A stretch of 64,000 nt of DNA, taken from positions 13,753 through 77,752 of the forward strand of contig CAWJBB010000031.1 of assembly GCA_963840855.1 (NCBI GenBank), written 5' to 3'. Below, one piece after another: positions 1 to 64,000 of the stretch (its first letter is position 1; every line of letters starts with the position of its first letter). Made by a program: the position numbers and the translations under genes. The stretch is from an uncultured delta proteobacterium. Its GTDB lineage: Bacteria > Desulfobacterota > Binatia > UBA9968. The notes under the pieces were generated by a model. The model made no database searches. It had not been told where the DNA came from and worked only from the letters and a program-made list of their open reading frames with translations.

Positions 1-834
1 CGGCTTCGTTTCCGCAGTTTCCAGTGCTGCCGCGGGTCGCCGGTCGCGCATGAGTAACATGGCGAGCGGGTCTTGCTTGTTTTTCTCGATCTGCGCCAGT
101 TGTGTTCTGGCGGGAGCGGCAAAGGGATCGTTTGGATAGTGTTCAAGCAAGGCTTCATAAGCTAACGAGGCCTTTACGTTGTTTTTCTCGTTCCGGTAGC
201 TCTCGCCAAGAAAGAAAAGACTCTTGCTCGCCACCGGCGTGCCGCGGTACTTGCGCACGATTTCTTCAAAGCGATCCCGCGCCGCCGGATATTTTTCCTG
301 CTTGAAGTAAAACTCCGCGATGTTGAATTCATGTTGGGCGAGGATGCCGTTGCATTTGGCGAGTTTTTCTTTCGCTTCCGCGGCGTAAGGCGATTTCGGA
401 TAGTTGGCGAGCACCGCTTCGAAGTAACCCTTGGCGGTCTCGGTATTCTTCGGGTCCCGGTTGACGTCGGTGAACTGATTGAAGTGAGCCTGGCCGAGCC
501 GCAAGACGACGAATGGAATATGTTCGCTAGCGGGATGCACCGTCTGAAATTCCTTGAAGGCGTTGACCGCTTCGACATACTGCTCGTTGAGAAAATAGGC
601 GTCGGCGATCTTGAGTTCGGTTTCGGTGAGGAGGGGGCTAAAAGGGTGTTCGGTCTTCAGCTTGTTGAAGGCGTCCAGGGCTCGCACGTATCTTTTATCC
701 TGGAGATACCGCGTGCCTTCCTCGTAGAGCGCCTCAGCCGTGGGATCGACGGGTGTCGACTTAGACCACAAAGAGCAACCCGTTGCGAGAAGCGCGAGGA
801 GCAGCGCTCCAGCGGCGAACATCTCAATTCTCAT
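1..834 (-). CDS. bamD: Outer membrane protein assembly lipoprotein BamD (runs off window start)
   Basis: Translated by hand (absent from ORF track because no stop in window): MRIEMFAAGALLLALLATGC lipobox; TPR-like segments KLKTEHPFSP, LKIADAYF, EHIPFVVLRLGQAHF, HEFNIAEFYFK. Confidence 0.85.
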   Translation of the reverse strand, partial: MRIEMFAAGALLLALLATGCSLWSKSTPVDPTAEALYEEGTRYLQDKRYVRALDAFNKLKTEHPFSPLLTETELKIADAYFLNEQYVEAVNAFKEFQTVHPASEHIPFVVLRLGQAHFNQFTDVNRDPKNTETAKGYFEAVLANYPKSPYAAEAKEKLAKCNGILAQHEFNIAEFYFKQEKYPAARDRFEEIVRKYRGTPVASKSLFFLGESYRNEKNNVKASLAYEALLEHYPNDPFAAPARTQLAQIEKNKQDPLAMLLMRDRRPAAALETAETKP

Positions 835-930
835 AGAGTAAACCTCAATGGAGTTTTTTTCCAATGTTATACAGGTCGCGGAGAAGGAGTCAAGCTCAAA
901 TCGGGGGGTTGGCGAATTTTGCGTGCCGGA

Positions 931-1015
931 CGTTCCAGTGGTTCAAGCCGTTCCAATCGTTCCAGCCGTTGAAATAGTTCTAGGATCGTTTGGAACGAAT
1001 TGAACGATTTGAACC
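931..1015. repeat. Foldback array of 9-bp GTTC(C/A)Annn units followed by inverted TTGAAC units
   Basis: gttccagtg gttcaagcc gttccaatc gttccagcc ... tggaacgaa ttgaacgat ttgaac. Confidence 0.85.
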
Positions 1016-1072
1016 CCTATAGCTCCTAGCACGATCTTTGGGATTGCATGATTGCACCTCGCAGCCGGGTTT

Positions 1073-1570
1073 TTACGGCGGCAGCACGCGGAGAGTGAAC
1101 TCGGTTTGGTTAGAGCGGAAAACGAACGGCCAGACAGGAGGGAAAATTACATAGGCTGTGGTTTCTAATATGGAGTAAACGAGGTCCCCCGGCGGGCCTT
1201 TGTCGTCGTGGACGATGACTTTATAGTCTGCGGGCGGGAGGTCGGGAATTGTGAACTGAAGAACCTTGTCTTCGATCCACACGAGCTCTTCTCCCGGCAC
1301 ATGTTTTCTGTCCGCATCGGCGGCGATCAATTTGAGCTGCGGCCAGTCCATGATCTTGCCGGCGATCTCGACTCTAGGCCAGCCGACGAGATACTCCATT
1401 GAGAGACTCATAACGTTTCCCGGCCGCCCATCGATTATCACTCCGGGAGTTATATTGGTGATCCGCGGCGCGCAGGCCGGAGCAGTTAATACAATTATTG
1501 CAGGGAAAACCGCAGACAGCCAGTAAAGCAGTTTTGTTCCCACGTTTTCTTTTCCATTCGCGAAGATCAC
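1073..1570 (-). CDS. Hypothetical lipoprotein / Ig-like fold protein
   Basis: Hydrophobic N-terminus ending in TAPAC; beta-rich body (LQFTIPDLPPADYKVIVHD). Confidence 0.6.
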   Translation of the reverse strand: MIFANGKENVGTKLLYWLSAVFPAIIVLTAPACAPRITNITPGVIIDGRPGNVMSLSMEYLVGWPRVEIAGKIMDWPQLKLIAADADRKHVPGEELVWIEDKVLQFTIPDLPPADYKVIVHDDKGPPGDLVYSILETTAYVIFPPVWPFVFRSNQTEFTLRVLPP

Positions 1571-2104
1571 CTCTGTATCTCATAAGCGGGCGAATATTCC
1601 AATAAATTGCAAGGGCTTATCGATGCTCGCTGCCGTGGTGCTCGGCTTATTTATATTGACGGCTAAAAGACCATTAAATGATCATAAAACCCGTTTTTGT
1701 AAGATTTAGGTCTTAGAAAACTTGGGTTACATGGGCAAAATCGATAGATTTTCATACTATCGGCGTATTGTCGTTATTTAAGAGAAAATCAAAGGAAAAA
1801 TGCATTCGAGCGTTGGGCCAGGCCGAAAGAAAGGAAATGTTTGGCTGATCGGTCATGATACGTTTGTCTGGAGTCCAAAAGGCTTCCTGACGGGTTCTGT
1901 CCATTCTTTTTCCCAGCCATTCCGCTTCGGCGATCAGCTTCGGCGTATCGGCTTCTCGCCCCGAGAACATGGCGAGCTGGGTCTCAATGGCCGAACGGAG
2001 GTCGCGGCCGGATCCCAAAACTGACCAAAGGAAAATAAGGGACCCCACGGGAACAAAATAAGTTTATGATATCGAAGTCGTCGCGCGGATTGCGACACGT
2101 CTCT

Positions 2105-2887
2105 TTAGCACAGTAACGTGATCCAAACTCGAAGCGCCACGATGGCGATAACGCCGGCATAGACATAGCGCAATGCCTGTGGCGAAACGCGGCTGTGGCA
2201 CTTCTCACCGGTGAAAGCGCCCAACCCGGCGCCAACGAGTACTGCGATGGTCATCCAAAAGGGAACCTGTCCGGTGATTAGTTTTCCGGTAAAGCCCGCA
2301 AACCCATTGAGAACATGGATCGCCAGGGCGCTGCCGATGGTAACGCGAGTGGGAATCTTGAGCACATAGATAAGCAGCGGCACGAAGAGAAAGTTTCCCG
2401 CCCCCATCAGTCCGACGGCCAAGCCGACGCAAAGCGAAATCGCGCTCAATGGAATCGTTGAGATGGAAACATTTTCGACGGCTGCTTGTTCTTTTTCGGC
2501 GGAGGGTGCGGGGAGAAACATAACCAGTCCTGCGATGACCGTCACAATCCCAAAGAGTAGAATCAAAAACCATTCAGATACCCATTTCGACGCTACGCCG
2601 CTGAAAAATGCTCCCCCTGAGGAGGTAACGGCGGCGACGAGCGTGAGCTTATTGTGAACTCTTCCTTGGCGCCAATGGGCTGCGCCCCCAACCACCCCGG
2701 CGAAAAATACTTGTGAAATGACTAGAGCCGCCACGGTCTTGGCATCGATGGCTTCTAGGCCCAGAGCGGGCGGCAAGTAAAGCAGCAAAGGGAAAAGCAG
2801 TAGACCGCCGCCAAGGCCGATAAAACCGGCGCCGAAACCCGCCACTCCGGCCAGAGCAAAAAGGGTGAGAAATAGTCCGCCGCTCAT
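2105..2887 (-). CDS. Sulfite exporter TauE/SafE family membrane protein
   Basis: AGFIGLGGG N-terminal motif, internally repeated membrane halves, 260 aa. Confidence 0.85.
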   Translation of the reverse strand: MSGGLFLTLFALAGVAGFGAGFIGLGGGLLLFPLLLYLPPALGLEAIDAKTVAALVISQVFFAGVVGGAAHWRQGRVHNKLTLVAAVTSSGGAFFSGVASKWVSEWFLILLFGIVTVIAGLVMFLPAPSAEKEQAAVENVSISTIPLSAISLCVGLAVGLMGAGNFLFVPLLIYVLKIPTRVTIGSALAIHVLNGFAGFTGKLITGQVPFWMTIAVLVGAGLGAFTGEKCHSRVSPQALRYVYAGVIAIVALRVWITLLC

Positions 2888-3783
2888 CCAGCGGCCCCGA
2901 AGCTATTTCTCATGACGATGTCGCCTACGGTCGTAAGAAAATAACCGATGCTGACGTAGGCGTTGAAATCGAAAAAAGCGCGGTTAATACGGGAGAGATC
3001 ATTGGGTTTCACGATCCGATGTTCCCAGAAAAGAATCGCCGATATGGCGGCGAAGCCGAGCCAATAAATAATGCCCATTTGCGCAGTAACTCCCACCAGC
3101 AGGAGCGCGCTGACCGTGCAAAAATGAAAAAAGCTCGAAAGCCGAAGCGCCCCCGCCACGCCGAAGCGGACGGGAATCGAATATAGCCCGTGCTTTCCGT
3201 CGAACTCACGGTCCTGCAGCGAATAGATAACGTCAAAGCCAGCCAGCCAGAAAACCACGGCCAATCCAAGCAATAAAGGCGTTGCCAGCTCATCGAGAAC
3301 AATGGGTGGCTCCGCCACGGCCAACCATGCCCCGATGGGGGCGATGGAGAGAGCGAGGCCCAAAAACAAATGCGACGCCCAGGTAAAGCGCTTCGTTAAG
3401 GAGTAAAAGAAGACGATTGCGAGCGCGATCGGGGAGAGGGCAAAGCAGATCGGGTTTAGTTGATAAGCCGCGTAAACGAAAACCAGCGAAGCCACAGCAG
3501 TCAGCATTACCGCTTCCCAGACCTTGACCTTGCCTTGGGGCAATTCCCACGCGCGCGTGCGCGGATTGAGCGCGTCGAATTTGCGGTCCGCTAGCCGGTT
3601 GAAACCCATGGCGGCGCTGCGCGCGCTCACCATCGCCACCACGACCCAGAGAAAAATTCTTGGGGTCACCGGATGGCTCGGCCAGGCGAGAGCCAGCGAC
3701 GCAAACGCAAACGGCAACGCGAAGACGGTGTGGCTAAACCGGATAAGGCTGGCGTAGTTGCGAATTTTCTCCAACAGTTTCAT
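2884..3783 (-). CDS. ubiA: UbiA-family prenyltransferase (MqnP-like, futalosine pathway)
   Basis: IRFSHTVFALPFA, NRLADRKFDALNPRT, FDVIYSLQD motifs; adjacent to ubiD; start placed at ATG 3783 because the upstream ORF extension is repeat DNA. Confidence 0.88.
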   Translation of the reverse strand: MKLLEKIRNYASLIRFSHTVFALPFAFASLALAWPSHPVTPRIFLWVVVAMVSARSAAMGFNRLADRKFDALNPRTRAWELPQGKVKVWEAVMLTAVASLVFVYAAYQLNPICFALSPIALAIVFFYSLTKRFTWASHLFLGLALSIAPIGAWLAVAEPPIVLDELATPLLLGLAVVFWLAGFDVIYSLQDREFDGKHGLYSIPVRFGVAGALRLSSFFHFCTVSALLLVGVTAQMGIIYWLGFAAISAILFWEHRIVKPNDLSRINRAFFDFNAYVSIGYFLTTVGDIVMRNSFGAAG

Positions 3784-3797
3784 GAAGTCTTTTAGAT

Positions 3798-3910
3798 CGT
3801 TCCAATTGTTCAAGCCGTTCAAGTCGTTGCGCCTCGCCCGTAAGCGTTTTGTTTGACGCGTTCAATCCGAGAGACGTTTTGAACGGGTTGGACGGCTTGA
3901 GCGATTGAAA
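3798..3910. repeat. Foldback GTTCAA 9-mer array between ubiD and ubiA
   Basis: gttccaatt gttcaagcc gttcaagtc ... ttgaacggg ttggacggc ttgagcg. Confidence 0.8.
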
Positions 3911-3917
3911 CATGCTT

Positions 3918-5360
3918 TCAGATCCCTAGCTTCTCCCATATCGAATCGATATATTTCCTGGTCTTTTCGTCCATGATGATGGCGTCGGGCCATTCCCGCT
4001 CGTACCCTTCGCCGCGCCATTTTCTCGTGGCGTCGATGCCCATTTTTGAGCCGAAGCCGAGGGTCGGCGCGGCGTGATCCAGAACGTCCACTGGCCCATC
4101 GACGAAAATGGTGTCCCGTTTCGGATCGATGTTATTCCCGACAACCCAGGTGACTTCAGATAGGTCGTGTATGTTGACGTCATGATCGACGATGATCAGC
4201 GTCTTGGTAAACATCATCTGTCCCAAGCCCCACAGGGCGTGCATCACCTTGCGCGCTTGGGCGGGGTATTCTTTCTTGATCGATATGATCGCCAGGTTAT
4301 GAAACACACCGTGAACCGGCAAATTCATATCGACGATCTCCGGAAGGGTCACCCGCACCAGCGGAAGAAACAATCTTTCTGTGGCCTTGCCGAGATAGGC
4401 ATCCTCCATGGGCGGGCGCCCGACGATCGTCGTCGGATAAATTGGATTCTTCCTGTGCGTGATGCAGGTGACGTGGAAGACTGGATAGTCATCGGCAAGG
4501 GAATAAAAGCCGGTATGATCGCCGAAGGGTCCCTCGCGGCGCAGCGGCTCGGCCGGATCGACGTAGCCTTCGATTACGATGTCCGAGTTGGCCGGCACCT
4601 CGACGTCAACGGTGACTCCCTTAACTAGCTCCACGCCCTTTTTGCGCAAGAAACCGCAGAAGAGAATCTCGTCGATCTGATCCGGCAGTGGCGCAGTGGC
4701 GGCGTAAATCATCGCCGGATCGCCGCCGAGGCTGACAGCCAGTTGCAACCGTCCCGTTTGCTCCTTCTGGCGCTGAAAGTGGCGCGCGCCCACCTTATGT
4801 AAGTGCCAGTGCATCCCCGTGCTGCGCTGATCGAAGATCTGCATGCGATAAAGGCCAACGTTGCGCGTCCCGGAGCGCGGATCCTTCGAGAACACCATTG
4901 GCAGTGTGATGAATTGCCCGGCGTCTCCGGGCCAGCAAGTCAGCACGGGCAAAATACCGAGATCAGGCTCGCGGTGAACAAACTCTTGGCAAGCTCCCTC
5001 CTTGACGAGCTTTGGCGGAATACCGGCTAAACGGATGAGTTCGCCGAGTAAGTTGAGTTTGTCTTTAAACGACTTCGGCGGTTTGGTTTGAATGAGTTTC
5101 TGAATATTCCGCGCGAGCTCTTCGATGTCCGCGACGCCAAGCGCCAGCGCCATACGCTGAGGCGAGCCGAAGGCGTTGATCAGGACTGGAATTTGTTTGC
5201 CCACGACGTTTTCAAAGAGCAGCGCCGGGCCGCCGCTTTTCATCACCCGGTCGGCGATCTCGGTGATCTCCAGTTCGGCTTTGACGGGATGAGTGATACG
5301 TTTGAGTTCGCCTTCGCGCTCTAAAACTTGCACGAAATCCGTGAGACTGTAATATGGCAT
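3918..5360 (-). CDS. ubiD: UbiD-family decarboxylase (menaquinone biosynthesis MqnL-like)
   Basis: NVGLYRMQ, EGPFGDHTGFY, GRPPMED, KMGIDAT motifs. Confidence 0.93.
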   Translation of the reverse strand: MPYYSLTDFVQVLEREGELKRITHPVKAELEITEIADRVMKSGGPALLFENVVGKQIPVLINAFGSPQRMALALGVADIEELARNIQKLIQTKPPKSFKDKLNLLGELIRLAGIPPKLVKEGACQEFVHREPDLGILPVLTCWPGDAGQFITLPMVFSKDPRSGTRNVGLYRMQIFDQRSTGMHWHLHKVGARHFQRQKEQTGRLQLAVSLGGDPAMIYAATAPLPDQIDEILFCGFLRKKGVELVKGVTVDVEVPANSDIVIEGYVDPAEPLRREGPFGDHTGFYSLADDYPVFHVTCITHRKNPIYPTTIVGRPPMEDAYLGKATERLFLPLVRVTLPEIVDMNLPVHGVFHNLAIISIKKEYPAQARKVMHALWGLGQMMFTKTLIIVDHDVNIHDLSEVTWVVGNNIDPKRDTIFVDGPVDVLDHAAPTLGFGSKMGIDATRKWRGEGYEREWPDAIIMDEKTRKYIDSIWEKLGI

Positions 5361-5835
5361 CTTCTTCCTAATCGGTCTTGAATGAAGAGCAATACTCCGA
5401 CAAAAACACCGAAGTCAAGCAAGCAGAGCGAGGAACCAGCCGGTGAAACGCGGCGTCGGGTACAGTTCGACTTCTTACGACGCATATTCCAGTGAAATCG
5501 ATACTCTCAGAATCATCGAACGTGCCATCAACCGCGGCGAAGGGTACGCCGCCAGGGAGCAGGAATGGTTAAGGCGTCAGGGACAAGTGCGACTTCTTAC
5601 CGCGGATAATTCCCCCGGCATCGATGGCTTTGACAACATGAAATTATTTTCGATCGAGGGGTTATATGAAGTTTGCCATCGCGTCGCTGAATACAGGAAG
5701 GATTATCGCTATGGATCATGCGCACGCCAGGTCGTAGTGCAGGTATGGAGATACGCTGATGGTGTGGTCAAATCGCAGATATGATTTGTGAGGCATGGTG
5801 TCGGCGGGCTGTCTTCTTTTCACTTTTCTCGCGGA

Positions 5836-6957
5836 TTAAGCGTCGCGCTTGCGCGGCGTGGCGGAGCCGATGGCGTCGTCGCCGTATTTCTTGCGCATCT
5901 GGTCGATGCCGGCATAGAGCTTCTCCAATGACTTCCGCTTCTGGCCGTCAAAGAGCGGCTCTTGCCAACCCGAGCTTTGCAGCGCGCTAGAGCTCACTCC
6001 CAAGAGCCGCACGGCGCGGTTGCGCGCGAGGTTTTGGCGCAACAGATCTTGCACGATGTCAAAGATCTCGCGGTCGAAACAGGTGGGCGATGAAAGCGTG
6101 CGGGACCGGGTGATGGTTTCAAAGTTCGAATAGCGAATCTTGAGCGTGACGCAGCGGGCGTAGAGCTTTTCGCTGCGCAACCTGCCACCGACTTCTTCCA
6201 CCAACTCCCATAGAACCTGTTCCATTCGCTCTCTATCCGTCAACGAATTTTCCAAAGTGGTCTCGTTACCCACGGAGTGATCGTGGCGCCGTGCCCGTCT
6301 TGAATCTTCCGACAGATCAAAAAAACGCGCCGCCAGATCGGGTCGATTCATCAAATCACCAATGGTCTTAATCTTGCGCCGCAACAAGTCCGTGTGGGTC
6401 TTGGGGCCGACCCCGGGAATCAATTTGACATCCAGCGGCGCGAGAAACTCCACCTCACCCCCTTGCGCCACAAAAATCAGTCCCTGGGGCTTGGCTAGCG
6501 TCGCGGCGATCTTGGCGACGACGCGGCTGGTGGACACGCCGCCGGACGACGGCAGGCCCAGTTGAGTCCTGATTTCTTTAATAATTCGGTCGGCGGTCTT
6601 GAGCGGCGGGCCGAAAAGCTGCTCCGTGCCGGTTAGATCTACAATGCCTTCGTCGATGGAGACGGCATGAACTTCCGGCGAATACCGGTCGAGAATGGCA
6701 AAAACTTTCTGAGAAAATTGACAATAGATGCGCCGGCGATTGGGCAGAAAGATTCCTTGCGGGCAGAGTTTTCTCGCCTGAAACCCCGGCATCGCCGAAT
6801 GGACGCCGTACTTTCTTGCTTCGTAGGACGCCGAGGTAACGACACCTCGGCCGTTGCGGCCGCCGACGATGACCGGCTTACCGATTAAACCCGGGTCGAG
6901 CACTTGTTCCACGGACGCGTAGAAAGCATCCATGTCGATATGGAGATACCAGCCCAT
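5836..6957 (-). CDS. dinB: DNA polymerase IV
   Basis: HIDMDAFYASVE, SYEARKYGVHSAMP, SIDE, KPQG Y-family motifs. Confidence 0.95.
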   Translation of the reverse strand: MGWYLHIDMDAFYASVEQVLDPGLIGKPVIVGGRNGRGVVTSASYEARKYGVHSAMPGFQARKLCPQGIFLPNRRRIYCQFSQKVFAILDRYSPEVHAVSIDEGIVDLTGTEQLFGPPLKTADRIIKEIRTQLGLPSSGGVSTSRVVAKIAATLAKPQGLIFVAQGGEVEFLAPLDVKLIPGVGPKTHTDLLRRKIKTIGDLMNRPDLAARFFDLSEDSRRARRHDHSVGNETTLENSLTDRERMEQVLWELVEEVGGRLRSEKLYARCVTLKIRYSNFETITRSRTLSSPTCFDREIFDIVQDLLRQNLARNRAVRLLGVSSSALQSSGWQEPLFDGQKRKSLEKLYAGIDQMRKKYGDDAIGSATPRKRDA

Positions 6958-7015
6958 TGGCGTGTTCCTTGTTCGTGCTCGTGTTCGCGGATGTTCGGAA
7001 CTGATCCCTTTCGGT

Positions 7016-7140
7016 TTAGCGCGCGTACAGCGAGTTGATAAAGCCGGAAGCGTCGAGTTTTTGAATGAACGAGTTGTCGTAGAAGTCTTCGGGCTTCACC
7101 TGCTGACCTTTCGGATTTTTGACGACATCCAGCACGACCG
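7016..7140 (-). pseudogene. C-terminal remnant of an ABC substrate-binding protein
   Basis: Hand translation VLDVVKNPKGQQVKPEDFYDNSFIQKLDASGFINSLYAR*, resembling NitT/TauT SBP C-termini; N-terminal body missing. Confidence 0.55.
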
Positions 7141-7191
7141 GGAGAGTAGGCGAACGCGCCAAACCATGTCAAGGGAACAATCGGACGTGGT

Positions 7192-7234
7192 GGTCCAACT
7201 CGTTCAAGCCGTTCAAGCGTTCCTCGAGCGGAAC
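7192..7234. repeat. Short GTTCAA array
   Basis: ggtccaactc gttcaagcc gttcaagc gttcc ... ggaac. Confidence 0.65.
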
Positions 7235-7237
7235 TCT

Positions 7238-8654
7238 CTAGTCTTTGCGCCGTGTGTTTCTGACCGCGGAAAAAAACACGGCGAGCACCGAAAACAAGCT
7301 AATTAAAAAAACGGTGTGGTCGAAGGCGATGACGACGGTTTCGGCGACAGCGCTCCAGCTCTGCGGCGATTCGATTTGTTTTTGGCTCAAACCCGCGGCG
7401 GACAAAACAGCGCTGAAAAGAGTCGCCGATAGGGCCACGCCCATGGCGCCGCCGGTTCGCGCCGCCGTGGCTACCATGCCCGAAGCGGAGCCGACCCGCT
7501 CCATCGGCACGGCACCGAGAATCGCGCTTTGGTTCGGCGAATTGAATAGCGCCCAACCGAGCCCTTGAAGGGCGAGTGGCAAGATGATCCGCAAAACGGG
7601 GGAATCGAGCCCAACCGTCGAGATGAACAATTGGGCTATGGCGATTAACGCGCAGCCGATGGTACAAAGCAGGCGCGAACCGAAGCGGTCCGAAAGCCAG
7701 CCGGCTATGGGCGCCAGAGCCATAATGATCACCGAATCGGCGACGATGATCCAACCGACTTGAGACGGCGAGAAGCCTCTCAAGTTTTGCAAATAAAAAG
7801 GCATTAGAAAATTGAGCGCCACCTGTGAAAAGGCGACGAGAAAGAGGCTCAAAAAGCCGGCGCTGAAAAGCCGGTTGCGAAAGAGCGACAAAATGAGAAT
7901 CGGGGTTCGTGCTCTACGTTCGACCGAAATAAGCACGGCGAATGCAACGGCAGCCAGCGCCAAGCTGGTAAGAATAGTCGGATGGCGCCAGCCCAGGTGC
8001 GGTATTTGATCGACGGCATAAATGAAAAGTCCGTTGGTCAACAGCAGAAGGAACGCCCCGGTGAAATCAATGGACCGGACGCGCTCTTCGTTTTTGGTCT
8101 CGGCGAGCAATCTCCAGGCGAGCCAGGCAGCCCAGATCCCTATCGGGATGTTAAGCGAAAATATCCAGCGCCAGCCGATGGTGTCGATCATGAAACCGCC
8201 GAGCGTCGGTCCGGTGAGAAAACCGACATGAAAGGCGGTTGAGGTAAGCCCCAGTGCTTTGCCGCGCTCGGCGCGCGGCACCGTAATAGAAGCGATGGCC
8301 CGCCCGTTTGCCGATATCATCGAACCGCCAATCGCCTGCAACACTCGGAAACAAATCAGTTGAGCGGGCGATTGGGAAACAATGCAAAGAGCGGAGCCGG
8401 CTACGAACAAGACGAATCCCGCCGTGTAAATGCGGCGGCGGCCAAACAAATCGCCCAACCGCCCCATGGTGATGACAAGGCCGATGAGAATGAGGTCGTA
8501 ACTCAGGATCGTCCAGCGAATCGTCGTGAAGCCGGTGTGAAAATACTCGGTCAAGTGTGGGTAGCGCGACCAAAAGCGCTCTTTGATCGAGACCGACAAT
8601 GGCCTGGCCGATGCAGACATTGAGCAGGATCAAGTTGGTTTTGCGGCGGTCCAC
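7238..8654 (-). CDS. DHA2-type MFS transporter, split by a single-base frameshift near 8554
   Basis: N-terminus (VDRRKTNLILLNVCIGQAIVGLDQRALLVALPTL) is in one frame, remainder (TEYFH...GRLGDLFGRRR...GWRWIFSLNIP) in another. Confidence 0.85.
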
Positions 8655-8662
8655 AACGGTAA

Positions 8663-8766
8663 GGTTCAAAGTTCCAAGGTTCAACGTTCAAAGTTTTCAC
8701 AAGAGTACGAAAATTTAAGCTTGAACCCGTTAGCCAAGCTCAGGGCGGGCTTTTGAACGTTGAACT
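8663..8766. repeat. Foldback array of 7-bp GTTCAAn units with an embedded degenerate REP
   Basis: gttcaaa gttccaag gttcaac gttcaaa ... ttgaac ... ttgaacg ttgaac; middle contains cccgttagccaagctcagggcgggc. Confidence 0.75.
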
Positions 8767-8999
8767 CGGCCAGGCGTTATCCTAGCGTCTCAATCGCTGC
8801 TCTTCAACGGAAAGAACGTGAAGCTATAAATTCATTTGCGTCTGAACGGGTCGCCGTGTTGGTCGGTGCGATTCGGTTCAGGCATTGTGACAAAGAAAGA
8901 GGGCGGGTGCCGGTTTCGGCCGCTCCCTGGCAACTCAAGACCGGAGAAAACGGTCTAATAAACGAGGCCACTTCGCGGGCGGGGTTTACATAGAATAAA

Positions 9000-9161
9000 T
9001 CAACCAGGTGGGGATTTTTTAAATTGCTGATGAAGTTTTTCCTTGGCCCGCTTGCGGCTCTCGTCCTTCTTGCTCTTGAAGATCTTGGCGGGCGGTGGCA
9101 GCTCCTTTCGCACCTTCGCCAGTCCCGGCGGGATTCGCTTGCTTTTGGATAGGGCGGTCAA
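9000..9161 (-). CDS. Small basic protein (53 aa) coupled to clpB
   Basis: TTG start overlaps the clpB stop (TTGA); [53 protein letters not shown]. Confidence 0.55.
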
Positions 9162-11785
9162 TGGAGCGTCCTCTCGATGCCGCTATCGTCGATGCGCGCC
9201 GATCCGCCGTGGCTGAATTCCAGAGCTTCAGCGCCGGCATCGATTCTGACCTGATCGCCCTCTTTGAATTCTCCTTCGAGAATCTTCACCGCCAACGGGT
9301 CCTGAATCAATCGCTGAATCGTTCGCTTCAGCGGCCGCGCGCCGTACACCGGATCGTAGCCTTTGTCGGCAATCAGCGCTTTCGCGCCATCAGTGACCTC
9401 CAGCGCCATTTTGCGCTCCGCCAGGTTGCGGCGCAACCACTTTAACTGGATTTCCACGATCGACTTGATCTGCTCGCGGCCCAAGCTGTTAAAGATGATC
9501 GTCTCATCGACCCGGTTGAGAAACTCCGGTTTGAATGATTCGCGCAGCACCGCCGTCATCAACCGTTCCAATTCCGCGCGATTTCCGTCCGCCAGTTCCT
9601 GAATATGCTGGCTGCCGAGATTCGAAGTCATGATAATGACCGTATTCTTGAAGTCCACGGTTCTGCCGTGGCCGTCGGTCATGCGTCCGTCTTCGAGAAT
9701 CTGCAACAGCGCGTTGAAGACATCCGGGTGCGCCTTTTCGATCTCATCGAAGAGCACCACCGAATAGGGGCGGCGGCGCACGGCTTCCGTGAGGTAGCCG
9801 CCCTCTTCATAGCCGACATACCCCGGCGGGGCGCCGATGAGACGCGACACGGAATGTTTCTCCATGAACTCCGACATATCCAGCCGCACCATCGCCTGCT
9901 CGTCGTCGAACAAGAACTCCGCCAGGGCGCGGCATAGTTCCGTCTTGCCGACGCCGGTGGGACCGAGGAAGATAAACGAACCGATGGGGCGGTTCTGGTC
10001 CTGTAAACCGGCGCGGGCGCGGCGCACCGCGTTGGCCACCGCGTGAATAGCGCCGTCCTGCCCAACGACGCGGACTTTCAGGCGGTCTTCCATCTTGAGC
10101 AATTTCTGGATCTCGCCTTCGAGCATTTTCGACACCGGGATGCCGGTCCACTTCGCCACCACTTCGGCGATGTCATCCGCCTCCACCTCTTCTTTGAGCA
10201 TCTTCTGGCTCTTTTGCAGCTCGACAAGACTCTGGTTCGCCTCTCCCAGCTCCTTTTGCAGCTGCGTGAGGGTGCCGTAGCGGAGCTCCGCAGCGCGGTT
10301 GAGATCGCCTTCCCGTTGCGCCTTTTGCTCCTCAACTTTCGTCGATTCGATTCGTTCTTTGAGCGAACGAATGCGCTGAATCGAGTCTTTCTCGTTCTGC
10401 CAATGCGCTTTTAGGCCGCTGGAAGTTTCTTTGAGATTGTGAACTTCCCGATCTAACTGCGCCAGGCGCTCCTTGGAGGCTTTATCTTCTTCCCGTTTGA
10501 GCGCTTGTTTTTCGATCTCCAGCTGGAGGATCTTTCGTTCCACCTCGTCGATCTCGACGGGCATGCTGTCGATTTCAATGCGCAATCGCGACGCCGCTTC
10601 GTCGATCAAATCGATGGCCTTGTCGGGTAAGAAGCGATCGCTGATGTAGCGATGCGACAGCGTCGCCGCGCCGATGATTGCGCCGTCGGTGATGCGCACG
10701 CCGTGGTGAACTTCGTAACGTTCTTTCAAGCCGCGCAGGATGGCAATGGTGTCTTCAACCGACGGCTCGCCCACGTAGACTTGCTGGAAGCGCCGTTCCA
10801 ATGCCGGATCTTTCTCGACGCGTTTGCGGTATTCGTCGAGGGTCGTCGCGCCGACGCAGCGCAATTCGCCGCGCGCCAGCGCCGGCTTTAGCATGTTCGA
10901 GGCATCCATGGCGCCTTCCGCGGCGCCGGCGCCGACGAGCGTATGGAGTTCGTCGATGAAGAGAATGATGTGGCCGCTGGCCTCGGTAACTTCTTTTAGA
11001 ACCGCTTTTAGACGTTCTTCAAATTCGCCGCGAAATTTCGCGCCGGCCACCAACGCTCCGAGGTCGAGGGCGATGAGCCGCTTGTCTTTCAAGCCTTCGG
11101 GGACATCGCCGTTCACGATGCGCAGGGCGAGGCCTTCAACGATGGCGGTTTTGCCGACGCCGGGTTCGCCGATGAGCACCGGGTTATTCTTAGTACGTCG
11201 CGAGAGCACCTGAATCACGCGGCGAATTTCGTCGTCACGGCCGATCACCGGATCAAGTTTTCCTTTGCGCGCGAGATCGGTCAGGTCGCGGCCATATTTT
11301 TCCAGCGCTTGATATTTTTCTTCCGGATTCGGATCAGTGATTCTCTGCGCGCCGCGGATGCTGACCAGCGCGTTGAGAATCTTGTCGCGGGTGGCGCCGA
11401 GTTCTTTCAGTGCTCTGCCGGCCTCCCCGCCGTCCTGCACCATCGCCAGCAGCAGGTGTTCGGTGGAGACGTATTCATCCTTGAGCGCTTGCGCTTCATT
11501 TTCCGCGCTCTCGATAACTTTCTTCAAGCGCGGCGCGATGAACGCTTGCCCCGCCGCTCCGGTGACTTGAGGAAAACGCTCCAGGGATTTTTGCAGCGTC
11601 TCGGCAAGCGACGTGACTGCGACGCCGAGCTTTTGCAGGAGCGATAGGACAACGCCTTCTTTTTGCCCCAGCAGAGCGAAAAGCAGATGTTCGACGTCGA
11701 TGGCTTGATGATTGCGCTTCTCCGCCAGCGACTGTGCGTGCTGCAACGCTTCTTGAGATTTTGTCGTCAGTTTTTCCAGACGCAT
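9158..11785 (-). CDS. clpB: ATP-dependent chaperone ClpB
   Basis: Two AAA+ modules ([16 protein letters not shown]), coiled-coil M domain, 875 aa. Confidence 0.98.
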
Positions 11786-11844
11786 CCTTAACTCCTAACA
11801 GCTTGCGCACAGCTTTGTTTTTGAGCTGCGCGCGCATGCGTAAA

Positions 11845-11873
11845 AACTTAAGCACGGTTCTGGGGTCTGTCAA
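11845..11873 (-). promoter_or_regulatory. Sigma70-type promoter of clpB
   Basis: Minus strand TTGACA-17 bp-TAAGTT; followed by a GC hairpin and AGGAG before the ATG. Confidence 0.6.
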
Positions 11874-12018
11874 GAAAGGCGAGAAACAGAGTGAGACAGC
11901 GGCGTGAATTCAAACGATTTTCAATGGCAGAAGGAGTCTTTCTCTTCGTCCGATCACGAGCGACGAGCAACGACAGTACCGGCGCCCGAGGCGACGATGC
12001 GCAGTGAGAAATCCGGGG

Positions 12019-12735
12019 CTAGGTGCTTAACACCAGTCCTTGTCCTTTGATAATGTCGAACTCGATTTGCGCGGGCTTGACGTCGGTGCAGCGCATCTTT
12101 TCAATGATCAGGCTGCGCGCGAAGTGGTCTTGCGCCCAAACCATCTCGAGAACGATGGCGCCGGCGACCAGATATTCTTCGATGCCGTGCATGAAGCGTT
12201 CACCGGTGCGGGGTACGGCGTAGGAGGTGAGTATGTTTGTAGTTTCCGTCGATGAGCGCAGGAGCTTGATAAGCAGCCGAGCTTGATCTTGGATGCGCGT
12301 GGCGCTATCGCGGATGAGTAAAAACGGGCCCGCCGGGTCGAGAACCATGCGCTTGGCGCCCAGGCGATTCACGAAACCGGCCAAATCATTGACTGTTTTG
12401 TGAATATCGATGTTGCGCTCCCTGCCGACGCCGGGAATAGGGCTCAGATAGGTGCCGGCGTTGAGAATCGCCAGCTGTTTTTGTTCGACGAACTTTTCGA
12501 AGTCCCAGCCTATGGATGCCGCTTGTTCAATGATATCGAGGGGCCCTTCGTCGTCGGCGACGTAGATGCCTTTCTCGCCGTGCGCCAGCCCGTCGGCGAG
12601 AAACTGAAGCGCCATGACAGTCTTGCCCGTGCCAGGCTCACCGGTGATGAGCACGGATCGGCCTTTCGGGAAGCCGCCTTCGAGTAACTGGTCAAGCCCG
12701 GCTACTCCTGTCGACACGCGTTCAGTGTTTATCAT
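12019..12735 (-). CDS. Single-domain KaiC/RAD55-like ATPase
   Basis: STGVAGLDQLLEGGFP, Walker A GEPGTGKT, KMR finger; 238 aa. Confidence 0.9.
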   Translation of the reverse strand: MINTERVSTGVAGLDQLLEGGFPKGRSVLITGEPGTGKTVMALQFLADGLAHGEKGIYVADDEGPLDIIEQAASIGWDFEKFVEQKQLAILNAGTYLSPIPGVGRERNIDIHKTVNDLAGFVNRLGAKRMVLDPAGPFLLIRDSATRIQDQARLLIKLLRSSTETTNILTSYAVPRTGERFMHGIEEYLVAGAIVLEMVWAQDHFARSLIIEKMRCTDVKPAQIEFDIIKGQGLVLST

Positions 12736-12834
12736 GCTAGTCCTTACTCCAACTAATTTTCGCTTCCGGGTAATTTAACTCTCGTCGATCATTGCTTTCA
12801 GGCTTACTGGCGGTGCGCGCGGTGGGCCGCCGGG

Positions 12835-15800
12835 TTACGCCTTCCAGCGCCGTTTGAATAAGCCCATGTTCCATCGCCTGCTGGAGCCCAAAGCAGAGTC
12901 CTTTTCAGATTCGGGATTCCACGAGCGCACGCGTCCCTCGAGGTGCGTAAACCGGCTGGTTCTTTCCGCGCCGCTCATATCATGGCCGATGACGCCGTTG
13001 ACCATGCTTGTCTCCGGCTCAGCTTCACTCGGTTGCAAGGGATCAGTCCTGAGCATTGAACTGCGGGGCGTACCGTTGACGAAGCCCTGGGGCATTTCGA
13101 CGGCGTCTTCTTCCCTCAGTTCCACCGAGAAGGGGGCATCGATGACTTCTTGTCCGCGGCTGGTTTTGAGCCGCGCGAGATAATCCTGCAACGAGTCCAT
13201 CTCGGCTTTAACCTTGATGAGCTCTTCATTGCGGTTTTCAAGCAAGCTATGTTTTTCCGCGAGCTGGCCTCGCAGCTCCTGGATCTGCCGCTGAAAACCC
13301 TCTTCCAAACGGGTAATGGCGGCGCGGTGGTCTTCCACGGATTGATCAAGGGCCGGCGTTTGGTCTTTCGCCGTGAGTTCCATCCGCAGCTTTGTCACGC
13401 GCGATTCAAAACTGTCCCTGAGCTGTTGCAGTTCGTGGTCGGCATTCTCTTGGAGCGTGTGGCGGGCCGTTTCCAGCTGGGCCAGGCGCTCGAGCAACTC
13501 ATCGATCCTGTCTTGTGCGGCTTTAAGCTGCTCGCTTTGGAGATCCCCGCCGCTTTGCGCCGTTCCCAAGTGCGATTCACTGGCCGGACTTTGTATCTGC
13601 TGCTCCATACGCTGGAGCGCCGCCTCGAGTTCCGCCAGCGCTTGCTCCCTGGAATGGAGTTGTTGTTCCAGAGCGGCAATCCGGTTGGCATCGGATTGCG
13701 AGGGCAAGACCGGTGCTTCTTGCAACTGGCGGGTCGTGGACTCGAGCTGGGCGATGCGTTCGCGCAGCGTGTTCGCCTCGGTCTCCGCCTGCCGCAGCTC
13801 GACGGTCTGCTTATCCAGCAGCGTTTGCTGAGTGGCTGATTGCTCCTTCAGCACGTCGATTTCGGCGCGCAGTGTTTGTTCGATTGCGCTTAGCGCGGCT
13901 TGCCGTTCGTCAAGTAGTGCTTGTTGCTCGGCACTTGCCGATTGCTGGCCGGTGATCTCGGCTTGCAGCGTCCGCCGCACCCGGTCGGTCTCGCTCGCCG
14001 CGTCCGCCAAGGCTTGCCTGTAGGTTGCTTCGAGCCGCGCCGCTTGGCCGGATAGGCTCTCGACCCCGGCTTGCAGCACGCCTATTTCCCGAACCCGCGA
14101 CTCGAGCACGCTCTCTTTCTCATTCAAACGGCTCTCAAGATCTTCGATTTGCGCCTTGAACGCCGGATCCGGCCGGTTGGCGGCCGCCTGGTGCTCGCGC
14201 AGCGCCTGTTCCATTCGCTCCAACTCCGCTCGGAGTTCCGCGCAGCGCGCTGCAGACTCCTGTTCGGCGCGACGCGCTCCTATTTGTAGCTCGTCAAGCG
14301 CGTCTCGCGCGCTGCCGAGGGCTGCGCTCAATTCCGTCACTCGGGCTTCAGTCCGGCGTAGGGTTTCGCTTTGGCTGTCGAGACTGTCCTGCTTTTCGTT
14401 GAGCTGGCCCGTAAGCGCGTCAACTTGGGCAGTCAACTGTTGGGCGCGTTCTTGGATCACGCTCCGCTCTTCCAACCCGTGGCGTTGGCGCTCCAGCGCG
14501 GCCGCAAGCTCGCCGGTTGCCCGTTCCGTTTCGCCACGGTAGCTGTCAACCTGGAGTTGCTTCTCCGTTAACTGGGATTGCCACTCTTGCCGCTGGGCTA
14601 GGAAGTTCTGTTCTTGTTCAGAGAGCCGGGCTTGCCATTCCGCCAGCGTTCGTTCCTTCTCACCAATCGCGTCGCGCGCCGCCAACAATTCCGCCTGGGC
14701 CTGACGTAGATGGTCCTCCTGGCTCTCGACGACGGATTCCTTGGCCGCGAGCTTGCCCTGCAGCTCACGGTTGCGGTTGCGCAATTCTTGTTCGATGTGT
14801 TGCAGGTCGCCCTGCCCTTGCTCCAGCAACCGCTCCTTTTCCCCGAGCTCGGCGCGAAGCGCCGCGAGCTCGGCGGCAAAAGTTTCACGCGCTTGGGTTA
14901 GCTCTTTGGCGGCGGCAATCTGTTGTCGCTGCGCCAAGCCCTCCATTTCGGCGATACGGCCTGAAAGGGCGGACATGTCTGCATTGCGGCGCGCGATCTC
15001 CGCCGCCTGATTCTCGAGCAGCGCCTGTTTACTCGCTTCCTCCGCCGAGGTCGCTTGCACAGTCTCGTTGAGTTCTCGTTCCAGATCCGCAATGGTGGTT
15101 TGGTTCCGAGTCAATAGCGCCGTCTTGTGGACGATTTCAGATTGTAGAGCCGCGATCTTGGCTTGCGCGTCTTGCCGAAAGGCTTCGAGAACCCGCGCCG
15201 CCTGAGTTTGAATTTGCCCTTCGCCCGACTCCAGCTCAGTGACGCGCTGGCGCAGTTCATGGCGCTCGCTTTCAGCGCGCTGAATCTCCGTTCTCTGCTC
15301 CTCTGCCGACTCACGGCTCTTGGCCAGTTCCTCCGCCAGGCTACGAATTCTATCTTGCGCGCTTTGCGCCGTTCGGGTCGCGGCCGCATCGCGCTGCTGT
15401 AAGGCTTGTTCCTTCTGCGTAAGTTCGGACTGAAGCTGAGCAACATGGGATTTGAGGTCTTGCCGTGCTTGATCGACACGCAGAGCCGCGGCGGTTTCCA
15501 GCTCTCGCTTCGCTGCTTCCAGGCGAGATAGCCGTTCCTGAAGCGTAGCGATTTCTGCGCCGCGTTGTTCGGATTCCTCCCGGCAATGCTGTATGAGGTC
15601 TTGTTGTTCCGCTATCCGCTGCAGAAGTTCTTGGTTTTGCGTATTGAGTTGGTTCTGTTCGTCATGGAAATCCGATAGATGCTTGGAAAAGGCATTTTCT
15701 TTATCTTCGAGCCTTTCCTTGAGATTGCTGACTTTGACGCGAAACTGTTCCTGGATCTTTTCTACTTCGCCAAAGGCGGCGGTATGGGCGCGCTTGAGAT

Positions 15801-15894
15801 AAAGCTCCATCAGGCGCGTCTGCGCCGAGAGTATCTCGATCTCGTCGAGCAATAGCACGAGAGGTTCGCTTTTTGGCTTATCCACGGGTGGCAT
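12835..15894 (-). CDS. Very long coiled-coil protein (1019 aa), no ATPase head
   Basis: E/Q/L/A/R-rich heptad pattern over ~900 aa; low-complexity tail ending RRWNMGLFKRRWKA. Confidence 0.85.
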   Translation of the reverse strand: MPPVDKPKSEPLVLLLDEIEILSAQTRLMELYLKRAHTAAFGEVEKIQEQFRVKVSNLKERLEDKENAFSKHLSDFHDEQNQLNTQNQELLQRIAEQQDLIQHCREESEQRGAEIATLQERLSRLEAAKRELETAAALRVDQARQDLKSHVAQLQSELTQKEQALQQRDAAATRTAQSAQDRIRSLAEELAKSRESAEEQRTEIQRAESERHELRQRVTELESGEGQIQTQAARVLEAFRQDAQAKIAALQSEIVHKTALLTRNQTTIADLERELNETVQATSAEEASKQALLENQAAEIARRNADMSALSGRIAEMEGLAQRQQIAAAKELTQARETFAAELAALRAELGEKERLLEQGQGDLQHIEQELRNRNRELQGKLAAKESVVESQEDHLRQAQAELLAARDAIGEKERTLAEWQARLSEQEQNFLAQRQEWQSQLTEKQLQVDSYRGETERATGELAAALERQRHGLEERSVIQERAQQLTAQVDALTGQLNEKQDSLDSQSETLRRTEARVTELSAALGSARDALDELQIGARRAEQESAARCAELRAELERMEQALREHQAAANRPDPAFKAQIEDLESRLNEKESVLESRVREIGVLQAGVESLSGQAARLEATYRQALADAASETDRVRRTLQAEITGQQSASAEQQALLDERQAALSAIEQTLRAEIDVLKEQSATQQTLLDKQTVELRQAETEANTLRERIAQLESTTRQLQEAPVLPSQSDANRIAALEQQLHSREQALAELEAALQRMEQQIQSPASESHLGTAQSGGDLQSEQLKAAQDRIDELLERLAQLETARHTLQENADHELQQLRDSFESRVTKLRMELTAKDQTPALDQSVEDHRAAITRLEEGFQRQIQELRGQLAEKHSLLENRNEELIKVKAEMDSLQDYLARLKTSRGQEVIDAPFSVELREEDAVEMPQGFVNGTPRSSMLRTDPLQPSEAEPETSMVNGVIGHDMSGAERTSRFTHLEGRVRSWNPESEKDSALGSSRRWNMGLFKRRWKA

Positions 15895-15941
15895 TTATAA
15901 TCCTTGTAGATAGACAAATCCGGATCGCACAAGCGGCAACA

Positions 15942-16084
15942 ATGAAGCTCCTCGGAGCAAAGCTCCGAGGTATCCTTGCGAAATTCACCGAAGCCCCTCT
16001 ACCCTCCTTCGCCAAGGCTACGGAGGGTTCTCCTCGCCTTCATCCTCGCAGCAAGCTGCGAGGTATTCGGCGAAGGAGAATAAA
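15942..16084. mobile_element. Non-autonomous palindrome-flanked element (IS200/IS605-end-like MITE) with a nested REP hairpin
   Basis: Hairpins cctcggagc-aaa-gctccgagg (15950-15970) and cctcgcagc-aa-gctgcgagg (16044-16063), each followed by TAT; internal accctcc...ggagggt hairpin. Confidence 0.6.
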
Positions 16085-16287
16085 ATCTAACACAATCCCG
16101 GCGAATGATTCTAGCGAAAAGCATGCCAGGTTTGAAAAGGAAAACAGTGATAAATCAAGAAGTTGCTTTTTTCATTTAGGGGCAGTTGAGGAGCTTTCGG
16201 CGAAATTAGCAAGATTTTGGACGAAAGCGTCAAGATTTGGACGATAGCGTGACTCAAGCGGCATTGGCGGTCCTTTGCCAGGCTAGT

Positions 16288-16316
16288 TTGAATTAGCTTC
16301 TCGCCGCGGCTACAAT
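16288..16316 (+). promoter_or_regulatory. Sigma70 promoter of hisC, probably leaderless
   Basis: TTGAAT-17 bp-TACAAT, ending 7 nt before ATG 16324; no SD. Confidence 0.55.
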
Positions 16317-16323
16317 CCGCGCG

Positions 16324-17374
16324 ATGGCAGCTTACTTTCGACCCAATATCGCCGCTATGCACGGCTATATTCCCGGGGAACAACCGCGGGACGACGGCTA
16401 TATCAAGCTCAACACCAATGAAAATCCTTACCCTCCGTCGCCGCGGGTTTTGGCGGCCCTCAGAAAAGCGATCAATCCCTCCCTCCGCCTTTACCCGGAG
16501 CCGCTGAGCGATGGCTTGCGCGCCGTCGCCGCTTCAGTTTACGGCGTCAAACCGGAAAATATTATCGCGGGGAACGGTTCGGATGAACTGCTCTCCATGT
16601 TAATGCGCTCATTTATCGGGCCGGGGGACCGCGTCGCATTTCCGTCGCCGACCTACTCCCTCTACGAAACCTTGATCGAGATTCAGGGCGGGGAAAAAGC
16701 GGAGGTGGAATATCCAGCGAAGTTTTCGGTGCCCGAGACCCTCGCCGCGCAAAATGCCCCTCTGACGTTTCTATGCAATCCCAATTCTCCCACTGGAACG
16801 CTGGTTTCTTTGCCGGAAATAGACCGGCTCGCGCGCGGCCGTTTCGGGCATCCTGGTGGTGGACGAAGCCTATGTCGATTTCGCCGACGGCGAGGGAGCT
16901 TCCGCGCTGCCGCTTATTCGCCAGTTGCCCAATCTGGTGGTGTTGCGCACTTTCTCAAAATCTTTCTCGCTGGCGGGGATGCGTATCGGGCTTGCCTTTG
17001 CGGGGGAGGAAATAATCGCCGGGATGATGAAGGTCAAAGACTCCTATAATCTCAATCGGCTGAGCCTAGTGGCGGCCACGGCGGCGCTGCAAGATCTGAA
17101 GTGGATGGCGCGCAACGTGCGGCGCATCCAGAAGAGCCGGCGCAAACTGATCGCCGGGGCGAAAAAAAAGGGCTTTCAGGTTCTGCCGTCGCAAGCCAAC
17201 TTTGTTCTGGTCAGGAAGCCCGGCGAGAATCTAAGGGGCGTGTATGAAGCGTTGAAGCGTAACAAAATTTTGGTGCGTTACTTCGACGTGCCGGGACTGC
17301 ACGAGTGTCTGCGCATCACGGTGGGGACTGCGCGGGAAGTTGCCGCATTGCTTAGCGCGCTGGCGACGCCCTAA
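16324..17374 (+). CDS. hisC: Histidinol-phosphate aminotransferase, single-base frameshift near 16837
   Basis: KLNTNENPY, GNGSDE, CNPNSPTG in the first ORF; VDEAY, RTFSKSFSLAGMRIG in the second ORF. Confidence 0.9.
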
Positions 17375-17461
17375 GTCACTGATTTTAGAGCTTCCGGGTT
17401 TGCTGTGGAGGAGTGAGTCACCAAAAGTTTCTTGATTTTCGCTTTGCGAAAGGAGGTCCAT

Positions 17462-17890
17462 ATGGACCGGATCAGAGTCACGGAACTAGACCATATCGTG
17501 CTCAACGTCGGAGACATCAACCGGTCTCTGAAGTTTTACACCGAGGATTTGGGATTACAGCCCGAGCGTCTCGAAGAATTTAGATCAGGCAAAGTAAGGT
17601 TTCCGTCGGTGCGCATCAATGACGATACGATCATCGACCTCTTTCCGATCAAGGACGCAGGGACCGAAGCGCGGCAGCCAAGCGAAAAAAATAACCGCAA
17701 CCTCAATCACTTCTGCATGGTCGTGGGCCAGGAGGACTTCTCCGGCATCGTCAACTATTTGACGCAACGGCAAATCTCGATCCGCGAGGGACCGGTCTCC
17801 CGCTGGGGCGCGCGCGGGCGGGCGACGTCGGTTTATTTCCTTGACCCCGATGGCAACGAGATCGAGATCCGCTGCTATCCGGCGGAATAG
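17462..17890 (+). CDS. VOC/glyoxalase family protein
   Basis: LDHIVLNV, HFC, YFLDPDGNEIEI; AAGGAGG SD upstream of ATG 17462. Confidence 0.9.
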   Translation: MDRIRVTELDHIVLNVGDINRSLKFYTEDLGLQPERLEEFRSGKVRFPSVRINDDTIIDLFPIKDAGTEARQPSEKNNRNLNHFCMVVGQEDFSGIVNYLTQRQISIREGPVSRWGARGRATSVYFLDPDGNEIEIRCYPAE

Positions 17891-17894
17891 ATAA

Positions 17895-17986
17895 GTTCAA
17901 GGTTCAATGTTCAAAGTTCAAGGTTTTAGCTCCAAGATCGCCGGCAGCGCCATCTCCTATCCGAAACTTGACCTTGAACTTTGAAC
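17895..17986. repeat. Foldback array of 7-bp GTTCAAn units between convergent genes
   Basis: gttcaag gttcaat gttcaaa gttcaag gtt ... aacttgac cttgaac tttgaac. Confidence 0.85.
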
Positions 17987-18012
17987 GTAATTTTGAGAGT
18001 AGGCTCCGCCGC

Positions 18013-19356
18013 TTAAGCCTTACCGGGTAAGGGAACATCATGCGACCGCGTTGCGGCGGGTTCCAGTTTGATCTTGACGATCCTTCTTCCCTCCATATCG
18101 ACGATGGTGAGACGGTAGCCGTTACGCTCGACCCAATCGCCGCCGCGGGGAATGCGCTTGAGCTGCGCGAGCACGAAACCCGCGAGGGTGAGGTAATCCG
18201 GCGATTCTTCGAAAGGCAGATCGAAATCGGATTTCAATTCGCGGAGAAGAGCAGAACCCTGGATGATCAATGATCCATCGGGAAGACGCTCCACCGGCCC
18301 CCGCTCCTCGATGTCGTACTCGTCGCGGATTTCGCCGACGATCTCTTCGACGATATCTTCAAACGTCGCCAGTCCTTCGATTTCGCCGAATTCGTTCACT
18401 ACCAGGGCCAAGGCCAGGTGGCGGCGCTGCAGTTGCTTGAGCAACTCGCTAATGGGCAGGGAACTCGGCGCGAAAAATGCCGGATGGAGGTGGTCGCGCA
18501 TGCGAAATTCGCTTCGCTCCTGAAGCGCCTTGAATACATCCTTGTTGTAGAGAACGCCGACAACCCGGTCCAGATCACCCTCATAAACCGGAATGCGAGA
18601 AAAACCGCTCTCGACGAAACTCTTGGCCACGTCGGTCAAAGACGCGGCGAATTCGATGGCGTGAATCTCGGTGCGCGGTTTCATGATTGCCTTGACAGGG
18701 GTGTCGGCGAACTCGAAAACGCTGTGGATCAACTCCTTTTCGGTCTCATTAAAGATGCCCTTGGCGGCGCCTTCACGGATCAGCGACTTGACCTCTTCGA
18801 CGGAATTGAAACTCGCGCTTTCGGCCTCCTTGCGGCCGAAGCTCCAAAGTATGGCGTTGCTCGACGCCGTTAGAATCTTCACCAAAAATGAACTGACGCG
18901 TGAAAGGAAATCGATGGGCCGGGCCACCAGAAAAGCGATTTGTTCGGAGTAGCGCAGCGCCAGGGATTTTGGAACCAATTCTCCCAATACCAGAGAAAAA
19001 TAGGCGACGGGCAGAACTACAAATAGGATCGCCAAGGGCTCGCTCCATTGCGCGACGAAGGGAAGCGGCAACGCCTCGATCAGAGGTTTCACAAAATCGA
19101 TGGCCGCAGCGCCGCCGATGGCGGAGGCGAGAGTGCTGACCAAGGTGACGCCGATTTGCACTGTGGCGAGAAAGCGATCCGGATCGTTTTTCAGCCGGGC
19201 GACGGCCGCGGCCGATTTTACGCCTTGTTCGAGCAGCTGATCGATGCGCGATTTACGCGTGGCGATCATAGCGATCTCCGACGCCGCGAAAAAGCCGTTG
19301 GCAAGGATCAGCAGAAAAATCATAGCGGCCTCGAACCAGAAGCTTTCAAAAACCAT
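18013..19356 (-). CDS. HlyC/CorC (CNNM-CBS-CorC) family membrane protein
   Basis: NGFFAASEIA, GELVPKSLA, FSRIPVY, EDIVEEIVGEIRDEYD. Confidence 0.92.
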   Translation of the reverse strand: MVFESFWFEAAMIFLLILANGFFAASEIAMIATRKSRIDQLLEQGVKSAAAVARLKNDPDRFLATVQIGVTLVSTLASAIGGAAAIDFVKPLIEALPLPFVAQWSEPLAILFVVLPVAYFSLVLGELVPKSLALRYSEQIAFLVARPIDFLSRVSSFLVKILTASSNAILWSFGRKEAESASFNSVEEVKSLIREGAAKGIFNETEKELIHSVFEFADTPVKAIMKPRTEIHAIEFAASLTDVAKSFVESGFSRIPVYEGDLDRVVGVLYNKDVFKALQERSEFRMRDHLHPAFFAPSSLPISELLKQLQRRHLALALVVNEFGEIEGLATFEDIVEEIVGEIRDEYDIEERGPVERLPDGSLIIQGSALLRELKSDFDLPFEESPDYLTLAGFVLAQLKRIPRGGDWVERNGYRLTIVDMEGRRIVKIKLEPAATRSHDVPLPGKA

Positions 19357-19577
19357 TTTTGGATACTCCTATACCGCAAAGGCCGGTTGCCTTACCGGGG
19401 CGTTTTCGCGCTTTCGAGATTTGAATGGGGCGACGTCAATCGGCAAAGGCCAACGTTGGCCGGGGGGATTGGACATTAGTGGGTTTGATCTTATTAAAGC
19501 TTCCGCCACCGAAAAAGGCAAGGCCTGTCATTTACCGATTGAACCGTTTCAAGTAGGATGCGACTCGAGGGGTTCCA

Positions 19578-21845
19578 TTGGCCGAACCGCAAAACGAAAA
19601 ATTATCCCTGCAAGGCACCGTCGGCAGGATCACCTACCATAATCCTGAAAACCATTACACCGTCGCGCGCTTGGATTCCGACCTTGGTCCAGGAACGACG
19701 ATCGTAGGCACGATCTTCCCCGTATCGGAAGGGGAAGAGATCAAGGTCACGGGCGCGTGGAAGCGGCATCCGCGTTATGGCTTGCAGTTCCAAGTTGATC
19801 ACTGGCACAAAGTCGATCCGGCGACCATCGAAGGCATCGAAAAGTATCTCGGCTCCGGCTTCATCAAAGGCATCGGCCCCACCTATGCGAAGCGACTGGT
19901 CCGGGCATTCGGATTAAACACGCTGCAAATTCTCACGGAGCAGCCGCTGCGCATTTTGGAAGTCGAAGGGATCGGCGAGGTGCGCGCGCGCCGGATCATG
20001 CAGGCTTGGCAGAAGCAGCGCGGCATGCAGGACGTCATGGTTTTTCTTCAGGGACACGGCGTCGGCGCGGCGCTGGCGCTGAGGATCTACCGGGTCTTTG
20101 GCTCGCAGACCATCGCGCGGGTCCAAGAAAATCCGTATGCGCTGGCGCGGGAAGTCCATGGCGTCGGGTTTGTGATTGCCGACCGCATCGCCCATAGCAT
20201 CGGTATTCGCGGCGATTTTCCGCTGCGCGTTCAAGCCGGCGTGTTGCACATGCTGCGCGAGGCGGCGGAGCGCGGCCACTGTTTCCTACCGTTGCTCGCG
20301 CTGGGAAAAACCGCCGCCGAGATGCTGGCAGTGGAAGGGGAGAGAGTCGAGATCGCGGTCGAGAAGCTTGCCGCGGCGGGCGATGTCGTCGTGCCGGCGA
20401 CTCCAGGAGGCGATGATAAACGCGTTTATCTCATCGAGCTTTTTGAGGCCGAGAAGCGGGTAGCGGCGGCCATCACGCGGCTGATCTCGGGAACTTCGTT
20501 TCTCGAAGGAGAACGGGCGCCGCGCCCATGGGAAAAAGGCAAGACCGTCGCCCGCGGCGCCATCGATTTCACCGGCGGTAGTCTGTTTTCCGCGTTGCCC
20601 ATCTCGCTCGACGAGGACCAGAACCAAGCCGCCCGGCGGGCGCTTCGAGAGAAAGTGTTCGTGATCACGGGCGGACCCGGCACGGGGAAAACGACGCTCT
20701 TGATGTCGTTGTTGGCAATTCTTCGGCGCGCCAAGGTCACCTTCGCGCTGGCCGCGCCCACCGGCCGGGCCGCCAAACGCATGAGTGAGACTTCCGGCGA
20801 AGAAGCGACGACGATTCATCGCCTGCTCGAATATAATCCCCGGGAAGGGGGTTTTCAGCGCGCTGAAGACAATCCGCTGCAAGTGGACGTGGTGATCGTC
20901 GATGAGGCGTCGATGATCGATTTGACCTTGATGGATCATCTCTTGCGAGCCATCGATCCGCACAGCCATCTTATCCTGGTCGGCGATGTCGATCAGCTGC
21001 CGTCGGTGGGACCGGGGAGCGTGCTCAAGGACTTGATCGATTCCCAAGTCGTGCCGGTGGCGGTGCTCAGCCGCATTTTCCGACAGGAGCGGGAAAGTTT
21101 GATCGTCGTCAATGCGCACCGGATCTTGCGGGGCCAAGGGCTCGAGTTCGCCAATGCCCGCGAACGGCGCGATTTCGATTTCATCGCGCGCGAGAGCGAG
21201 GAAGAGGTCTTGGCGGTGATCAAGGAGCTGGTGCGGGAAAGAGTTCCGAAGATGCTTCAATTGCGCCCCGGTGAAGAGGCCCAGGCGGTGCAAGTGTTGA
21301 CACCGATGCACCGCGGTCTGCTTGGCACGATGCAACTGAACCGGGAGTTGCAGCAGCTCTTGAATCCGGCGGGAGAGGCGCTGGAAAGGAACGGGACGGT
21401 TTTGCGCGTGCGTGACAAGGTCATGCAGCTGCGCAATAATTACGACAAGGGAATATTCAACGGCGACCTTGGCCGGATCGTCAGCATCGAGAAGGAAGAG
21501 GGCAAGATTCGCGTCGATTTCGATGACAAGTTGGTGGAATATGAATCGGACGAGTGGGATGAAATTAGCCTCGCCTATGCGACATCCATCCATAAGAGTC
21601 AGGGGAGCGAATATCCGGCGGTGATTTTGCCGCTCCATACCTCCCACTACATGATGCTCTACCGGAGCATTCTCTACACCGCAGTGACCCGCGGCAAAAA
21701 GCTGGTCATCGTCGTCGGTAGCCGCAGAGCGTTGGCGATGGCGATCCGCAACGTCCGCGTCGAAAAAAGAAATACAGGATTACGAGAACGGCTGGCCGCG
21801 TTTCAACAGTCGCAAACGGGCAACCCGCCGGTTGCGGCTAATTGA
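19578..21845 (+). CDS. recD2: RecD2 / TraA-family SF1B helicase
   Basis: N-terminal OB/HhH region, GGPGTGKTT, APTGRAAKR, VDEASM, HKSQGSE. Confidence 0.95.
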   Translation: MAEPQNEKLSLQGTVGRITYHNPENHYTVARLDSDLGPGTTIVGTIFPVSEGEEIKVTGAWKRHPRYGLQFQVDHWHKVDPATIEGIEKYLGSGFIKGIGPTYAKRLVRAFGLNTLQILTEQPLRILEVEGIGEVRARRIMQAWQKQRGMQDVMVFLQGHGVGAALALRIYRVFGSQTIARVQENPYALAREVHGVGFVIADRIAHSIGIRGDFPLRVQAGVLHMLREAAERGHCFLPLLALGKTAAEMLAVEGERVEIAVEKLAAAGDVVVPATPGGDDKRVYLIELFEAEKRVAAAITRLISGTSFLEGERAPRPWEKGKTVARGAIDFTGGSLFSALPISLDEDQNQAARRALREKVFVITGGPGTGKTTLLMSLLAILRRAKVTFALAAPTGRAAKRMSETSGEEATTIHRLLEYNPREGGFQRAEDNPLQVDVVIVDEASMIDLTLMDHLLRAIDPHSHLILVGDVDQLPSVGPGSVLKDLIDSQVVPVAVLSRIFRQERESLIVVNAHRILRGQGLEFANARERRDFDFIARESEEEVLAVIKELVRERVPKMLQLRPGEEAQAVQVLTPMHRGLLGTMQLNRELQQLLNPAGEALERNGTVLRVRDKVMQLRNNYDKGIFNGDLGRIVSIEKEEGKIRVDFDDKLVEYESDEWDEISLAYATSIHKSQGSEYPAVILPLHTSHYMMLYRSILYTAVTRGKKLVIVVGSRRALAMAIRNVRVEKRNTGLRERLAAFQQSQTGNPPVAAN

Positions 21846-22539
21846 ACAGCCTGCCGAGTCTCTTGTCGGCGTGGTAGATTCCCAGTTTTTTCAAGCAGGC
21901 CCAGATCGTTGCCTGATTGCTGTTGACCACAGGCTTGCCGAGATCATGCTCGAGATCATTGACGGCTTCGATCATGCGCGTATTGGTGCAACTTAGAAAA
22001 TAGCCATCCGCTTCCGGACGGGTGTTTTCTTTCACGACTTTCTTCCATTCCTCCGGGGTTACAGTGGCGTAGGCCTGAGTCTCCAACCCAAGGCCTAACT
22101 CGTGCAACACGGTGTAACCCGTCTCAGCCAAATAGTTCACTTCGAGTTGATTGGTTGCTTGCACGTAGGGGCTGATGAGCACCAGCTTCTTGATGCCGAA
22201 GCGGTCGAAAGCCTGCGTAATGGCCTGCGCCGTCGTGATGGTCGGGCAGCCGCTGGCACGCTCGACAATCTCGACGATGGCTTTTTCGTGCGCCAGGCCA
22301 TTTTCCATCGAGTTCGCCGTGCAATGGAATACAATCACACCCGGTTTTACGTCGGAAAGCGCTTCCGCGGCTTCGGTCAGAGGCCGTTTTAGCTCCTCCA
22401 GCGGCTTGCGGAACTTTCCGGTCATGCGCAACCGGGTGATATGAACGCCCACGCCCGACGGCAGGTAGGCGTTGAACTGCGGCTCCGTCAAACGGTTGCC
22501 TGAAGGAATGATAAGCCCGATGCGGGGTTGGGTATCCAT
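21838..22539 (-). CDS. Asp/Glu racemase / maleate isomerase family protein
   Basis: GLIIPSGN, FHCTA, LSCTN, PVVNSNQA. Confidence 0.85.
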   Translation of the reverse strand: MDTQPRIGLIIPSGNRLTEPQFNAYLPSGVGVHITRLRMTGKFRKPLEELKRPLTEAAEALSDVKPGVIVFHCTANSMENGLAHEKAIVEIVERASGCPTITTAQAITQAFDRFGIKKLVLISPYVQATNQLEVNYLAETGYTVLHELGLGLETQAYATVTPEEWKKVVKENTRPEADGYFLSCTNTRMIEAVNDLEHDLGKPVVNSNQATIWACLKKLGIYHADKRLGRLFN

Positions 22540-22558
22540 ACGACCTCACCTCAACAGC

Positions 22559-22633
22559 CGATCAAGACGTTCAAAAAAGTTCAAATCGTTCAAAACGTTT
22601 TGAACGGCTGGAACGATTGGAACGGTTTGAACG
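22559..22633. repeat. Foldback GTTCAA 9-mer array with a perfect palindromic centre
   Basis: gttcaaaaaa gttcaaatc gttcaaaac|gttttgaac ggctggaac gattggaac ggtttgaac. Confidence 0.9.
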
Positions 22634-22651
22634 GGAGCGCAGCGACAATAT

Positions 22652-23746
22652 TTATAACCCCACCGCCCCAAGGCTATAAAATCGGCGCGCGTTGCCGTGC
22701 AAGAATGCTGCTTTGTCGGCGGCGCTAATGTCTTCGTTCTCCAGGAACTCGTTGATCTCGTGCTTACAGAACTCGTTATTCACTTCATGCGGATAGTCGC
22801 TGGAGAATACGAACGGTTTGCTGCCGACCCGGCGGATGGCGTGAGCGATATCGGGTTCCTCGCCTTCGCAGCCGACGAAAATCCGTCCGGCGTCGATGTG
22901 GCGTTGAACGTATTCGCCGATTTTTTCTTTAGGTTTGAGTTCGAGGAAGCGTTTGCGCGGGTCATGCTGAATATGAGTCTCCCAGGAGCGGTCGAAGCGC
23001 TCCAGGCACATCAGCAGCCAGGCGACGCCGCCTTCCATGAAGCCGAATTTTACGTTGGGGAACTTGTCGAAAATGCCGTTGAACACCATACCGCCGAAGG
23101 AAATCATCTGGCCGAACGGATGACCCAGGGCGTGCACCGGCGCGTAAGGCGTCAGGTCGTCGAGTCCCATGTTTTCATGGGCGCCACCGTGGACGCCGAT
23201 GGCGCAGCCGAGCTTATTGGCTTCCTCGTAAATCGGCCAGTAGCGCGGGTCGCCGAGATTGGCTTGAATGCCGGTGGACGGTAGCATGGCGCCGCACAAA
23301 CCGAGCTCTTTGACGATTCGTCTAAGCTCGTCAACCGCCGCGGATGGTTCTTGGAGCGGAACGAGGCCCATACCCTTAAAACGGGGGCTGCGTTTCATGT
23401 AGGTGTTGTAGAGCCAATCGTTGTAGGCGCGGGCGACGTCGATGGCCCAGTCCCGGCTGACGATCTTGCCGAACGAAAGACCGAGCGTTGTGTAAAGAAC
23501 CGTGGTCTCGATGCCTACGTCTTCGAGAAAGTCGACCCAACCGTCAGGACCGACTTTATTGAATGCTCCGGGCTGAAAATCGTGCAAGTTCGACGAATGA
23601 AGATGGTCCAGCGGGGGAAACAAGTTATAAAAAGTATGGGTCTCAAACTTCTCCTGATAAGGCTTCGGCATGTATCGGACCATTTCACTGTAATCCTCGA
23701 TTACATGCCCGTCACCATCGATGATGGTGTGTCCGTTGAACGCCAT
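22652..23746 (-). CDS. Amidohydrolase_2 family protein
   Basis: IDGDGH, GVHGG, MEGGVAW, SSDYPH; GGAGG SD upstream of ATG 23746. Confidence 0.9.
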   Translation of the reverse strand: MAFNGHTIIDGDGHVIEDYSEMVRYMPKPYQEKFETHTFYNLFPPLDHLHSSNLHDFQPGAFNKVGPDGWVDFLEDVGIETTVLYTTLGLSFGKIVSRDWAIDVARAYNDWLYNTYMKRSPRFKGMGLVPLQEPSAAVDELRRIVKELGLCGAMLPSTGIQANLGDPRYWPIYEEANKLGCAIGVHGGAHENMGLDDLTPYAPVHALGHPFGQMISFGGMVFNGIFDKFPNVKFGFMEGGVAWLLMCLERFDRSWETHIQHDPRKRFLELKPKEKIGEYVQRHIDAGRIFVGCEGEEPDIAHAIRRVGSKPFVFSSDYPHEVNNEFCKHEINEFLENEDISAADKAAFLHGNARRFYSLGAVGL

Positions 23747-23826
23747 AACCCCGTCCTCCTTAACTGTCTTGCTGCGTGCTAGGTCATCAAGTAGAGGGTG
23801 GTTTGTCAAGACCGCATGGCGGGTCC

Positions 23827-24486
23827 TCACTGTATCGTGGCGGTTACCACCAGGTTAGTTTCACTGCTGCTGCTGCGGTCTCGGTAGCCAAGTATCTGGC
23901 GGGTGACCTCATGGATCTGGGTTGTTGCGCCGCCGAGCGAAACCGGCTGGTTGTTGGGCACGACCAGCTCGGTCGCCGCTTCGGTTAAGTCGATGGCCCC
24001 GGCGCGTTCCGCGGAGAAGTAGCTGATTCGCGGCGTAAGTGTTACGCGTATTTGCTCATCGGGAAGAACTGTGGCGCTGACCCGAAGGGAAGTTCCCACA
24101 TCGTTAAAAATGACGCGCCGTTCAATATAGCCGGCGCCGGCGGCGTAGTTGTAGTAATAGACCGCCTCGCTGGCAGGCACGCGGGTGGCGACGCTGAGGA
24201 TCGATTCGCCGCCGTCACGAACCAGTGTGAAGATCCCGCTGGAGCGCTGCACCGTGGTTTGGCGGTCGCCGGCGGTGACGCGCCCCGATGGCTGAACCGT
24301 TCCGCGGCGGATGATGACGCTGCCCGATCCCTGCAACGACTCCTGGCTGCTCGCGCCGGATTGCTGGGTCTCGACGACGACCTTAATGTTGCGGCTAACT
24401 TGACTATGGCCGATCCCCGCGGCGCTGAGCGCGAGACCAAGAATCAGCGCCAGCCCGGTCTTAAAGATTGTTCCTGTTCTCAACAT
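23827..24486 (-). CDS. Secreted protein with a short secretin-like C-terminal domain
   Basis: Signal peptide; DVGTSLRVSATV...VTLTP...TELVV...VSLGG resembles secretin beta-barrel segments. Confidence 0.55.
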   Translation of the reverse strand: MLRTGTIFKTGLALILGLALSAAGIGHSQVSRNIKVVVETQQSGASSQESLQGSGSVIIRRGTVQPSGRVTAGDRQTTVQRSSGIFTLVRDGGESILSVATRVPASEAVYYYNYAAGAGYIERRVIFNDVGTSLRVSATVLPDEQIRVTLTPRISYFSAERAGAIDLTEAATELVVPNNQPVSLGGATTQIHEVTRQILGYRDRSSSSETNLVVTATIQ

Positions 24487-24502
24487 CGATGGCGGGGGCC
24501 TC

Positions 24503-25453
24503 TCACCGGCTCCCTGGCAGCAGAGAAAAATCCACTAGCTTCATGGGATCGAAGTCTGCTGGGATGGGCCGCTCGTGGCGCAAGAGTTCGACATAGCCGC
24601 GGGCGACTTTGGCATTGAGGCGGCCATCTTTATTCAACAGCTTGATCAAAGTCGCGTAAGTGTTTTCCGCTTCGGGTTGGTTCACTTTGAATTTATCGAC
24701 GATCATCTTGCTGGCCTCGTTGCGGTTGGCGCGAAGCCAGGCGAGGGAGTCGAACACCGCCGCGATGGTGCGGCGCACGGACTCCCGGTTATTCTTAATT
24801 TCCGCCTGCGATGTCACCAGGCCGACGTAAGGGATATCCGCGAGATCCCCGAGCTGCATGAACTTTTTGTAGCCGAGGGAAACTGCCTTGTCGTCGAATG
24901 GCGGTGTCAGAATCGTGGCGACCACACGGTTGGCTGTCAAAGCGCGAAAACTGTCTGCTGTGCCGCCAGTGCTGATGGTGTTGACATCCTTCTCGTTGAT
25001 TTCTGATTTCTTCAAGAACGCTTGAAAAAAATAATAGGGCGAGGTGCGGATCCCTGAGAGCGCGACTGTTTTACCGATAAGATCTTGTGGCTTGTTAATG
25101 TCCTTGTGGGTGACCAGCACCCACGGCGACGTGTCGCAGAAGCTGATAACAATGACTAGCGGCAGACCGGCAATTGCCGCGGAAATTCCCGTGGACACCG
25201 AAGTCAAATAGTTGATGTTGCCGGCAAGGACGGCCTGAGGCTGAATCGTGCTACCCATCTGAATATATTCAGACTCGATGCCATACTTTTTGTAGAATCC
25301 TTTTTCTTGGGCCACGTAGAACGGCATGTAGGAAAAGGCCAGGGACGGAAAGCCGATTCTTATCTTATACGGGCTTTCCGCTCCCTGAGCCATGAGCGGC
25401 AAGATATTCAGAATCGCGAACAAAGAAACGACGACGGAAAATCGCAGCTTCAT
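24503..25453 (-). CDS. ABC substrate-binding protein, NitT/TauT (SsuA/THI5) family
   Basis: Signal peptide MKLRFS...; YVAQEKGFYKKYGI, DLIGKTVA. Confidence 0.88.
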   Translation of the reverse strand: MKLRFSVVVSLFAILNILPLMAQGAESPYKIRIGFPSLAFSYMPFYVAQEKGFYKKYGIESEYIQMGSTIQPQAVLAGNINYLTSVSTGISAAIAGLPLVIVISFCDTSPWVLVTHKDINKPQDLIGKTVALSGIRTSPYYFFQAFLKKSEINEKDVNTISTGGTADSFRALTANRVVATILTPPFDDKAVSLGYKKFMQLGDLADIPYVGLVTSQAEIKNNRESVRRTIAAVFDSLAWLRANRNEASKMIVDKFKVNQPEAENTYATLIKLLNKDGRLNAKVARGYVELLRHERPIPADFDPMKLVDFSLLPGSR

Positions 25454-25464
25454 GTTTGCGACCC

Positions 25465-26664
25465 TTACGCAGTGGCTGCTTTTGCCAGGCCGCCGTTCCA
25501 ACTCTGCCGCGCGATTTTCAGCGCATTGGCCTGCGGCAGATTCCTCAGCTTGAAGAATTCGACAGCGTTCCTGCCCAGCAGCTTTTCTTTCTGCTTGAAC
25601 GACAGGTCTTTGCCGTCGACGACATCCTGCACCGAGTAAGGAAAGTGGCAGTCCCAGTGACAGTAGTCCGACGCGTACATGACGGTGTTCTCGCCGTTGG
25701 CCGCAAAAACACGGTCGAGGCCGGTTTCCTCGGACTCGCAAGTCAGAGTGATTTGCTCGCTGCGAATGATGTCGGTGGGCTGCCGTTTCAGTTCCGGCAT
25801 TTGCGGCGCCAGTTTCTCGATATGCTCGTCGAAACGTTCCGCCCAGAAGGGCAGCCAGCCGGCGCCGCCTTCCATGAAACCGACTCTGAGTTTCGGATAG
25901 CGGTCGAAGACGCCTTCGCCAATCATGTGCATCATGGCGATCATCAACTCGAACGGAAATGCGGTCATGTGGACATAGACATACTTGCGAAATCGCTCGC
26001 TGCCGGCGCCCATGACTCCGGAAACACCGGGAACTCCGTCGTGGCCGGTTTGCGGATGGACGCTGAGCGGCATGGCCAAGGATTGCGCGCAGTCGTAGAT
26101 CGGATCGAACATGGGGTCGCCCATGTTATTGAGGCCGTAAACGTTGGTTGGAAGCATGGCAGTCACCGCGCCCGCTTTGGCGAGAAACTCCAGTTCTTTC
26201 ACCGCCGCCGGCGGATCCTGGCATGGGATCAAACCCACCGCGAGAAGCCGTTTCTTGTCGGCGGAGCAGTATTCGATCAGCCACTCGTTAACCGCACGGC
26301 AAAGCGCCGCCGCCAGTTCCTTACTCATCAAACCATTCACCGTGAGCGCGATCTGCGTGCCGAAAAGAATCGCGACGTCGATGCCTTCCTGGTCCATGTC
26401 TATGAGCCGAGCGTTGGGATCCACCATGCCCTCCCGAAATCCCCGCGCTTTTTCCGTCATCGGTCCGGAGACTCCAGGGCCGAGTCCCTGCGACGCGGAC
26501 CAGAGGCGTCCTTCGAGGAGCATGCGCGAATTTCCCTCGTTGTCTTGCATGCGAATCGGTGCCTGGGAGCGCCACTTCTCCGGCATGCGCGGGCGCAAAT
26601 CGATATTGCCTTCGTAGACATGGCCGTCGGCGTCGATCACGAGTACGTCGTCAAAATTGTCCAT
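25465..26664 (-). CDS. Amidohydrolase_2 family protein
   Basis: IDADGH, DMDQEGID, SVHP, MEGGAGW, ASDYCHWD. Confidence 0.9.
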   Translation of the reverse strand: MDNFDDVLVIDADGHVYEGNIDLRPRMPEKWRSQAPIRMQDNEGNSRMLLEGRLWSASQGLGPGVSGPMTEKARGFREGMVDPNARLIDMDQEGIDVAILFGTQIALTVNGLMSKELAAALCRAVNEWLIEYCSADKKRLLAVGLIPCQDPPAAVKELEFLAKAGAVTAMLPTNVYGLNNMGDPMFDPIYDCAQSLAMPLSVHPQTGHDGVPGVSGVMGAGSERFRKYVYVHMTAFPFELMIAMMHMIGEGVFDRYPKLRVGFMEGGAGWLPFWAERFDEHIEKLAPQMPELKRQPTDIIRSEQITLTCESEETGLDRVFAANGENTVMYASDYCHWDCHFPYSVQDVVDGKDLSFKQKEKLLGRNAVEFFKLRNLPQANALKIARQSWNGGLAKAATA

Positions 26665-28373
26665 TAGCGTTTCCCTCCGTCTGCTGGGGTTGGTCTCTTT
26701 GCTTGTTTAGTGTTAACCAGGTCATTTGGCAACTGGGTTTGAGCGTCGACCACCGCTGCTTCGAGCTGGCGCAAGGTCAGCCCTTTTGCGGCGGAGAGAT
26801 TGGCGCCGCTCAAATCGGTCTTGGTTAAAACCGCCTCTTCAAAGTTCGTTCCATCAAGCCGGGCGCCCTTCAAGCTCGCGCCGGCGAGATTGCTCCGGCT
26901 GAGATCGGCGGCGCGCAAGTCGGCGTTGCGCAAATTAGCATGCTGCAGGTCCGCCTCATAGAGAAACGCCTCGCGCAAATCGGCCCACATTAAATCCGCG
27001 TGGCGCAGGGCCGCGTTGTAGAAATAAATTCCCTGCAGATTAGCTCGCGTCATATCCGCCCCGACGAGAAAAACCCGTGTGGCATCGGCAAAGCGTATAT
27101 CCGCGCCGCGCAGTTGGCCGCGCTTGACCATATGGATCTCATCCGCCCCTGCGCCTTTCCAATTCGACAAGCGCGACGATATTTCGACTTCGCGCAGGTT
27201 GGCAAACGTGTTGTAACCGGTTTGCCGAAGGAGCCGCGGCACCCACCGGCGCGCATCCCAGGGGCTAACGTCTGCTCCGATGAGCGAGCCGCCATCGACC
27301 ATGGACTCGAAATCCGGCGGAATTCCCCGGATCGCGCCCCAGGAGAACGCCGTGAACGCGGCCGCCAGCGCGCTCATCCAGACCGCGCGCCGGTACGATC
27401 GCCCGCTGGCGAGTGTTTGCTTGATCGATAAAGGGGCTTCCCGTCTGCCGGCCAGGGTGGCGGTGGCCAGCCGGTAAAGCAGGATAGCGGCGCTCACGGT
27501 CACGGTAACAACGACGATATGTAGCGAGGTGCCGATCCAATCGTGGCGGCGCAGGTAACGGAGCCAGAAAATTAAAATCGTTGCGGGCAGCAGCCACCAA
27601 GTGACCCATACCGTAATCGTCGCCTGAAGACGCGAGAGTGGCGGGCGCCGGTTACTGAGAAATGGATTGTAAGAATAGACCAGGCCGGTGAGTAGCCAAG
27701 GGTAGGCGCGCTTGCCGAGGGAGCGCCCGTCGGGGAAAACTGCCGGCAAATCGGCGAGGCGCTCCCAGAGGCGCTGGAGATGCAGGTGCAGATAGATATA
27801 AAGCAGCAACAACACCAACGGACCGAGGATGTAGACGCCGACGATGGGCACGTCGGCTTTAATGATGGGCAGTGATGACGATGCGGAATTGCTCAATAAC
27901 TCCGCGTCGGTAGTGGTGCCGATGGTGAGCCAGCCGTAGAAGCAGGCGAGCAGCGTTGCGAAATAAAGCCCGCGGGCGTTCTTGGACTCCTCTTCCACCA
28001 CCCGCAATCCATCGAAATCGCCGAACTTGTCCGGCAGGCGCACGCCGCTGAGGTTGGCGCCTGCAAGCTGGGCTGGCAGAAGCCCAACGGTTTTGGTTAG
28101 ATCGGTGTTTTCGAGATTGGCGTTGCGCAGTGTTGCTCTCAGGAGGATCGCTCCCTGAAGGTTGGCATCCCGCAAATCGGCATTTTCGAGATTGGCTGCG
28201 GTCAAGTTGGCGTTGACAAGATCTACGCCGCTGAGAGTCGCCCCGTGCAAATCCGCTGCGGCCAATCGCGCTTCATTAAAAACTCGCTCCCCCGCGGCGT
28301 AACGGCGTAGCAATTCCTCGGCATCAAACGGCGCCGGTGTTTCGCGTGTGATTTCGTCTGCGGTCATTAGCAT
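26664..28373 (-). CDS. Membrane protein with N- and C-terminal pentapeptide repeats
   Basis: A(D/N)LxxA repeats flanking several TM helices. Confidence 0.88.
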   Translation of the reverse strand: MLMTADEITRETPAPFDAEELLRRYAAGERVFNEARLAAADLHGATLSGVDLVNANLTAANLENADLRDANLQGAILLRATLRNANLENTDLTKTVGLLPAQLAGANLSGVRLPDKFGDFDGLRVVEEESKNARGLYFATLLACFYGWLTIGTTTDAELLSNSASSSLPIIKADVPIVGVYILGPLVLLLLYIYLHLHLQRLWERLADLPAVFPDGRSLGKRAYPWLLTGLVYSYNPFLSNRRPPLSRLQATITVWVTWWLLPATILIFWLRYLRRHDWIGTSLHIVVVTVTVSAAILLYRLATATLAGRREAPLSIKQTLASGRSYRRAVWMSALAAAFTAFSWGAIRGIPPDFESMVDGGSLIGADVSPWDARRWVPRLLRQTGYNTFANLREVEISSRLSNWKGAGADEIHMVKRGQLRGADIRFADATRVFLVGADMTRANLQGIYFYNAALRHADLMWADLREAFLYEADLQHANLRNADLRAADLSRSNLAGASLKGARLDGTNFEEAVLTKTDLSGANLSAAKGLTLRQLEAAVVDAQTQLPNDLVNTKQAKRPTPADGGKR

Positions 28374-28374
28374 C

Positions 28375-28447
28375 CGTTCAATTCGTTCAAAAAGTTCCAA
28401 TCGTTCCAAACGTTTTGAATGGCTTAAACGGCTTGAACGTTTTGAAC
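28375..28447. repeat. Foldback GTTCAA 9-mer array between divergent genes
   Basis: gttcaattc gttcaaaaa gttccaatc gttccaaac|gttttgaat ggcttaaac ggcttgaac gttttgaac. Confidence 0.9.
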
Positions 28448-28493
28448 TTCGTGCTCATTGACGCGGCTCCGAGTGTAGGTAGGGGCTCAAAGA

Positions 28494-29759
28494 GTGTCAA
28501 GGGCGCCAGTTGACCCTCACTGGCCGATCCGATATTCACCAGAAGTGATGCAGCAGGTACTGAAAGATTGTCTCAGTGGAAAGTTGCTGAGCCGTTCTGA
28601 GGCTATAATGCTTTCTTCCACTGATGGCGATAACTTGCAGGCCCTTATTGCCGCCGCGGCGGAACTGCGCGACCGCCATAAAGGTCGCGTGGTGACTTTC
28701 TCGCCGAAAGTTTTCGTGCCGTTGACCAATCTGTGCCGCGACTTTTGCGGCTATTGCACTTTCCGCAAAGCTCCCGACGAACCGGGCGTGAAGACGATGA
28801 CGTTGGAAGAGGTGCTCAGCGTCGTCGAGCAAGGAAAGCTGCTCGGTTGCACCGAGGTACTTTTCAGCCTTGGCGACAAGCCCGAAGCGATTTATCCCGA
28901 GATGAAACAATTCTTGACAGAGCGCGGCCACCAACGCACCCTCGATTATCTCCACGAGGCATGCCGTGCCGTCGTGGAGGAAACCGGGCTTCTGCCGCAC
29001 TCGAATCCCGGCATAATGGGCAAGGGCGACTTGCGGCGCCTACGGGAAGTCAACGCCAGCATGGGACTGATGCTCGAGAGCGTCAGTGACCGCTTGCTGT
29101 TGCCTGGTGGCGCCCATGACAACGCGCCGGATAAGACGCCGGCGCTGAGGCTGCGCACGATGGATGAGGCAGGGAAACTCCGAATCCCGTTCACCACCGG
29201 TATTCTCATCGGCATCGGCGAGAGCTGGGCGGAGCGCGTCGAATCGCTGTTTGCGATCCGCGATTTGCATGAACGGTACGGCCATATTCAAGAGGTCATC
29301 ATTCAAAATTTTCGCGCCAAGCCAACGATTCCGATGCGCGGCCATGCCGACGCGACCCGAGACGACATGGTCAAGACCATCGCGTTGGCGAGGCTGATTT
29401 TCGGCGGTGCGATGAATCTGCAAGCACCGCCCAATTTGACGCCCGAGGGCTACGAGCTTTACCTGGAAGCCGGTCTTAACGACTGGGGCGGCGTGTCGCC
29501 GTTGACTCCCGACTTTATCAACCCCGAGGCGCCGTGGCCGGCGTTGCAACGCCTGGAAGAAAAAAGCGCCGAAGCGGGATTCCAACTCAGAGCCCGCTTG
29601 CCGGTGTATCCGGAGTTCCTCGTTCAGGCAGACAAGTTCCTGTCTTCGTCCATGCGCTCCCACGTTGAACGCCTGTGCGACGCCGACGGTTATGTGAAAC
29701 ACGGCGGGCCGCTGCGCTTTTTAGCATCACTCCAATACTCCAGCACTCCAATCCTCTGA
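28494..29759 (+). CDS. cofG: FO synthase subunit CofG (radical SAM)
   Basis: TFSPKVFVPLTNLCRDFCGYC, FTTGILIGIGE, HIQEVIIQNF, NDWGGVSP; start may be ATG 28548. Confidence 0.92.
   Translation: MSRAPVDPHWPIRYSPEVMQQVLKDCLSGKLLSRSEAIMLSSTDGDNLQALIAAAAELRDRHKGRVVTFSPKVFVPLTNLCRDFCGYCTFRKAPDEPGVKTMTLEEVLSVVEQGKLLGCTEVLFSLGDKPEAIYPEMKQFLTERGHQRTLDYLHEACRAVVEETGLLPHSNPGIMGKGDLRRLREVNASMGLMLESVSDRLLLPGGAHDNAPDKTPALRLRTMDEAGKLRIPFTTGILIGIGESWAERVESLFAIRDLHERYGHIQEVIIQNFRAKPTIPMRGHADATRDDMVKTIALARLIFGGAMNLQAPPNLTPEGYELYLEAGLNDWGGVSPLTPDFINPEAPWPALQRLEEKSAEAGFQLRARLPVYPEFLVQADKFLSSSMRSHVERLCDADGYVKHGGPLRFLASLQYSSTPIL
29725..29756. repeat. 8-bp tandem ACTCCAnn array at the cofG/cofD junction
   Basis: catc actccaat actccagc actccaat cct. 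Confidence 0.65.
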
Positions 29760-29770
29760 AGCGTCTTCTT

Positions 29771-30697
29771 ATGTTAGTCGTTCTTACCGGCGGCACGGGA
29801 GGCGCCAAGCTCATCGAAGGTCTCGCCGCGGAAATGGACCCTGCGCAGCTCACGGTCATCTGTAACACGGGGGACGACTCAGTGTTTCACGGCCTCTATG
29901 TTGCGCCGGATATCGACACCATCACATACACGCTGGGCGGATTGAACGACCGTGAAAAGGGCTGGGGCATTCAGGGCGACACGTTCACGGTGCTGGAACA
30001 GCTGCGGCGGCTGGGAAACGACGCCTGGTTCAATCTCGGCGATAAGGATTTCGCGACCCATATCACCCGCACTCGCCTCATGGCGGAGGGGTTGACGCTA
30101 TCCCAGGTGACGGAGCGCATTCGCGCAGCCCTCGGCGTTAAGGCGACTATCTTGCCCATGTCGAACGAGCGAATCGAAACTCGGGTCGTGACTCCCGAAG
30201 GCGAGATCTCTTTTCAGGAGTTCTTCGTGAAAGAACGCTGGTCGCGCGCTGTCAAGGCGGTTCATTTTGCCGGCGCCGAGCGCTGCGAACCGGCGCCGGG
30301 AGTGCTTAGTGCGATCCGCCAGTCGACCGCGGTTGTGATTGCGCCGAGCAATCCGATCACGAGCATCGGGCCGATCCTGGCCGTATCCGATATTCGCAAA
30401 GCGTTGCGCCATTCCGTCGTCACCGTAGTCGGTGTCAGTCCGATCATCGGCGGGGCCGCGATCAGTGGACCGGCGCACAAGCTCATGGCCGCCCAAGGCC
30501 TGGAGCCCACCGCGTTCGGCGTGGCCGATGGTTATCGCGATTTGCTGAACCGGTTCGTCATTGATAGCGAAGACCGTGGACTGCGGCACAGGATCGAGAG
30601 CTTGGGCATTCGCGTCGTCGAAACTTCCATCCGCATGACGTCCCTGTCCGACAAGCGGCGCCTGGCGCGTGAGGTTTTGGCGTTGATTGAAAAATAG
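29771..30697 (+). CDS. cofD: 2-phospho-L-lactate transferase CofD/FbiA
   Basis: LTGGTGGAK, NTGDD, PDIDT, WFNLGDKD, APSNPITSIGPIL. Confidence 0.95.
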   Translation: MLVVLTGGTGGAKLIEGLAAEMDPAQLTVICNTGDDSVFHGLYVAPDIDTITYTLGGLNDREKGWGIQGDTFTVLEQLRRLGNDAWFNLGDKDFATHITRTRLMAEGLTLSQVTERIRAALGVKATILPMSNERIETRVVTPEGEISFQEFFVKERWSRAVKAVHFAGAERCEPAPGVLSAIRQSTAVVIAPSNPITSIGPILAVSDIRKALRHSVVTVVGVSPIIGGAAISGPAHKLMAAQGLEPTAFGVADGYRDLLNRFVIDSEDRGLRHRIESLGIRVVETSIRMTSLSDKRRLAREVLALIEK

Positions 30698-30725
30698 TGC
30701 TACAGGAAATGCTTTCGGCACGGCA

Positions 30726-31415
30726 ATGAACGTAACCGCTCTTATCCCCGTCAAAGGGTTCCGCAACGCGAAGCAGCGCTTGAGCCCGCTGTTGGGCGCG
30801 GCGGAACGCGAAGTCTTGGCGGAAACCATGTTCCGCGACGTTCTGCGCGAGGTTCTACTGGCGCGCGGCTTGGCCGCGACGTTCGTCGTCACCGGCGATG
30901 ACAGGGCCGCTGAGATCGCGGCCTCGTGCAGAGCCGAGGTGATTCGCGAGCCCGCCGAAGGCGGCGAGACAGACGCCGTCAATTTCGCGCGCGCGGTATT
31001 GCAGCGGGCCGGGCGGGAAGCGGTCTTGATTCTGCCGGGCGACATGCCGCTGGTGCGCAGCGCGGATATAGAGCAGATGCTGGCGCAAGTTCCCGGCGCG
31101 GCGATCCCGCCTTTCGCGCTGTTGGTTCCGTCCCACGACTGGATGGGTACCAATGCTTTGCTGTTGGCGCCGCCGGAAATCATAAAATTGCGCTTCGGTT
31201 ACGACAGCTTCAACTTTCACATGAGCCAGGTCGCGGCGCGGGGGTTGCCGCTACGCTATATCGAAAACGAGCGCATCGCCTTGGACATCGACGAGCCGAA
31301 GGATCTGGAACGACTTCTGTCTTTCAACGATGACGCGGCAGAATCGACGCGCGTCGCCCGCGCTCTGATGGCGCAACATGAAGCGGAACGCACGCGGCGC
31401 TCCGGAGGACTATGA
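30726..31415 (+). CDS. cofC: Guanylyltransferase CofC/FbiD
   Basis: IPVKGFRNAKQRL, PGDMP, GTNALL, FGYDSF, LDIDEPKDL. Confidence 0.93.
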   Translation: MNVTALIPVKGFRNAKQRLSPLLGAAEREVLAETMFRDVLREVLLARGLAATFVVTGDDRAAEIAASCRAEVIREPAEGGETDAVNFARAVLQRAGREAVLILPGDMPLVRSADIEQMLAQVPGAAIPPFALLVPSHDWMGTNALLLAPPEIIKLRFGYDSFNFHMSQVAARGLPLRYIENERIALDIDEPKDLERLLSFNDDAAESTRVARALMAQHEAERTRRSGGL

Positions 31416-32161
31416 AGCGGCTCGAGCTGATCGGCCTGGAAGGCATTAGCGAGGTGGTCTCTGGCGACTCCGTCGGCCAATTGATATGCGCGGCCTGCGC
31501 CAGGGAAGGCGTTGCGCTTTCAGACGACGATGTTTTGGTGATCGCGCAAAAAATCGTCTCCAAAGCCGAAGGGCAATTGGTCGATCTCGCGCAGGTGCAG
31601 CCGTCGGCGCGCGCCGTAGAATTGGCTCGGCAATTGGATAAGGAGCCGGCGCTGGTGGAAGTGATTCTCAACGAAAGCCGGGGGATTGTCAGAAGCGGCG
31701 GCCGGGCGCTGGTGGTGGAGACGCATCATGGTTTTATCTGCGCCAACGCCGGCGTCGATCAATCAAATGTCGGCAAGAATCACGTGGCGCTCTTACCCAA
31801 AGACCCCGACGGTTCGGCGCGGCGCATTCGCGAGGAGATTCGTAAGCAGACCGGCAAGCAGCCCGCTGTCATTATCAGCGACAGTTTCGGCCGGCCCTGG
31901 CGGGTAGGGACGGTCGATATCGCCGTCGGCATTGCCGGCATGAAAGCGATCAAAGACGAACGCGGACTGCACGATCGCCACGGCTACCAGCTCAAGGCCG
32001 CCGTAGCGGCCATCGCCGACGAAATCGCGGCGGCGGCGGAATTGGTGATGGGCAAACGCGACGGCGTCCCCGTCGTCGTCGTTAGAGGATGTGAAACGGA
32101 AAAGGAGGCAGGAACGGCGAAAGATCTACTTCGGCCCATAGCCGAGGACCTCTTTCGCTAG
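31412..32161 (+). CDS. cofE: F420-0:gamma-glutamyl ligase CofE (no nitroreductase domain)
   Basis: AQKIVSKAEG, CANAGVDQSN, SDSFGRPWR, DEIAAAAELVMGK; 249 aa. Confidence 0.95.
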   Translation: MKRLELIGLEGISEVVSGDSVGQLICAACAREGVALSDDDVLVIAQKIVSKAEGQLVDLAQVQPSARAVELARQLDKEPALVEVILNESRGIVRSGGRALVVETHHGFICANAGVDQSNVGKNHVALLPKDPDGSARRIREEIRKQTGKQPAVIISDSFGRPWRVGTVDIAVGIAGMKAIKDERGLHDRHGYQLKAAVAAIADEIAAAAELVMGKRDGVPVVVVRGCETEKEAGTAKDLLRPIAEDLFR

Positions 32162-32174
32162 CTCGCAATGAGTT

Positions 32175-32837
32175 ATGGATGATCTGAATATAGCTATCGT
32201 GGGCGGCACTGGGAATCTTGGCAGCGCCCTGGCTCTGCGCCTCGGCGCGCCGGGGGTCAAAGTGATCATCGGCTCCCGCGACGCGCAAAAGGCGCAGACC
32301 GTTGTCGAGACGCTCAAACCGAAAATGCGCGCCGGCGAGCTGCAGGGAACAACCAATCAACAAGCGGTGCAAGACGCCAACTTCGTGGTGATCGCGGTTC
32401 CCTATGAAGGCCAAGCGCAAATGATCCAAGACCTGAAGGGACAGGTGGCGGGAAAGATCATCATCGATGCCGTCGTGCCGCTCAAGAAAGTTAAACCATT
32501 CGTGCCCCCGGCCGGGTCGGCGTTGCAGGAAGCGCAGCAGATTTTGGGCGACGAGGCGCCGGTGATCGGCGCCCTGCATAACATTTCAGCCGTCGATCTT
32601 GGCGACGTCGAGTCGTCCCTGGGCGATGTTCTCGTCTGCGGCGACGACGCGGACGCCAAGCAGAAAGTCATGGACATTATTCGCCGTATCGGCGCGCGCG
32701 CCTTTGACGGCGGCCCGGCGTCCAACGCCTACGTCATCGAGGGGATCACCGGCGTCATCATTTATTTGAACCGTAAGTACAAGTCGAAGCATGGCAGCAT
32801 CAAGATCACAGGAATCGACGAAACGATCGCGCGTTAG
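32175..32837 (+). CDS. npdG: NADPH-dependent F420 reductase (F420H2:NADP+ oxidoreductase)
   Basis: GGTGNLG, GSRD, AVP, VLVCGDD, LNRKYK. Confidence 0.92.
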   Translation: MDDLNIAIVGGTGNLGSALALRLGAPGVKVIIGSRDAQKAQTVVETLKPKMRAGELQGTTNQQAVQDANFVVIAVPYEGQAQMIQDLKGQVAGKIIIDAVVPLKKVKPFVPPAGSALQEAQQILGDEAPVIGALHNISAVDLGDVESSLGDVLVCGDDADAKQKVMDIIRRIGARAFDGGPASNAYVIEGITGVIIYLNRKYKSKHGSIKITGIDETIAR

Positions 32838-33137
32838 AGAACATCGCAGAGCTATGTGTATAAGCGCCTGAAAATTCTCTCGTGGAAGGCTGCATGACCT
32901 GTGCAGTGCTCAGGTGCATCAACCTTCCGAAATAGGCCATTCCTCGGGCTTCCGGCCAGCATGCCAAACCTAGTCTAACTGACTGATTTTTCATTGTTTC
33001 TTCTGAAATAGCCAAATGACTTGCGATGCCCTCTACCCGGGCTCGCCCGCAAGTTAACCTTTTCCATTTTTTATCGTCTAACGTGGTATAGACCGAGCCC
33101 AATGAGTGCTTGAAAGCAGGGTAGGCCCATCGACGCA

Positions 33138-33722
33138 TTGACAAATAACCCGCTCCCAGAGGATCTTCCTGATGAGGAGATTGTGGCTTTTTGCCAGCGC
33201 GGGGAGACGAAATATTTCGAGATTCTGGTGCGGCGCTATATGGAAAAGGCATTTCACATCGCCTTGAATTTCACGCGCAACACGGAGGAAGCTAAGGACC
33301 TCTCCCAGGACGCCTTTCTGCGGGCTTTCACGCGCATAAAACAGTTCGATGGCAGATCGAGTTTTTATACCTGGTTTTACCGATTGGTCGTGAATATTTG
33401 CTTAGACTTCACGCGCCGAAAGAATAAGATAGGTTGGGAATCGCTCGAAGCCACGAGCGAAGGCGCGCCGGAACGCGCCGAGCTGACCGATGTATCGTCG
33501 CTGCCGGAGGACGTGACGATGGCCCGAGAAGCCAAACGCCGCGCCGACCGGACTCTGGAAACCATGCCGAACAAACAGCGCACGGCTTTTCTACTGCGGA
33601 ATCATCAAGGACTCTCGATCGCCGATATCGCGAAGGTGATGAAAACCACAGAAGCTACGGTGCGCGTTTATTTGCACCGCGCCGTATCGGCGCTCAGGCA
33701 GAGCTTGTTGGAATTTGTTTAA
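33138..33722 (+). CDS. ECF sigma factor
   Basis: DLSQDAFLRA, FYTWFYRLVVN, region-4 HTH. Confidence 0.92.
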   Translation: MTNNPLPEDLPDEEIVAFCQRGETKYFEILVRRYMEKAFHIALNFTRNTEEAKDLSQDAFLRAFTRIKQFDGRSSFYTWFYRLVVNICLDFTRRKNKIGWESLEATSEGAPERAELTDVSSLPEDVTMAREAKRRADRTLETMPNKQRTAFLLRNHQGLSIADIAKVMKTTEATVRVYLHRAVSALRQSLLEFV

Positions 33723-33733
33723 GGGGAATCGTC

Positions 33734-34273
33734 ATGAGTGAACGTCGTAGCGCATTGGAAAACGCCTGCGCAGAGTTTGAAGCGGACCTGGTGCTGTATT
33801 ATTACGGCGAGGGCCAGGACGCCGAACGGCGCCGGGTTGCGAGCCATCTTGAAACCTGCCAGCGTTGTGTCCGCTTCATGGATGACTTGAACGGTTTACT
33901 GCCACAGATGTCGAAAACGACTGAGTTGCCACAAAATTTTTGGGATAACTATTATCGTGAAGTGGTCCACAAGCTGAACCAGGAGCGTGAAGGGATATCT
34001 TGGTGGCGCAGCTTGATTCCGTCTTTCGGTGGTTGGACGATACCCGCGTTTGGCACTGCCGTCGTGGTCGTGCTCGCAGTGGCCCTGGTTTTTGGCAAAG
34101 GCGATTGGAGTGTGCGCTCGAATGCAATCCAGCAGGAGAACATCCCCCAGGAAATATTGTCCGACTCCGGCCGCTTGGAATTCTTCAATTCCCTGGACAT
34201 GTTAGAGTCCTTGCCGGCGCTGGAAAACATGGACGGATCGAAGCGGGAGTCAGTTGAGGTTCGTAGTCTTTAG
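33734..34273 (+). CDS. Zinc-finger (ZAS) transmembrane anti-sigma factor
   Basis: HLETCQRC motif plus single TM; directly after the ECF gene. Confidence 0.85.
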   Translation: MSERRSALENACAEFEADLVLYYYGEGQDAERRRVASHLETCQRCVRFMDDLNGLLPQMSKTTELPQNFWDNYYREVVHKLNQEREGISWWRSLIPSFGGWTIPAFGTAVVVVLAVALVFGKGDWSVRSNAIQQENIPQEILSDSGRLEFFNSLDMLESLPALENMDGSKRESVEVRSL

Positions 34274-34313
34274 GAACTAATCTAAAATAACGACTCGTTC
34301 ACGAACAGCAATC

Positions 34314-34616
34314 ATGAAGCCGGATAGAAACATAGCGATTAGGATCTTAAAAAAGGCCTGCGCGGCTTTGGCCCTCGGCCTTTTACTTCTGCAGCCCCTT
34401 TCCGGCTGGGCCCTCGACGGCGGAGACAACTGGCGAAACTTGAGCCCTAAGGAACGCGAGAACATCCAGAAAAACTATCGGCGCTGGCAGAATCTGCCGC
34501 CGCAAGATAAAGAGCACCTGCGCGAGGAGTGGGACCGGTGGCAAAACCTGCCGAAGGATCGCCGCGACCAGCTAAAAAATCGCTACAATGATTTGCGCCG
34601 GCGCCGCCAGCAATGA
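34314..34616 (+). CDS. DUF3106-like periplasmic helical protein
   Basis: Signal peptide; repeated WxNLxP(E/Q)xRE units. Confidence 0.8.
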   Translation: MKPDRNIAIRILKKACAALALGLLLLQPLSGWALDGGDNWRNLSPKERENIQKNYRRWQNLPPQDKEHLREEWDRWQNLPKDRRDQLKNRYNDLRRRRQQ

Positions 34617-34920
34617 TTGAATCCGTCGCTCGCGAGCGAGGCGCGGCGATCGCAAATCAGCTGCTTCGCTTGATTCTGAATTAAAACGCTTTCGTCTTTC
34701 GATCCACCGCCGAAGCACTGCCTTTCCGTCTTGGATGTTCTTTTAGTTTCACGCCTCCCAGAATTTTCCATATCTCGCTCATTCATCACGCCTTACTCCA
34801 ACATCGGGATTGAGAAGCTCGCGGCCCGTCGCGGCATGATTGCGACCGGGTAACCAAAGTCATCCCAAATTAACAACTGTTGTCGCACCGCGTCTAACCG
34901 AATTAGAAAGGAGACCCAAA

Positions 34921-35280
34921 ATGAAAATCGCGGTTCCAGCACTTGTGTTAGCAGCGCTACTATTTCCCGCCGCGAGCTTCGCCCGTGACGACTACCGTGG
35001 GCCTGCGAGGCAGAGTTCTGCCCAGGAAAACTTCGTGCGCCAGCATCCGCGCAGTCCGAGCTCATATTGTCATAGACACCAGGTCCGTTTGCATCCGGAC
35101 GATAAGCGACGCCATTGCCACAACTGGGACAAGGAATCCTGGCGGCGGGAGTATTTTGCGTTGGGAAACGGATCCGACGATTGGCGCCGCGATGACCGCC
35201 GAGACCGACCATGGGAAAGGGATCGATATGACGCCGGACGCTATCGGCGTAGCGGTTGGTGGGGACCCGGCTTGGATTAA
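34921..35280 (+). CDS. Small secreted Arg/Asp-rich protein
   Basis: AAAGGAG SD; signal MKIAVPALVLAALLFPAASFA; YCHRH...HCH. Confidence 0.7.
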   Translation: MKIAVPALVLAALLFPAASFARDDYRGPARQSSAQENFVRQHPRSPSSYCHRHQVRLHPDDKRRHCHNWDKESWRREYFALGNGSDDWRRDDRRDRPWERDRYDAGRYRRSGWWGPGLD

Positions 35281-35328
35281 GCGCCAATGGGCGAGTCTTG
35301 AACTCGATTCATTCCAAAGTAGATGTCC

Positions 35329-35496
35329 ATGAAGACTTTAGCGATAGGAATGTTATTTGTGGCGGCCCTAGTTTCGGTGCACGGATGTCACTGGCGCCAC
35401 CGGCGCGATTATCGTGATTACAGCTACAACAGTTACCATAACGGCGATCATTACGTTCGCAACCAGCAGGCCTCGGTCGTGGACCGAGATTCCTAG
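35329..35496 (+). CDS. Small lipoprotein (55 aa)
   Basis: Hand translation MKTLAIGMLFVAALVSVHGCHWRHRRDYRDY...; lipobox-like VHGC. Confidence 0.6.
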   Translation: MKTLAIGMLFVAALVSVHGCHWRHRRDYRDYSYNSYHNGDHYVRNQQASVVDRDS

Positions 35497-35764
35497 AGCG
35501 GTCATTTTACGTCGGTTTCAAACTTCAACGTCGCGGTTCGCGGCTTGGCTAACAGAACGTGGTAAAATCCTCTCGTAGCATGAACAATGCAGCCAAGTCG
35601 GCGAGCCGCGCTCACATGGCATAGTAAGCAGCGCAGTTATCCCAGAGAATTTTTCGTTTGTCGACTTCGTTGATCGGTAACTTGAGAAAGTGATTCACGG
35701 CCTCGGGATACTTGGAGTCGCCGTGGGGATAATCAGTCTGGGCGTAAATCCTGCGCAGCATCAG

Positions 35765-35920
35765 CCAGTCATATGCTTCGTCATCGTTTTTCCTTTCCGC
35801 GCGGTGGTGCGATCACAGTCCGCCAAGAGCTCCTCCTGGCTATGCTCCGCGCACCCTGCGGAAGCACTCGCGCAGCTCCTGTGTGAAAAGAGCCGGCTGC
35901 TCGAAGGCGGCGACGTGGTC
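35765..35920 (-). pseudogene. Remnants: epoxide-hydrolase C-terminus and the first codons of a second DUF899 gene
   Basis: HVAAFEQPALFTQELRECFRRVRGA* followed by SD and MTKHMTG*. Confidence 0.5.
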
Positions 35921-35928
35921 GTCCTTCT

Positions 35929-36732
35929 TTAGCTCGTTTTCGCCTCTGCATCGCGCTTTCGAAAGGCGGCTTCTCCAGCGTCGGACACCTCGACCCACTT
36001 CGGGTCAGGCGAGGCCTCGGCATCGTAGTTGTCGTGCCAGTTCCACCACTTGTATGGTGGGGTCTGCGGGTAGCCCTCCGGCGAGTCCTCCCACTCCTCC
36101 TGGCGCCCCAGCGCAGTGATGTCGAGATAGTTCCAGGTGCTCCCCATCTGCTCGTCGCCGCGGTTGTTGATGAAGTAGGTGCGGAACACCTTGTCGCCAT
36201 CGCGGATGAAGGCGTTCGTGCCGTGCCACTCGTCCACGCCGAAGTCGGTGTCGAAACTGTCCCTGATGGTGTACCACGGCATCGTCCAGCCCATTCGTGC
36301 CTTCAGGCGCTCGATGTCCGTCTGCGCCGCGCGCGAGGCGAACGCGAGCGTGGTATCGCGCGCGTTCAGATGGGCTACGTGGGCGACCTGGTCAGCCACG
36401 AAGGAGCAGCCGCGGCAGGCATGTTCGGGCCAGCCGAACACCCCGGGCTCGAAGAAGGCGCGATAGATGATCAACTGCCTGCGGCCCTCGAACAGGTCGA
36501 GCAGGCTAACCTTACCCTTGGGCCCGTCGAACTCGTACTTCTTCTCCACCGCCATCCACGGCATCCGTCGACGCTCGGCTGCCAGCGCATCACGGGAGCG
36601 GGTCAAGGCCTTCTCCTTCACGAGGAGCTGCTGGCGCGCAGTCTCCCACTCCTGCTGCGACACGATCGGGGGTGTCTTAATCGCGAGATGTCCTTTCGGG
36701 TGCTCCTTGTCTCTCTCTTTGCTTGTTGCCAT
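35929..36732 (-). CDS. DUF899 thioredoxin-like protein
   Basis: EWETARQQLLVKEK, LAAERRRMPW, CRGC, LDITALGRQE. Confidence 0.9.
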   Translation of the reverse strand: MATSKERDKEHPKGHLAIKTPPIVSQQEWETARQQLLVKEKALTRSRDALAAERRRMPWMAVEKKYEFDGPKGKVSLLDLFEGRRQLIIYRAFFEPGVFGWPEHACRGCSFVADQVAHVAHLNARDTTLAFASRAAQTDIERLKARMGWTMPWYTIRDSFDTDFGVDEWHGTNAFIRDGDKVFRTYFINNRGDEQMGSTWNYLDITALGRQEEWEDSPEGYPQTPPYKWWNWHDNYDAEASPDPKWVEVSDAGEAAFRKRDAEAKTS

Positions 36733-36908
36733 CTTATTTCTCCTTTGTTTTCTGAAACAGACCGAGACGATTCGCTCTGAAAAATCTTCTGAACTTGCCG
36801 ATGCACACCGCCAGAATCCCTCCCGTGGATCCGGCTCCGGCGACCATTACTGCTGTGGATCGCCCGCCCGTGCGATGCTAGATCTATCTCATGACTAGCA
36901 CCGAGCGC

Positions 36909-36937
36909 GGGAGTTACAATGAGGGTGGGAGTTACAA
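36909..36937 (+). promoter_or_regulatory. Direct repeat GGGAGTTACAA x2, candidate operator
   Basis: Exact 11-mers at 36909 and 36927, between divergent DUF899 and HTH genes. Confidence 0.45.
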
Positions 36938-36953
36938 ATATGACGGGATTCCG

Positions 36954-38174
36954 ATGGACCCGCTTATCACTACCGCGGCGCGCGCGCTGGCGGCGGGCGA
37001 TCCCCTCGGCGCGTTGAAGCGGGTCGCCCTGCGCGACGACACGCCCGCGCTCGCGCTTCGAGGCATCGCGATGGCGCAGCTCGGCGATCTCGTTCGAGCG
37101 AAGGCGCTCCTGCGACGTGCTGCGCGCGCCTTCGGTCCGAAAGAGGCCGTGGCCCGCGCGAGGTGCGTCGTCGCCGAAGCCGAGATCGCGCTCGTCTCGC
37201 GCGACCTCGGCTGGCCTGCGAAGGCGCTCGACACGGCGCGGGCGACCCTCGAAGCGCACGCCGACCGGGCGAACGCCGCGCACGCGCGGTATCTCGAGGT
37301 CCGGCGCCTGCTCCTGATCGGGCGCATCGACGAAGCCGAGCGCACGCTCGCCAAGCTCGACCCCGCGCTGCTCCCTGCCGCGTCCAGGACCGCCCACGAG
37401 CTGGCGGTCGCAGGGATCGCGATTCGACGCCTCAGGACGAAGGCGGCGCGCGCTGCGCTCGCTCGGGCCAAACGCGCCGCGCGCCACGCGCGCATCCCTG
37501 CACTGACGGCGGAAGTCGAAAGCGCATCCCGCGTGCTGAACACGCCCGCGGCACGCCTGATTACGAAGGGAAATGAGCGACTTCTCCTGCTCGAGGAGGT
37601 CGAAGCGTTGCTGGCATCGAAAGCATTCGTCGTGGACGCGTGCCGTCATGTCGTGCGTGAGGCACGCACCTTGGTCTCGCTCGCAAGGCGTCCGGTGTTG
37701 TTCGCGCTCGTACGCGCGCTGGGCGAATCGTGGCCCGGAGACATGCCGAGGGACATGCTCATCGCGCGGGCATTCGGAGCAAAGCGCGCCAATGAATCGC
37801 ATCGCGTGCGGTTGCGGGTCGAAGTCGGGCGGCTTCGCGCGGCGCTGCGGAAGCTCGCCGGCGTGAGCGCGACGCAGCGGGGTTTCGCGCTGGCACCGCG
37901 CCGCGCACGCGACGTGGTCGTGCTGGCCCCGCCCGTCGAAGAGGAGCATGCGCGGGTGCTCGCATTCCTCGCCGACGAGGAATCGTGGTCGAGCTCGGCC
38001 CTTGCGCTGGCGCTGGCAACGAGCCAGCGCACCGTGCAGCGTGCGCTCGACTCGCTTGAGGCAGCAGGCAAGGTGCAGTCGTTCGGTCGCGGACGAGCTC
38101 GTCGTTGGATGACCCCACCCATGCCGGGATTCACGACGACATTGTTACTCCCCGCTCCACTGCCGAGCGACTAG
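36954..38174 (+). CDS. TPR-like/winged-HTH regulator typical of DUF899 clusters
   Basis: MDPLITTAARALAAGDPLGALKRVALR; C-terminal WSSSALALAL..SQRTVQRAL HTH. Confidence 0.85.
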   Translation: MDPLITTAARALAAGDPLGALKRVALRDDTPALALRGIAMAQLGDLVRAKALLRRAARAFGPKEAVARARCVVAEAEIALVSRDLGWPAKALDTARATLEAHADRANAAHARYLEVRRLLLIGRIDEAERTLAKLDPALLPAASRTAHELAVAGIAIRRLRTKAARAALARAKRAARHARIPALTAEVESASRVLNTPAARLITKGNERLLLLEEVEALLASKAFVVDACRHVVREARTLVSLARRPVLFALVRALGESWPGDMPRDMLIARAFGAKRANESHRVRLRVEVGRLRAALRKLAGVSATQRGFALAPRRARDVVVLAPPVEEEHARVLAFLADEESWSSSALALALATSQRTVQRALDSLEAAGKVQSFGRGRARRWMTPPMPGFTTTLLLPAPLPSD

Positions 38175-38182
38175 GATGGAAC

Positions 38183-38896
38183 ATGAGTCAATCAGCGGCC
38201 GAAATCGTTCGTGAGTATGGACCTTTTCCGGGTGTCGACCAGGTGCATGGAGTCACCTATGACGGCCAGCACGTCTGGTTTGCCGCTGGAGACCGGCTGA
38301 ACGCCTTCGATCCTGCGACCGGGAAGACGCTGCGCTCGATCGCTGTCGCCGCGAATGCAGGAACGGCCTTCGACGGCCGGCACCTGTACCAGCTCGCCGG
38401 AGATCGCATCCAGAAGATCGACCCGAAGACCGGCCGAGTGCTCGCCACGATCCCGGCGCCCGGTGGCGGCAGTGACTCGGGGCTCACGTGGGCCGAAGGG
38501 ACGCTCTGGGTGGGGCAGTATCGCGACCGGAAGATCTATCAAATCGATCCCGAGACAGGGGCGATTCTTCGCACGATCGAGTCCAATCGCTTCGTTACCG
38601 GGGTCACCTGGATCGACGGAGAGCTGTGGCACGGCACCTGGGAAGGTGACCAGAGCGATTTGCGGCGAGTCGATCCGCGAACGGGAGAGGTTCTGGAGAG
38701 GGTCGAGATGCTGCCCGGAGTGGCCATTTCGGGGCTCGAGTCCGATGGCCGCGATCTTTTCTTCTGCGGAGGGGGAAGTAGCGGCAAGGTGAGGACCGTC
38801 CGCCGGCCCAAACGAGGCTCCGCGACGAGCAGCAGTTCCAAGATTCCCGTCGACCCCACGAGGAAGCGCACATCATCCTCGAAAAAAAACAATTGA
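38183..38896 (+). CDS. Glutaminyl cyclotransferase-like beta-propeller protein
   Basis: Repeated GVTYDG/GTAFDG/GLTWAEG/IDPxTG blades. Confidence 0.8.
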   Translation: MSQSAAEIVREYGPFPGVDQVHGVTYDGQHVWFAAGDRLNAFDPATGKTLRSIAVAANAGTAFDGRHLYQLAGDRIQKIDPKTGRVLATIPAPGGGSDSGLTWAEGTLWVGQYRDRKIYQIDPETGAILRTIESNRFVTGVTWIDGELWHGTWEGDQSDLRRVDPRTGEVLERVEMLPGVAISGLESDGRDLFFCGGGSSGKVRTVRRPKRGSATSSSSKIPVDPTRKRTSSSKKNN

Positions 38897-39003
38897 GTCT
38901 TTAGTTGTCACCATGACACCATTGTAATCGAAAATAAGTCAACAACGATCTTATCAATCTAGCTGAATAACTTTCGATCGGCCCGCGGCGCCCTCTTCGG
39001 CGG

Positions 39004-39834
39004 TCATCTGTCTCCTGCTTCCTCAGCCGATGGAGCGGCGGCCGATGGACCTTCGCGCACGGCGTAGGTTACCACGGGCTCAGCGATCCCTTTTACGAAT
39101 TCGGCGGGCATGGGCACGAGCACGAAGCGCGCGTCGAGCTCGGCGCTTAGCGCCTCCGTCACGAGGATGTCCGCCTGATGGATTCGCGTGAGCGTCTGCA
39201 CGCGCGCGGCCACGTTCACGGTGCGTCCGACGAAGTCATACTCCATGCGCTCGCGCGAGCCCACCAGGCCGACCAGCCCCAAACCGCGGTCGATGCCGAT
39301 TCCCAGAGCAAGCAACGGCAGCCCCTCCCGCCCTAGCTCGACATTGTATTCGCGGATGGCCGCACGCATCGCGAGGGCGGCGCGCACGGCATCGTTGCAC
39401 TGCCACGGATTGGGTTGCAGCGCGCCGAAATAGGCGACGATGCCGTCACCCAGGAAGTGGGCGACATGCCCGCGGTGCTCGTGGATGGCATCGCTCATGC
39501 GCTGAAAGTAGCCGTTGAGCACACGCGCCAGAACGGCCGGCTCGAGCCGGTCGCTCATCGCGGTCGAACCGACGAGATCGGCGAACAGAACGGTCACCAC
39601 TTTGCGCTCGGGGGCCGCCGCCTCGATCCCCGACTTCACGCCGTCGGCGATGAGGTGCTGCAGCACACCGGCTGGAACCAGCCGCGAGCAGGATTGCTGG
39701 AGATGCTGGAGGTCAGCGGCGATCGCTTCGAGCTGGGCCTTCAGCGTCTGGTTCTGCCGCCATTGGCGATAGATTGCGACGGCGAGTCCCGCCAGGAGCA
39801 CCAGCAGAGCAACTACGCCGAGGGGTCCGGTCAT
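39004..39834 (-). CDS. Membrane-anchored class III adenylate/guanylate cyclase
   Basis: N-terminal TM plus coiled coil; LFADLVGST, FLGDG, VNVAARVQ. Confidence 0.9.
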   Translation of the reverse strand: MTGPLGVVALLVLLAGLAVAIYRQWRQNQTLKAQLEAIAADLQHLQQSCSRLVPAGVLQHLIADGVKSGIEAAAPERKVVTVLFADLVGSTAMSDRLEPAVLARVLNGYFQRMSDAIHEHRGHVAHFLGDGIVAYFGALQPNPWQCNDAVRAALAMRAAIREYNVELGREGLPLLALGIGIDRGLGLVGLVGSRERMEYDFVGRTVNVAARVQTLTRIHQADILVTEALSAELDARFVLVPMPAEFVKGIAEPVVTYAVREGPSAAAPSAEEAGDR

Positions 39835-40925
39835 GTATTATTGTCCAGCACCGTCGCGCCCATCCGGCAGAGCCCATTGGCCAGCGACGCCACACCGATT
39901 GCCTCGAGGAGCTGCGGGCCCGAGAGGCGGTCGCGGAGCATACGGGCGCGGCGCTGTAGCGGCGCGGGCTCGTACCAGATCGTTTCGCGAGCGAACGGCA
40001 CGAGCAGCCGCTCGATGGCGTCAAGCTCGGGCGCGTCGAGATGAGTCAGGACTTGGGCGAGCGTCGATTCCTTCAATCCCTCTCTCCGGAGAGCTTCACT
40101 CACCTCCGGCGCGCAGACCTCGCACCCCAGCCCGCGCGCGATGACGGCGATCATCAGAAGTTTGCAGCGTCGCGTGAGATGGGGAGACGCCCACATCTCT
40201 GCGAGCGTTCGCGCCAATATCGCGCCGATCGGAGAACCCGCGTAGGTTTCCACGAGCCGGCCGTAGGCATAGGGCGGCACGGCGTCCAGCACGGTGGGCC
40301 GCCCGCGATAACGATGTCTTTTAACGATCAAACCGAGCAAGGGCCGGAGCAGCCGTACGAAAAGGCGATCGGGCATGCTCTCGATGGAATACGCAGGAAT
40401 CGCGGGAATCGTATGGGCGCGGTTGTTGAAGTCCGTCAATGCCGCTGTGAACGCGATCTCTTTCATCTCTTCGATCCCCAAGCCCGAACGACGCAAAGTC
40501 TCACGGGCAGCTTGCGCTCCTGCAGGACCCGAGCGTGACTGGCTCCGCCCGAAGGCGATCGCCGCCATCGTCCGCGGCGGCAGATCAGCGCGCGCCACTT
40601 CCTGTTCCATGCGCTGGATACGCCGCCAGGACATTCCCTGAGCCCACAGTAACGCCCGCACGGCAGCGTAGCAGAAACGGCACGAGTTCTCCTGACTTAC
40701 CACAAGCACGACGAGGTCCGCGATCGCTTGATCGAGGTGCATCAGCAGCCCGTACTCGGGATGCAGATCGATTACCGCCCGTGCCATCCAGGGAACGGAC
40801 GCGAAGTAAGCGATCATCGGGTTCGGAATCCCCCACCTTCGCCGGGCATAGGACTGTAACGCCGGGTCTGGAAAGGGCTCGACCAGGCACGACTCCCATT
40901 CAACCTGTTGCAGGACACCGTTCAT
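39831..40925 (-). CDS. Tandem carboxymuconolactone decarboxylase/AhpD-like protein
   Basis: VSQENSCRFC and ARGLGCEVC CxxC motifs in two halves; stop overlaps the cyclase ATG. Confidence 0.75.
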   Translation of the reverse strand: MNGVLQQVEWESCLVEPFPDPALQSYARRRWGIPNPMIAYFASVPWMARAVIDLHPEYGLLMHLDQAIADLVVLVVSQENSCRFCYAAVRALLWAQGMSWRRIQRMEQEVARADLPPRTMAAIAFGRSQSRSGPAGAQAARETLRRSGLGIEEMKEIAFTAALTDFNNRAHTIPAIPAYSIESMPDRLFVRLLRPLLGLIVKRHRYRGRPTVLDAVPPYAYGRLVETYAGSPIGAILARTLAEMWASPHLTRRCKLLMIAVIARGLGCEVCAPEVSEALRREGLKESTLAQVLTHLDAPELDAIERLLVPFARETIWYEPAPLQRRARMLRDRLSGPQLLEAIGVASLANGLCRMGATVLDNNT

Positions 40926-41007
40926 GATCTGACTCGAACGCGGTGGCTGACCGACCGGAGACAAATTCGCGTCATGCGCGGCTCCTTGAGCTTCATCGGA
41001 TAAATAT

Positions 41008-41088
41008 GTTCAAGCCGTTCAAAACGTTCAAGCCGTTCAAAACGTTGAACTGTTCCAAACGTTCCAGCGCTTTCAGGTGTTCCAAACG
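41008..41088. repeat. Tandem GTTCAA 9-mer array
   Basis: gttcaagcc gttcaaaac gttcaagcc gttcaaaac gttgaact gttccaaac gttccagc ... gttccaaac. Confidence 0.9.
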
Positions 41089-41620
41089 TGCGGGCATCGA
41101 GGTCAAATCTCGTATTTTGATATTGCGGATTTTCGTTGGTAACACCACGTTTTCGACGTGAGAGCGCGGTCCTGTGTTTCAGTTTGGACGAATTATTCGG
41201 GATTACCCACTGAGCCCGGCAGAGGGCCTGACGAATAACGAGGTCTGAGAAAAGGGGTCGGGATGAGTCTTTTCTTGATGAAGAAGCGCTTTATGCGATA
41301 GATGCACGAGCTAAAAGTCCATTTACAACATTTAGGGTCAAATCTTTTGTTGACAGTTGACCGATAAAGAACGCAAACGGAAAGAGGAGGGCGGCGCCCT
41401 CATAAAAGAAATCAATCGACGACGCGACGTATGGTTTGAGCTCGGATCGAACTGGTTGAAGCGCGAGGTCAATTCAAATTCTGGACAATCTTGCAGAACG
41501 CCCCAGTGATCCTCGTGACGTCCGGCGAATCAATAGCGGACTGGGCACGGAATGCGCACAATGAGCACACGCACCAGCCTGAGAACCCGGAATCCGAATG
41601 CACTAAGTAGTGAATTCTTT

Positions 41621-41706
41621 TGGTGCCGGAGGAGGGACTTGAACCCTCACGGGGTTGCCCCCACCGAATTTTGAGTCCGGCGCGTCTGCCGTTCCACCAC
41701 TCCGGC
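41621..41706 (-). tRNA. tRNA-Leu (anticodon CAA), 86 nt with encoded CCA
   Basis: GCCGGAG acceptor, anticodon arm CCGGA-CTCAAAA-TTCGG, long variable arm, GGTTCAAGTCC T-loop, CACCA end. Confidence 0.97.
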
Positions 41707-41722
41707 ACGATAGGATAATCAA

Positions 41723-42868
41723 TCACTTACGCCCGCCTGCGGCTTGCTCGGTTTGCTCACTGTGTGAGTTTTGTCGGTGTCCGTTTTCGAGCTCGGCGAC
41801 CTTGGCAGCTTTCGCTTCGTTCTCAAGATAGCGTTGATACGCTTCTTCTGCAAGCTCGGTGTCCACGGTGTCAACGATTCGATAAAGCTTGTAGATCTGC
41901 AAGGTCTTCCGGTTCATGTACTTGCTCGCGACGGTCTCCGGTACGCCTGCGCGGGACAAGTTCACGGCACAACTCCGACACAAAGCATGGTCCGTAACTC
42001 CGCCGAGTTTAGCCTCGCTCGTGGCCCGTTTCCACTCATCGCGAAAATCCTTTATTCGCCGACCGTTTCGATGAAAAATGAACGGGCAATCAAGTCGAAG
42101 CTTTTCCTTCCGGCGTAGAAGCACGGCGCGCATGGTGGGGAATTTCTTAAACGACAACAACGCCCCTTGCTTGTTCTTGGAGATCGCATGCCGGAGTTTG
42201 ACGGTCTCGCGCTGCCAATCAACGTCCTTTTTCTCCAGACGCATGATCGAGCCGACGCGCCACCCTGAGGCATACTGAAACTCGATGAGATCCCGGACAT
42301 CGGTGTCGTGAAACTTTGTCAACAGCCGGGTGAAGTCCGCGGCTTCCACGTAATCGTCGCGCTTGTTTTCGTTCGGGAGGAGTTCGATCACCGGCGCCGC
42401 GGCGAGCTTCCCGAGCTTGCAAGAGAGCCGAAGCATTCGCCGGAGGTAGCGCAGCTCGCCGTTGATCGTGGCGATCGCGGCCTTCTCCTCGATTCGTCGA
42501 TCGATGTGCTTGTTGATCTTGGCGAGATCGATGTCGGCGGGGCGTGTGAATTCGAAAGAGACGGCGAGCGGCTTGATCTTATGCTCTACGTCTTCCCAAG
42601 AGCGGTTACCCTTCCGCTTATAATCCGCCTTCATGAGCTCCACCATGTCGGTGTAATAAAATTTCTGCTGGCGGAGCGCGTAAGCGCCCTTCCCGATTTC
42701 CTCTAGCCGGCGTCGGAGCAGCGCCCTAGCCTTCGCCTCGCTGTCGGTCTTCGCCGACTCGACACGCTCGCGGCCGCGGAACCAATAGGCGATGGAGTAG
42801 TTTGGTGACTCTTTGATCGTGCCGTCGGGAAGCTTCCAGGCGCGCTTGAATACTCGGCCTACCGCCAT
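41723..42868 (-). CDS. Tyrosine recombinase/integrase with an atypical active site
   Basis: Arm-binding N-terminus, [35 protein letters not shown]; stop lies 16 nt before the tRNA 5' end. Confidence 0.9.
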
Positions 42869-43023
42869 AGCTGTGATCCCCTATTTAGATCGAGCTTTGC
42901 TGGATCGTCTTTCATCAGCTCTGCATTTTCAGCTTAACAAATATCGATTTTCCATATGGACCTCGTTTGCACAATAAAAAAGGCCGGGCTCCTCTCCCGC
43001 GCCATGCGAGAAGAAGTCGCGGC

Positions 43024-43054
43024 CCTCGTGTCGGCAGTTCGATTCTGTCCCTAG
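43024..43054 (+). other. 3' fragment of a tRNA-Phe-like gene (att-like relic)
   Basis: CCTC-GTGTC-GGCAG-TTCGATT-CTGTC-CCTAG: anticodon 3' strand, variable loop, intact T-arm, start of acceptor strand. Confidence 0.65.
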
Positions 43055-44497
43055 CAGCCTGTGGTGAAAGTCGCGCACGGAGTGGCGGTAGTTGGTGTTG
43101 CGAAATCGACAGGAACAAAGATTCGTAGTAAAGTTTTCCGTATGGCGATGGGACAACGAACACACGAAGAGCAAGCGGCGATTTGGGTGGCGGTCAGCGA
43201 GCTACCGCGGTCGGTGAGTCACCCGTTCTACGAGAAGCTAAATCGGCTGTTGGCCGAGCATGGATTCGACGACTTCGTCGAGGCGCAGTGCCGGCCATTC
43301 TATGCGGAGAAGATGGGGCGGCCCAGTCTGGCACCGGGACAATATTTCCGTCTCCTCTTGCTTGGCTACTTCGAAGGCCTGGACTCGGAACGCGGCATCG
43401 CCTGGCGTGCGGCGGACTCCTCAGGAGTGCGGGCGTTTCTCGGGCTCGCGCTGACAGAGGCGGCGCCGGATCATTCGACGATATCGCGGACGCGGCGATT
43501 GATCGACCTGGACACCCATCGGGCGGTGTTCAGATGGGTTCTTCAGTGTCTGGGCATCGCCGGCCTGGTCAAGGGGAAAACGATTGCGATAGACGCCACG
43601 ACGCTCGAAGCGAATGCGGCCCTGCGCAGCATCGTGCGCCGCGACACCGGGGAGAGCTATCACGAGTTTTTGACCAAGCTGGCTCAGGCCTCTGGCATTG
43701 AGACCCCCACGCGGGAGGATCTCGCTAAGCTGGATCGCAAGCGCAAGAAGAAAGGGTCGAACAAGGACTGGGAACATCCGCACGACCCCGACGCGCGCAT
43801 CACCAAGATGAAGGACGGGCGCACCCATTTAGCGCACAAAGCCGAGCATGCGGTGGACCTGGAGACCGGTGCGATCGTGGCCGTCACGCTACAGGAGGCC
43901 GATCAGGGCGATACCACAACGATCCAGACCACGCTGCCCGAAGCGGTCGAGCAGTTGGAAGCCGTAGCCGCCGTCACCGACGATGTGGTGAGGACGGGGG
44001 AGGAACTGGTCGCCGACAAGGGCTATCACAGCAAGCAAACCGTGCTCGATGTACAGTCCCTGGGACTGCGCAGCTACATCAGCGAACCGGATCGGGGTCG
44101 GCAGCACTGGATCGATCAGCACGCCGAGCGCGACGCAGTGTATGCCAATCGGCGGCGCATCGAGGGTGAGCGCGGGCAGCAGTTGATGCGGCGACGGGGT
44201 GAGTTGTTGGAGCGACCCAATGTTCTCCTCTATGATACCGGCGGGATGCGGCGGACTCATCTGCGTGGGCACGGCAACATTCTCAAACGGCTGCTCGTGC
44301 ACGTGGCGGCCTGCAATCTGGGCCTGTGGATGCGCACATTGACGGGCATTGGAACGCCACACGGCCTGCAGGGCCGCCTGGCCATCGTACTGGCTTTCTT
44401 TTTTACTCTGTGGGGAGTCCTGCGCAACCGAGTAACCGCGCATCGCCGCCGAGGACTCGATCTGAGACTAATTGCGATCCCAAGTTACCGCCTCGCA
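43055..44497 (+). mobile_element. IS1182/IS5-like insertion sequence, right end missing (transposase from ATG 43142)
   Basis: GRPS..P, PDHSTISRTR, IDATTLEANA, DPDAR, ADKGY motifs; left end cagcctgtggtgaaagt follows CTAG; no matching right IR seen. Confidence 0.85.
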
Positions 44498-44500
44498 CAG

Positions 44501-44900
44501 GCCGGTTTGGTTCTCGAAGAACTTTTGCTGCGTCGTCACATCCGTCGCGTACCGGTTCTTTGCCCGGCGTTGCTACAACGCCAGTGGAAAATCGAGCTTC
44601 GCCGTAAGTTCAATCTCGAATTCGAGATTATCGATTCCGAGTCCACGTTCCAGCTCCGTCGTCGTATGGGGATCGACACAAATCCGTGGAAAAGCATTCC
44701 CTCGGATCATAACGTCGATGGAGTACCTGAGAATGCCTGACGTACTGCAGCAGTTTCTTCGTGCATCGGGGGACAGCCCTGATTTGCGGTCTAATGGTCA
44801 TACCCTTGCTCATGCTCCGTGGGATGCGCTGATTGTGGACGAATATCATCATTTCGCTCCGCAGGCAGGGAATCGGGCGAGCCCACGCACAAGGATATAA
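44501..44900 (+). pseudogene. Internal fragment of an SNF2 helicase (DISARM DrmD-like), frameshifted near 44690
   Basis: AGLVLEELLLRRHIRRV..CPALLQRQW..ELRRKF...NPWK / AFPRIITSMEYLR...WDALIVDEYHH. Confidence 0.75.
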
Positions 44901-45227
44901 TGTTACCCAACAAATTTGGAAGCATAATACTGCAATGTAGGAACGCTGTGGGTAAAGGGACCCGCTGTCTTTTCAATGCGTCGCTTTTAATAGGTGTCGA
45001 CCATCCTTTGAATTTCATCCGCATTATTGGTTTTCGTAAGCGCAAAGGAGAACAGCAACCGTGCTTTCCACGGTTGCAGGTTGTCGCCGGCGACGAGACC
45101 GAGAAGACAAAAGGGAAGATAGGGGAATCGAAACGAAAGAAAAATAGGTTCACGAGATTGAAAATGCGACTGAACGAGATCCGCAACCGCTGAACGTTAC
45201 CATACGTGATATGTTGACGGGGTCAAG

Positions 45228-46169
45228 TTGAAAATTAGCGTAATTATTTGCACCTACAATCGCGCGGCCAGCTTGTATCGAGCTTTATTGAGTCTAAATT
45301 CCATGGACGTGCCCAAGGATTTCTCCTGGGAAATACTTGTGGTGGACAATAACTCAAATGATGACACGAAACGCATTACTGCGAGTTTTGTCCAGCGCGC
45401 TGATGTATATGTTGAAGTCCGATACGTGTTTGAAGGCAGACAGGGGCTCAATCATGCGCGCAATGCCGGGATCAAGGCTGCTGCGGGAGACTTTCTGTTT
45501 TACATCGACGACGACGTTGAGGTTACCAGCAACTGGCTCACGGAAATGAAAAACGCGTTCGACCGCTATCCGGTGATAGGGGTCGGTGGCAGGGTACTGC
45601 TCAAGAAGAACCTGAAAAAACCGCCGTGGTGGAGAATGGAGTATGACGACGCGCTAGGAAAGTTCGACCATGGCGATAGCGTCATTCTTTCTGATGCCAG
45701 CTATAGAGGCATCATCGGAATTGGCGCAAACCTTGGCTTCAAAAGGTCCGCTTTTGATAAGCATGGATTGTTTCGTTCGGACCTTGACAGACGGAAAAAT
45801 AAGCTATCAGTGGGGGGCGATACTGAATTTGTCCAACGGGTAAAAAACGGCGGCGATTTATCCATGTACTATCCTGGCGCCGTCGTATATCATTGCCCGA
45901 TGGGAAGCCGGTTCACGAAGTCCTATCTCCGGCGTTGGTATTTTCGTATAGGAGAGTGGCAGGCGCTGAAATTCCCCGGGAAAGCGAGCAAACCCCTCTT
46001 GCTTTTCACAATACCAAGAAGGAGATACCGGCAAATGCTAGCACAATCGTGGCACGCCATGGCTTCATTTTTGACAGGGCGTCTGGATGACGGGTTTTAT
46101 CACGAACTTCAGTTTATTTCAGTTCTTGGCTACTTTTTCGGAGCAGCAAAGAATTGGCTTGTCAAATGA
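45228..46169 (+). CDS. GT2 glycosyltransferase
   Basis: SVIICTYNR, VVDNNSND, ARNAG, YIDDD, GANLGF. Confidence 0.92.
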   Translation: MKISVIICTYNRAASLYRALLSLNSMDVPKDFSWEILVVDNNSNDDTKRITASFVQRADVYVEVRYVFEGRQGLNHARNAGIKAAAGDFLFYIDDDVEVTSNWLTEMKNAFDRYPVIGVGGRVLLKKNLKKPPWWRMEYDDALGKFDHGDSVILSDASYRGIIGIGANLGFKRSAFDKHGLFRSDLDRRKNKLSVGGDTEFVQRVKNGGDLSMYYPGAVVYHCPMGSRFTKSYLRRWYFRIGEWQALKFPGKASKPLLLFTIPRRRYRQMLAQSWHAMASFLTGRLDDGFYHELQFISVLGYFFGAAKNWLVK

Positions 46170-46191
46170 CCTCTGTGGTAAGACGAATCCT

Positions 46192-46956
46192 ATGCGTACC
46201 CTGACTTATCAATTTGACCTTATCTCTCATCTCGTTCAACGTGATTTTCGCTTACACTATACCGGGTCAATATTAGGAGTTCTCTGGTCAGTTGTGCTCC
46301 CCCTCGTCCAGCTGTTGGTGTTTGTCTTTCTTTTCAGCAGAGTCGTCCCATTAGACATCGATGACTATCCGGCTTTTGTTTTTAGCGCTTTGCTGCCTTG
46401 GACTTGGTTCAGTAATTGTGTCAGTTCAGCGGCTGGTGTCTTTACTGGCAATCGCGATATGCTCCGAAGACCTCGTTTTGCACCTGCGACATTAATCGTT
46501 GTCAACACGCTATCAAATCTTCTGACCTATTTGGTCAGTTTGCCCATTCTGTTCGGTGTGCTTGCATGGCATGGCCGCACTTTAAGCGTAGCCCTATTGT
46601 TGTTTCCACTTTTACTCCTCATCCAGAGCATTTTATTGATTGGGCTCGGACTGATTGTAGCAACGCTAAACGTTTTTTATCGAGACATTCAATATCTCAC
46701 CCGGGTGGCGCTCTCGCTCCTATTTTATTTGATCCCTGTTTTCTATCGCCCACAGCAACTCGGTACGAATTATTCTGAAATTCTGATGATGAATCCAATC
46801 GCGGTGTTGATCCAAAGTTATCGAGATATTTTCTTTTTTCAGCGTACGCCAGAATGGAACGCGCTCTTTTTTACTACTGTCGCTAGTCTCGTTACGGGTA
46901 GCCTCGGATACCTAATTTACTGCCGTCAGCAGCCACACATCATCGATGCCCTCTAG
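46192..46956 (+). CDS. wzm: Polysaccharide ABC-2 exporter permease (Wzm)
   Basis: RDFRLHYTGSILGVLWS, LLPWTWFS, FYRDI, NPIAVLIQSYR. Confidence 0.9.
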   Translation: MRTLTYQFDLISHLVQRDFRLHYTGSILGVLWSVVLPLVQLLVFVFLFSRVVPLDIDDYPAFVFSALLPWTWFSNCVSSAAGVFTGNRDMLRRPRFAPATLIVVNTLSNLLTYLVSLPILFGVLAWHGRTLSVALLLFPLLLLIQSILLIGLGLIVATLNVFYRDIQYLTRVALSLLFYLIPVFYRPQQLGTNYSEILMMNPIAVLIQSYRDIFFFQRTPEWNALFFTTVASLVTGSLGYLIYCRQQPHIIDAL

Positions 46957-46964
46957 TCTCGGCT

Positions 46965-48218
46965 ATGCCCACGATATTGATAGTAGAGTCCGTCTCCAAA
47001 CAATTTCATCTCCGGGGAGGGCGTCCAGTAACAATCCGTGGACTAATCACTCGTTGCCTCAGCGGCGGACCTTGGAGAAATCGGACGTTGTGGGCATTGC
47101 GCGACGTCAGTTTTACCGTGGAACAAGGGCAAGTGCTTGGAATCATTGGTCACAACGGCGCGGGCAAAAGTACACTGCTGCGCTTAATTTGCGGATTAGG
47201 GCGGCCCACTGCGGGGCGGATTCGTTGCACGGGTCTTGTCAGCGGCTTGCTCGAACTCGGCAGCGGATTTCACCCGGACCTTACCGGACGGGAGAATATT
47301 CTCACAGCTGGTTTACTGAATGGCAGGACAAGAAAACAGGTCCAGGCGGGAGAAAAGGAGATCATCGCCTTCGCCGAGCTGGAAGATTTTATCGATCAAC
47401 CAGTTCGCACGTATTCGAGCGGTATGTATCTGCGTCTCGCCTTCGCCGTTGCCATGCACTTTGACCCCGAGGTTCTAATTCTTGACGAGGTTTTAGCGGT
47501 CGGAGATGCGCGCTTTCAGCAGAAGTGCCTTGATCGATTGGTAACCTTCCGCAAAGCCCGCAAGACCCTGATCCTGACCTCGCACGATATGATGCAAATT
47601 AAGACATTATGTGATCAGGTTGTTGTCTTAGAAGAAGGTCGCATAGTCATGCAAGGTGACCCGGAAAGCGCCGAGCAGTGCTACTATGATTTGATGCGTC
47701 AACGAACTGAAAAGCGCGCGGCACAGATTTCGGGAACCGCTAACTCTCTTAGCCTTGCCGTCTCGCAGGGCAGCCGGCAGGGAACGCAGGAAGCGACGAT
47801 CTGTGACGTGCGTTTCTACGACAAGAGTGAGCAAGTGACCGACCGCATGCAATCTGGCGATAGCCTGACAATCGAACTGGAATACCGCTTGGAAAAACCG
47901 CTGGCCGATCTCGCGCTTAATCTGGGAATCTCCAACGAAGCTTATGTAAACTGCTTTGAAATCGCCGTTCTTTCGACTCGAGCGACGTTCGGTCCCCTGG
48001 CTAGCGCGGGCATCTTGCGCTGCCATTTTCCCGAAATACCGCTTCTTCCTGGCTGCTATTACGTAAACGTCGGGCTCTATCCCATCGACTGGGGTTATAA
48101 GTACGACCATCATTGGCATATGCATCCTTTGAAAATATTGCAGAACCCGGGAGAACCGTCTCAAGTAACTGGCGTGGTTTCACTCAATCCGCGTTGGTCT
48201 GCTCCAGAAACACTTTAA
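46965..48218 (+). CDS. wzt: Polysaccharide ABC exporter ATPase with C-terminal Wzt_C domain
   Basis: WALRDVSF, GHNGAGKST, YSSGM, LDEVLAVGD, plus ~170 aa C-terminal beta domain. Confidence 0.92.
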   Translation: MPTILIVESVSKQFHLRGGRPVTIRGLITRCLSGGPWRNRTLWALRDVSFTVEQGQVLGIIGHNGAGKSTLLRLICGLGRPTAGRIRCTGLVSGLLELGSGFHPDLTGRENILTAGLLNGRTRKQVQAGEKEIIAFAELEDFIDQPVRTYSSGMYLRLAFAVAMHFDPEVLILDEVLAVGDARFQQKCLDRLVTFRKARKTLILTSHDMMQIKTLCDQVVVLEEGRIVMQGDPESAEQCYYDLMRQRTEKRAAQISGTANSLSLAVSQGSRQGTQEATICDVRFYDKSEQVTDRMQSGDSLTIELEYRLEKPLADLALNLGISNEAYVNCFEIAVLSTRATFGPLASAGILRCHFPEIPLLPGCYYVNVGLYPIDWGYKYDHHWHMHPLKILQNPGEPSQVTGVVSLNPRWSAPETL

Positions 48219-48224
48219 AACGCC

Positions 48225-48579
48225 GTGGCCGGAAAGCGAGACTAAATGCAGGACTGTCCATTGTCTTTCCTCATGCTTAAAATTGTGGACGCCACGTGGC
48301 TATTTCGTGACTCCACGCTGTACACTGGCCCGCCAAATCAAACGGACCTTCTTCCTTGAAACACGTGGCGCATCACTTGGCGGTCGCGCACGTCATCGTC
48401 GTGGGCTCGAAAGTTCTGCGTGTTCTGCATCAGACGACGCAGGTTGCAGCGGGTGTCCAGCTCGGGCCGAAGAAGGTCTGCTAGCATGCTGTCGATTCCG
48501 ACGACGGGCCGGACGCGTTGACCAAAAAGCCCGACCCCGCAGACCCGATGAATTTGCTGGACACAAGGTCAGCCTTCAT
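48225..48579 (-). pseudogene. Decayed paralog of the NAD-dependent epimerase at 55717-56772
   Basis: Across frames: VVGIDSMLADL..PELDTRCNLRRLMQNTQNFRAHDDDVRDR / FKEEGPFDL...SHE, versus [55 protein letters not shown]. Confidence 0.75.
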
Positions 48580-49784
48580 CTTTCTTCTCTCCCGACCGGT
48601 TGTGTTTCTCTCAGATAGATGACCTGTGCCTCGAGCAACATTAAGACATAATCCACAAAGCGGGTCCCCACGAGGATAATGGCAATGGACCAGAAGAAAG
48701 ACATTGCGATAAACCGGGACCAATGTTCAAAGGTAGCGCCCGTGTGCACCAGTTCAAGAAAACTGGGCAGCACCAAGAGTCCTCCCACGGTTATAAGCCC
48801 GAGCGGAACCAGCCAAAAACCTGGGCTCCGGACAAACCGGGAAACAGCCTGAAACCTCCAGCCCATCTTCCTCTTCTCTGCGAGGGCGATTTGCACCACC
48901 CGGGCGCTCAAGTAACTGGCTGACAAAAACAGGAAGGCGATGATACCCGCAAGATGGCTTACTACAAAACGGTAGATCATCCATTCCTGAACGGCCTGGT
49001 GTCGGAGATAATATATAACCGGGGTTACCATCAAGAGGCATGCGCAACTGAAAGAAACTAGACTCAAGATAATGAGGGGCCGGGCAGGACGGTATAGAAA
49101 AGATGCTTCCAAAATGGCTTTCAGGAAACGCACCCCGTCCTTCCCCAGCCGGAGTTTGGATTCACCTTCCCGCTCATGGTAGGGCATGTCGATTTCCCGG
49201 ATCCGCAGGTTCCCCAGAACAGCCCGGGCGCTCATGGCCGGGGTGAAGTGCAATCCGTCCGGAAGGGGAAGAAGCGTCCAAAGGCTTCCCCGGCGGACCA
49301 CACGCATACCGCTCGCGGTATCGCTCACGCGGGAGGAGGATAAAAGGCTTAAGAGGGTTGAGAAGAGCCGGTTCCCAAATCGGCGGACCCACGGCATTCT
49401 GCTATCTTTATTTAGACGGGAACCAAGAACCATTTCGGCTTCTTCTCGGACTATCGTCGAGCAAAGTTGAGCAAAAAAACGAGGCTCGCAAGTTCCATCA
49501 GCGTCTAAAAACCCGAGAAGGTCGGCATCGGATTGGCGCCAAGCTTCTTTGATTGCGGCGCCATAACCTCGATTCTTCGGAAAAACAATGAGTTTGATCC
49601 TTTCGCCGAATTCACGCGCACGTTCAACCGTCCGGTCCGTTGATCCGTCGCTGACGACGGTAATATCCACTTCGGTCACCGGAGAATAGGTCGTGATTTC
49701 GTCCTTTGCTGCGATACAGCGTTTAATGATACCCTGGATGCTCTCCTCTTCATTTAGCGCGGGAATCGCGATAAGTAATTTCAT
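48576..49784 (-). CDS. DPM-synthase-like GT2 (polyprenol-phosphate glycosyltransferase) with C-terminal TMs
   Basis: IPALNEEE, SDGSTD, NRGYGAA, LDADG, DTASGMR, REGESKL. Confidence 0.9.
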   Translation of the reverse strand: MKLLIAIPALNEEESIQGIIKRCIAAKDEITTYSPVTEVDITVVSDGSTDRTVERAREFGERIKLIVFPKNRGYGAAIKEAWRQSDADLLGFLDADGTCEPRFFAQLCSTIVREEAEMVLGSRLNKDSRMPWVRRFGNRLFSTLLSLLSSSRVSDTASGMRVVRRGSLWTLLPLPDGLHFTPAMSARAVLGNLRIREIDMPYHEREGESKLRLGKDGVRFLKAILEASFLYRPARPLIILSLVSFSCACLLMVTPVIYYLRHQAVQEWMIYRFVVSHLAGIIAFLFLSASYLSARVVQIALAEKRKMGWRFQAVSRFVRSPGFWLVPLGLITVGGLLVLPSFLELVHTGATFEHWSRFIAMSFFWSIAIILVGTRFVDYVLMLLEAQVIYLRETQPVGREER

Positions 49785-49819
49785 AACTTACTCTTGAAAA
49801 CCCAGGCTCCGTAAGAAAT

Positions 49820-51568
49820 TCATTGCTCTCCCTTGTCCCGATCTTCGGATCGTACTCGCTCGTAAATACGAACCAGCCCCTTTTCATCCGTGTACACAAA
49901 CTTCCAGGCCTGTGAATTTTCCTGGACGAGAGGATGAATGTAAGCGTTGACAAATTGCATCTCCCCTTCAAAATTCAAGACGATGTAGGTAACAGGAACG
50001 GAATCTAATAGGGCCTGAGCCCGACCGCGATTCGACTCCAGAGGGGGCCTCACCGCCTTCAATCCCTTCCTCAAGTAAACCCAGTGAGGCATCGAGGCGG
50101 CCACGACATCGGTTGATTTTGCTCTTTTTTTCAACCAATCCAGACCGTGATCAAGTGACTCGGCCGAAGGTTTGTAATAGAATAACCGATAGTCAACGAT
50201 CTTGCCGTCGTAGGTTTCCGAGCTGACCTTATCAAGATGATATTTGTACATTGAGTACAGGCTGTCTAATTCTGCACCAATAATCAGTGCTGGAACTGTC
50301 ATTAGAGCAATTGGCGCGCATTTTCGGACAAGCTTTGGTCGCAACATACGCAGCCAGGTCACGAGAGCGAGAAGACAGCTGAAAAGACTGACCACCAGGA
50401 AAGGAGCAACCGGCGTCAGATACCGGCGAAACTGCTCCGGCCAAGGCGTTGCACACAATAACAATACTGAGATCAATATATAAACTGGTATGAAGACTTC
50501 GCCCTGCCTGACAAAAACAATCATCCCACCCAGAACTAGTCCGCCGAGCAGAACCAAGGGAATGTAAAATGACCGTTGCGGAATCAGCTTCAGAATTGGA
50601 AAGCGCTGGCCGCGAAATTGAAATCGAGACCTCCAGTACTTTCGACTTTCGCTAACGGCCTCACCCAGGGTAACCCCGATTCCCAGAAAGTTTTGCCAGA
50701 AACGATTAGCCAGCTGCCGGGCTGTCGCTTTGCTGAACGCGGGGCTGTAAGCATCTTCCAGAGAAAGATTCGTTGCGTAGCTTATGTTGTGGTTTAGGTA
50801 TGCTGCACGTTGATACGGATAAGCGGGGCTCGTATACGATGGGCTGCGTTCAACATGGAATACATAGGCGTTCCAACACAGGACGGGAATCCCTGAAATC
50901 AGCAGCCGAACCGCTGCTCTCTTGAATTGCTTCTTGGCCAGACTTTCTGCGACCCAGGCTGCGAAAAGAGCAATCCCAGCAGTGCGCAATAAAAAAGCCG
51001 TCACAGCCAAAACCGCCGCCAATGTTTCATGGACCCGGTTGCTGCTTCGGTGTTTGCAAAGGACGAAGAGAACCGTCACCAGACCGAAAGGCATTTCAGA
51101 AAAAAAGAGATTCGAGTGAAATGTCACTTGTACATTCAGCAGAAACGCAAGAACACCTAAAAAAGCGAGATAGCGGGGAACAAACATCTTCAGCATGAAA
51201 AAAGTAGCAAACCCGAAAAATGCGTGAAACAAAAAGAAAAACATCTTCAGCCATCGGCCTACGATCACCGGGTCGCTAGTCCCCGATATTGTTTGAGCAA
51301 CCGCGGCCAACAAAGGCAGAAGGGGAGGATACTGAATGGCCTCAATTTCTCTCGGCTCATTGAGCAAGCGGTACCCCTTTCCCTGCGCAATGGAGGTTCC
51401 CAGTACGTAATAAACCGCCCCATCCCACCGCAGATCCAGAGGTCCGGCCCACCGCGGAGTCCACAGGCCGACGATTACGACGGTTACTGCCACGAGGAAG
51501 AGAAAGTCAGCCTTGAACCTAATTCGTGAGTGAAGGCAAGATGACAATTCTGGTTCCTCTGTGCTCAT
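49820..51568 (-). CDS. Multi-TM GT-C (ArnT/PMT-like) glycosyltransferase
   Basis: WDGAVYY, YPPLLP, FSEMP, RRYLTP; many TM segments. Confidence 0.75.
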   Translation of the reverse strand: MSTEEPELSSCLHSRIRFKADFLFLVAVTVVIVGLWTPRWAGPLDLRWDGAVYYVLGTSIAQGKGYRLLNEPREIEAIQYPPLLPLLAAVAQTISGTSDPVIVGRWLKMFFFLFHAFFGFATFFMLKMFVPRYLAFLGVLAFLLNVQVTFHSNLFFSEMPFGLVTVLFVLCKHRSSNRVHETLAAVLAVTAFLLRTAGIALFAAWVAESLAKKQFKRAAVRLLISGIPVLCWNAYVFHVERSPSYTSPAYPYQRAAYLNHNISYATNLSLEDAYSPAFSKATARQLANRFWQNFLGIGVTLGEAVSESRKYWRSRFQFRGQRFPILKLIPQRSFYIPLVLLGGLVLGGMIVFVRQGEVFIPVYILISVLLLCATPWPEQFRRYLTPVAPFLVVSLFSCLLALVTWLRMLRPKLVRKCAPIALMTVPALIIGAELDSLYSMYKYHLDKVSSETYDGKIVDYRLFYYKPSAESLDHGLDWLKKRAKSTDVVAASMPHWVYLRKGLKAVRPPLESNRGRAQALLDSVPVTYIVLNFEGEMQFVNAYIHPLVQENSQAWKFVYTDEKGLVRIYERVRSEDRDKGEQ

Positions 51569-52086
51569 TTACCGGTCCAATGTTCAGGGGGAATGTCACG
51601 TCGCTCTTTTAGGCACGCAAGTTAGTTATTCTCCGGTCTTAGGCTAGTCATTTTCGACGGTACTAACGCAGCTGAGCAACAGGTTCCGCCCCTTAAATGC
51701 CGACCAATAACCTCAAAAGCCAATGCTATTTGGGGTTAGCCTTTGCCGTGACGCTCAATAGAATGAATTGGAACAATGAACTAGGAGACAGCATGGTGTG
51801 CCGTAGCCAGTGCGAAATGTTCGGCTCCAATCATGGTTATCAGCGTGCGCAAAAAATTGGGACTAAGTTATAGGCAACACTTCGTCACCTCATAAGGTAA
51901 GGGAAGTTTTCCAAATAAGGTAAACCACATAGGGGAACGACGCGAAAAGGAGATGTGAATGGTACTCAATCGATACCTCCTATTTCTGTGCTCCTTCTTG
52001 GCTGAAATAGCCTATTTCTATTCATTTCAAATTTTCTCAGCCTCAATCCGATTTTCTTTATCGAGGTTCAGCCGATTGACTAACTA

Positions 52087-55000
52087 TTACGAGTTTTTGC
52101 AAAGAAACTGCTCGCTGCCGGTAGGCAACTGGCTTATCCACGAACGGACTGTGGGTTTGGCTCGCTGGTCTACTGTCCTCCAAAAATGTTGACGAGCGAT
52201 TCTCCAGCTGGCGATTTCCAACTTCACCCGGTTGCAATCCTCGATGTCCACTTCCCCGCAAAGAAGATCGACGCAGCCACCTCTTATGATTCCTCCTAGA
52301 GTTTCCTCAACGGCGCCTGGAGCGATGATTTTCAGAAGCCGGCAACGCTCAATTCCGTGCTCCTGAAACAGCTGCTCCAAGGTAATGGTGTCGACTGCCG
52401 CCGTCCGCAGTACACGCTGAGAAACCGCCGTCCCGGGGTTAATTGTGGCCCATGCGCTCTCCCTGGCATCGACGTACAGCGTTCGCTTTCGGCCGTCTCC
52501 GGAGACCGCCTTGTTAATGGCGAAGACATTTGTCACCGTATTGGCCTCAATATTTCGCGTGAGGCAAGCGTAGTTCAGGGGATCCGGCTCGATAGCGTAG
52601 ACCTTTATAAAGGGAAACTTCTTCGCCAGATAGATAGAGACCACGCCCACATGCGCGCCGACATCAATGACGGTGTCTCCCTCTTTAAACACGGCAGCCT
52701 GTGTGAGGTAATAGTCGTTTTGCATGCGCTGGATCGCGTGTTCTATGCCTGAGTTGGCGCAACGATACAAAAACAGCAATTGGTTGTTGATCCGGCAGGT
52801 TTCGATCAACGGCTCTTCAATTTGTAAAGCGAAAGGCTGCTTGCTGGTCAGCTGTTTAAGGCTGCTATTGACTGTCCGAAATGTATTTTTCACTTTTTTT
52901 AATTGAGATGACTTATTGATCACGGACCGCATTAAAGAGATCGCTCGCCTACGTAAAACTCCCCGCCTGCGCCGAGGATTCAGTAGGTCGCTCCGCCCGT
53001 ACTTAATCGCCGCAAAAAGCATTGTAAACAGGAGCCAGCGATGTCTCGTTACGCCTTCGTAAATATGGAGCCAGTTTCTGCTCATGCACAACAATCTCGA
53101 CAACTCATTGGGAGTCGCCTGTCGCGTGAACTCGCGCAAGCCTGCCTCAGGTATCAGAGCGAACTGCTTGGCCACCAACGCGAGAAACTCGCGCTTGTGC
53201 GCGGCTTGGACGCGGTCCTTTAGTAGCCAATCGAATTGCCTTAGCTGCACCCTGACCAGCATGGACCAAATGTCCGCCGAGACATCCCAGGCGGACATAT
53301 TATCGTGGATTTTCTGAAAAACGGTAAAGACCTCGAAAATCTTTCGACTGGTCCGCGCCGAAATCTGATCTGGTCGGTTCATTCGGTAATACAAGAGCGC
53401 TTTATCAAGAAGAGATATTCTCGCTGCGTTCAGGAGCACAGAAAAGTGAAAGCAGATGTCTTCATAGGAATTCATCCCGTCCTCAAATTGAATCGCGTGC
53501 TTTTCGAGGAACGAGCGCTTGTATAACTTGGTCCATGCGACAGGTTCCAGCAACAAGACCCGGGGTTCACTGCGCAAATCGAACGGCATGGTTCTCAATC
53601 GAGGGTCCAATCTCCGCCGGATGGAATGGTCGAAGAGGCGACCAAAGTTTTTAGAATCTTCGTAAAAGACCGTGGCATCGGCGATTAACACATCCAAGTT
53701 GTCCTCGCTGGCTCGCCGGTACATCTCCTCACATAGTCTGATATCCGCCCAGTCATCTGCATCGGTGAAGGCAATATACTTTCCGCGCGCCGCGCGCATG
53801 CCGATATTACGAACCGTAGCGAGACCCCGGTTGGACTCGCAGTGGATCACACGGACATTTGAATACGTTGCACTGTAGCCATTGATGATTTTCGCGCTGT
53901 TATCCGTAGACGCATCGTTGATCACGATAATTTCGGTGTTTTTCAACGTCTGATTGACCAAGGAATCCAAGCATTGGATCAGATACTTCTCGACGTTGTA
54001 GGCGGCGACGATGACGGACACCAAGGGAGAACCTACACTGTTCAGGTTATTCTCCTCGGACGATACCAATGGGGAAAAATCCGGATTACCCTTTTGCACC
54101 CCGCGGAGCCCATCATCACTGTGGTGAGGGCGCCTCGCGAAGGAGATGGTCTTGTTGCGCGAGTTTTTTTCGTTGGTTGACGCATAGGAACAGGATGGCT
54201 CCCGTCCGGGCGCTTCGTCGGATGAAACTGCCGATTCCAATATCCCGATCATACGCGCCGTCATGGTATCCCAGCGATGCCATTGCTCCGCCAGGTCACG
54301 AATCCCAGACCGCAAGCGTTCAAGCAAATCGCTGTTCTCGCTAATAAGGTGCATCGCCTCTGCCAGCAGCTCGGGGTCGCGCGGCGAGCATAGGTAGATG
54401 TTACGACCATGCTCGAGCATCTCGTCCCGCCCAACACGGAGTTCGGTACCAATGACAGGCACGCCGTGGGTGCTCGCCGCGGCCAAAGAACTGCTATTCA
54501 GAGTTACCCCATAATCAAAAGGCAGGACGCAGGCATCGGCCGCGTATAGGTAGCGAGAGCCTTCATCGCTGTCCCAATTGAAATTTCCTGTCCAGATAAC
54601 TTTGTCGGCTATTCCAAGTATTCCCGGAAGGCGCTGGACCATTTGAAAGTAGTCCTTGCACTTACGGTTTGGTATCTCAAGGTTGCCACCCACAAGCGCT
54701 AGGCGTGCGTTCGAGTTTCGTTGCGATACGATACGAAAGGCCCGCAAAAGCGTCTCCACCCCTTTTCCTGGATAGATGTAACCCCAGTAGACCCAGACGA
54801 AGTCGTCAGGCCCGGCGCCCAGGACCTCACGAGCTCGATGCCGAGCGACGTCGGGTGAATCCGTGCAGAATCGGATGAGCGGCGGCGGTGGCAGGACTAC
54901 GCTCTTCTCCTCGATTCCCGCATCCCGGGTAAGAAGCCTTGCCCGATGCGGAGTGCTTAAAACGATCACCCGAGCGCTATCGCGGAGGAGCGTTCCGAAA

Positions 55001-55437
55001 AACCAGTGTACGCCTCGACCGAAGCGGAGTGCCATCATCTTGCGCCGCACTCGTGCGAGCGGCGAACGCGGGGGGGCTTCTGTGGCCACAATCTCAAATT
55101 GGGAGACGCATGGGACGCCGCGGAGAACGCGCTTGCTGTAGGTCGGCAGGTACGTAATCATCGGTTCGTGGTTAAATACCCACCCGATGTAAAGAAGAAG
55201 AACCACATCCGGTTGACACTCGCGCAGGCATGCAAGAAGTCGAGGGACATCTGCCCAGCTCCAGTCCTTCATGACGGGATGCACGACAATGTTCGGGTGC
55301 GTGGCGGCGATACTTCCCTTTTTGCACAGGACGTGCACAGCAAGTCCTGACTGGGCCAATTGTTCGCTCAGGTGGAGCGCATGATTTGCCTCGGGAGCAG
55401 GATCCGGCGGAAACGCGCAAACGAGCAACACTCTCAT
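52087..55437 (-). CDS. Fusion protein: GT4 + GT2 + FkbM-type methyltransferase
   Basis: GT4 (YIYPGKGVE), GT2 (SVIVAAYNVE, NDASTD, TDADD), FkbM (DVGAHVG, IEPDP). Confidence 0.88.
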   Translation of the reverse strand: MRVLLVCAFPPDPAPEANHALHLSEQLAQSGLAVHVLCKKGSIAATHPNIVVHPVMKDWSWADVPRLLACLRECQPDVVLLLYIGWVFNHEPMITYLPTYSKRVLRGVPCVSQFEIVATEAPPRSPLARVRRKMMALRFGRGVHWFFGTLLRDSARVIVLSTPHRARLLTRDAGIEEKSVVLPPPPLIRFCTDSPDVARHRAREVLGAGPDDFVWVYWGYIYPGKGVETLLRAFRIVSQRNSNARLALVGGNLEIPNRKCKDYFQMVQRLPGILGIADKVIWTGNFNWDSDEGSRYLYAADACVLPFDYGVTLNSSSLAAASTHGVPVIGTELRVGRDEMLEHGRNIYLCSPRDPELLAEAMHLISENSDLLERLRSGIRDLAEQWHRWDTMTARMIGILESAVSSDEAPGREPSCSYASTNEKNSRNKTISFARRPHHSDDGLRGVQKGNPDFSPLVSSEENNLNSVGSPLVSVIVAAYNVEKYLIQCLDSLVNQTLKNTEIIVINDASTDNSAKIINGYSATYSNVRVIHCESNRGLATVRNIGMRAARGKYIAFTDADDWADIRLCEEMYRRASEDNLDVLIADATVFYEDSKNFGRLFDHSIRRRLDPRLRTMPFDLRSEPRVLLLEPVAWTKLYKRSFLEKHAIQFEDGMNSYEDICFHFSVLLNAARISLLDKALLYYRMNRPDQISARTSRKIFEVFTVFQKIHDNMSAWDVSADIWSMLVRVQLRQFDWLLKDRVQAAHKREFLALVAKQFALIPEAGLREFTRQATPNELSRLLCMSRNWLHIYEGVTRHRWLLFTMLFAAIKYGRSDLLNPRRRRGVLRRRAISLMRSVINKSSQLKKVKNTFRTVNSSLKQLTSKQPFALQIEEPLIETCRINNQLLFLYRCANSGIEHAIQRMQNDYYLTQAAVFKEGDTVIDVGAHVGVVSIYLAKKFPFIKVYAIEPDPLNYACLTRNIEANTVTNVFAINKAVSGDGRKRTLYVDARESAWATINPGTAVSQRVLRTAAVDTITLEQLFQEHGIERCRLLKIIAPGAVEETLGGIIRGGCVDLLCGEVDIEDCNRVKLEIASWRIARQHFWRTVDQRAKPTVRSWISQLPTGSEQFLCKNS

Positions 55438-55700
55438 GATTTAAACGGTGGTGTAGCGAGGTGGCTCAGCAATCGCCGCGCATCTCGGCTGTCGAAGAGG
55501 ACGTCGTAGACGATATTGCGACGGCCGTCTCCACAGCCCAGCTTGCTCTGTCCATGAAGGAGGTCCACGGCATGCCGAAAGGCTTGCACCCGCGACAGCA
55601 GTCGATCTTCGCGGATTGGATCTCGTTGCTGCCGGTAATCATCACGGTAGCACTGACGACGCGAGAGGGTTGCGATCATCGATGTGACGGCACTTTTCAC
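55434..55700 (-). pseudogene. Truncated class I methyltransferase N-terminus
   Basis: RDPIREDRLLSRVQAFRH...LGCGDG, only 88 aa. Confidence 0.45.
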
Positions 55701-55716
55701 GACATTCTCCTTTCGG

Positions 55717-56772
55717 TCAGCACTTTAGTCGCTCTTGCCATGCACTGATGATCTCCATAAAGATGTCGGTAAGAGAGCGTGTGATATTCCATCCCCGGTG
55801 GTGACTTTGAAAACGCTCAAGGTTGCTGATGTAGCAGATGTGATCACCTTCACGCGGCTGTTCATGGTACTGGTACTTCATCTTCTTGCCCGTTAGTTGT
55901 TCTACGGTCTGGAACGCCTCGAAAATTGAGCAAGAATTGGCCCTACCGCCTCCAAGGTTGTAGACTTCGGCAATCCGAGGACTCCGGTAGACAGCTTCAA
56001 CCGCGGTTGCAACGTCATAGCTATGAATATTGTCCCGGACCTGTTTCCCCTTGTAACCGTAAATCTGATAGGTGCTCTGTTGGAGCTGGACTTTCACCAG
56101 ATAAGAGAGAAATCCATGCAGTTCGACCCCTGAATGATTCGGTCCGGTCAGACAGCCGCACCGCAGACAGCATGTCCTCATGCCGAAGTAGCGACCGTAC
56201 TCCTGAACCATAACATCGGCAGCCACCTTGCTCGCACCAAATATCGAGTGCTTGGAAGAGTCGATGCGCATTTGTTCAGTAATCCCCCAATGATCTTCCG
56301 GATTTGCATAGTCCCATCGCCAATCGAGTTCATTCAGAGGTAGCTCATTGGGGGCATCACCATAGACTTTATTAGTCGACATAAACACAAAAACTGCCTC
56401 CGGGCTTAACTGTCGCGTGATCTCGAGGACATTCATCGTCCCCATCGCGTTGACATCGAAGTCGTCTAGTGGACGCCTGGCTGCGAGGTCGTGACTAGGT
56501 TGCGCTGCACAGTGGACGATTAGATCAAAGGGTCCCTCATCCCGGAACAGGGATTGTAACCCATACCGGTCGCGTACATCGATGTCATGAGCCCGAAAGT
56601 TTCGCGTTGTCCGCAATAGCCGATTCAGGTTCCAGCGGGTATCGCCCTCGGGGCCGAAGAAGTCAGCTCGCATGTTATTGTCGATTCCGACGACGGACTG
56701 GGCGCGTTGGTCAAAGTAGCTGACCAATTCAGAACCGATCAATCCACTGGATCCGGTAATTAAGACCCTCAT
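55717..56772 (-). CDS. NAD-dependent sugar epimerase (CDP-paratose 2-epimerase-like)
   Basis: [35 protein letters not shown]. Confidence 0.9.
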
Positions 56773-57597
56773 GACAAATCGTTTACGCCTAATTATAAGG
56801 CGCTTCAAACCGTAATCCATGGACAACGAGTGAAGAATCTTCCTTTCCTCGGCATTTGCATCCTAAATCTTTGTCCGATGGTATTTGCAGCTAGCGAGCC
56901 CGGAGAGAACTTTGATATCGGCCTGATCCGCTGGCATTTTAGCAAAGGGCCGATACTAGCGTCAGTAAGCATTTTGGACATCATGGGACAGTCTAGGTTC
57001 GTCATAACGGCGCCGATGCGAATGAAAGAAAAGTTCTCGTGCCGTTCCGAGAGCGTGTAACTTTGGGTTCACGCTGCTATTTCTCCTACCTCCGTTCAAC
57101 CCGTTTTGATATCAAGTAACAGATTAGCCATGCTGAACAGGTTCGAAGCCTTGGAGCGACGTAACGCTCCCAAGAACGCGGCAAAGAGAGTTAGCACGGC
57201 AAGAATTACCTACCCTAAAGGCCAGCTGGCTAATTGGGACCCACCCAGCCCTTTCCCCAACTCTTATCCAGCGCGAACAGGGTCCCTCTACCGAAGCATA
57301 CCAGAATCGCACCGGGGCACGCGACACCTCCAAGCCCACTTGAGTGTTAGACTACGATGCCCATCGCGTATGTGGTGGGCTACAGTATAACGATCGCAGC
57401 CATATGAAAGGTTCCACAAACTTCCTGTCAAGGGACGGATACAAGCCCGTTCGCTCCATCAGATGTGCGGTTGTGCGTAACGCTGTTCAATCTCGAACCA
57501 TTCCTTAACGCGAACTGCAGACGCCGATTCGATACTTTGCCTATCAATACGATGACCTTCATCAAGTCGTTTGGCGTGGGATCCTGGAATAGCGAGG

Positions 57598-58593
57598 CTA
57601 TTTCCGTTGCTTTCGCGCGGTCTGTTGTTTTTTGGCCGTGCGGTAATAAGAAATTATCGCGCGTAAAAAATGATTCGGATTGCAAACCGTCGCTAATTGT
57701 CGATCGCGGATGAGATACATCAAAGTTTCTAAAAAGGGCCCGAGGCCTGTGCGCAACCCTGCAAATAGCATCTTCCAGACCTGCTGGCAGAGGGCCGCAC
57801 GTGTTTGCTCTTTCTCCATGGCCGAGAGCTTCAATACGTCGGCGTCATCGGTCATTTTCTGAAGTACCATGAGTTTATAATGGTTTAACTTCGAAATGTT
57901 CCGCGGGTGCGTCAAGTTATGATCATGTGCTCGTTTTTGCGCAACTACCCGGGGATAATAAGCAAACTGACCGATGACGGACAACCGAAGGAAAAGGTGT
58001 CGGTCTTCGGCACTTTTAATGGCTTCATCGAAGGCCCCAATTCTCTCCAATGCTTTTTTTGAGACCAAAGATGCGCTCAACTGCACATAAGTGCCCGGCA
58101 ATAAGCTGACGTACGCAGAGCCTTTCATGAGACGGAGTCCGTCTTTCTCTTCGTGGTACTCGACGCTCTCAATTCGACTTCCAACAAGGAGGCTCGTCTT
58201 GATTATTTGGTGGGCGTCAAAACGAAGGGCATCGCCAAAACAGACTAGAAGTTCAGGATGGCGCTTGAATCCAATTTCGAGCTGCTCCAGGTGATGCGGC
58301 AAAAAGCGATCGTCCGAATCCAAGAATGCGACGAGGTCTGCTTCTGCATGACGGAGGCCGGTGTTACGGGCTGCGGAAACACCGCGATTACCCTGTTGCC
58401 GCAGCTTTAGCCCAGGAAAGTTCTCGCGTCGCCAACTCAGAACTCGCGCGGCCGTGCCGTCGACTGAGCCATCGTCGACCACAATAATTTGTTCCGGGAG
58501 CCGGCTTTGACCGATCACGCTGTCGAGTGCTTCGCAGATGTACGACTCCGCATTGTATGCCGGAATAACCACCGCGATGGTATAATCTTTCAT
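57598..58593 (-). CDS. GT2 glycosyltransferase
   Basis: VIPAYN, VDDGS, SAARNTG, LDSDD, ED. Confidence 0.9.
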   Translation of the reverse strand: MKDYTIAVVIPAYNAESYICEALDSVIGQSRLPEQIIVVDDGSVDGTAARVLSWRRENFPGLKLRQQGNRGVSAARNTGLRHAEADLVAFLDSDDRFLPHHLEQLEIGFKRHPELLVCFGDALRFDAHQIIKTSLLVGSRIESVEYHEEKDGLRLMKGSAYVSLLPGTYVQLSASLVSKKALERIGAFDEAIKSAEDRHLFLRLSVIGQFAYYPRVVAQKRAHDHNLTHPRNISKLNHYKLMVLQKMTDDADVLKLSAMEKEQTRAALCQQVWKMLFAGLRTGLGPFLETLMYLIRDRQLATVCNPNHFLRAIISYYRTAKKQQTARKQRK

Positions 58594-59540
58594 CTACGAC
58601 CTATCATAGCGGCAACGAGACTTCGCCACGCCTTTGATCGCAATGGCTGATATAGAATTGACCGACCGGCAGACATTGCCGCGAGGCGCCATTCTCCACG
58701 CCCCCTATGGTAACCCGAGTTCTGCTCAAAAAGCGCACACAATTTTTTTCGAATGAGACCCCGGTAGGGCCTAAAATGTGGCTCGTCTTGAAGCAAACGC
58801 ATCGCGACTATGTACCAATTTGCGGGAGCTCCTTGGTTGCGAGAAACGCTCATTGCGTGATCCCGATAATACGTAACCACCTCTGGAACAAAATAAAAGT
58901 CCGCTTCATAAGCTAGGCGAATCCATAGGTGATGGTCTTCGTAGCTGCCCAAAGTCGCGTTGAATCCGCCCACACCTTCTAGCAACGCTTTCTTCGCCAA
59001 AATCGTGCTCGTCCAACCGAGGCTCGTACGCAGAAACTCAACCACTGGCTTCCTCAGCCTCAACACGGTGCCTGTTTCATAGGCATGACGAAGCTTATTA
59101 TGCGTTTTGGAACGAGATTTGAAAACCCCTTCCGAGCCGTGCGTGCCGTTTTCATATTGGCGCAGAAAATCCGCGCCGATCCATTGCGCCTCAGGAAAGC
59201 TTTCTAACACCCGGCAGCGAACTCGCAGCGCGTGAGGCAGCCAAATGTCATCGGCATCCAAGAAGGCAATCCACTCCCCGGTTGCTTCGGCAATACCGAA
59301 ATTGCGGGCGCTGGCCGCGCCGATGGGGCCCGGGTTGTGAACGACACGGACTCTCCGCTCAGCCGTTTCCCAATAACGAAGTCGCTGTAAGGTATTCGAG
59401 TCAGAACTATGATCATTTATTACAATAATCTCTATATTATCGGAGAAAGCTTCTTGTCGCAGCGCTGATTTGATGGCGTCGTCCAGGTATTGTCCGTAAT
59501 CGCGGCACGGAATCACGACGCTTAGAAAATAATTTCGCAT
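58590..59540 (-). CDS. GT2 glycosyltransferase
   Basis: VVIPC, INDHSSD, SARNFG, LDADD, ED. Confidence 0.9.
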   Translation of the reverse strand: MRNYFLSVVIPCRDYGQYLDDAIKSALRQEAFSDNIEIIVINDHSSDSNTLQRLRYWETAERRVRVVHNPGPIGAASARNFGIAEATGEWIAFLDADDIWLPHALRVRCRVLESFPEAQWIGADFLRQYENGTHGSEGVFKSRSKTHNKLRHAYETGTVLRLRKPVVEFLRTSLGWTSTILAKKALLEGVGGFNATLGSYEDHHLWIRLAYEADFYFVPEVVTYYRDHAMSVSRNQGAPANWYIVAMRLLQDEPHFRPYRGLIRKKLCALFEQNSGYHRGRGEWRLAAMSAGRSILYQPLRSKAWRSLVAAMIGRR

Positions 59541-60516
59541 CTCGCCTTATATTGTAATTCGCCGGCTTCGAACGGCCCTTACAGCTTGCTTCTCGCCAGT
59601 CCAGTCTCCGGTCAAGATACTGGTCCCTATGTCTAAAGTAAGCATATGGTTTGTATCGTTAGTATGAGCCATCACGTTGGTTTTTTACAGTGCCCAAAGC
59701 CCCTAACCAGTGACGATTCTGAGCGGGGATATTGCGCTCGCTGAAAAGAACGAAACGAAGCTTTTGTTTGCCCATCAACAAGCTTTCAAATTTATGAAAA
59801 CTGGGTTTTGTAGCAAAGTGAACCTAACAGGGGTTAATAGCAACGTGATTATGTCAGGGTGTGGGGATGACAACCCTGACGATGCGAGACGAGAAGCGGA
59901 TAGAGGTTATTCAAAGATGTTTCGGGGAATTCCGGTAGTTCATCGCGCAAGGAAGAAGACCCTGTTACACGCAAAGTAGACCAGTGTTGACTCGTCACTT
60001 TTTAGTAAACGGAACCCGAGAGGTTTCCTGGTCTCTACAGCAAACCCGTTCATCCGAACATTTCTACAGGCTCGATCCTGCACTGCGTCAACATCCATCC
60101 AAACTTTATACTGATCGCCGTTCCTGATTTTCACTGTTTCATTGCCTTTTTGTCGCTTAACCTGAAAGCCGAACGACTGCCGGAACTCTCAATATCCTAA
60201 AGCCAGGGGCAGCTTTGGGGGCAACACTCATTTCCGCACTCATATTTTCGAGATATATCCGCAGCTTAGAATTTTAATATAATTCCCCCCGCCCCACCAG
60301 TCCGCGCATTGGAAAGAGCTTCTTCTTGATCTCCCCTCTCCCCCCAAGGGCATTGAGGCCGAACTCTCCTGAGATGCGCGAACTTGAAGGCGCTCTGTAT
60401 GAGTATTGTCGGCACCTTGCATGCGAACGGTGCGGTTTAGCCGTTTCGATCCGCTAGAGCTGGTATGTGGTGCGGAGGGTTCTCTCAATCCGTTGTAGTC
60501 GGGACTTTGCCAGCTT

Positions 60517-60559
60517 ATTTTGAGTCCGGCGCGTCTGCCGTTCCACCACTCCGGCACGA
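60517..60559 (-). repeat. att repeat: 5' half of tRNA-Leu (nt 1-39 plus 4 nt of leader)
   Basis: Identical to 41668-41710; identity ends one base past the anticodon loop. Confidence 0.93.
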
Positions 60560-60562
60560 AGA

Positions 60563-60598
60563 GTTATTATTAATAACGAAGCAGCGATTGGGATACAA
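60563..60598 (-). promoter_or_regulatory. Probable native tRNA-Leu promoter region
   Basis: TTGTAT-17 bp-TATTAA(TAAT) on the minus strand; contains the palindrome gttatta-t-taataac. Confidence 0.45.
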
Positions 60599-60632
60599 GA
60601 GGATCAAATCGGCGCAAAGAACGACGACCCAA

Positions 60633-61994
60633 TCAGAAAAGCATCTTCCAACATTCCGCCAGAGAGCTCACGCCGATGAGCGCAGGCTCCTTGATATGCT
60701 TGAGCTGGGCACTGTTGCTGGCGGGTAGGATGCAGCGCTCGAAGCCGAGCTTGCCCGCCTCTTTGACCCGCGCCTCGGCTTGAGCGATGCCGCGAATTTC
60801 TCCCGCCAGACCTACCTCGCCAAAAAAAACCGTTTTTGCATCGAGCTCGCTATCGCGCGCGCTCGACGCGATGGCCGCGACAATGCCGAGATCGACCGCC
60901 GGCTCGTCGACGTGAACGCCGCCGGCAACGTTGACGAAAATATCCTGATCGAACAGTTTGGCGCCCATCTTCTTTTCCAATACCGCGACCAGCAAGGCGA
61001 CGCGGTTATGATCGACGCCGATGGTGGTGCGCCGCGGCACGGCTAAGTAAGAGCGGCTCACCAGCGCCTGCAGCTCAACTAGAATCGGTCTGGTCCCTTC
61101 CATGCTGCAAACCACGGCGGAGCCGGCGACTTTTAGCGGCCGTTCCATCAGGAAAATCTCCGAGGGGTTCGTCACCTCTTTCAGCCCGGCCTCTTTCATT
61201 TCGAAAACGCCGATTTCATTGGTCGAGCCGAAGCGATTCTTGACCGCGCGCAGGATGCGAAAACTATGGCCCCGCTCGCCTTCAAAATAAAGAACGGTAT
61301 CCACCATATGTTCAAGCAACCGTGGCCCGGCGATGGCGCCGTCTTTTGTCACATGGCCGATCAAGAAGGTCGTAAGCCCGGTTTTTTTCGCCAGCACGAT
61401 GATCGAGCCGGAGGCTTCTCGCACTTGGGCGATGCTGCCGGGCGCGGAAGGGATGCTCGATGAAAACATTGTTTGCACGGAGTCGATCACCAGCAGGCCC
61501 GGTTTGATTTTCTTGATGTGATCGAGGATGCGCTCTAGGGAAGTCTCGCTCAAGACGAGCAAATTCGGCGCTTCGACGCCGAGCCGCTCCGCGCGCATTT
61601 TGATCTGGCGCTGCGATTCTTCGCCGGAAACGTAGAGGCAGGTGACGCCTTTTTGGCTAATCGCGGCGAAGGCTTGCAAGAGCAGAGTCGATTTGCCGAT
61701 GCCGGGATCGCCGCCGATGAGAATGACCGAGCCACGCACCAAGCCGCCGCCGAGGACAAGGTCGAACTCGCCGATGCCGGAAAGAACGCGGCCCTCTTCG
61801 GCGGTGCTGATCTCGTGGATGGGGGCGGGATCTTCTTTCGATCCCAGACTCAGCTCGCCGCGCGCGGTGGAGGCTTTTTCAAATTTTTCTTCGGCAAAAC
61901 TATTCCACTGGTTACAGTCGGGGCACTTGCCCAACCACTTGGGCGACTGATAACCGCAGCTCTGGCAGGCGAAGATAGTTTTGGGTTTAGCCAT
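60633..61994 (-). CDS. radA: DNA repair protein RadA/Sms
   Basis: CxxC...CxxC zinc finger, GDPGIGKST, KNRFG, Lon-like C-terminus. Confidence 0.98.
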   Translation of the reverse strand: MAKPKTIFACQSCGYQSPKWLGKCPDCNQWNSFAEEKFEKASTARGELSLGSKEDPAPIHEISTAEEGRVLSGIGEFDLVLGGGLVRGSVILIGGDPGIGKSTLLLQAFAAISQKGVTCLYVSGEESQRQIKMRAERLGVEAPNLLVLSETSLERILDHIKKIKPGLLVIDSVQTMFSSSIPSAPGSIAQVREASGSIIVLAKKTGLTTFLIGHVTKDGAIAGPRLLEHMVDTVLYFEGERGHSFRILRAVKNRFGSTNEIGVFEMKEAGLKEVTNPSEIFLMERPLKVAGSAVVCSMEGTRPILVELQALVSRSYLAVPRRTTIGVDHNRVALLVAVLEKKMGAKLFDQDIFVNVAGGVHVDEPAVDLGIVAAIASSARDSELDAKTVFFGEVGLAGEIRGIAQAEARVKEAGKLGFERCILPASNSAQLKHIKEPALIGVSSLAECWKMLF

Positions 61995-62116
61995 GAAACT
62001 CTCTTATATCACCCTCTCGGGTGAGACTGAAAATTTTTCGGGCTCGGTTTTAACCAGCCACTTAAACAATTGGCGGTCAGTCTCAGAAGTGTTGCACGTT
62101 GACGGTCGGGTTTCGA

Positions 62117-62752
62117 TTAAAAACTATACGAGAGCAAACCGCCTTCCTGTTCCACGGTCACTGGTTTGAGTCCCAACTTAACGAGGTTTTGGTTGGCCTC
62201 ATTGGCTATCGTGTAGACGGGCTTTTCCCAAGCGATGAGCTCGCGGCAAAGATACTCGGTCTTGCTACCAGGGGCGGCAAAAGGAATAAAGATTTTCTCC
62301 GCCAGCGCCGCCACGTAGCGATTGCGCCTCGTTGCCATTTCAACGTCGGAGCGATGACGGTGACTGCGAAAAAAAGAAAGAAACAGCAACCGCCCTTTTT
62401 CGAGAGGTTCCTTGTGCTCAGGCCGAATGCGCAACCTGACGAGGCTGCGGGCAGGGAAAAGGATGATCGGCTGGCCTCCGCGCAGGAGAATGCTCAGACA
62501 CTCCCGTTCCACCGGCGAGTGAAAGCCGCCGATGACGGTAACTCGTGCATCCACAAGTTTTTGGATGAGATCGTAGGTTTGCGAGATAACTTCCGCAGGG
62601 CAACTAGCTGAACAGAAGATTGCCAACTTGTGTTGATTGAGAATTGCCAGGTTCCCTATTGCCGTGACAGAGTCGGGCGCATCGTTTGCCAGGTGGTGAA
62701 TCAAAGAATTCGGATACTCCGGATCGTTTTTGTCAATGCGCTTGATATCCAC
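62117..62752 (-). CDS. DprA/Smf-like Rossmann (SLOG) protein, accessory type
   Basis: AIGNLAIL, FCSASCP, GGFHSPVEREC, RNRYVAALA. Confidence 0.8.
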   Translation of the reverse strand: MDIKRIDKNDPEYPNSLIHHLANDAPDSVTAIGNLAILNQHKLAIFCSASCPAEVISQTYDLIQKLVDARVTVIGGFHSPVERECLSILLRGGQPIILFPARSLVRLRIRPEHKEPLEKGRLLFLSFFRSHRHRSDVEMATRRNRYVAALAEKIFIPFAAPGSKTEYLCRELIAWEKPVYTIANEANQNLVKLGLKPVTVEQEGGLLSYSF

Positions 62753-62819
62753 AGGGGTGAGTGAAAAATCCGTTCGGACTCTTATTTCCGGTATCTTTTT
62801 ATAGCGCGCCTACCCCGGT

Positions 62820-63043
62820 TCATTCCCAAGGCATGTCGAACCAGTGGATGAACTCTTCGTAGCTGTCCTCGGCCAGGCTATACTTGTCGCCACGGGCATT
62901 GGTGCGTTCAAATCGCACCTTGGCATCTTTGAACAATTGAACTACCGTGTCATGGATCAAGTCCTTAACCTCGCTCGGGTCGCTCACGGCTTCCATTTCA
63001 ATCCGATGCTCGCGGGCTTTGTTTTCCTTCAGGCGGGCCATCG
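62820..63043 (-). pseudogene. Short, probably chimeric remnant ORF
   Basis: MARLKENKAREHRIEME joined to ...EEFIHWFDMPWE; overlaps the truncated DprA-like copy. Confidence 0.35.
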
Positions 63044-63298
63044 TAGCAGAATCCGTAAGCATTCCTTTTCGACCGGAGAGTGAAAACCGCTGACCACTAT
63101 CACGCCGTCATCGCGTAGCTTCCGGGCAGAGTCGTCGGCACCGAGGATGGCATCACCAGGACAAGAAACCGAGCAGAATAGTTCAACTTTCTGTTTGGCA
63201 AGAATATCCGTGTTTCCAATGGCCCAGAGGCAAGACGGACCAACATTTCCCAATCTGCCAGCAAGTTGCTTAGGCCAGGCAGCTTGCGACGGCGTCAA
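63029..63298 (-). pseudogene. Truncated second DprA-like gene
   Basis: WAIGNTDIL, FCSVSCP, SGFHSPVEKECLRILLR then stop; paralog of 62117-62752. Confidence 0.75.
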
Positions 63299-63324
63299 TG
63301 TGAAGATTTGAATCGAAGAGCCCC

Positions 63325-63513
63325 CTAATTTTCACCCGCGCCAGTTTTAATTCCACTTCCAACGCCCGACGGTGCTTTTCTTATCGGAAGCGCTTGCCCC
63401 TCGATCAACTTGAGATGTTTTGCCAGAGACCGACGGCTGCTCTTTCGCTGCTTTTGACTTTCTCGACGGACTTGGTGGAGCCAGTCCATCCAGTCCTTTC
63501 CTTTAATCTTCAT
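63325..63513 (-). CDS. Small putative antitoxin following a PIN-toxin C-terminal remnant
   Basis: GGAGG SD; overlapping upstream frame AVNILQGYSTSLSIRQPEEVITYED* resembles a PIN-domain C-terminus. Confidence 0.5.
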   Translation of the reverse strand: MKIKGKDWMDWLHQVRRESQKQRKSSRRSLAKHLKLIEGQALPIRKAPSGVGSGIKTGAGEN

Positions 63514-63644
63514 ACGTAATCACCTCCTCGGGTTGGCGGATCGAGAGACTTGTACTGTATCCCTGCAGAATATTTACGGCAAGGAAGATGATTTCGCTCG
63601 AAAACTCCTAATGGAAACCGTCGCCTTTTTAATTATTTTTCGTT

Positions 63645-63800
63645 TTATCCGTTGCGGTCCATCTGGTATTTGATGTCGTAGTTGCCTGCCCTGAGGTTAG
63701 TCGAAGGGATGAGGTCCAACTCCTCATCCGTGAATCCGTAATGCGCCGCCAGCATCCGGTCGATTTCGTTGAGGATGGGCTTGGACGGGCTTGGGTCGAA
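63645..63800 (-). pseudogene. C-terminal remnant of a restriction-modification (type IIG-like) methyltransferase
   Basis: SKPILNEIDRMLAAHYGFTDEELDLI...NYDIKY. Confidence 0.65.
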
Positions 63801-63848
63801 ACTCTTACGCTGAAAAAAGACTCCCGACCCCTTTATCTCCCCCAAAGT

Positions 63849-64000
63849 TTATCTCATTCGATCATGGCACCAATAAATATCTCGCGCCTTTGACTTCAAT
63901 TCCTCCGCGCGACTCCGCCAATCAGGCAATGACCGATCTAGAATCCGCCAGAATTCGGGCGCGTGGTGCGGTTCTCGAAGGTGAGCCAACTCGTGGACGA
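63849..64000 (-). CDS. YgjP/DUF45 (M48-like) zinc metallopeptidase, C-terminal part
   Basis: Hand translation VHELAHLREPHHAPEFWRILDRSLPDW (HExxH); typical neighbour of type I RM loci. Confidence 0.8.
   Translation of the reverse strand, partial: VHELAHLREPHHAPEFWRILDRSLPDWRSRAEELKSKARDIYWCHDRMR

Follow-up and report, generated by a model that had tools for sequence, protein, structure and literature searches.

An 18.8-kb tyrosine-integrase island that replaced the 5' half of a tRNA-Leu(CAA) gene

Almost all islands that integrate into tRNA genes take over the 3' part of the gene, so the host promoter stays in charge. The locus considered here raises the question of whether an island has done the reverse, and what then transcribes the tRNA. 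In the window (the whole stretch of 64,000 nucleotides that was analyzed), ARAGORN finds a single tRNA, an intact tRNA-Leu(CAA) at 41621–41706 on the minus strand, and no further tRNA inside the island; no second full tRNA-Leu(CAA) was found in the assembly (G000). A repeat search returned a 50-nt family (41661–41710 and 60510–60559, 94% identity) whose exact core, by direct reading, is 43 bp (41668–41710 and 60517–60559). As the preliminary description had stated, this core consists of tRNA nucleotides 1 to 39 plus four upstream leader bases. Nucleotides 1–39 run from 41706 to 41668 in the integrase-side copy and from 60555 to 60517 in the radA-side copy, which is a stranded tRNA 5' fragment. 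The repeat ends one base beyond the 7-nt anticodon loop (nucleotides 32–38), and the crossover is presumed to lie in that loop (41669–41675). In the preliminary description only the limits of the island need correcting: the island proper spans 41711–60516 (18,806 bp), to which one copy of the repeat is added. Its GC content is 52.5%, compared with 56.2% for the genome. Read along the minus strand, radA comes first, followed by a promoter-like region, the 5' fragment, cargo, integrase, and the intact tRNA. The chromosomal radA gene (60633–61994, minus strand, identified by Pfam), which precedes the tRNA-Leu locus in its native state, has orthologues in all of 41 genomes.

The locus shows a tyrosine-integrase island inserted into tRNA-Leu(CAA) with reversed polarity, and we consider it likely that the tRNA is now fed through the 3' end of the integrase gene. 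The island has recombined at the anticodon loop of the host gene by means of an attachment site just past the integrase stop codon, which carries tRNA nucleotides –4 to 39 rather than the usual 3' part. Integration joined the island 5' half (nucleotides 1–39) to the host 3' half (nucleotides 40–86) to give an intact tRNA, rebuilt exactly at the junction, and left the host promoter and the original 5' half stranded 18.8 kb away, beside radA. The integrase gene (41723–42868, minus strand) is an intact ORF of 381 aa with a match to Pfam PF00589 (E 5.8e-13); phmmer of the protein against PDB chains gave no match. Its 3' coding end holds an 18-nt candidate arm-type integrase-binding repeat (41760–41777, minus strand) that is identical at 16 of 18 positions to a far-arm copy at 60395–60412 (minus strand), and the element of a relative, G013, whose integrase is 52% identical to that of the window, likewise has an analogous repeat on both arms.

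Integrase, arm repeats, and GC drop are consistent with integration and argue against reading the repeat as something other than an integration scar, namely a local duplication or a chimera that arose in assembling a mixed bin. Although the bin is 8.3% contaminated and contains two strain-level versions of the region (contigs C31 and C53), both junctions lie well within one 77.7-kb contig, and C53 (same bin, 95% identical) independently shows the junction of radA with the fragment. G013 shows both junction types, on separate contigs, and the integrase–tRNA junction recurs in one further MAG and on ten contigs from metagenomes; counted over other assemblies, it is present on 12 independent contigs. 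An artefact, one of the outcomes that would have undone the preliminary description, is thus extremely improbable. Contigs of four soil or wetland runs, searched with 41300–60900, contained no excised attB or attP junction and no joint linking both repeats, at sparse coverage (the best-matching DNA run shared 0.25 of the words, in contigs only).

If the island arrived in this way, relatives lacking it should have radA directly followed by an intact tRNA-Leu, as the preliminary description had proposed, and this is what we found. In G004 (same genus), G007, G014, and G002:C28 the unoccupied site reads radA, conserved promoter, intact tRNA-Leu(CAA), with each flank considered separately, since none of the four has both flanks at close range. 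For the other flank, same-genus contig G002:C307 has homologues of window 33111–35738, with a 3' fragment of tRNA-Leu roughly 1 kb away. The linkage of radA and tRNA was observed in few relatives (three full tRNAs at 29 radA loci, flanks of at most 1.5 kb). The promoter motif of these four sites, of the TTGTAT-17 nt-TATTAA type, matches the one beside the stranded fragment (60570–60598, minus strand), which ends 14 nt before the fragment +1 and now faces into the island. It also occurs upstream of the 5' fragments of C53 and G013, and overall at seven of nine aligned sites. The reversed geometry put forward in the preliminary description is confirmed by this correspondence.

A survey of integrase homologues, which the same description had called for, showed that the arrangement is a property of a clade. 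At all 13 clade loci whose DNA reaches past the integrase stop codon (the window, G013, L070, and ten metagenome contigs, at 47–93% identity), the integrase gene directly precedes a tRNA-Leu(CAA) gene of the same orientation. This clade (support 100/100) is nested among integrases of classical geometry. Two classical cousins, G019:C269 and G002:C28, have islands in the same tRNA-Leu(CAA) that left 3' fragments of nucleotides 30/31–86. These classical blocks and the reversed block overlap at nucleotides 31–39 only, which places the crossover of both kinds there. The gap between integrase and tRNA is 13–21 nt in the reversed loci (16 nt in G013 and L089, as in the window) and 6–302 nt in 18 classical loci. 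One whole integrase clade does the reverse at one tRNA, and near cousins use the same anticodon loop in the normal way, a natural matched set for asking what sets the orientation of the attachment site on a symmetric anticodon stem and where the promoter comes from once the tRNA 5' end is replaced. Two further reversed cases, G033 at tRNA-Thr and L076 at tRNA-Ala, are recognized from integrase–tRNA orientation and gap alone; a search at the G033 tRNA-Thr locus found no 5' fragment. Three reversed lineages that branch separately have a stop-to-+1 gap of 13–21 nt, and polarity has switched at least three times inside one integrase family.

The geometry dictates that the rebuilt tRNA be transcribed from island DNA, so this part of the preliminary description stands on logic. 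Transcription would reach the tRNA via the 3' part of the integrase gene, whose stop codon lies 16 nt ahead of +1, either as an integrase–tRNA co-transcript or from a promoter in the integrase coding end, and RNase P would trim the 5' end of the integrase-derived transcript. The short gap of 13–21 nt in the reversed loci speaks for this route. Strict sigma-70 scans of 41300–43300, the G002 remnant, and the G013 locus gave nothing usable on the tRNA strand, and a relaxed scan of the nine-sequence clade alignment gave no position common to all. Inside the integrase gene there is a weak sigma-70-like match, TTGCAG-17-TATCTT (41825–41853, minus strand), a candidate tRNA promoter that ends 118 nt before +1; it is present in the closest five of the nine clade sequences, absent in the G013 type, and may reflect protein conservation only. 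At G002:C367 just the last ~250 nt of the integrase gene lie upstream of an intact tRNA, with a divergent gene beyond; this locus speaks to a source within the integrase end on the presupposition that its tRNA is expressed, and a different contig of that bin bears a second copy.

The other source that had been suggested is the hexamer TATCCT, 5 nt upstream of the mature 5' end, in the spacer between stop codon and +1 (41707–41722, minus strand, 16 nt). Transcription from it would begin at or next to +1 and yield a leaderless tRNA, needing neither the integrase gene nor RNase P. The hexamer occupies –11 to –6 and matches TATAAT at four of six positions, including A2 and T6, the +1 base is G, and the spacer length is held at 16 nt in the three loci noted above. 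It has, however, neither a –35 element nor a properly spaced TG, the strict scan is empty there, and the same columns in other members read TTTCCT, TTCATT, TTTACT, TTGTCT, and TTATCT, with A at position 2 in the window only. The spacer starts with yTGrTTT in most members, a conserved feature that could equally serve attP function. A leaderless start from TATCCT is quite unlikely.

The scans, which detected no promoter, can also be read to mean that, with the same geometry, the rebuilt tRNA gene yields little or no transcript and UUG is read by tRNA-Leu(UAA), so that the insertion is tolerated and not compensated. tRNA-Leu(UAA) can read UUG by wobble, and genes for it are present in five of five relatives tested, including one of the same genus. 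Yet a full tRNA-Leu(UAA) was not found in G000 (bin 94% complete, 39 tRNAs), and the integrase-linked gene is the sole full tRNA-Leu(CAA) found there, as it is in G013. UUG is moreover four times commoner than UUA (20 versus 4.8 per 1000 codons) and makes up 19.5% of leucine codons. The arrangement also lasts across a deep clade and after integrase decay: the integrase is broken and the tRNA intact at 9 of 13 clade loci, and the cloverleaf is kept in all 11 integrase-linked copies, with no broken pair in 25 pairs × 11 tRNAs. Intactness beside a broken integrase is weak evidence, because 86 nt are slow to decay and every difference between copies falls within the half that comes from the host. 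We regard a silent tRNA as unlikely and favor transcription through the integrase 3' end.

The preliminary description had gone further and coupled host translation to the state of the island. This idea is weakened and remains speculative, given the broken integrases, the tRNA-Leu(UAA) genes of the relatives, and the loss of an excisionase-like gene from the window. At that site relatives have an HTH_17 ORF of 86–91 aa. Upstream of the window integrase, 42869–42935 (minus strand) holds the final codons of the lost gene; homology to the relatives ends at 42935, and an IS transposase (DUF772 and DDE_Tnp_1 by Pfam; 43061–44740, plus strand) occupies the position of their xis. With its integrase intact and its excisionase-like gene lost beside an IS, the window island is probably locked in.

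How does this island compare with known systems? As in classical anticodon-loop islands, a tyrosine integrase adjoins the intact tRNA, the repeat ends at the loop, the gene is rebuilt, and the cargo is variable. Classical islands duplicate nucleotides 30/31–86 and keep the native promoter, whereas the window island duplicates nucleotides 1–39 and displaces it; their integrase and tRNA are convergent, whereas those of the window clade are co-directional. A 2002 work by Williams is said to sort tRNA integrases into sublocation classes, an anticodon-loop class among them. If an island of that class is one whose identity block ends at the anticodon loop, within the symmetric anticodon stem, the window island belongs to it, with a block that ends at nucleotide 39. 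The leuX gene of uropathogenic Escherichia coli 536 is also a tRNA-Leu(CAA) gene that carries an island, and the supply of UUG tRNA there is tied to island state; unlike the window island, it reportedly entered the gene from the 3' side, and the link arises because deletion of the island removes the tRNA. Archaeal 5'-side elements have the same rare polarity, called "considerably less frequent" than 3'-distal integration, but they are unrelated elements in archaeal hosts.

A bacterial element of reversed orientation is reportedly known from Mesorhizobium loti. It was described by Zhao and Williams (2002, J Bacteriol 184:859), who are cited in section 7 of PMC6563490, and our literature search found no bacterial 5'-side case beyond that source. 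The reversed, 5'-replacing arrangement is thus rare but previously described. As that section presents it, the earlier element likewise recombines with the 5'-distal part of the tRNA, has the front part of the gene in attP, and separates the native promoter. Measured against the same account, the present case differs in that a whole integrase clade sits at tRNA-Leu(CAA) (soil Acidobacteriota according to our report), the integrase stop lies 16 nt from +1, and classical cousins share the tRNA. In the tRNA-dependent lysogeny of mycobacteriophages, as outlined in PMC10865867, the host also relies on element DNA for tRNA function; there, however, the phage brings a separate tRNA gene and the tRNA at the junction is not rebuilt, whereas in the window integration restores the tRNA exactly and alters nothing but its upstream DNA, so that the window island falls outside such lysogeny as that source frames it. 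For annotation, finders that seek 3' fragments only would miss islands of this kind, and the 5' half left behind could be annotated wrongly.

The displaced promoter adds a second side to the rearrangement. The cargo is, from its Pfam families, a surface-glycan gene cluster of the ABC-transporter (Wzm/Wzt) type. On the plus strand it comprises a GT2 glycosyltransferase (45228–46169), a Wzm-like ABC-2 permease (46087–46956), and a Wzt-like ATPase with a Wzt_C domain (46965–48218). The minus-strand block (48576–59540) comprises a GT2 (48576–49784), a protein of 582 aa that matches no Pfam family (49820–51568), a GT4–GT2–methyltransferase fusion of 1116 aa (52087–55437), an 88-aa ORF listed between this fusion and the next gene, an NAD epimerase/dehydratase (55717–56826), and two further GT2 (57598–58593 and 58590–59540). 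The whole minus-strand block is co-oriented with the displaced tRNA promoter, and a consensus scan, itself weak evidence, found no terminator-like site between the two. It is tempting, though doubtful, to see here a promoter swap in both directions, from which the element profits: the integrase and the host's sole cognate UUG tRNA would form one transcription unit, and the displaced native promoter, presumably strong, would drive the 11-kb glycan operon only when the element is integrated. Were this so, the host tRNA supply would depend on element DNA even after integrase decay. As a general rule, cargo expression from the displaced promoter was rejected, because the G018 island genes beside the fragment mostly face the opposite way. 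We likewise discarded the idea that G002:C367 is a cargo-bearing island in decay, because its 9.8 kb between radA and tRNA encode housekeeping-type proteins; that locus is rearranged, and the integrase remnant alone survives.

The intact tRNA-Leu(CAA) gene (41621-41706, minus strand), the sole tRNA gene called by ARAGORN in the window, marks one edge of an island whose other edge lies by radA (60633-61994, minus strand). A repeat finder returned a 50-nt pair (41661-41710 and 60510-60559) with 94% identity. Direct reading of both sites gave an exact repeat of 43 bp (41668-41710 and 60517-60559) that comprises tRNA nt 1-39 and the 4 bases 5' of the first nucleotide of the mature tRNA (+1), with identity ending 1 base past the anticodon loop, just as the preliminary description had it. 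The 18,806 bp between the repeats have a G+C content of 52.5%, below the 56.2% of the genome and the 57.4% of the remaining contig. On the tRNA strand, a 381-aa tyrosine integrase gene (41723-42868, minus; PF00589) ends with a TGA stop 16 nt 5' of +1. An IS transposase gene lies at 43061-44740. Plus-strand genes at 45228-48218 encode a GT2 enzyme, a Wzm-like permease, and a Wzt-like ATPase that includes a Wzt_C domain. The minus-strand block at 48576-59540 encodes an epimerase/dehydratase, a 582-aa protein without a Pfam family, and four GT2-type enzymes, one of which is a GT4-GT2-methyltransferase fusion of 1116 aa. This gene content identifies the cargo as a surface-glycan cluster of the ABC-transporter type.

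The source bin (G000) is 94% complete and 8.3% contaminated, and we considered whether the arrangement could be an assembly artefact. We rejected this explanation for the following reasons: Both junctions are internal to a single 77.7-kb contig. A second contig of the bin, C53 (locus L031, 1445-12349), is 95% identical to window 52084-62988 and joins radA, the promoter, and the stranded tRNA 5' fragment as in the window. Finally, the related genome G013 carries the radA-fragment junction and the integrase-tRNA junction on separate contigs. We conclude that the island is real, clearly bounded, and inserted in the rare reversed polarity, in which the island supplies the tRNA 5' half and the integrase is co-directional with the tRNA, as opposed to the classical polarity, in which the 3' part is duplicated and the integrase is convergent. 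C53 additionally matches window 44499-48207 at 93% identity, with different DNA replacing about 48208-52083, a pattern that points to two strain-level versions of the island within the bin, differing by a swap of cargo.

To define the native side, we retrieved the radA locus of each of 29 other genomes, with up to 1.5 kb of flanking DNA, and called tRNAs with ARAGORN. An intact, co-oriented tRNA-Leu(CAA) lay 3' of radA at 3 of the 29 loci, 233 nt past it in the same-genus genome G004 (L003), ~140 nt in G014 (L017), and ~1.2 kb in G007 (L008); contig G002:C28 adds a fourth case of this order. At L022 the tRNA was truncated by the locus edge, and the remaining radA loci had no tRNA-Leu within the flanks of up to 1.5 kb, so the radA-tRNA linkage is not universal. 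The expectation that radA precedes an intact tRNA-Leu in relatives holds for G004, G007, G014, and G002:C28. Alignment of the upstream regions revealed a conserved promoter-like element (TTGTAT or TTGCAw, 17 nt, TATyAA) ending ~14 nt 5' of +1 in seven of nine aligned sites, namely the native genes of these four genomes and the stranded fragments of the window (60598..60570), C53, and G013. Because native genes and stranded fragments have this promoter in common, the radA-side leader is native. The intact tRNA of the window is preceded by an unrelated, island-type leader, which bears out the reversed geometry originally proposed. Opposite radA, contig G002:C307 of the same genus carries homologues of window 33111-35738, with a 3' fragment of tRNA-Leu ~1 kb away; taken with the radA side, this places the tRNA locus of the genus between the two neighbourhoods on the chromosome. 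The ~5.9 kb of higher-GC DNA between the tRNA and this common flank (35739-41620; MarR-like, BamB-like repeat protein, adenylate/guanylate cyclase, and CMD-domain protein genes) corresponds to only ~1 kb in G002:C307, an indel. G004 also has tRNA-Leu nt 29-86 in inverted orientation (L003/L055, G004:C858:6690-6746), ~65 nt 3' of the intact gene near a contig end; this copy may be a genuine inverted remnant of an att site or may have arisen in assembly.

Reversed polarity characterizes the integrase clade as a whole. A search of 41 related genomes (E <= 1e-30) gave 20 homologue loci outside the window, of which 14 were classical, with the tRNA convergent on the integrase (L035-L040, L042, L043, L045-L048, L050, and L053), and four had no nearby tRNA. 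The two co-directional loci were L034 (G013; 52% identity, tRNA-Leu(CAA), 16-nt gap) and L041 (G033; 32% identity, tRNA-Thr, 13-nt gap). Close homologues (E <= 1e-75) occur in only 2 of 90 family genomes, G000 and G013. A scan of species-representative genomes yielded five classical loci, an integrase followed by tRNA-Leu(CAA) in a MAG titled Pyrinomonadaceae (L070, 87% identity), and a tRNA-Ala case with a 13-nt gap in a Terriglobia MAG (L076, 30% identity). Metagenomes provided 16 further integrase loci (47-93% identity); all ten that extend past the integrase stop have the +1 of tRNA-Leu(CAA) 16-21 nt 3' on the same strand, while the other six stop within the integrase and are uninformative on polarity. 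The proposed survey of homologues for the 5' duplication therefore recovered the integrase-then-tRNA-Leu(CAA) order, and with it reversed polarity, in 13/13 informative clade loci.

We built a maximum-likelihood tree from 23 full-length or nearly full-length integrases, excluding broken, partial, and duplicate rows (L037, L049, L050, L052, L070, L071, L074, L077-L082, and L090-L103). The clade of reversed Leu integrases received 100/100 support and neighbours classical integrases of tRNA-Ser and tRNA-Ala/Val/Glu. The G019 integrase, which is classical at tRNA-Leu(CAA), falls elsewhere in the tree, and the reversed Thr and Ala cases occupy separate branches. The starred branches of the tree force at least three polarity changes, an outcome unaffected by omission of the classical row L035, whose genome (G009) is flagged as unpublished.

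The 3' fragments left by classical islands at tRNA-Leu(CAA) span nt 31-86 in G019:C269 (an island of ~8.2 kb with a convergent integrase) and nt 30-86 in G002:C28 and G002:C307, and the 5' fragments left by reversed islands span nt 1-39 (window and C53) or 1-41 (G013 and G018). The two sets of identity blocks share only nt 31-39, which covers the anticodon loop plus the pair that closes it. This overlap fits strand exchange within the anticodon loop for both polarities, at presumed cleavage positions. An 18-nt repeat (16/18 identical) occurs at 41777..41760, in the integrase coding end 71 nt before +1, and at 60412..60395, 105 nt beyond tRNA nt 39; by a rough estimate, the chance expectation for two 300-nt arms is ~0.002. 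Both arms of G013 carry another repeat at comparable positions, and we regard these two-arm repeats as putative arm-type integrase sites. The window carries T at tRNA nt 40 (41667; a G-U anticodon-stem pair), adjoining the point where att identity stops, versus C in the 10 other integrase-linked copies.

The 16-nt spacer between integrase and tRNA is too short for a promoter. TATCCT (-11..-6 relative to +1), earlier suggested as one possible source of tRNA transcription, is an unlikely promoter: it lacks a -35, and other clade members show TTTCCT, TTCATT, TTTACT, TTGTCT, or TTATCT at the aligned positions. A strict promoter scan of 41300-43300 on the tRNA strand gave no match. A relaxed scan found TTGCAG-17-TATCTT at 41853..41825, ending at -118, only in the closest five of nine clade sequences, where protein conservation could account for its presence; no relaxed match was common to all nine. 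As to the mechanism by which the rebuilt tRNA is expressed, we infer transcription via the integrase 3' end. Pointing indirectly to this route, reversed loci have 13-21 nt between the integrase stop and +1, versus 6-302 nt in 18 classical loci. In G002:C367 (L085, 9613-9864), only about the last 78 codons of a G013-type integrase are kept (~250 nt, frameshifted), and this remnant and an island-type leader precede an intact tRNA-Leu(CAA), with a divergent gene beyond the remnant. That tRNA is 9.8 kb from radA, with housekeeping-type genes (DAG-kinase-like, deaminase, UDG, and SurE) between and no 5' fragment beside radA. Finally, the sole full tRNA-Leu(CAA) found in G000, and likewise in G013, is the integrase-linked gene, and UUG makes up 19.5% of Leu codons. 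All 25 pairs are kept in 11/11 integrase-linked tRNAs compared, with compensatory changes at two pairs; because all of the variation is in the host-derived half, this retention says little about expression.

The integrase is intact in 4/13 clade loci (window, G013, L088, and L089) and frameshifted or internally deleted in the other nine (L070, L093, and L096-L102), a count that may include metagenome assembly errors. Some breaks are common to contigs of different samples. The reversed arrangement therefore often outlasts the integrase, which argues against a dynamic coupling of UUG reading to island state; the preliminary description had envisaged such a coupling for host translation. The same reading-frame break at residue 166 appears in L070, L093, and L099 from three different assemblies and could be a single inherited lesion or a slippery site. 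In relatives, an 86-91 aa ORF that looks like an excisionase ends directly before the integrase; against HTH_17 it scores 27.6 bits in L096 (above the cut-off) and 22 bits in L089 (below), and the L091 ORF has no match. Homology of the window to L088 ends at 42935, where the ORF is reduced to its last few codons beside the IS, and it was not found elsewhere in the window. L091 (integrase 86% identical) encodes a 649-aa large serine recombinase (62-2011; Resolvase/Recombinase/Zn_ribbon_recom) upstream of the xis-like gene and integrase, separated from them by a conserved 121-aa ORF without a Pfam family that is also in L088 and L100. Genes for tRNA-Leu(UAA) are present in 5/5 relatives tested; no full copy was found among the 39 tRNAs of G000 (bin 94% complete), where C1:81301-81340 holds a 40-nt match to its 3' end without a full tRNA call.

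Recombination at the 5'-distal side of tRNA genes has been called 'considerably less frequent' in a passage that refers to Zhao and Williams 2002 and to several archaeal examples (PMC6563490). We liken the Zhao and Williams element to the window island by its title and by the sentences that cite it; the literature searched yielded no other bacterial descriptions of 5'-side integration. In tRNA-dependent lysogeny (PMC10865867), the tRNA is not rebuilt, a different solution from that of the window island. This kind of island is already known, and what is added is a coherent reversed clade beside classical cousins at the same site, together with a natural series of decay states.

Two other tRNA-Leu fragments were observed. 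In G018, a 5' half (L005/L058, G018:C3:53056-53094) lies ~930 nt 3' of radA, between an integrase-type leader whose stop region is degenerate and an island-type far arm; neither a clade integrase nor a full tRNA-Leu(CAA) was found in this assembly. Its flanks make it look like an attP junction of the sort that tandem or decayed islands would have between them. In G000, a degenerate tRNA-Leu(CAA) 3' fragment (~nt 29-81, C51:54236-54340) sits mid-way in a 104-kb contig, its anticodon loop 1 base short and its 3' end deleted, followed by ~60 nt resembling window 41563-41620. Unlinked to any full tRNA and ~16 kb from a partial integrase homologue (C51:37553-38302), it may be a scar that an old classical island left behind.
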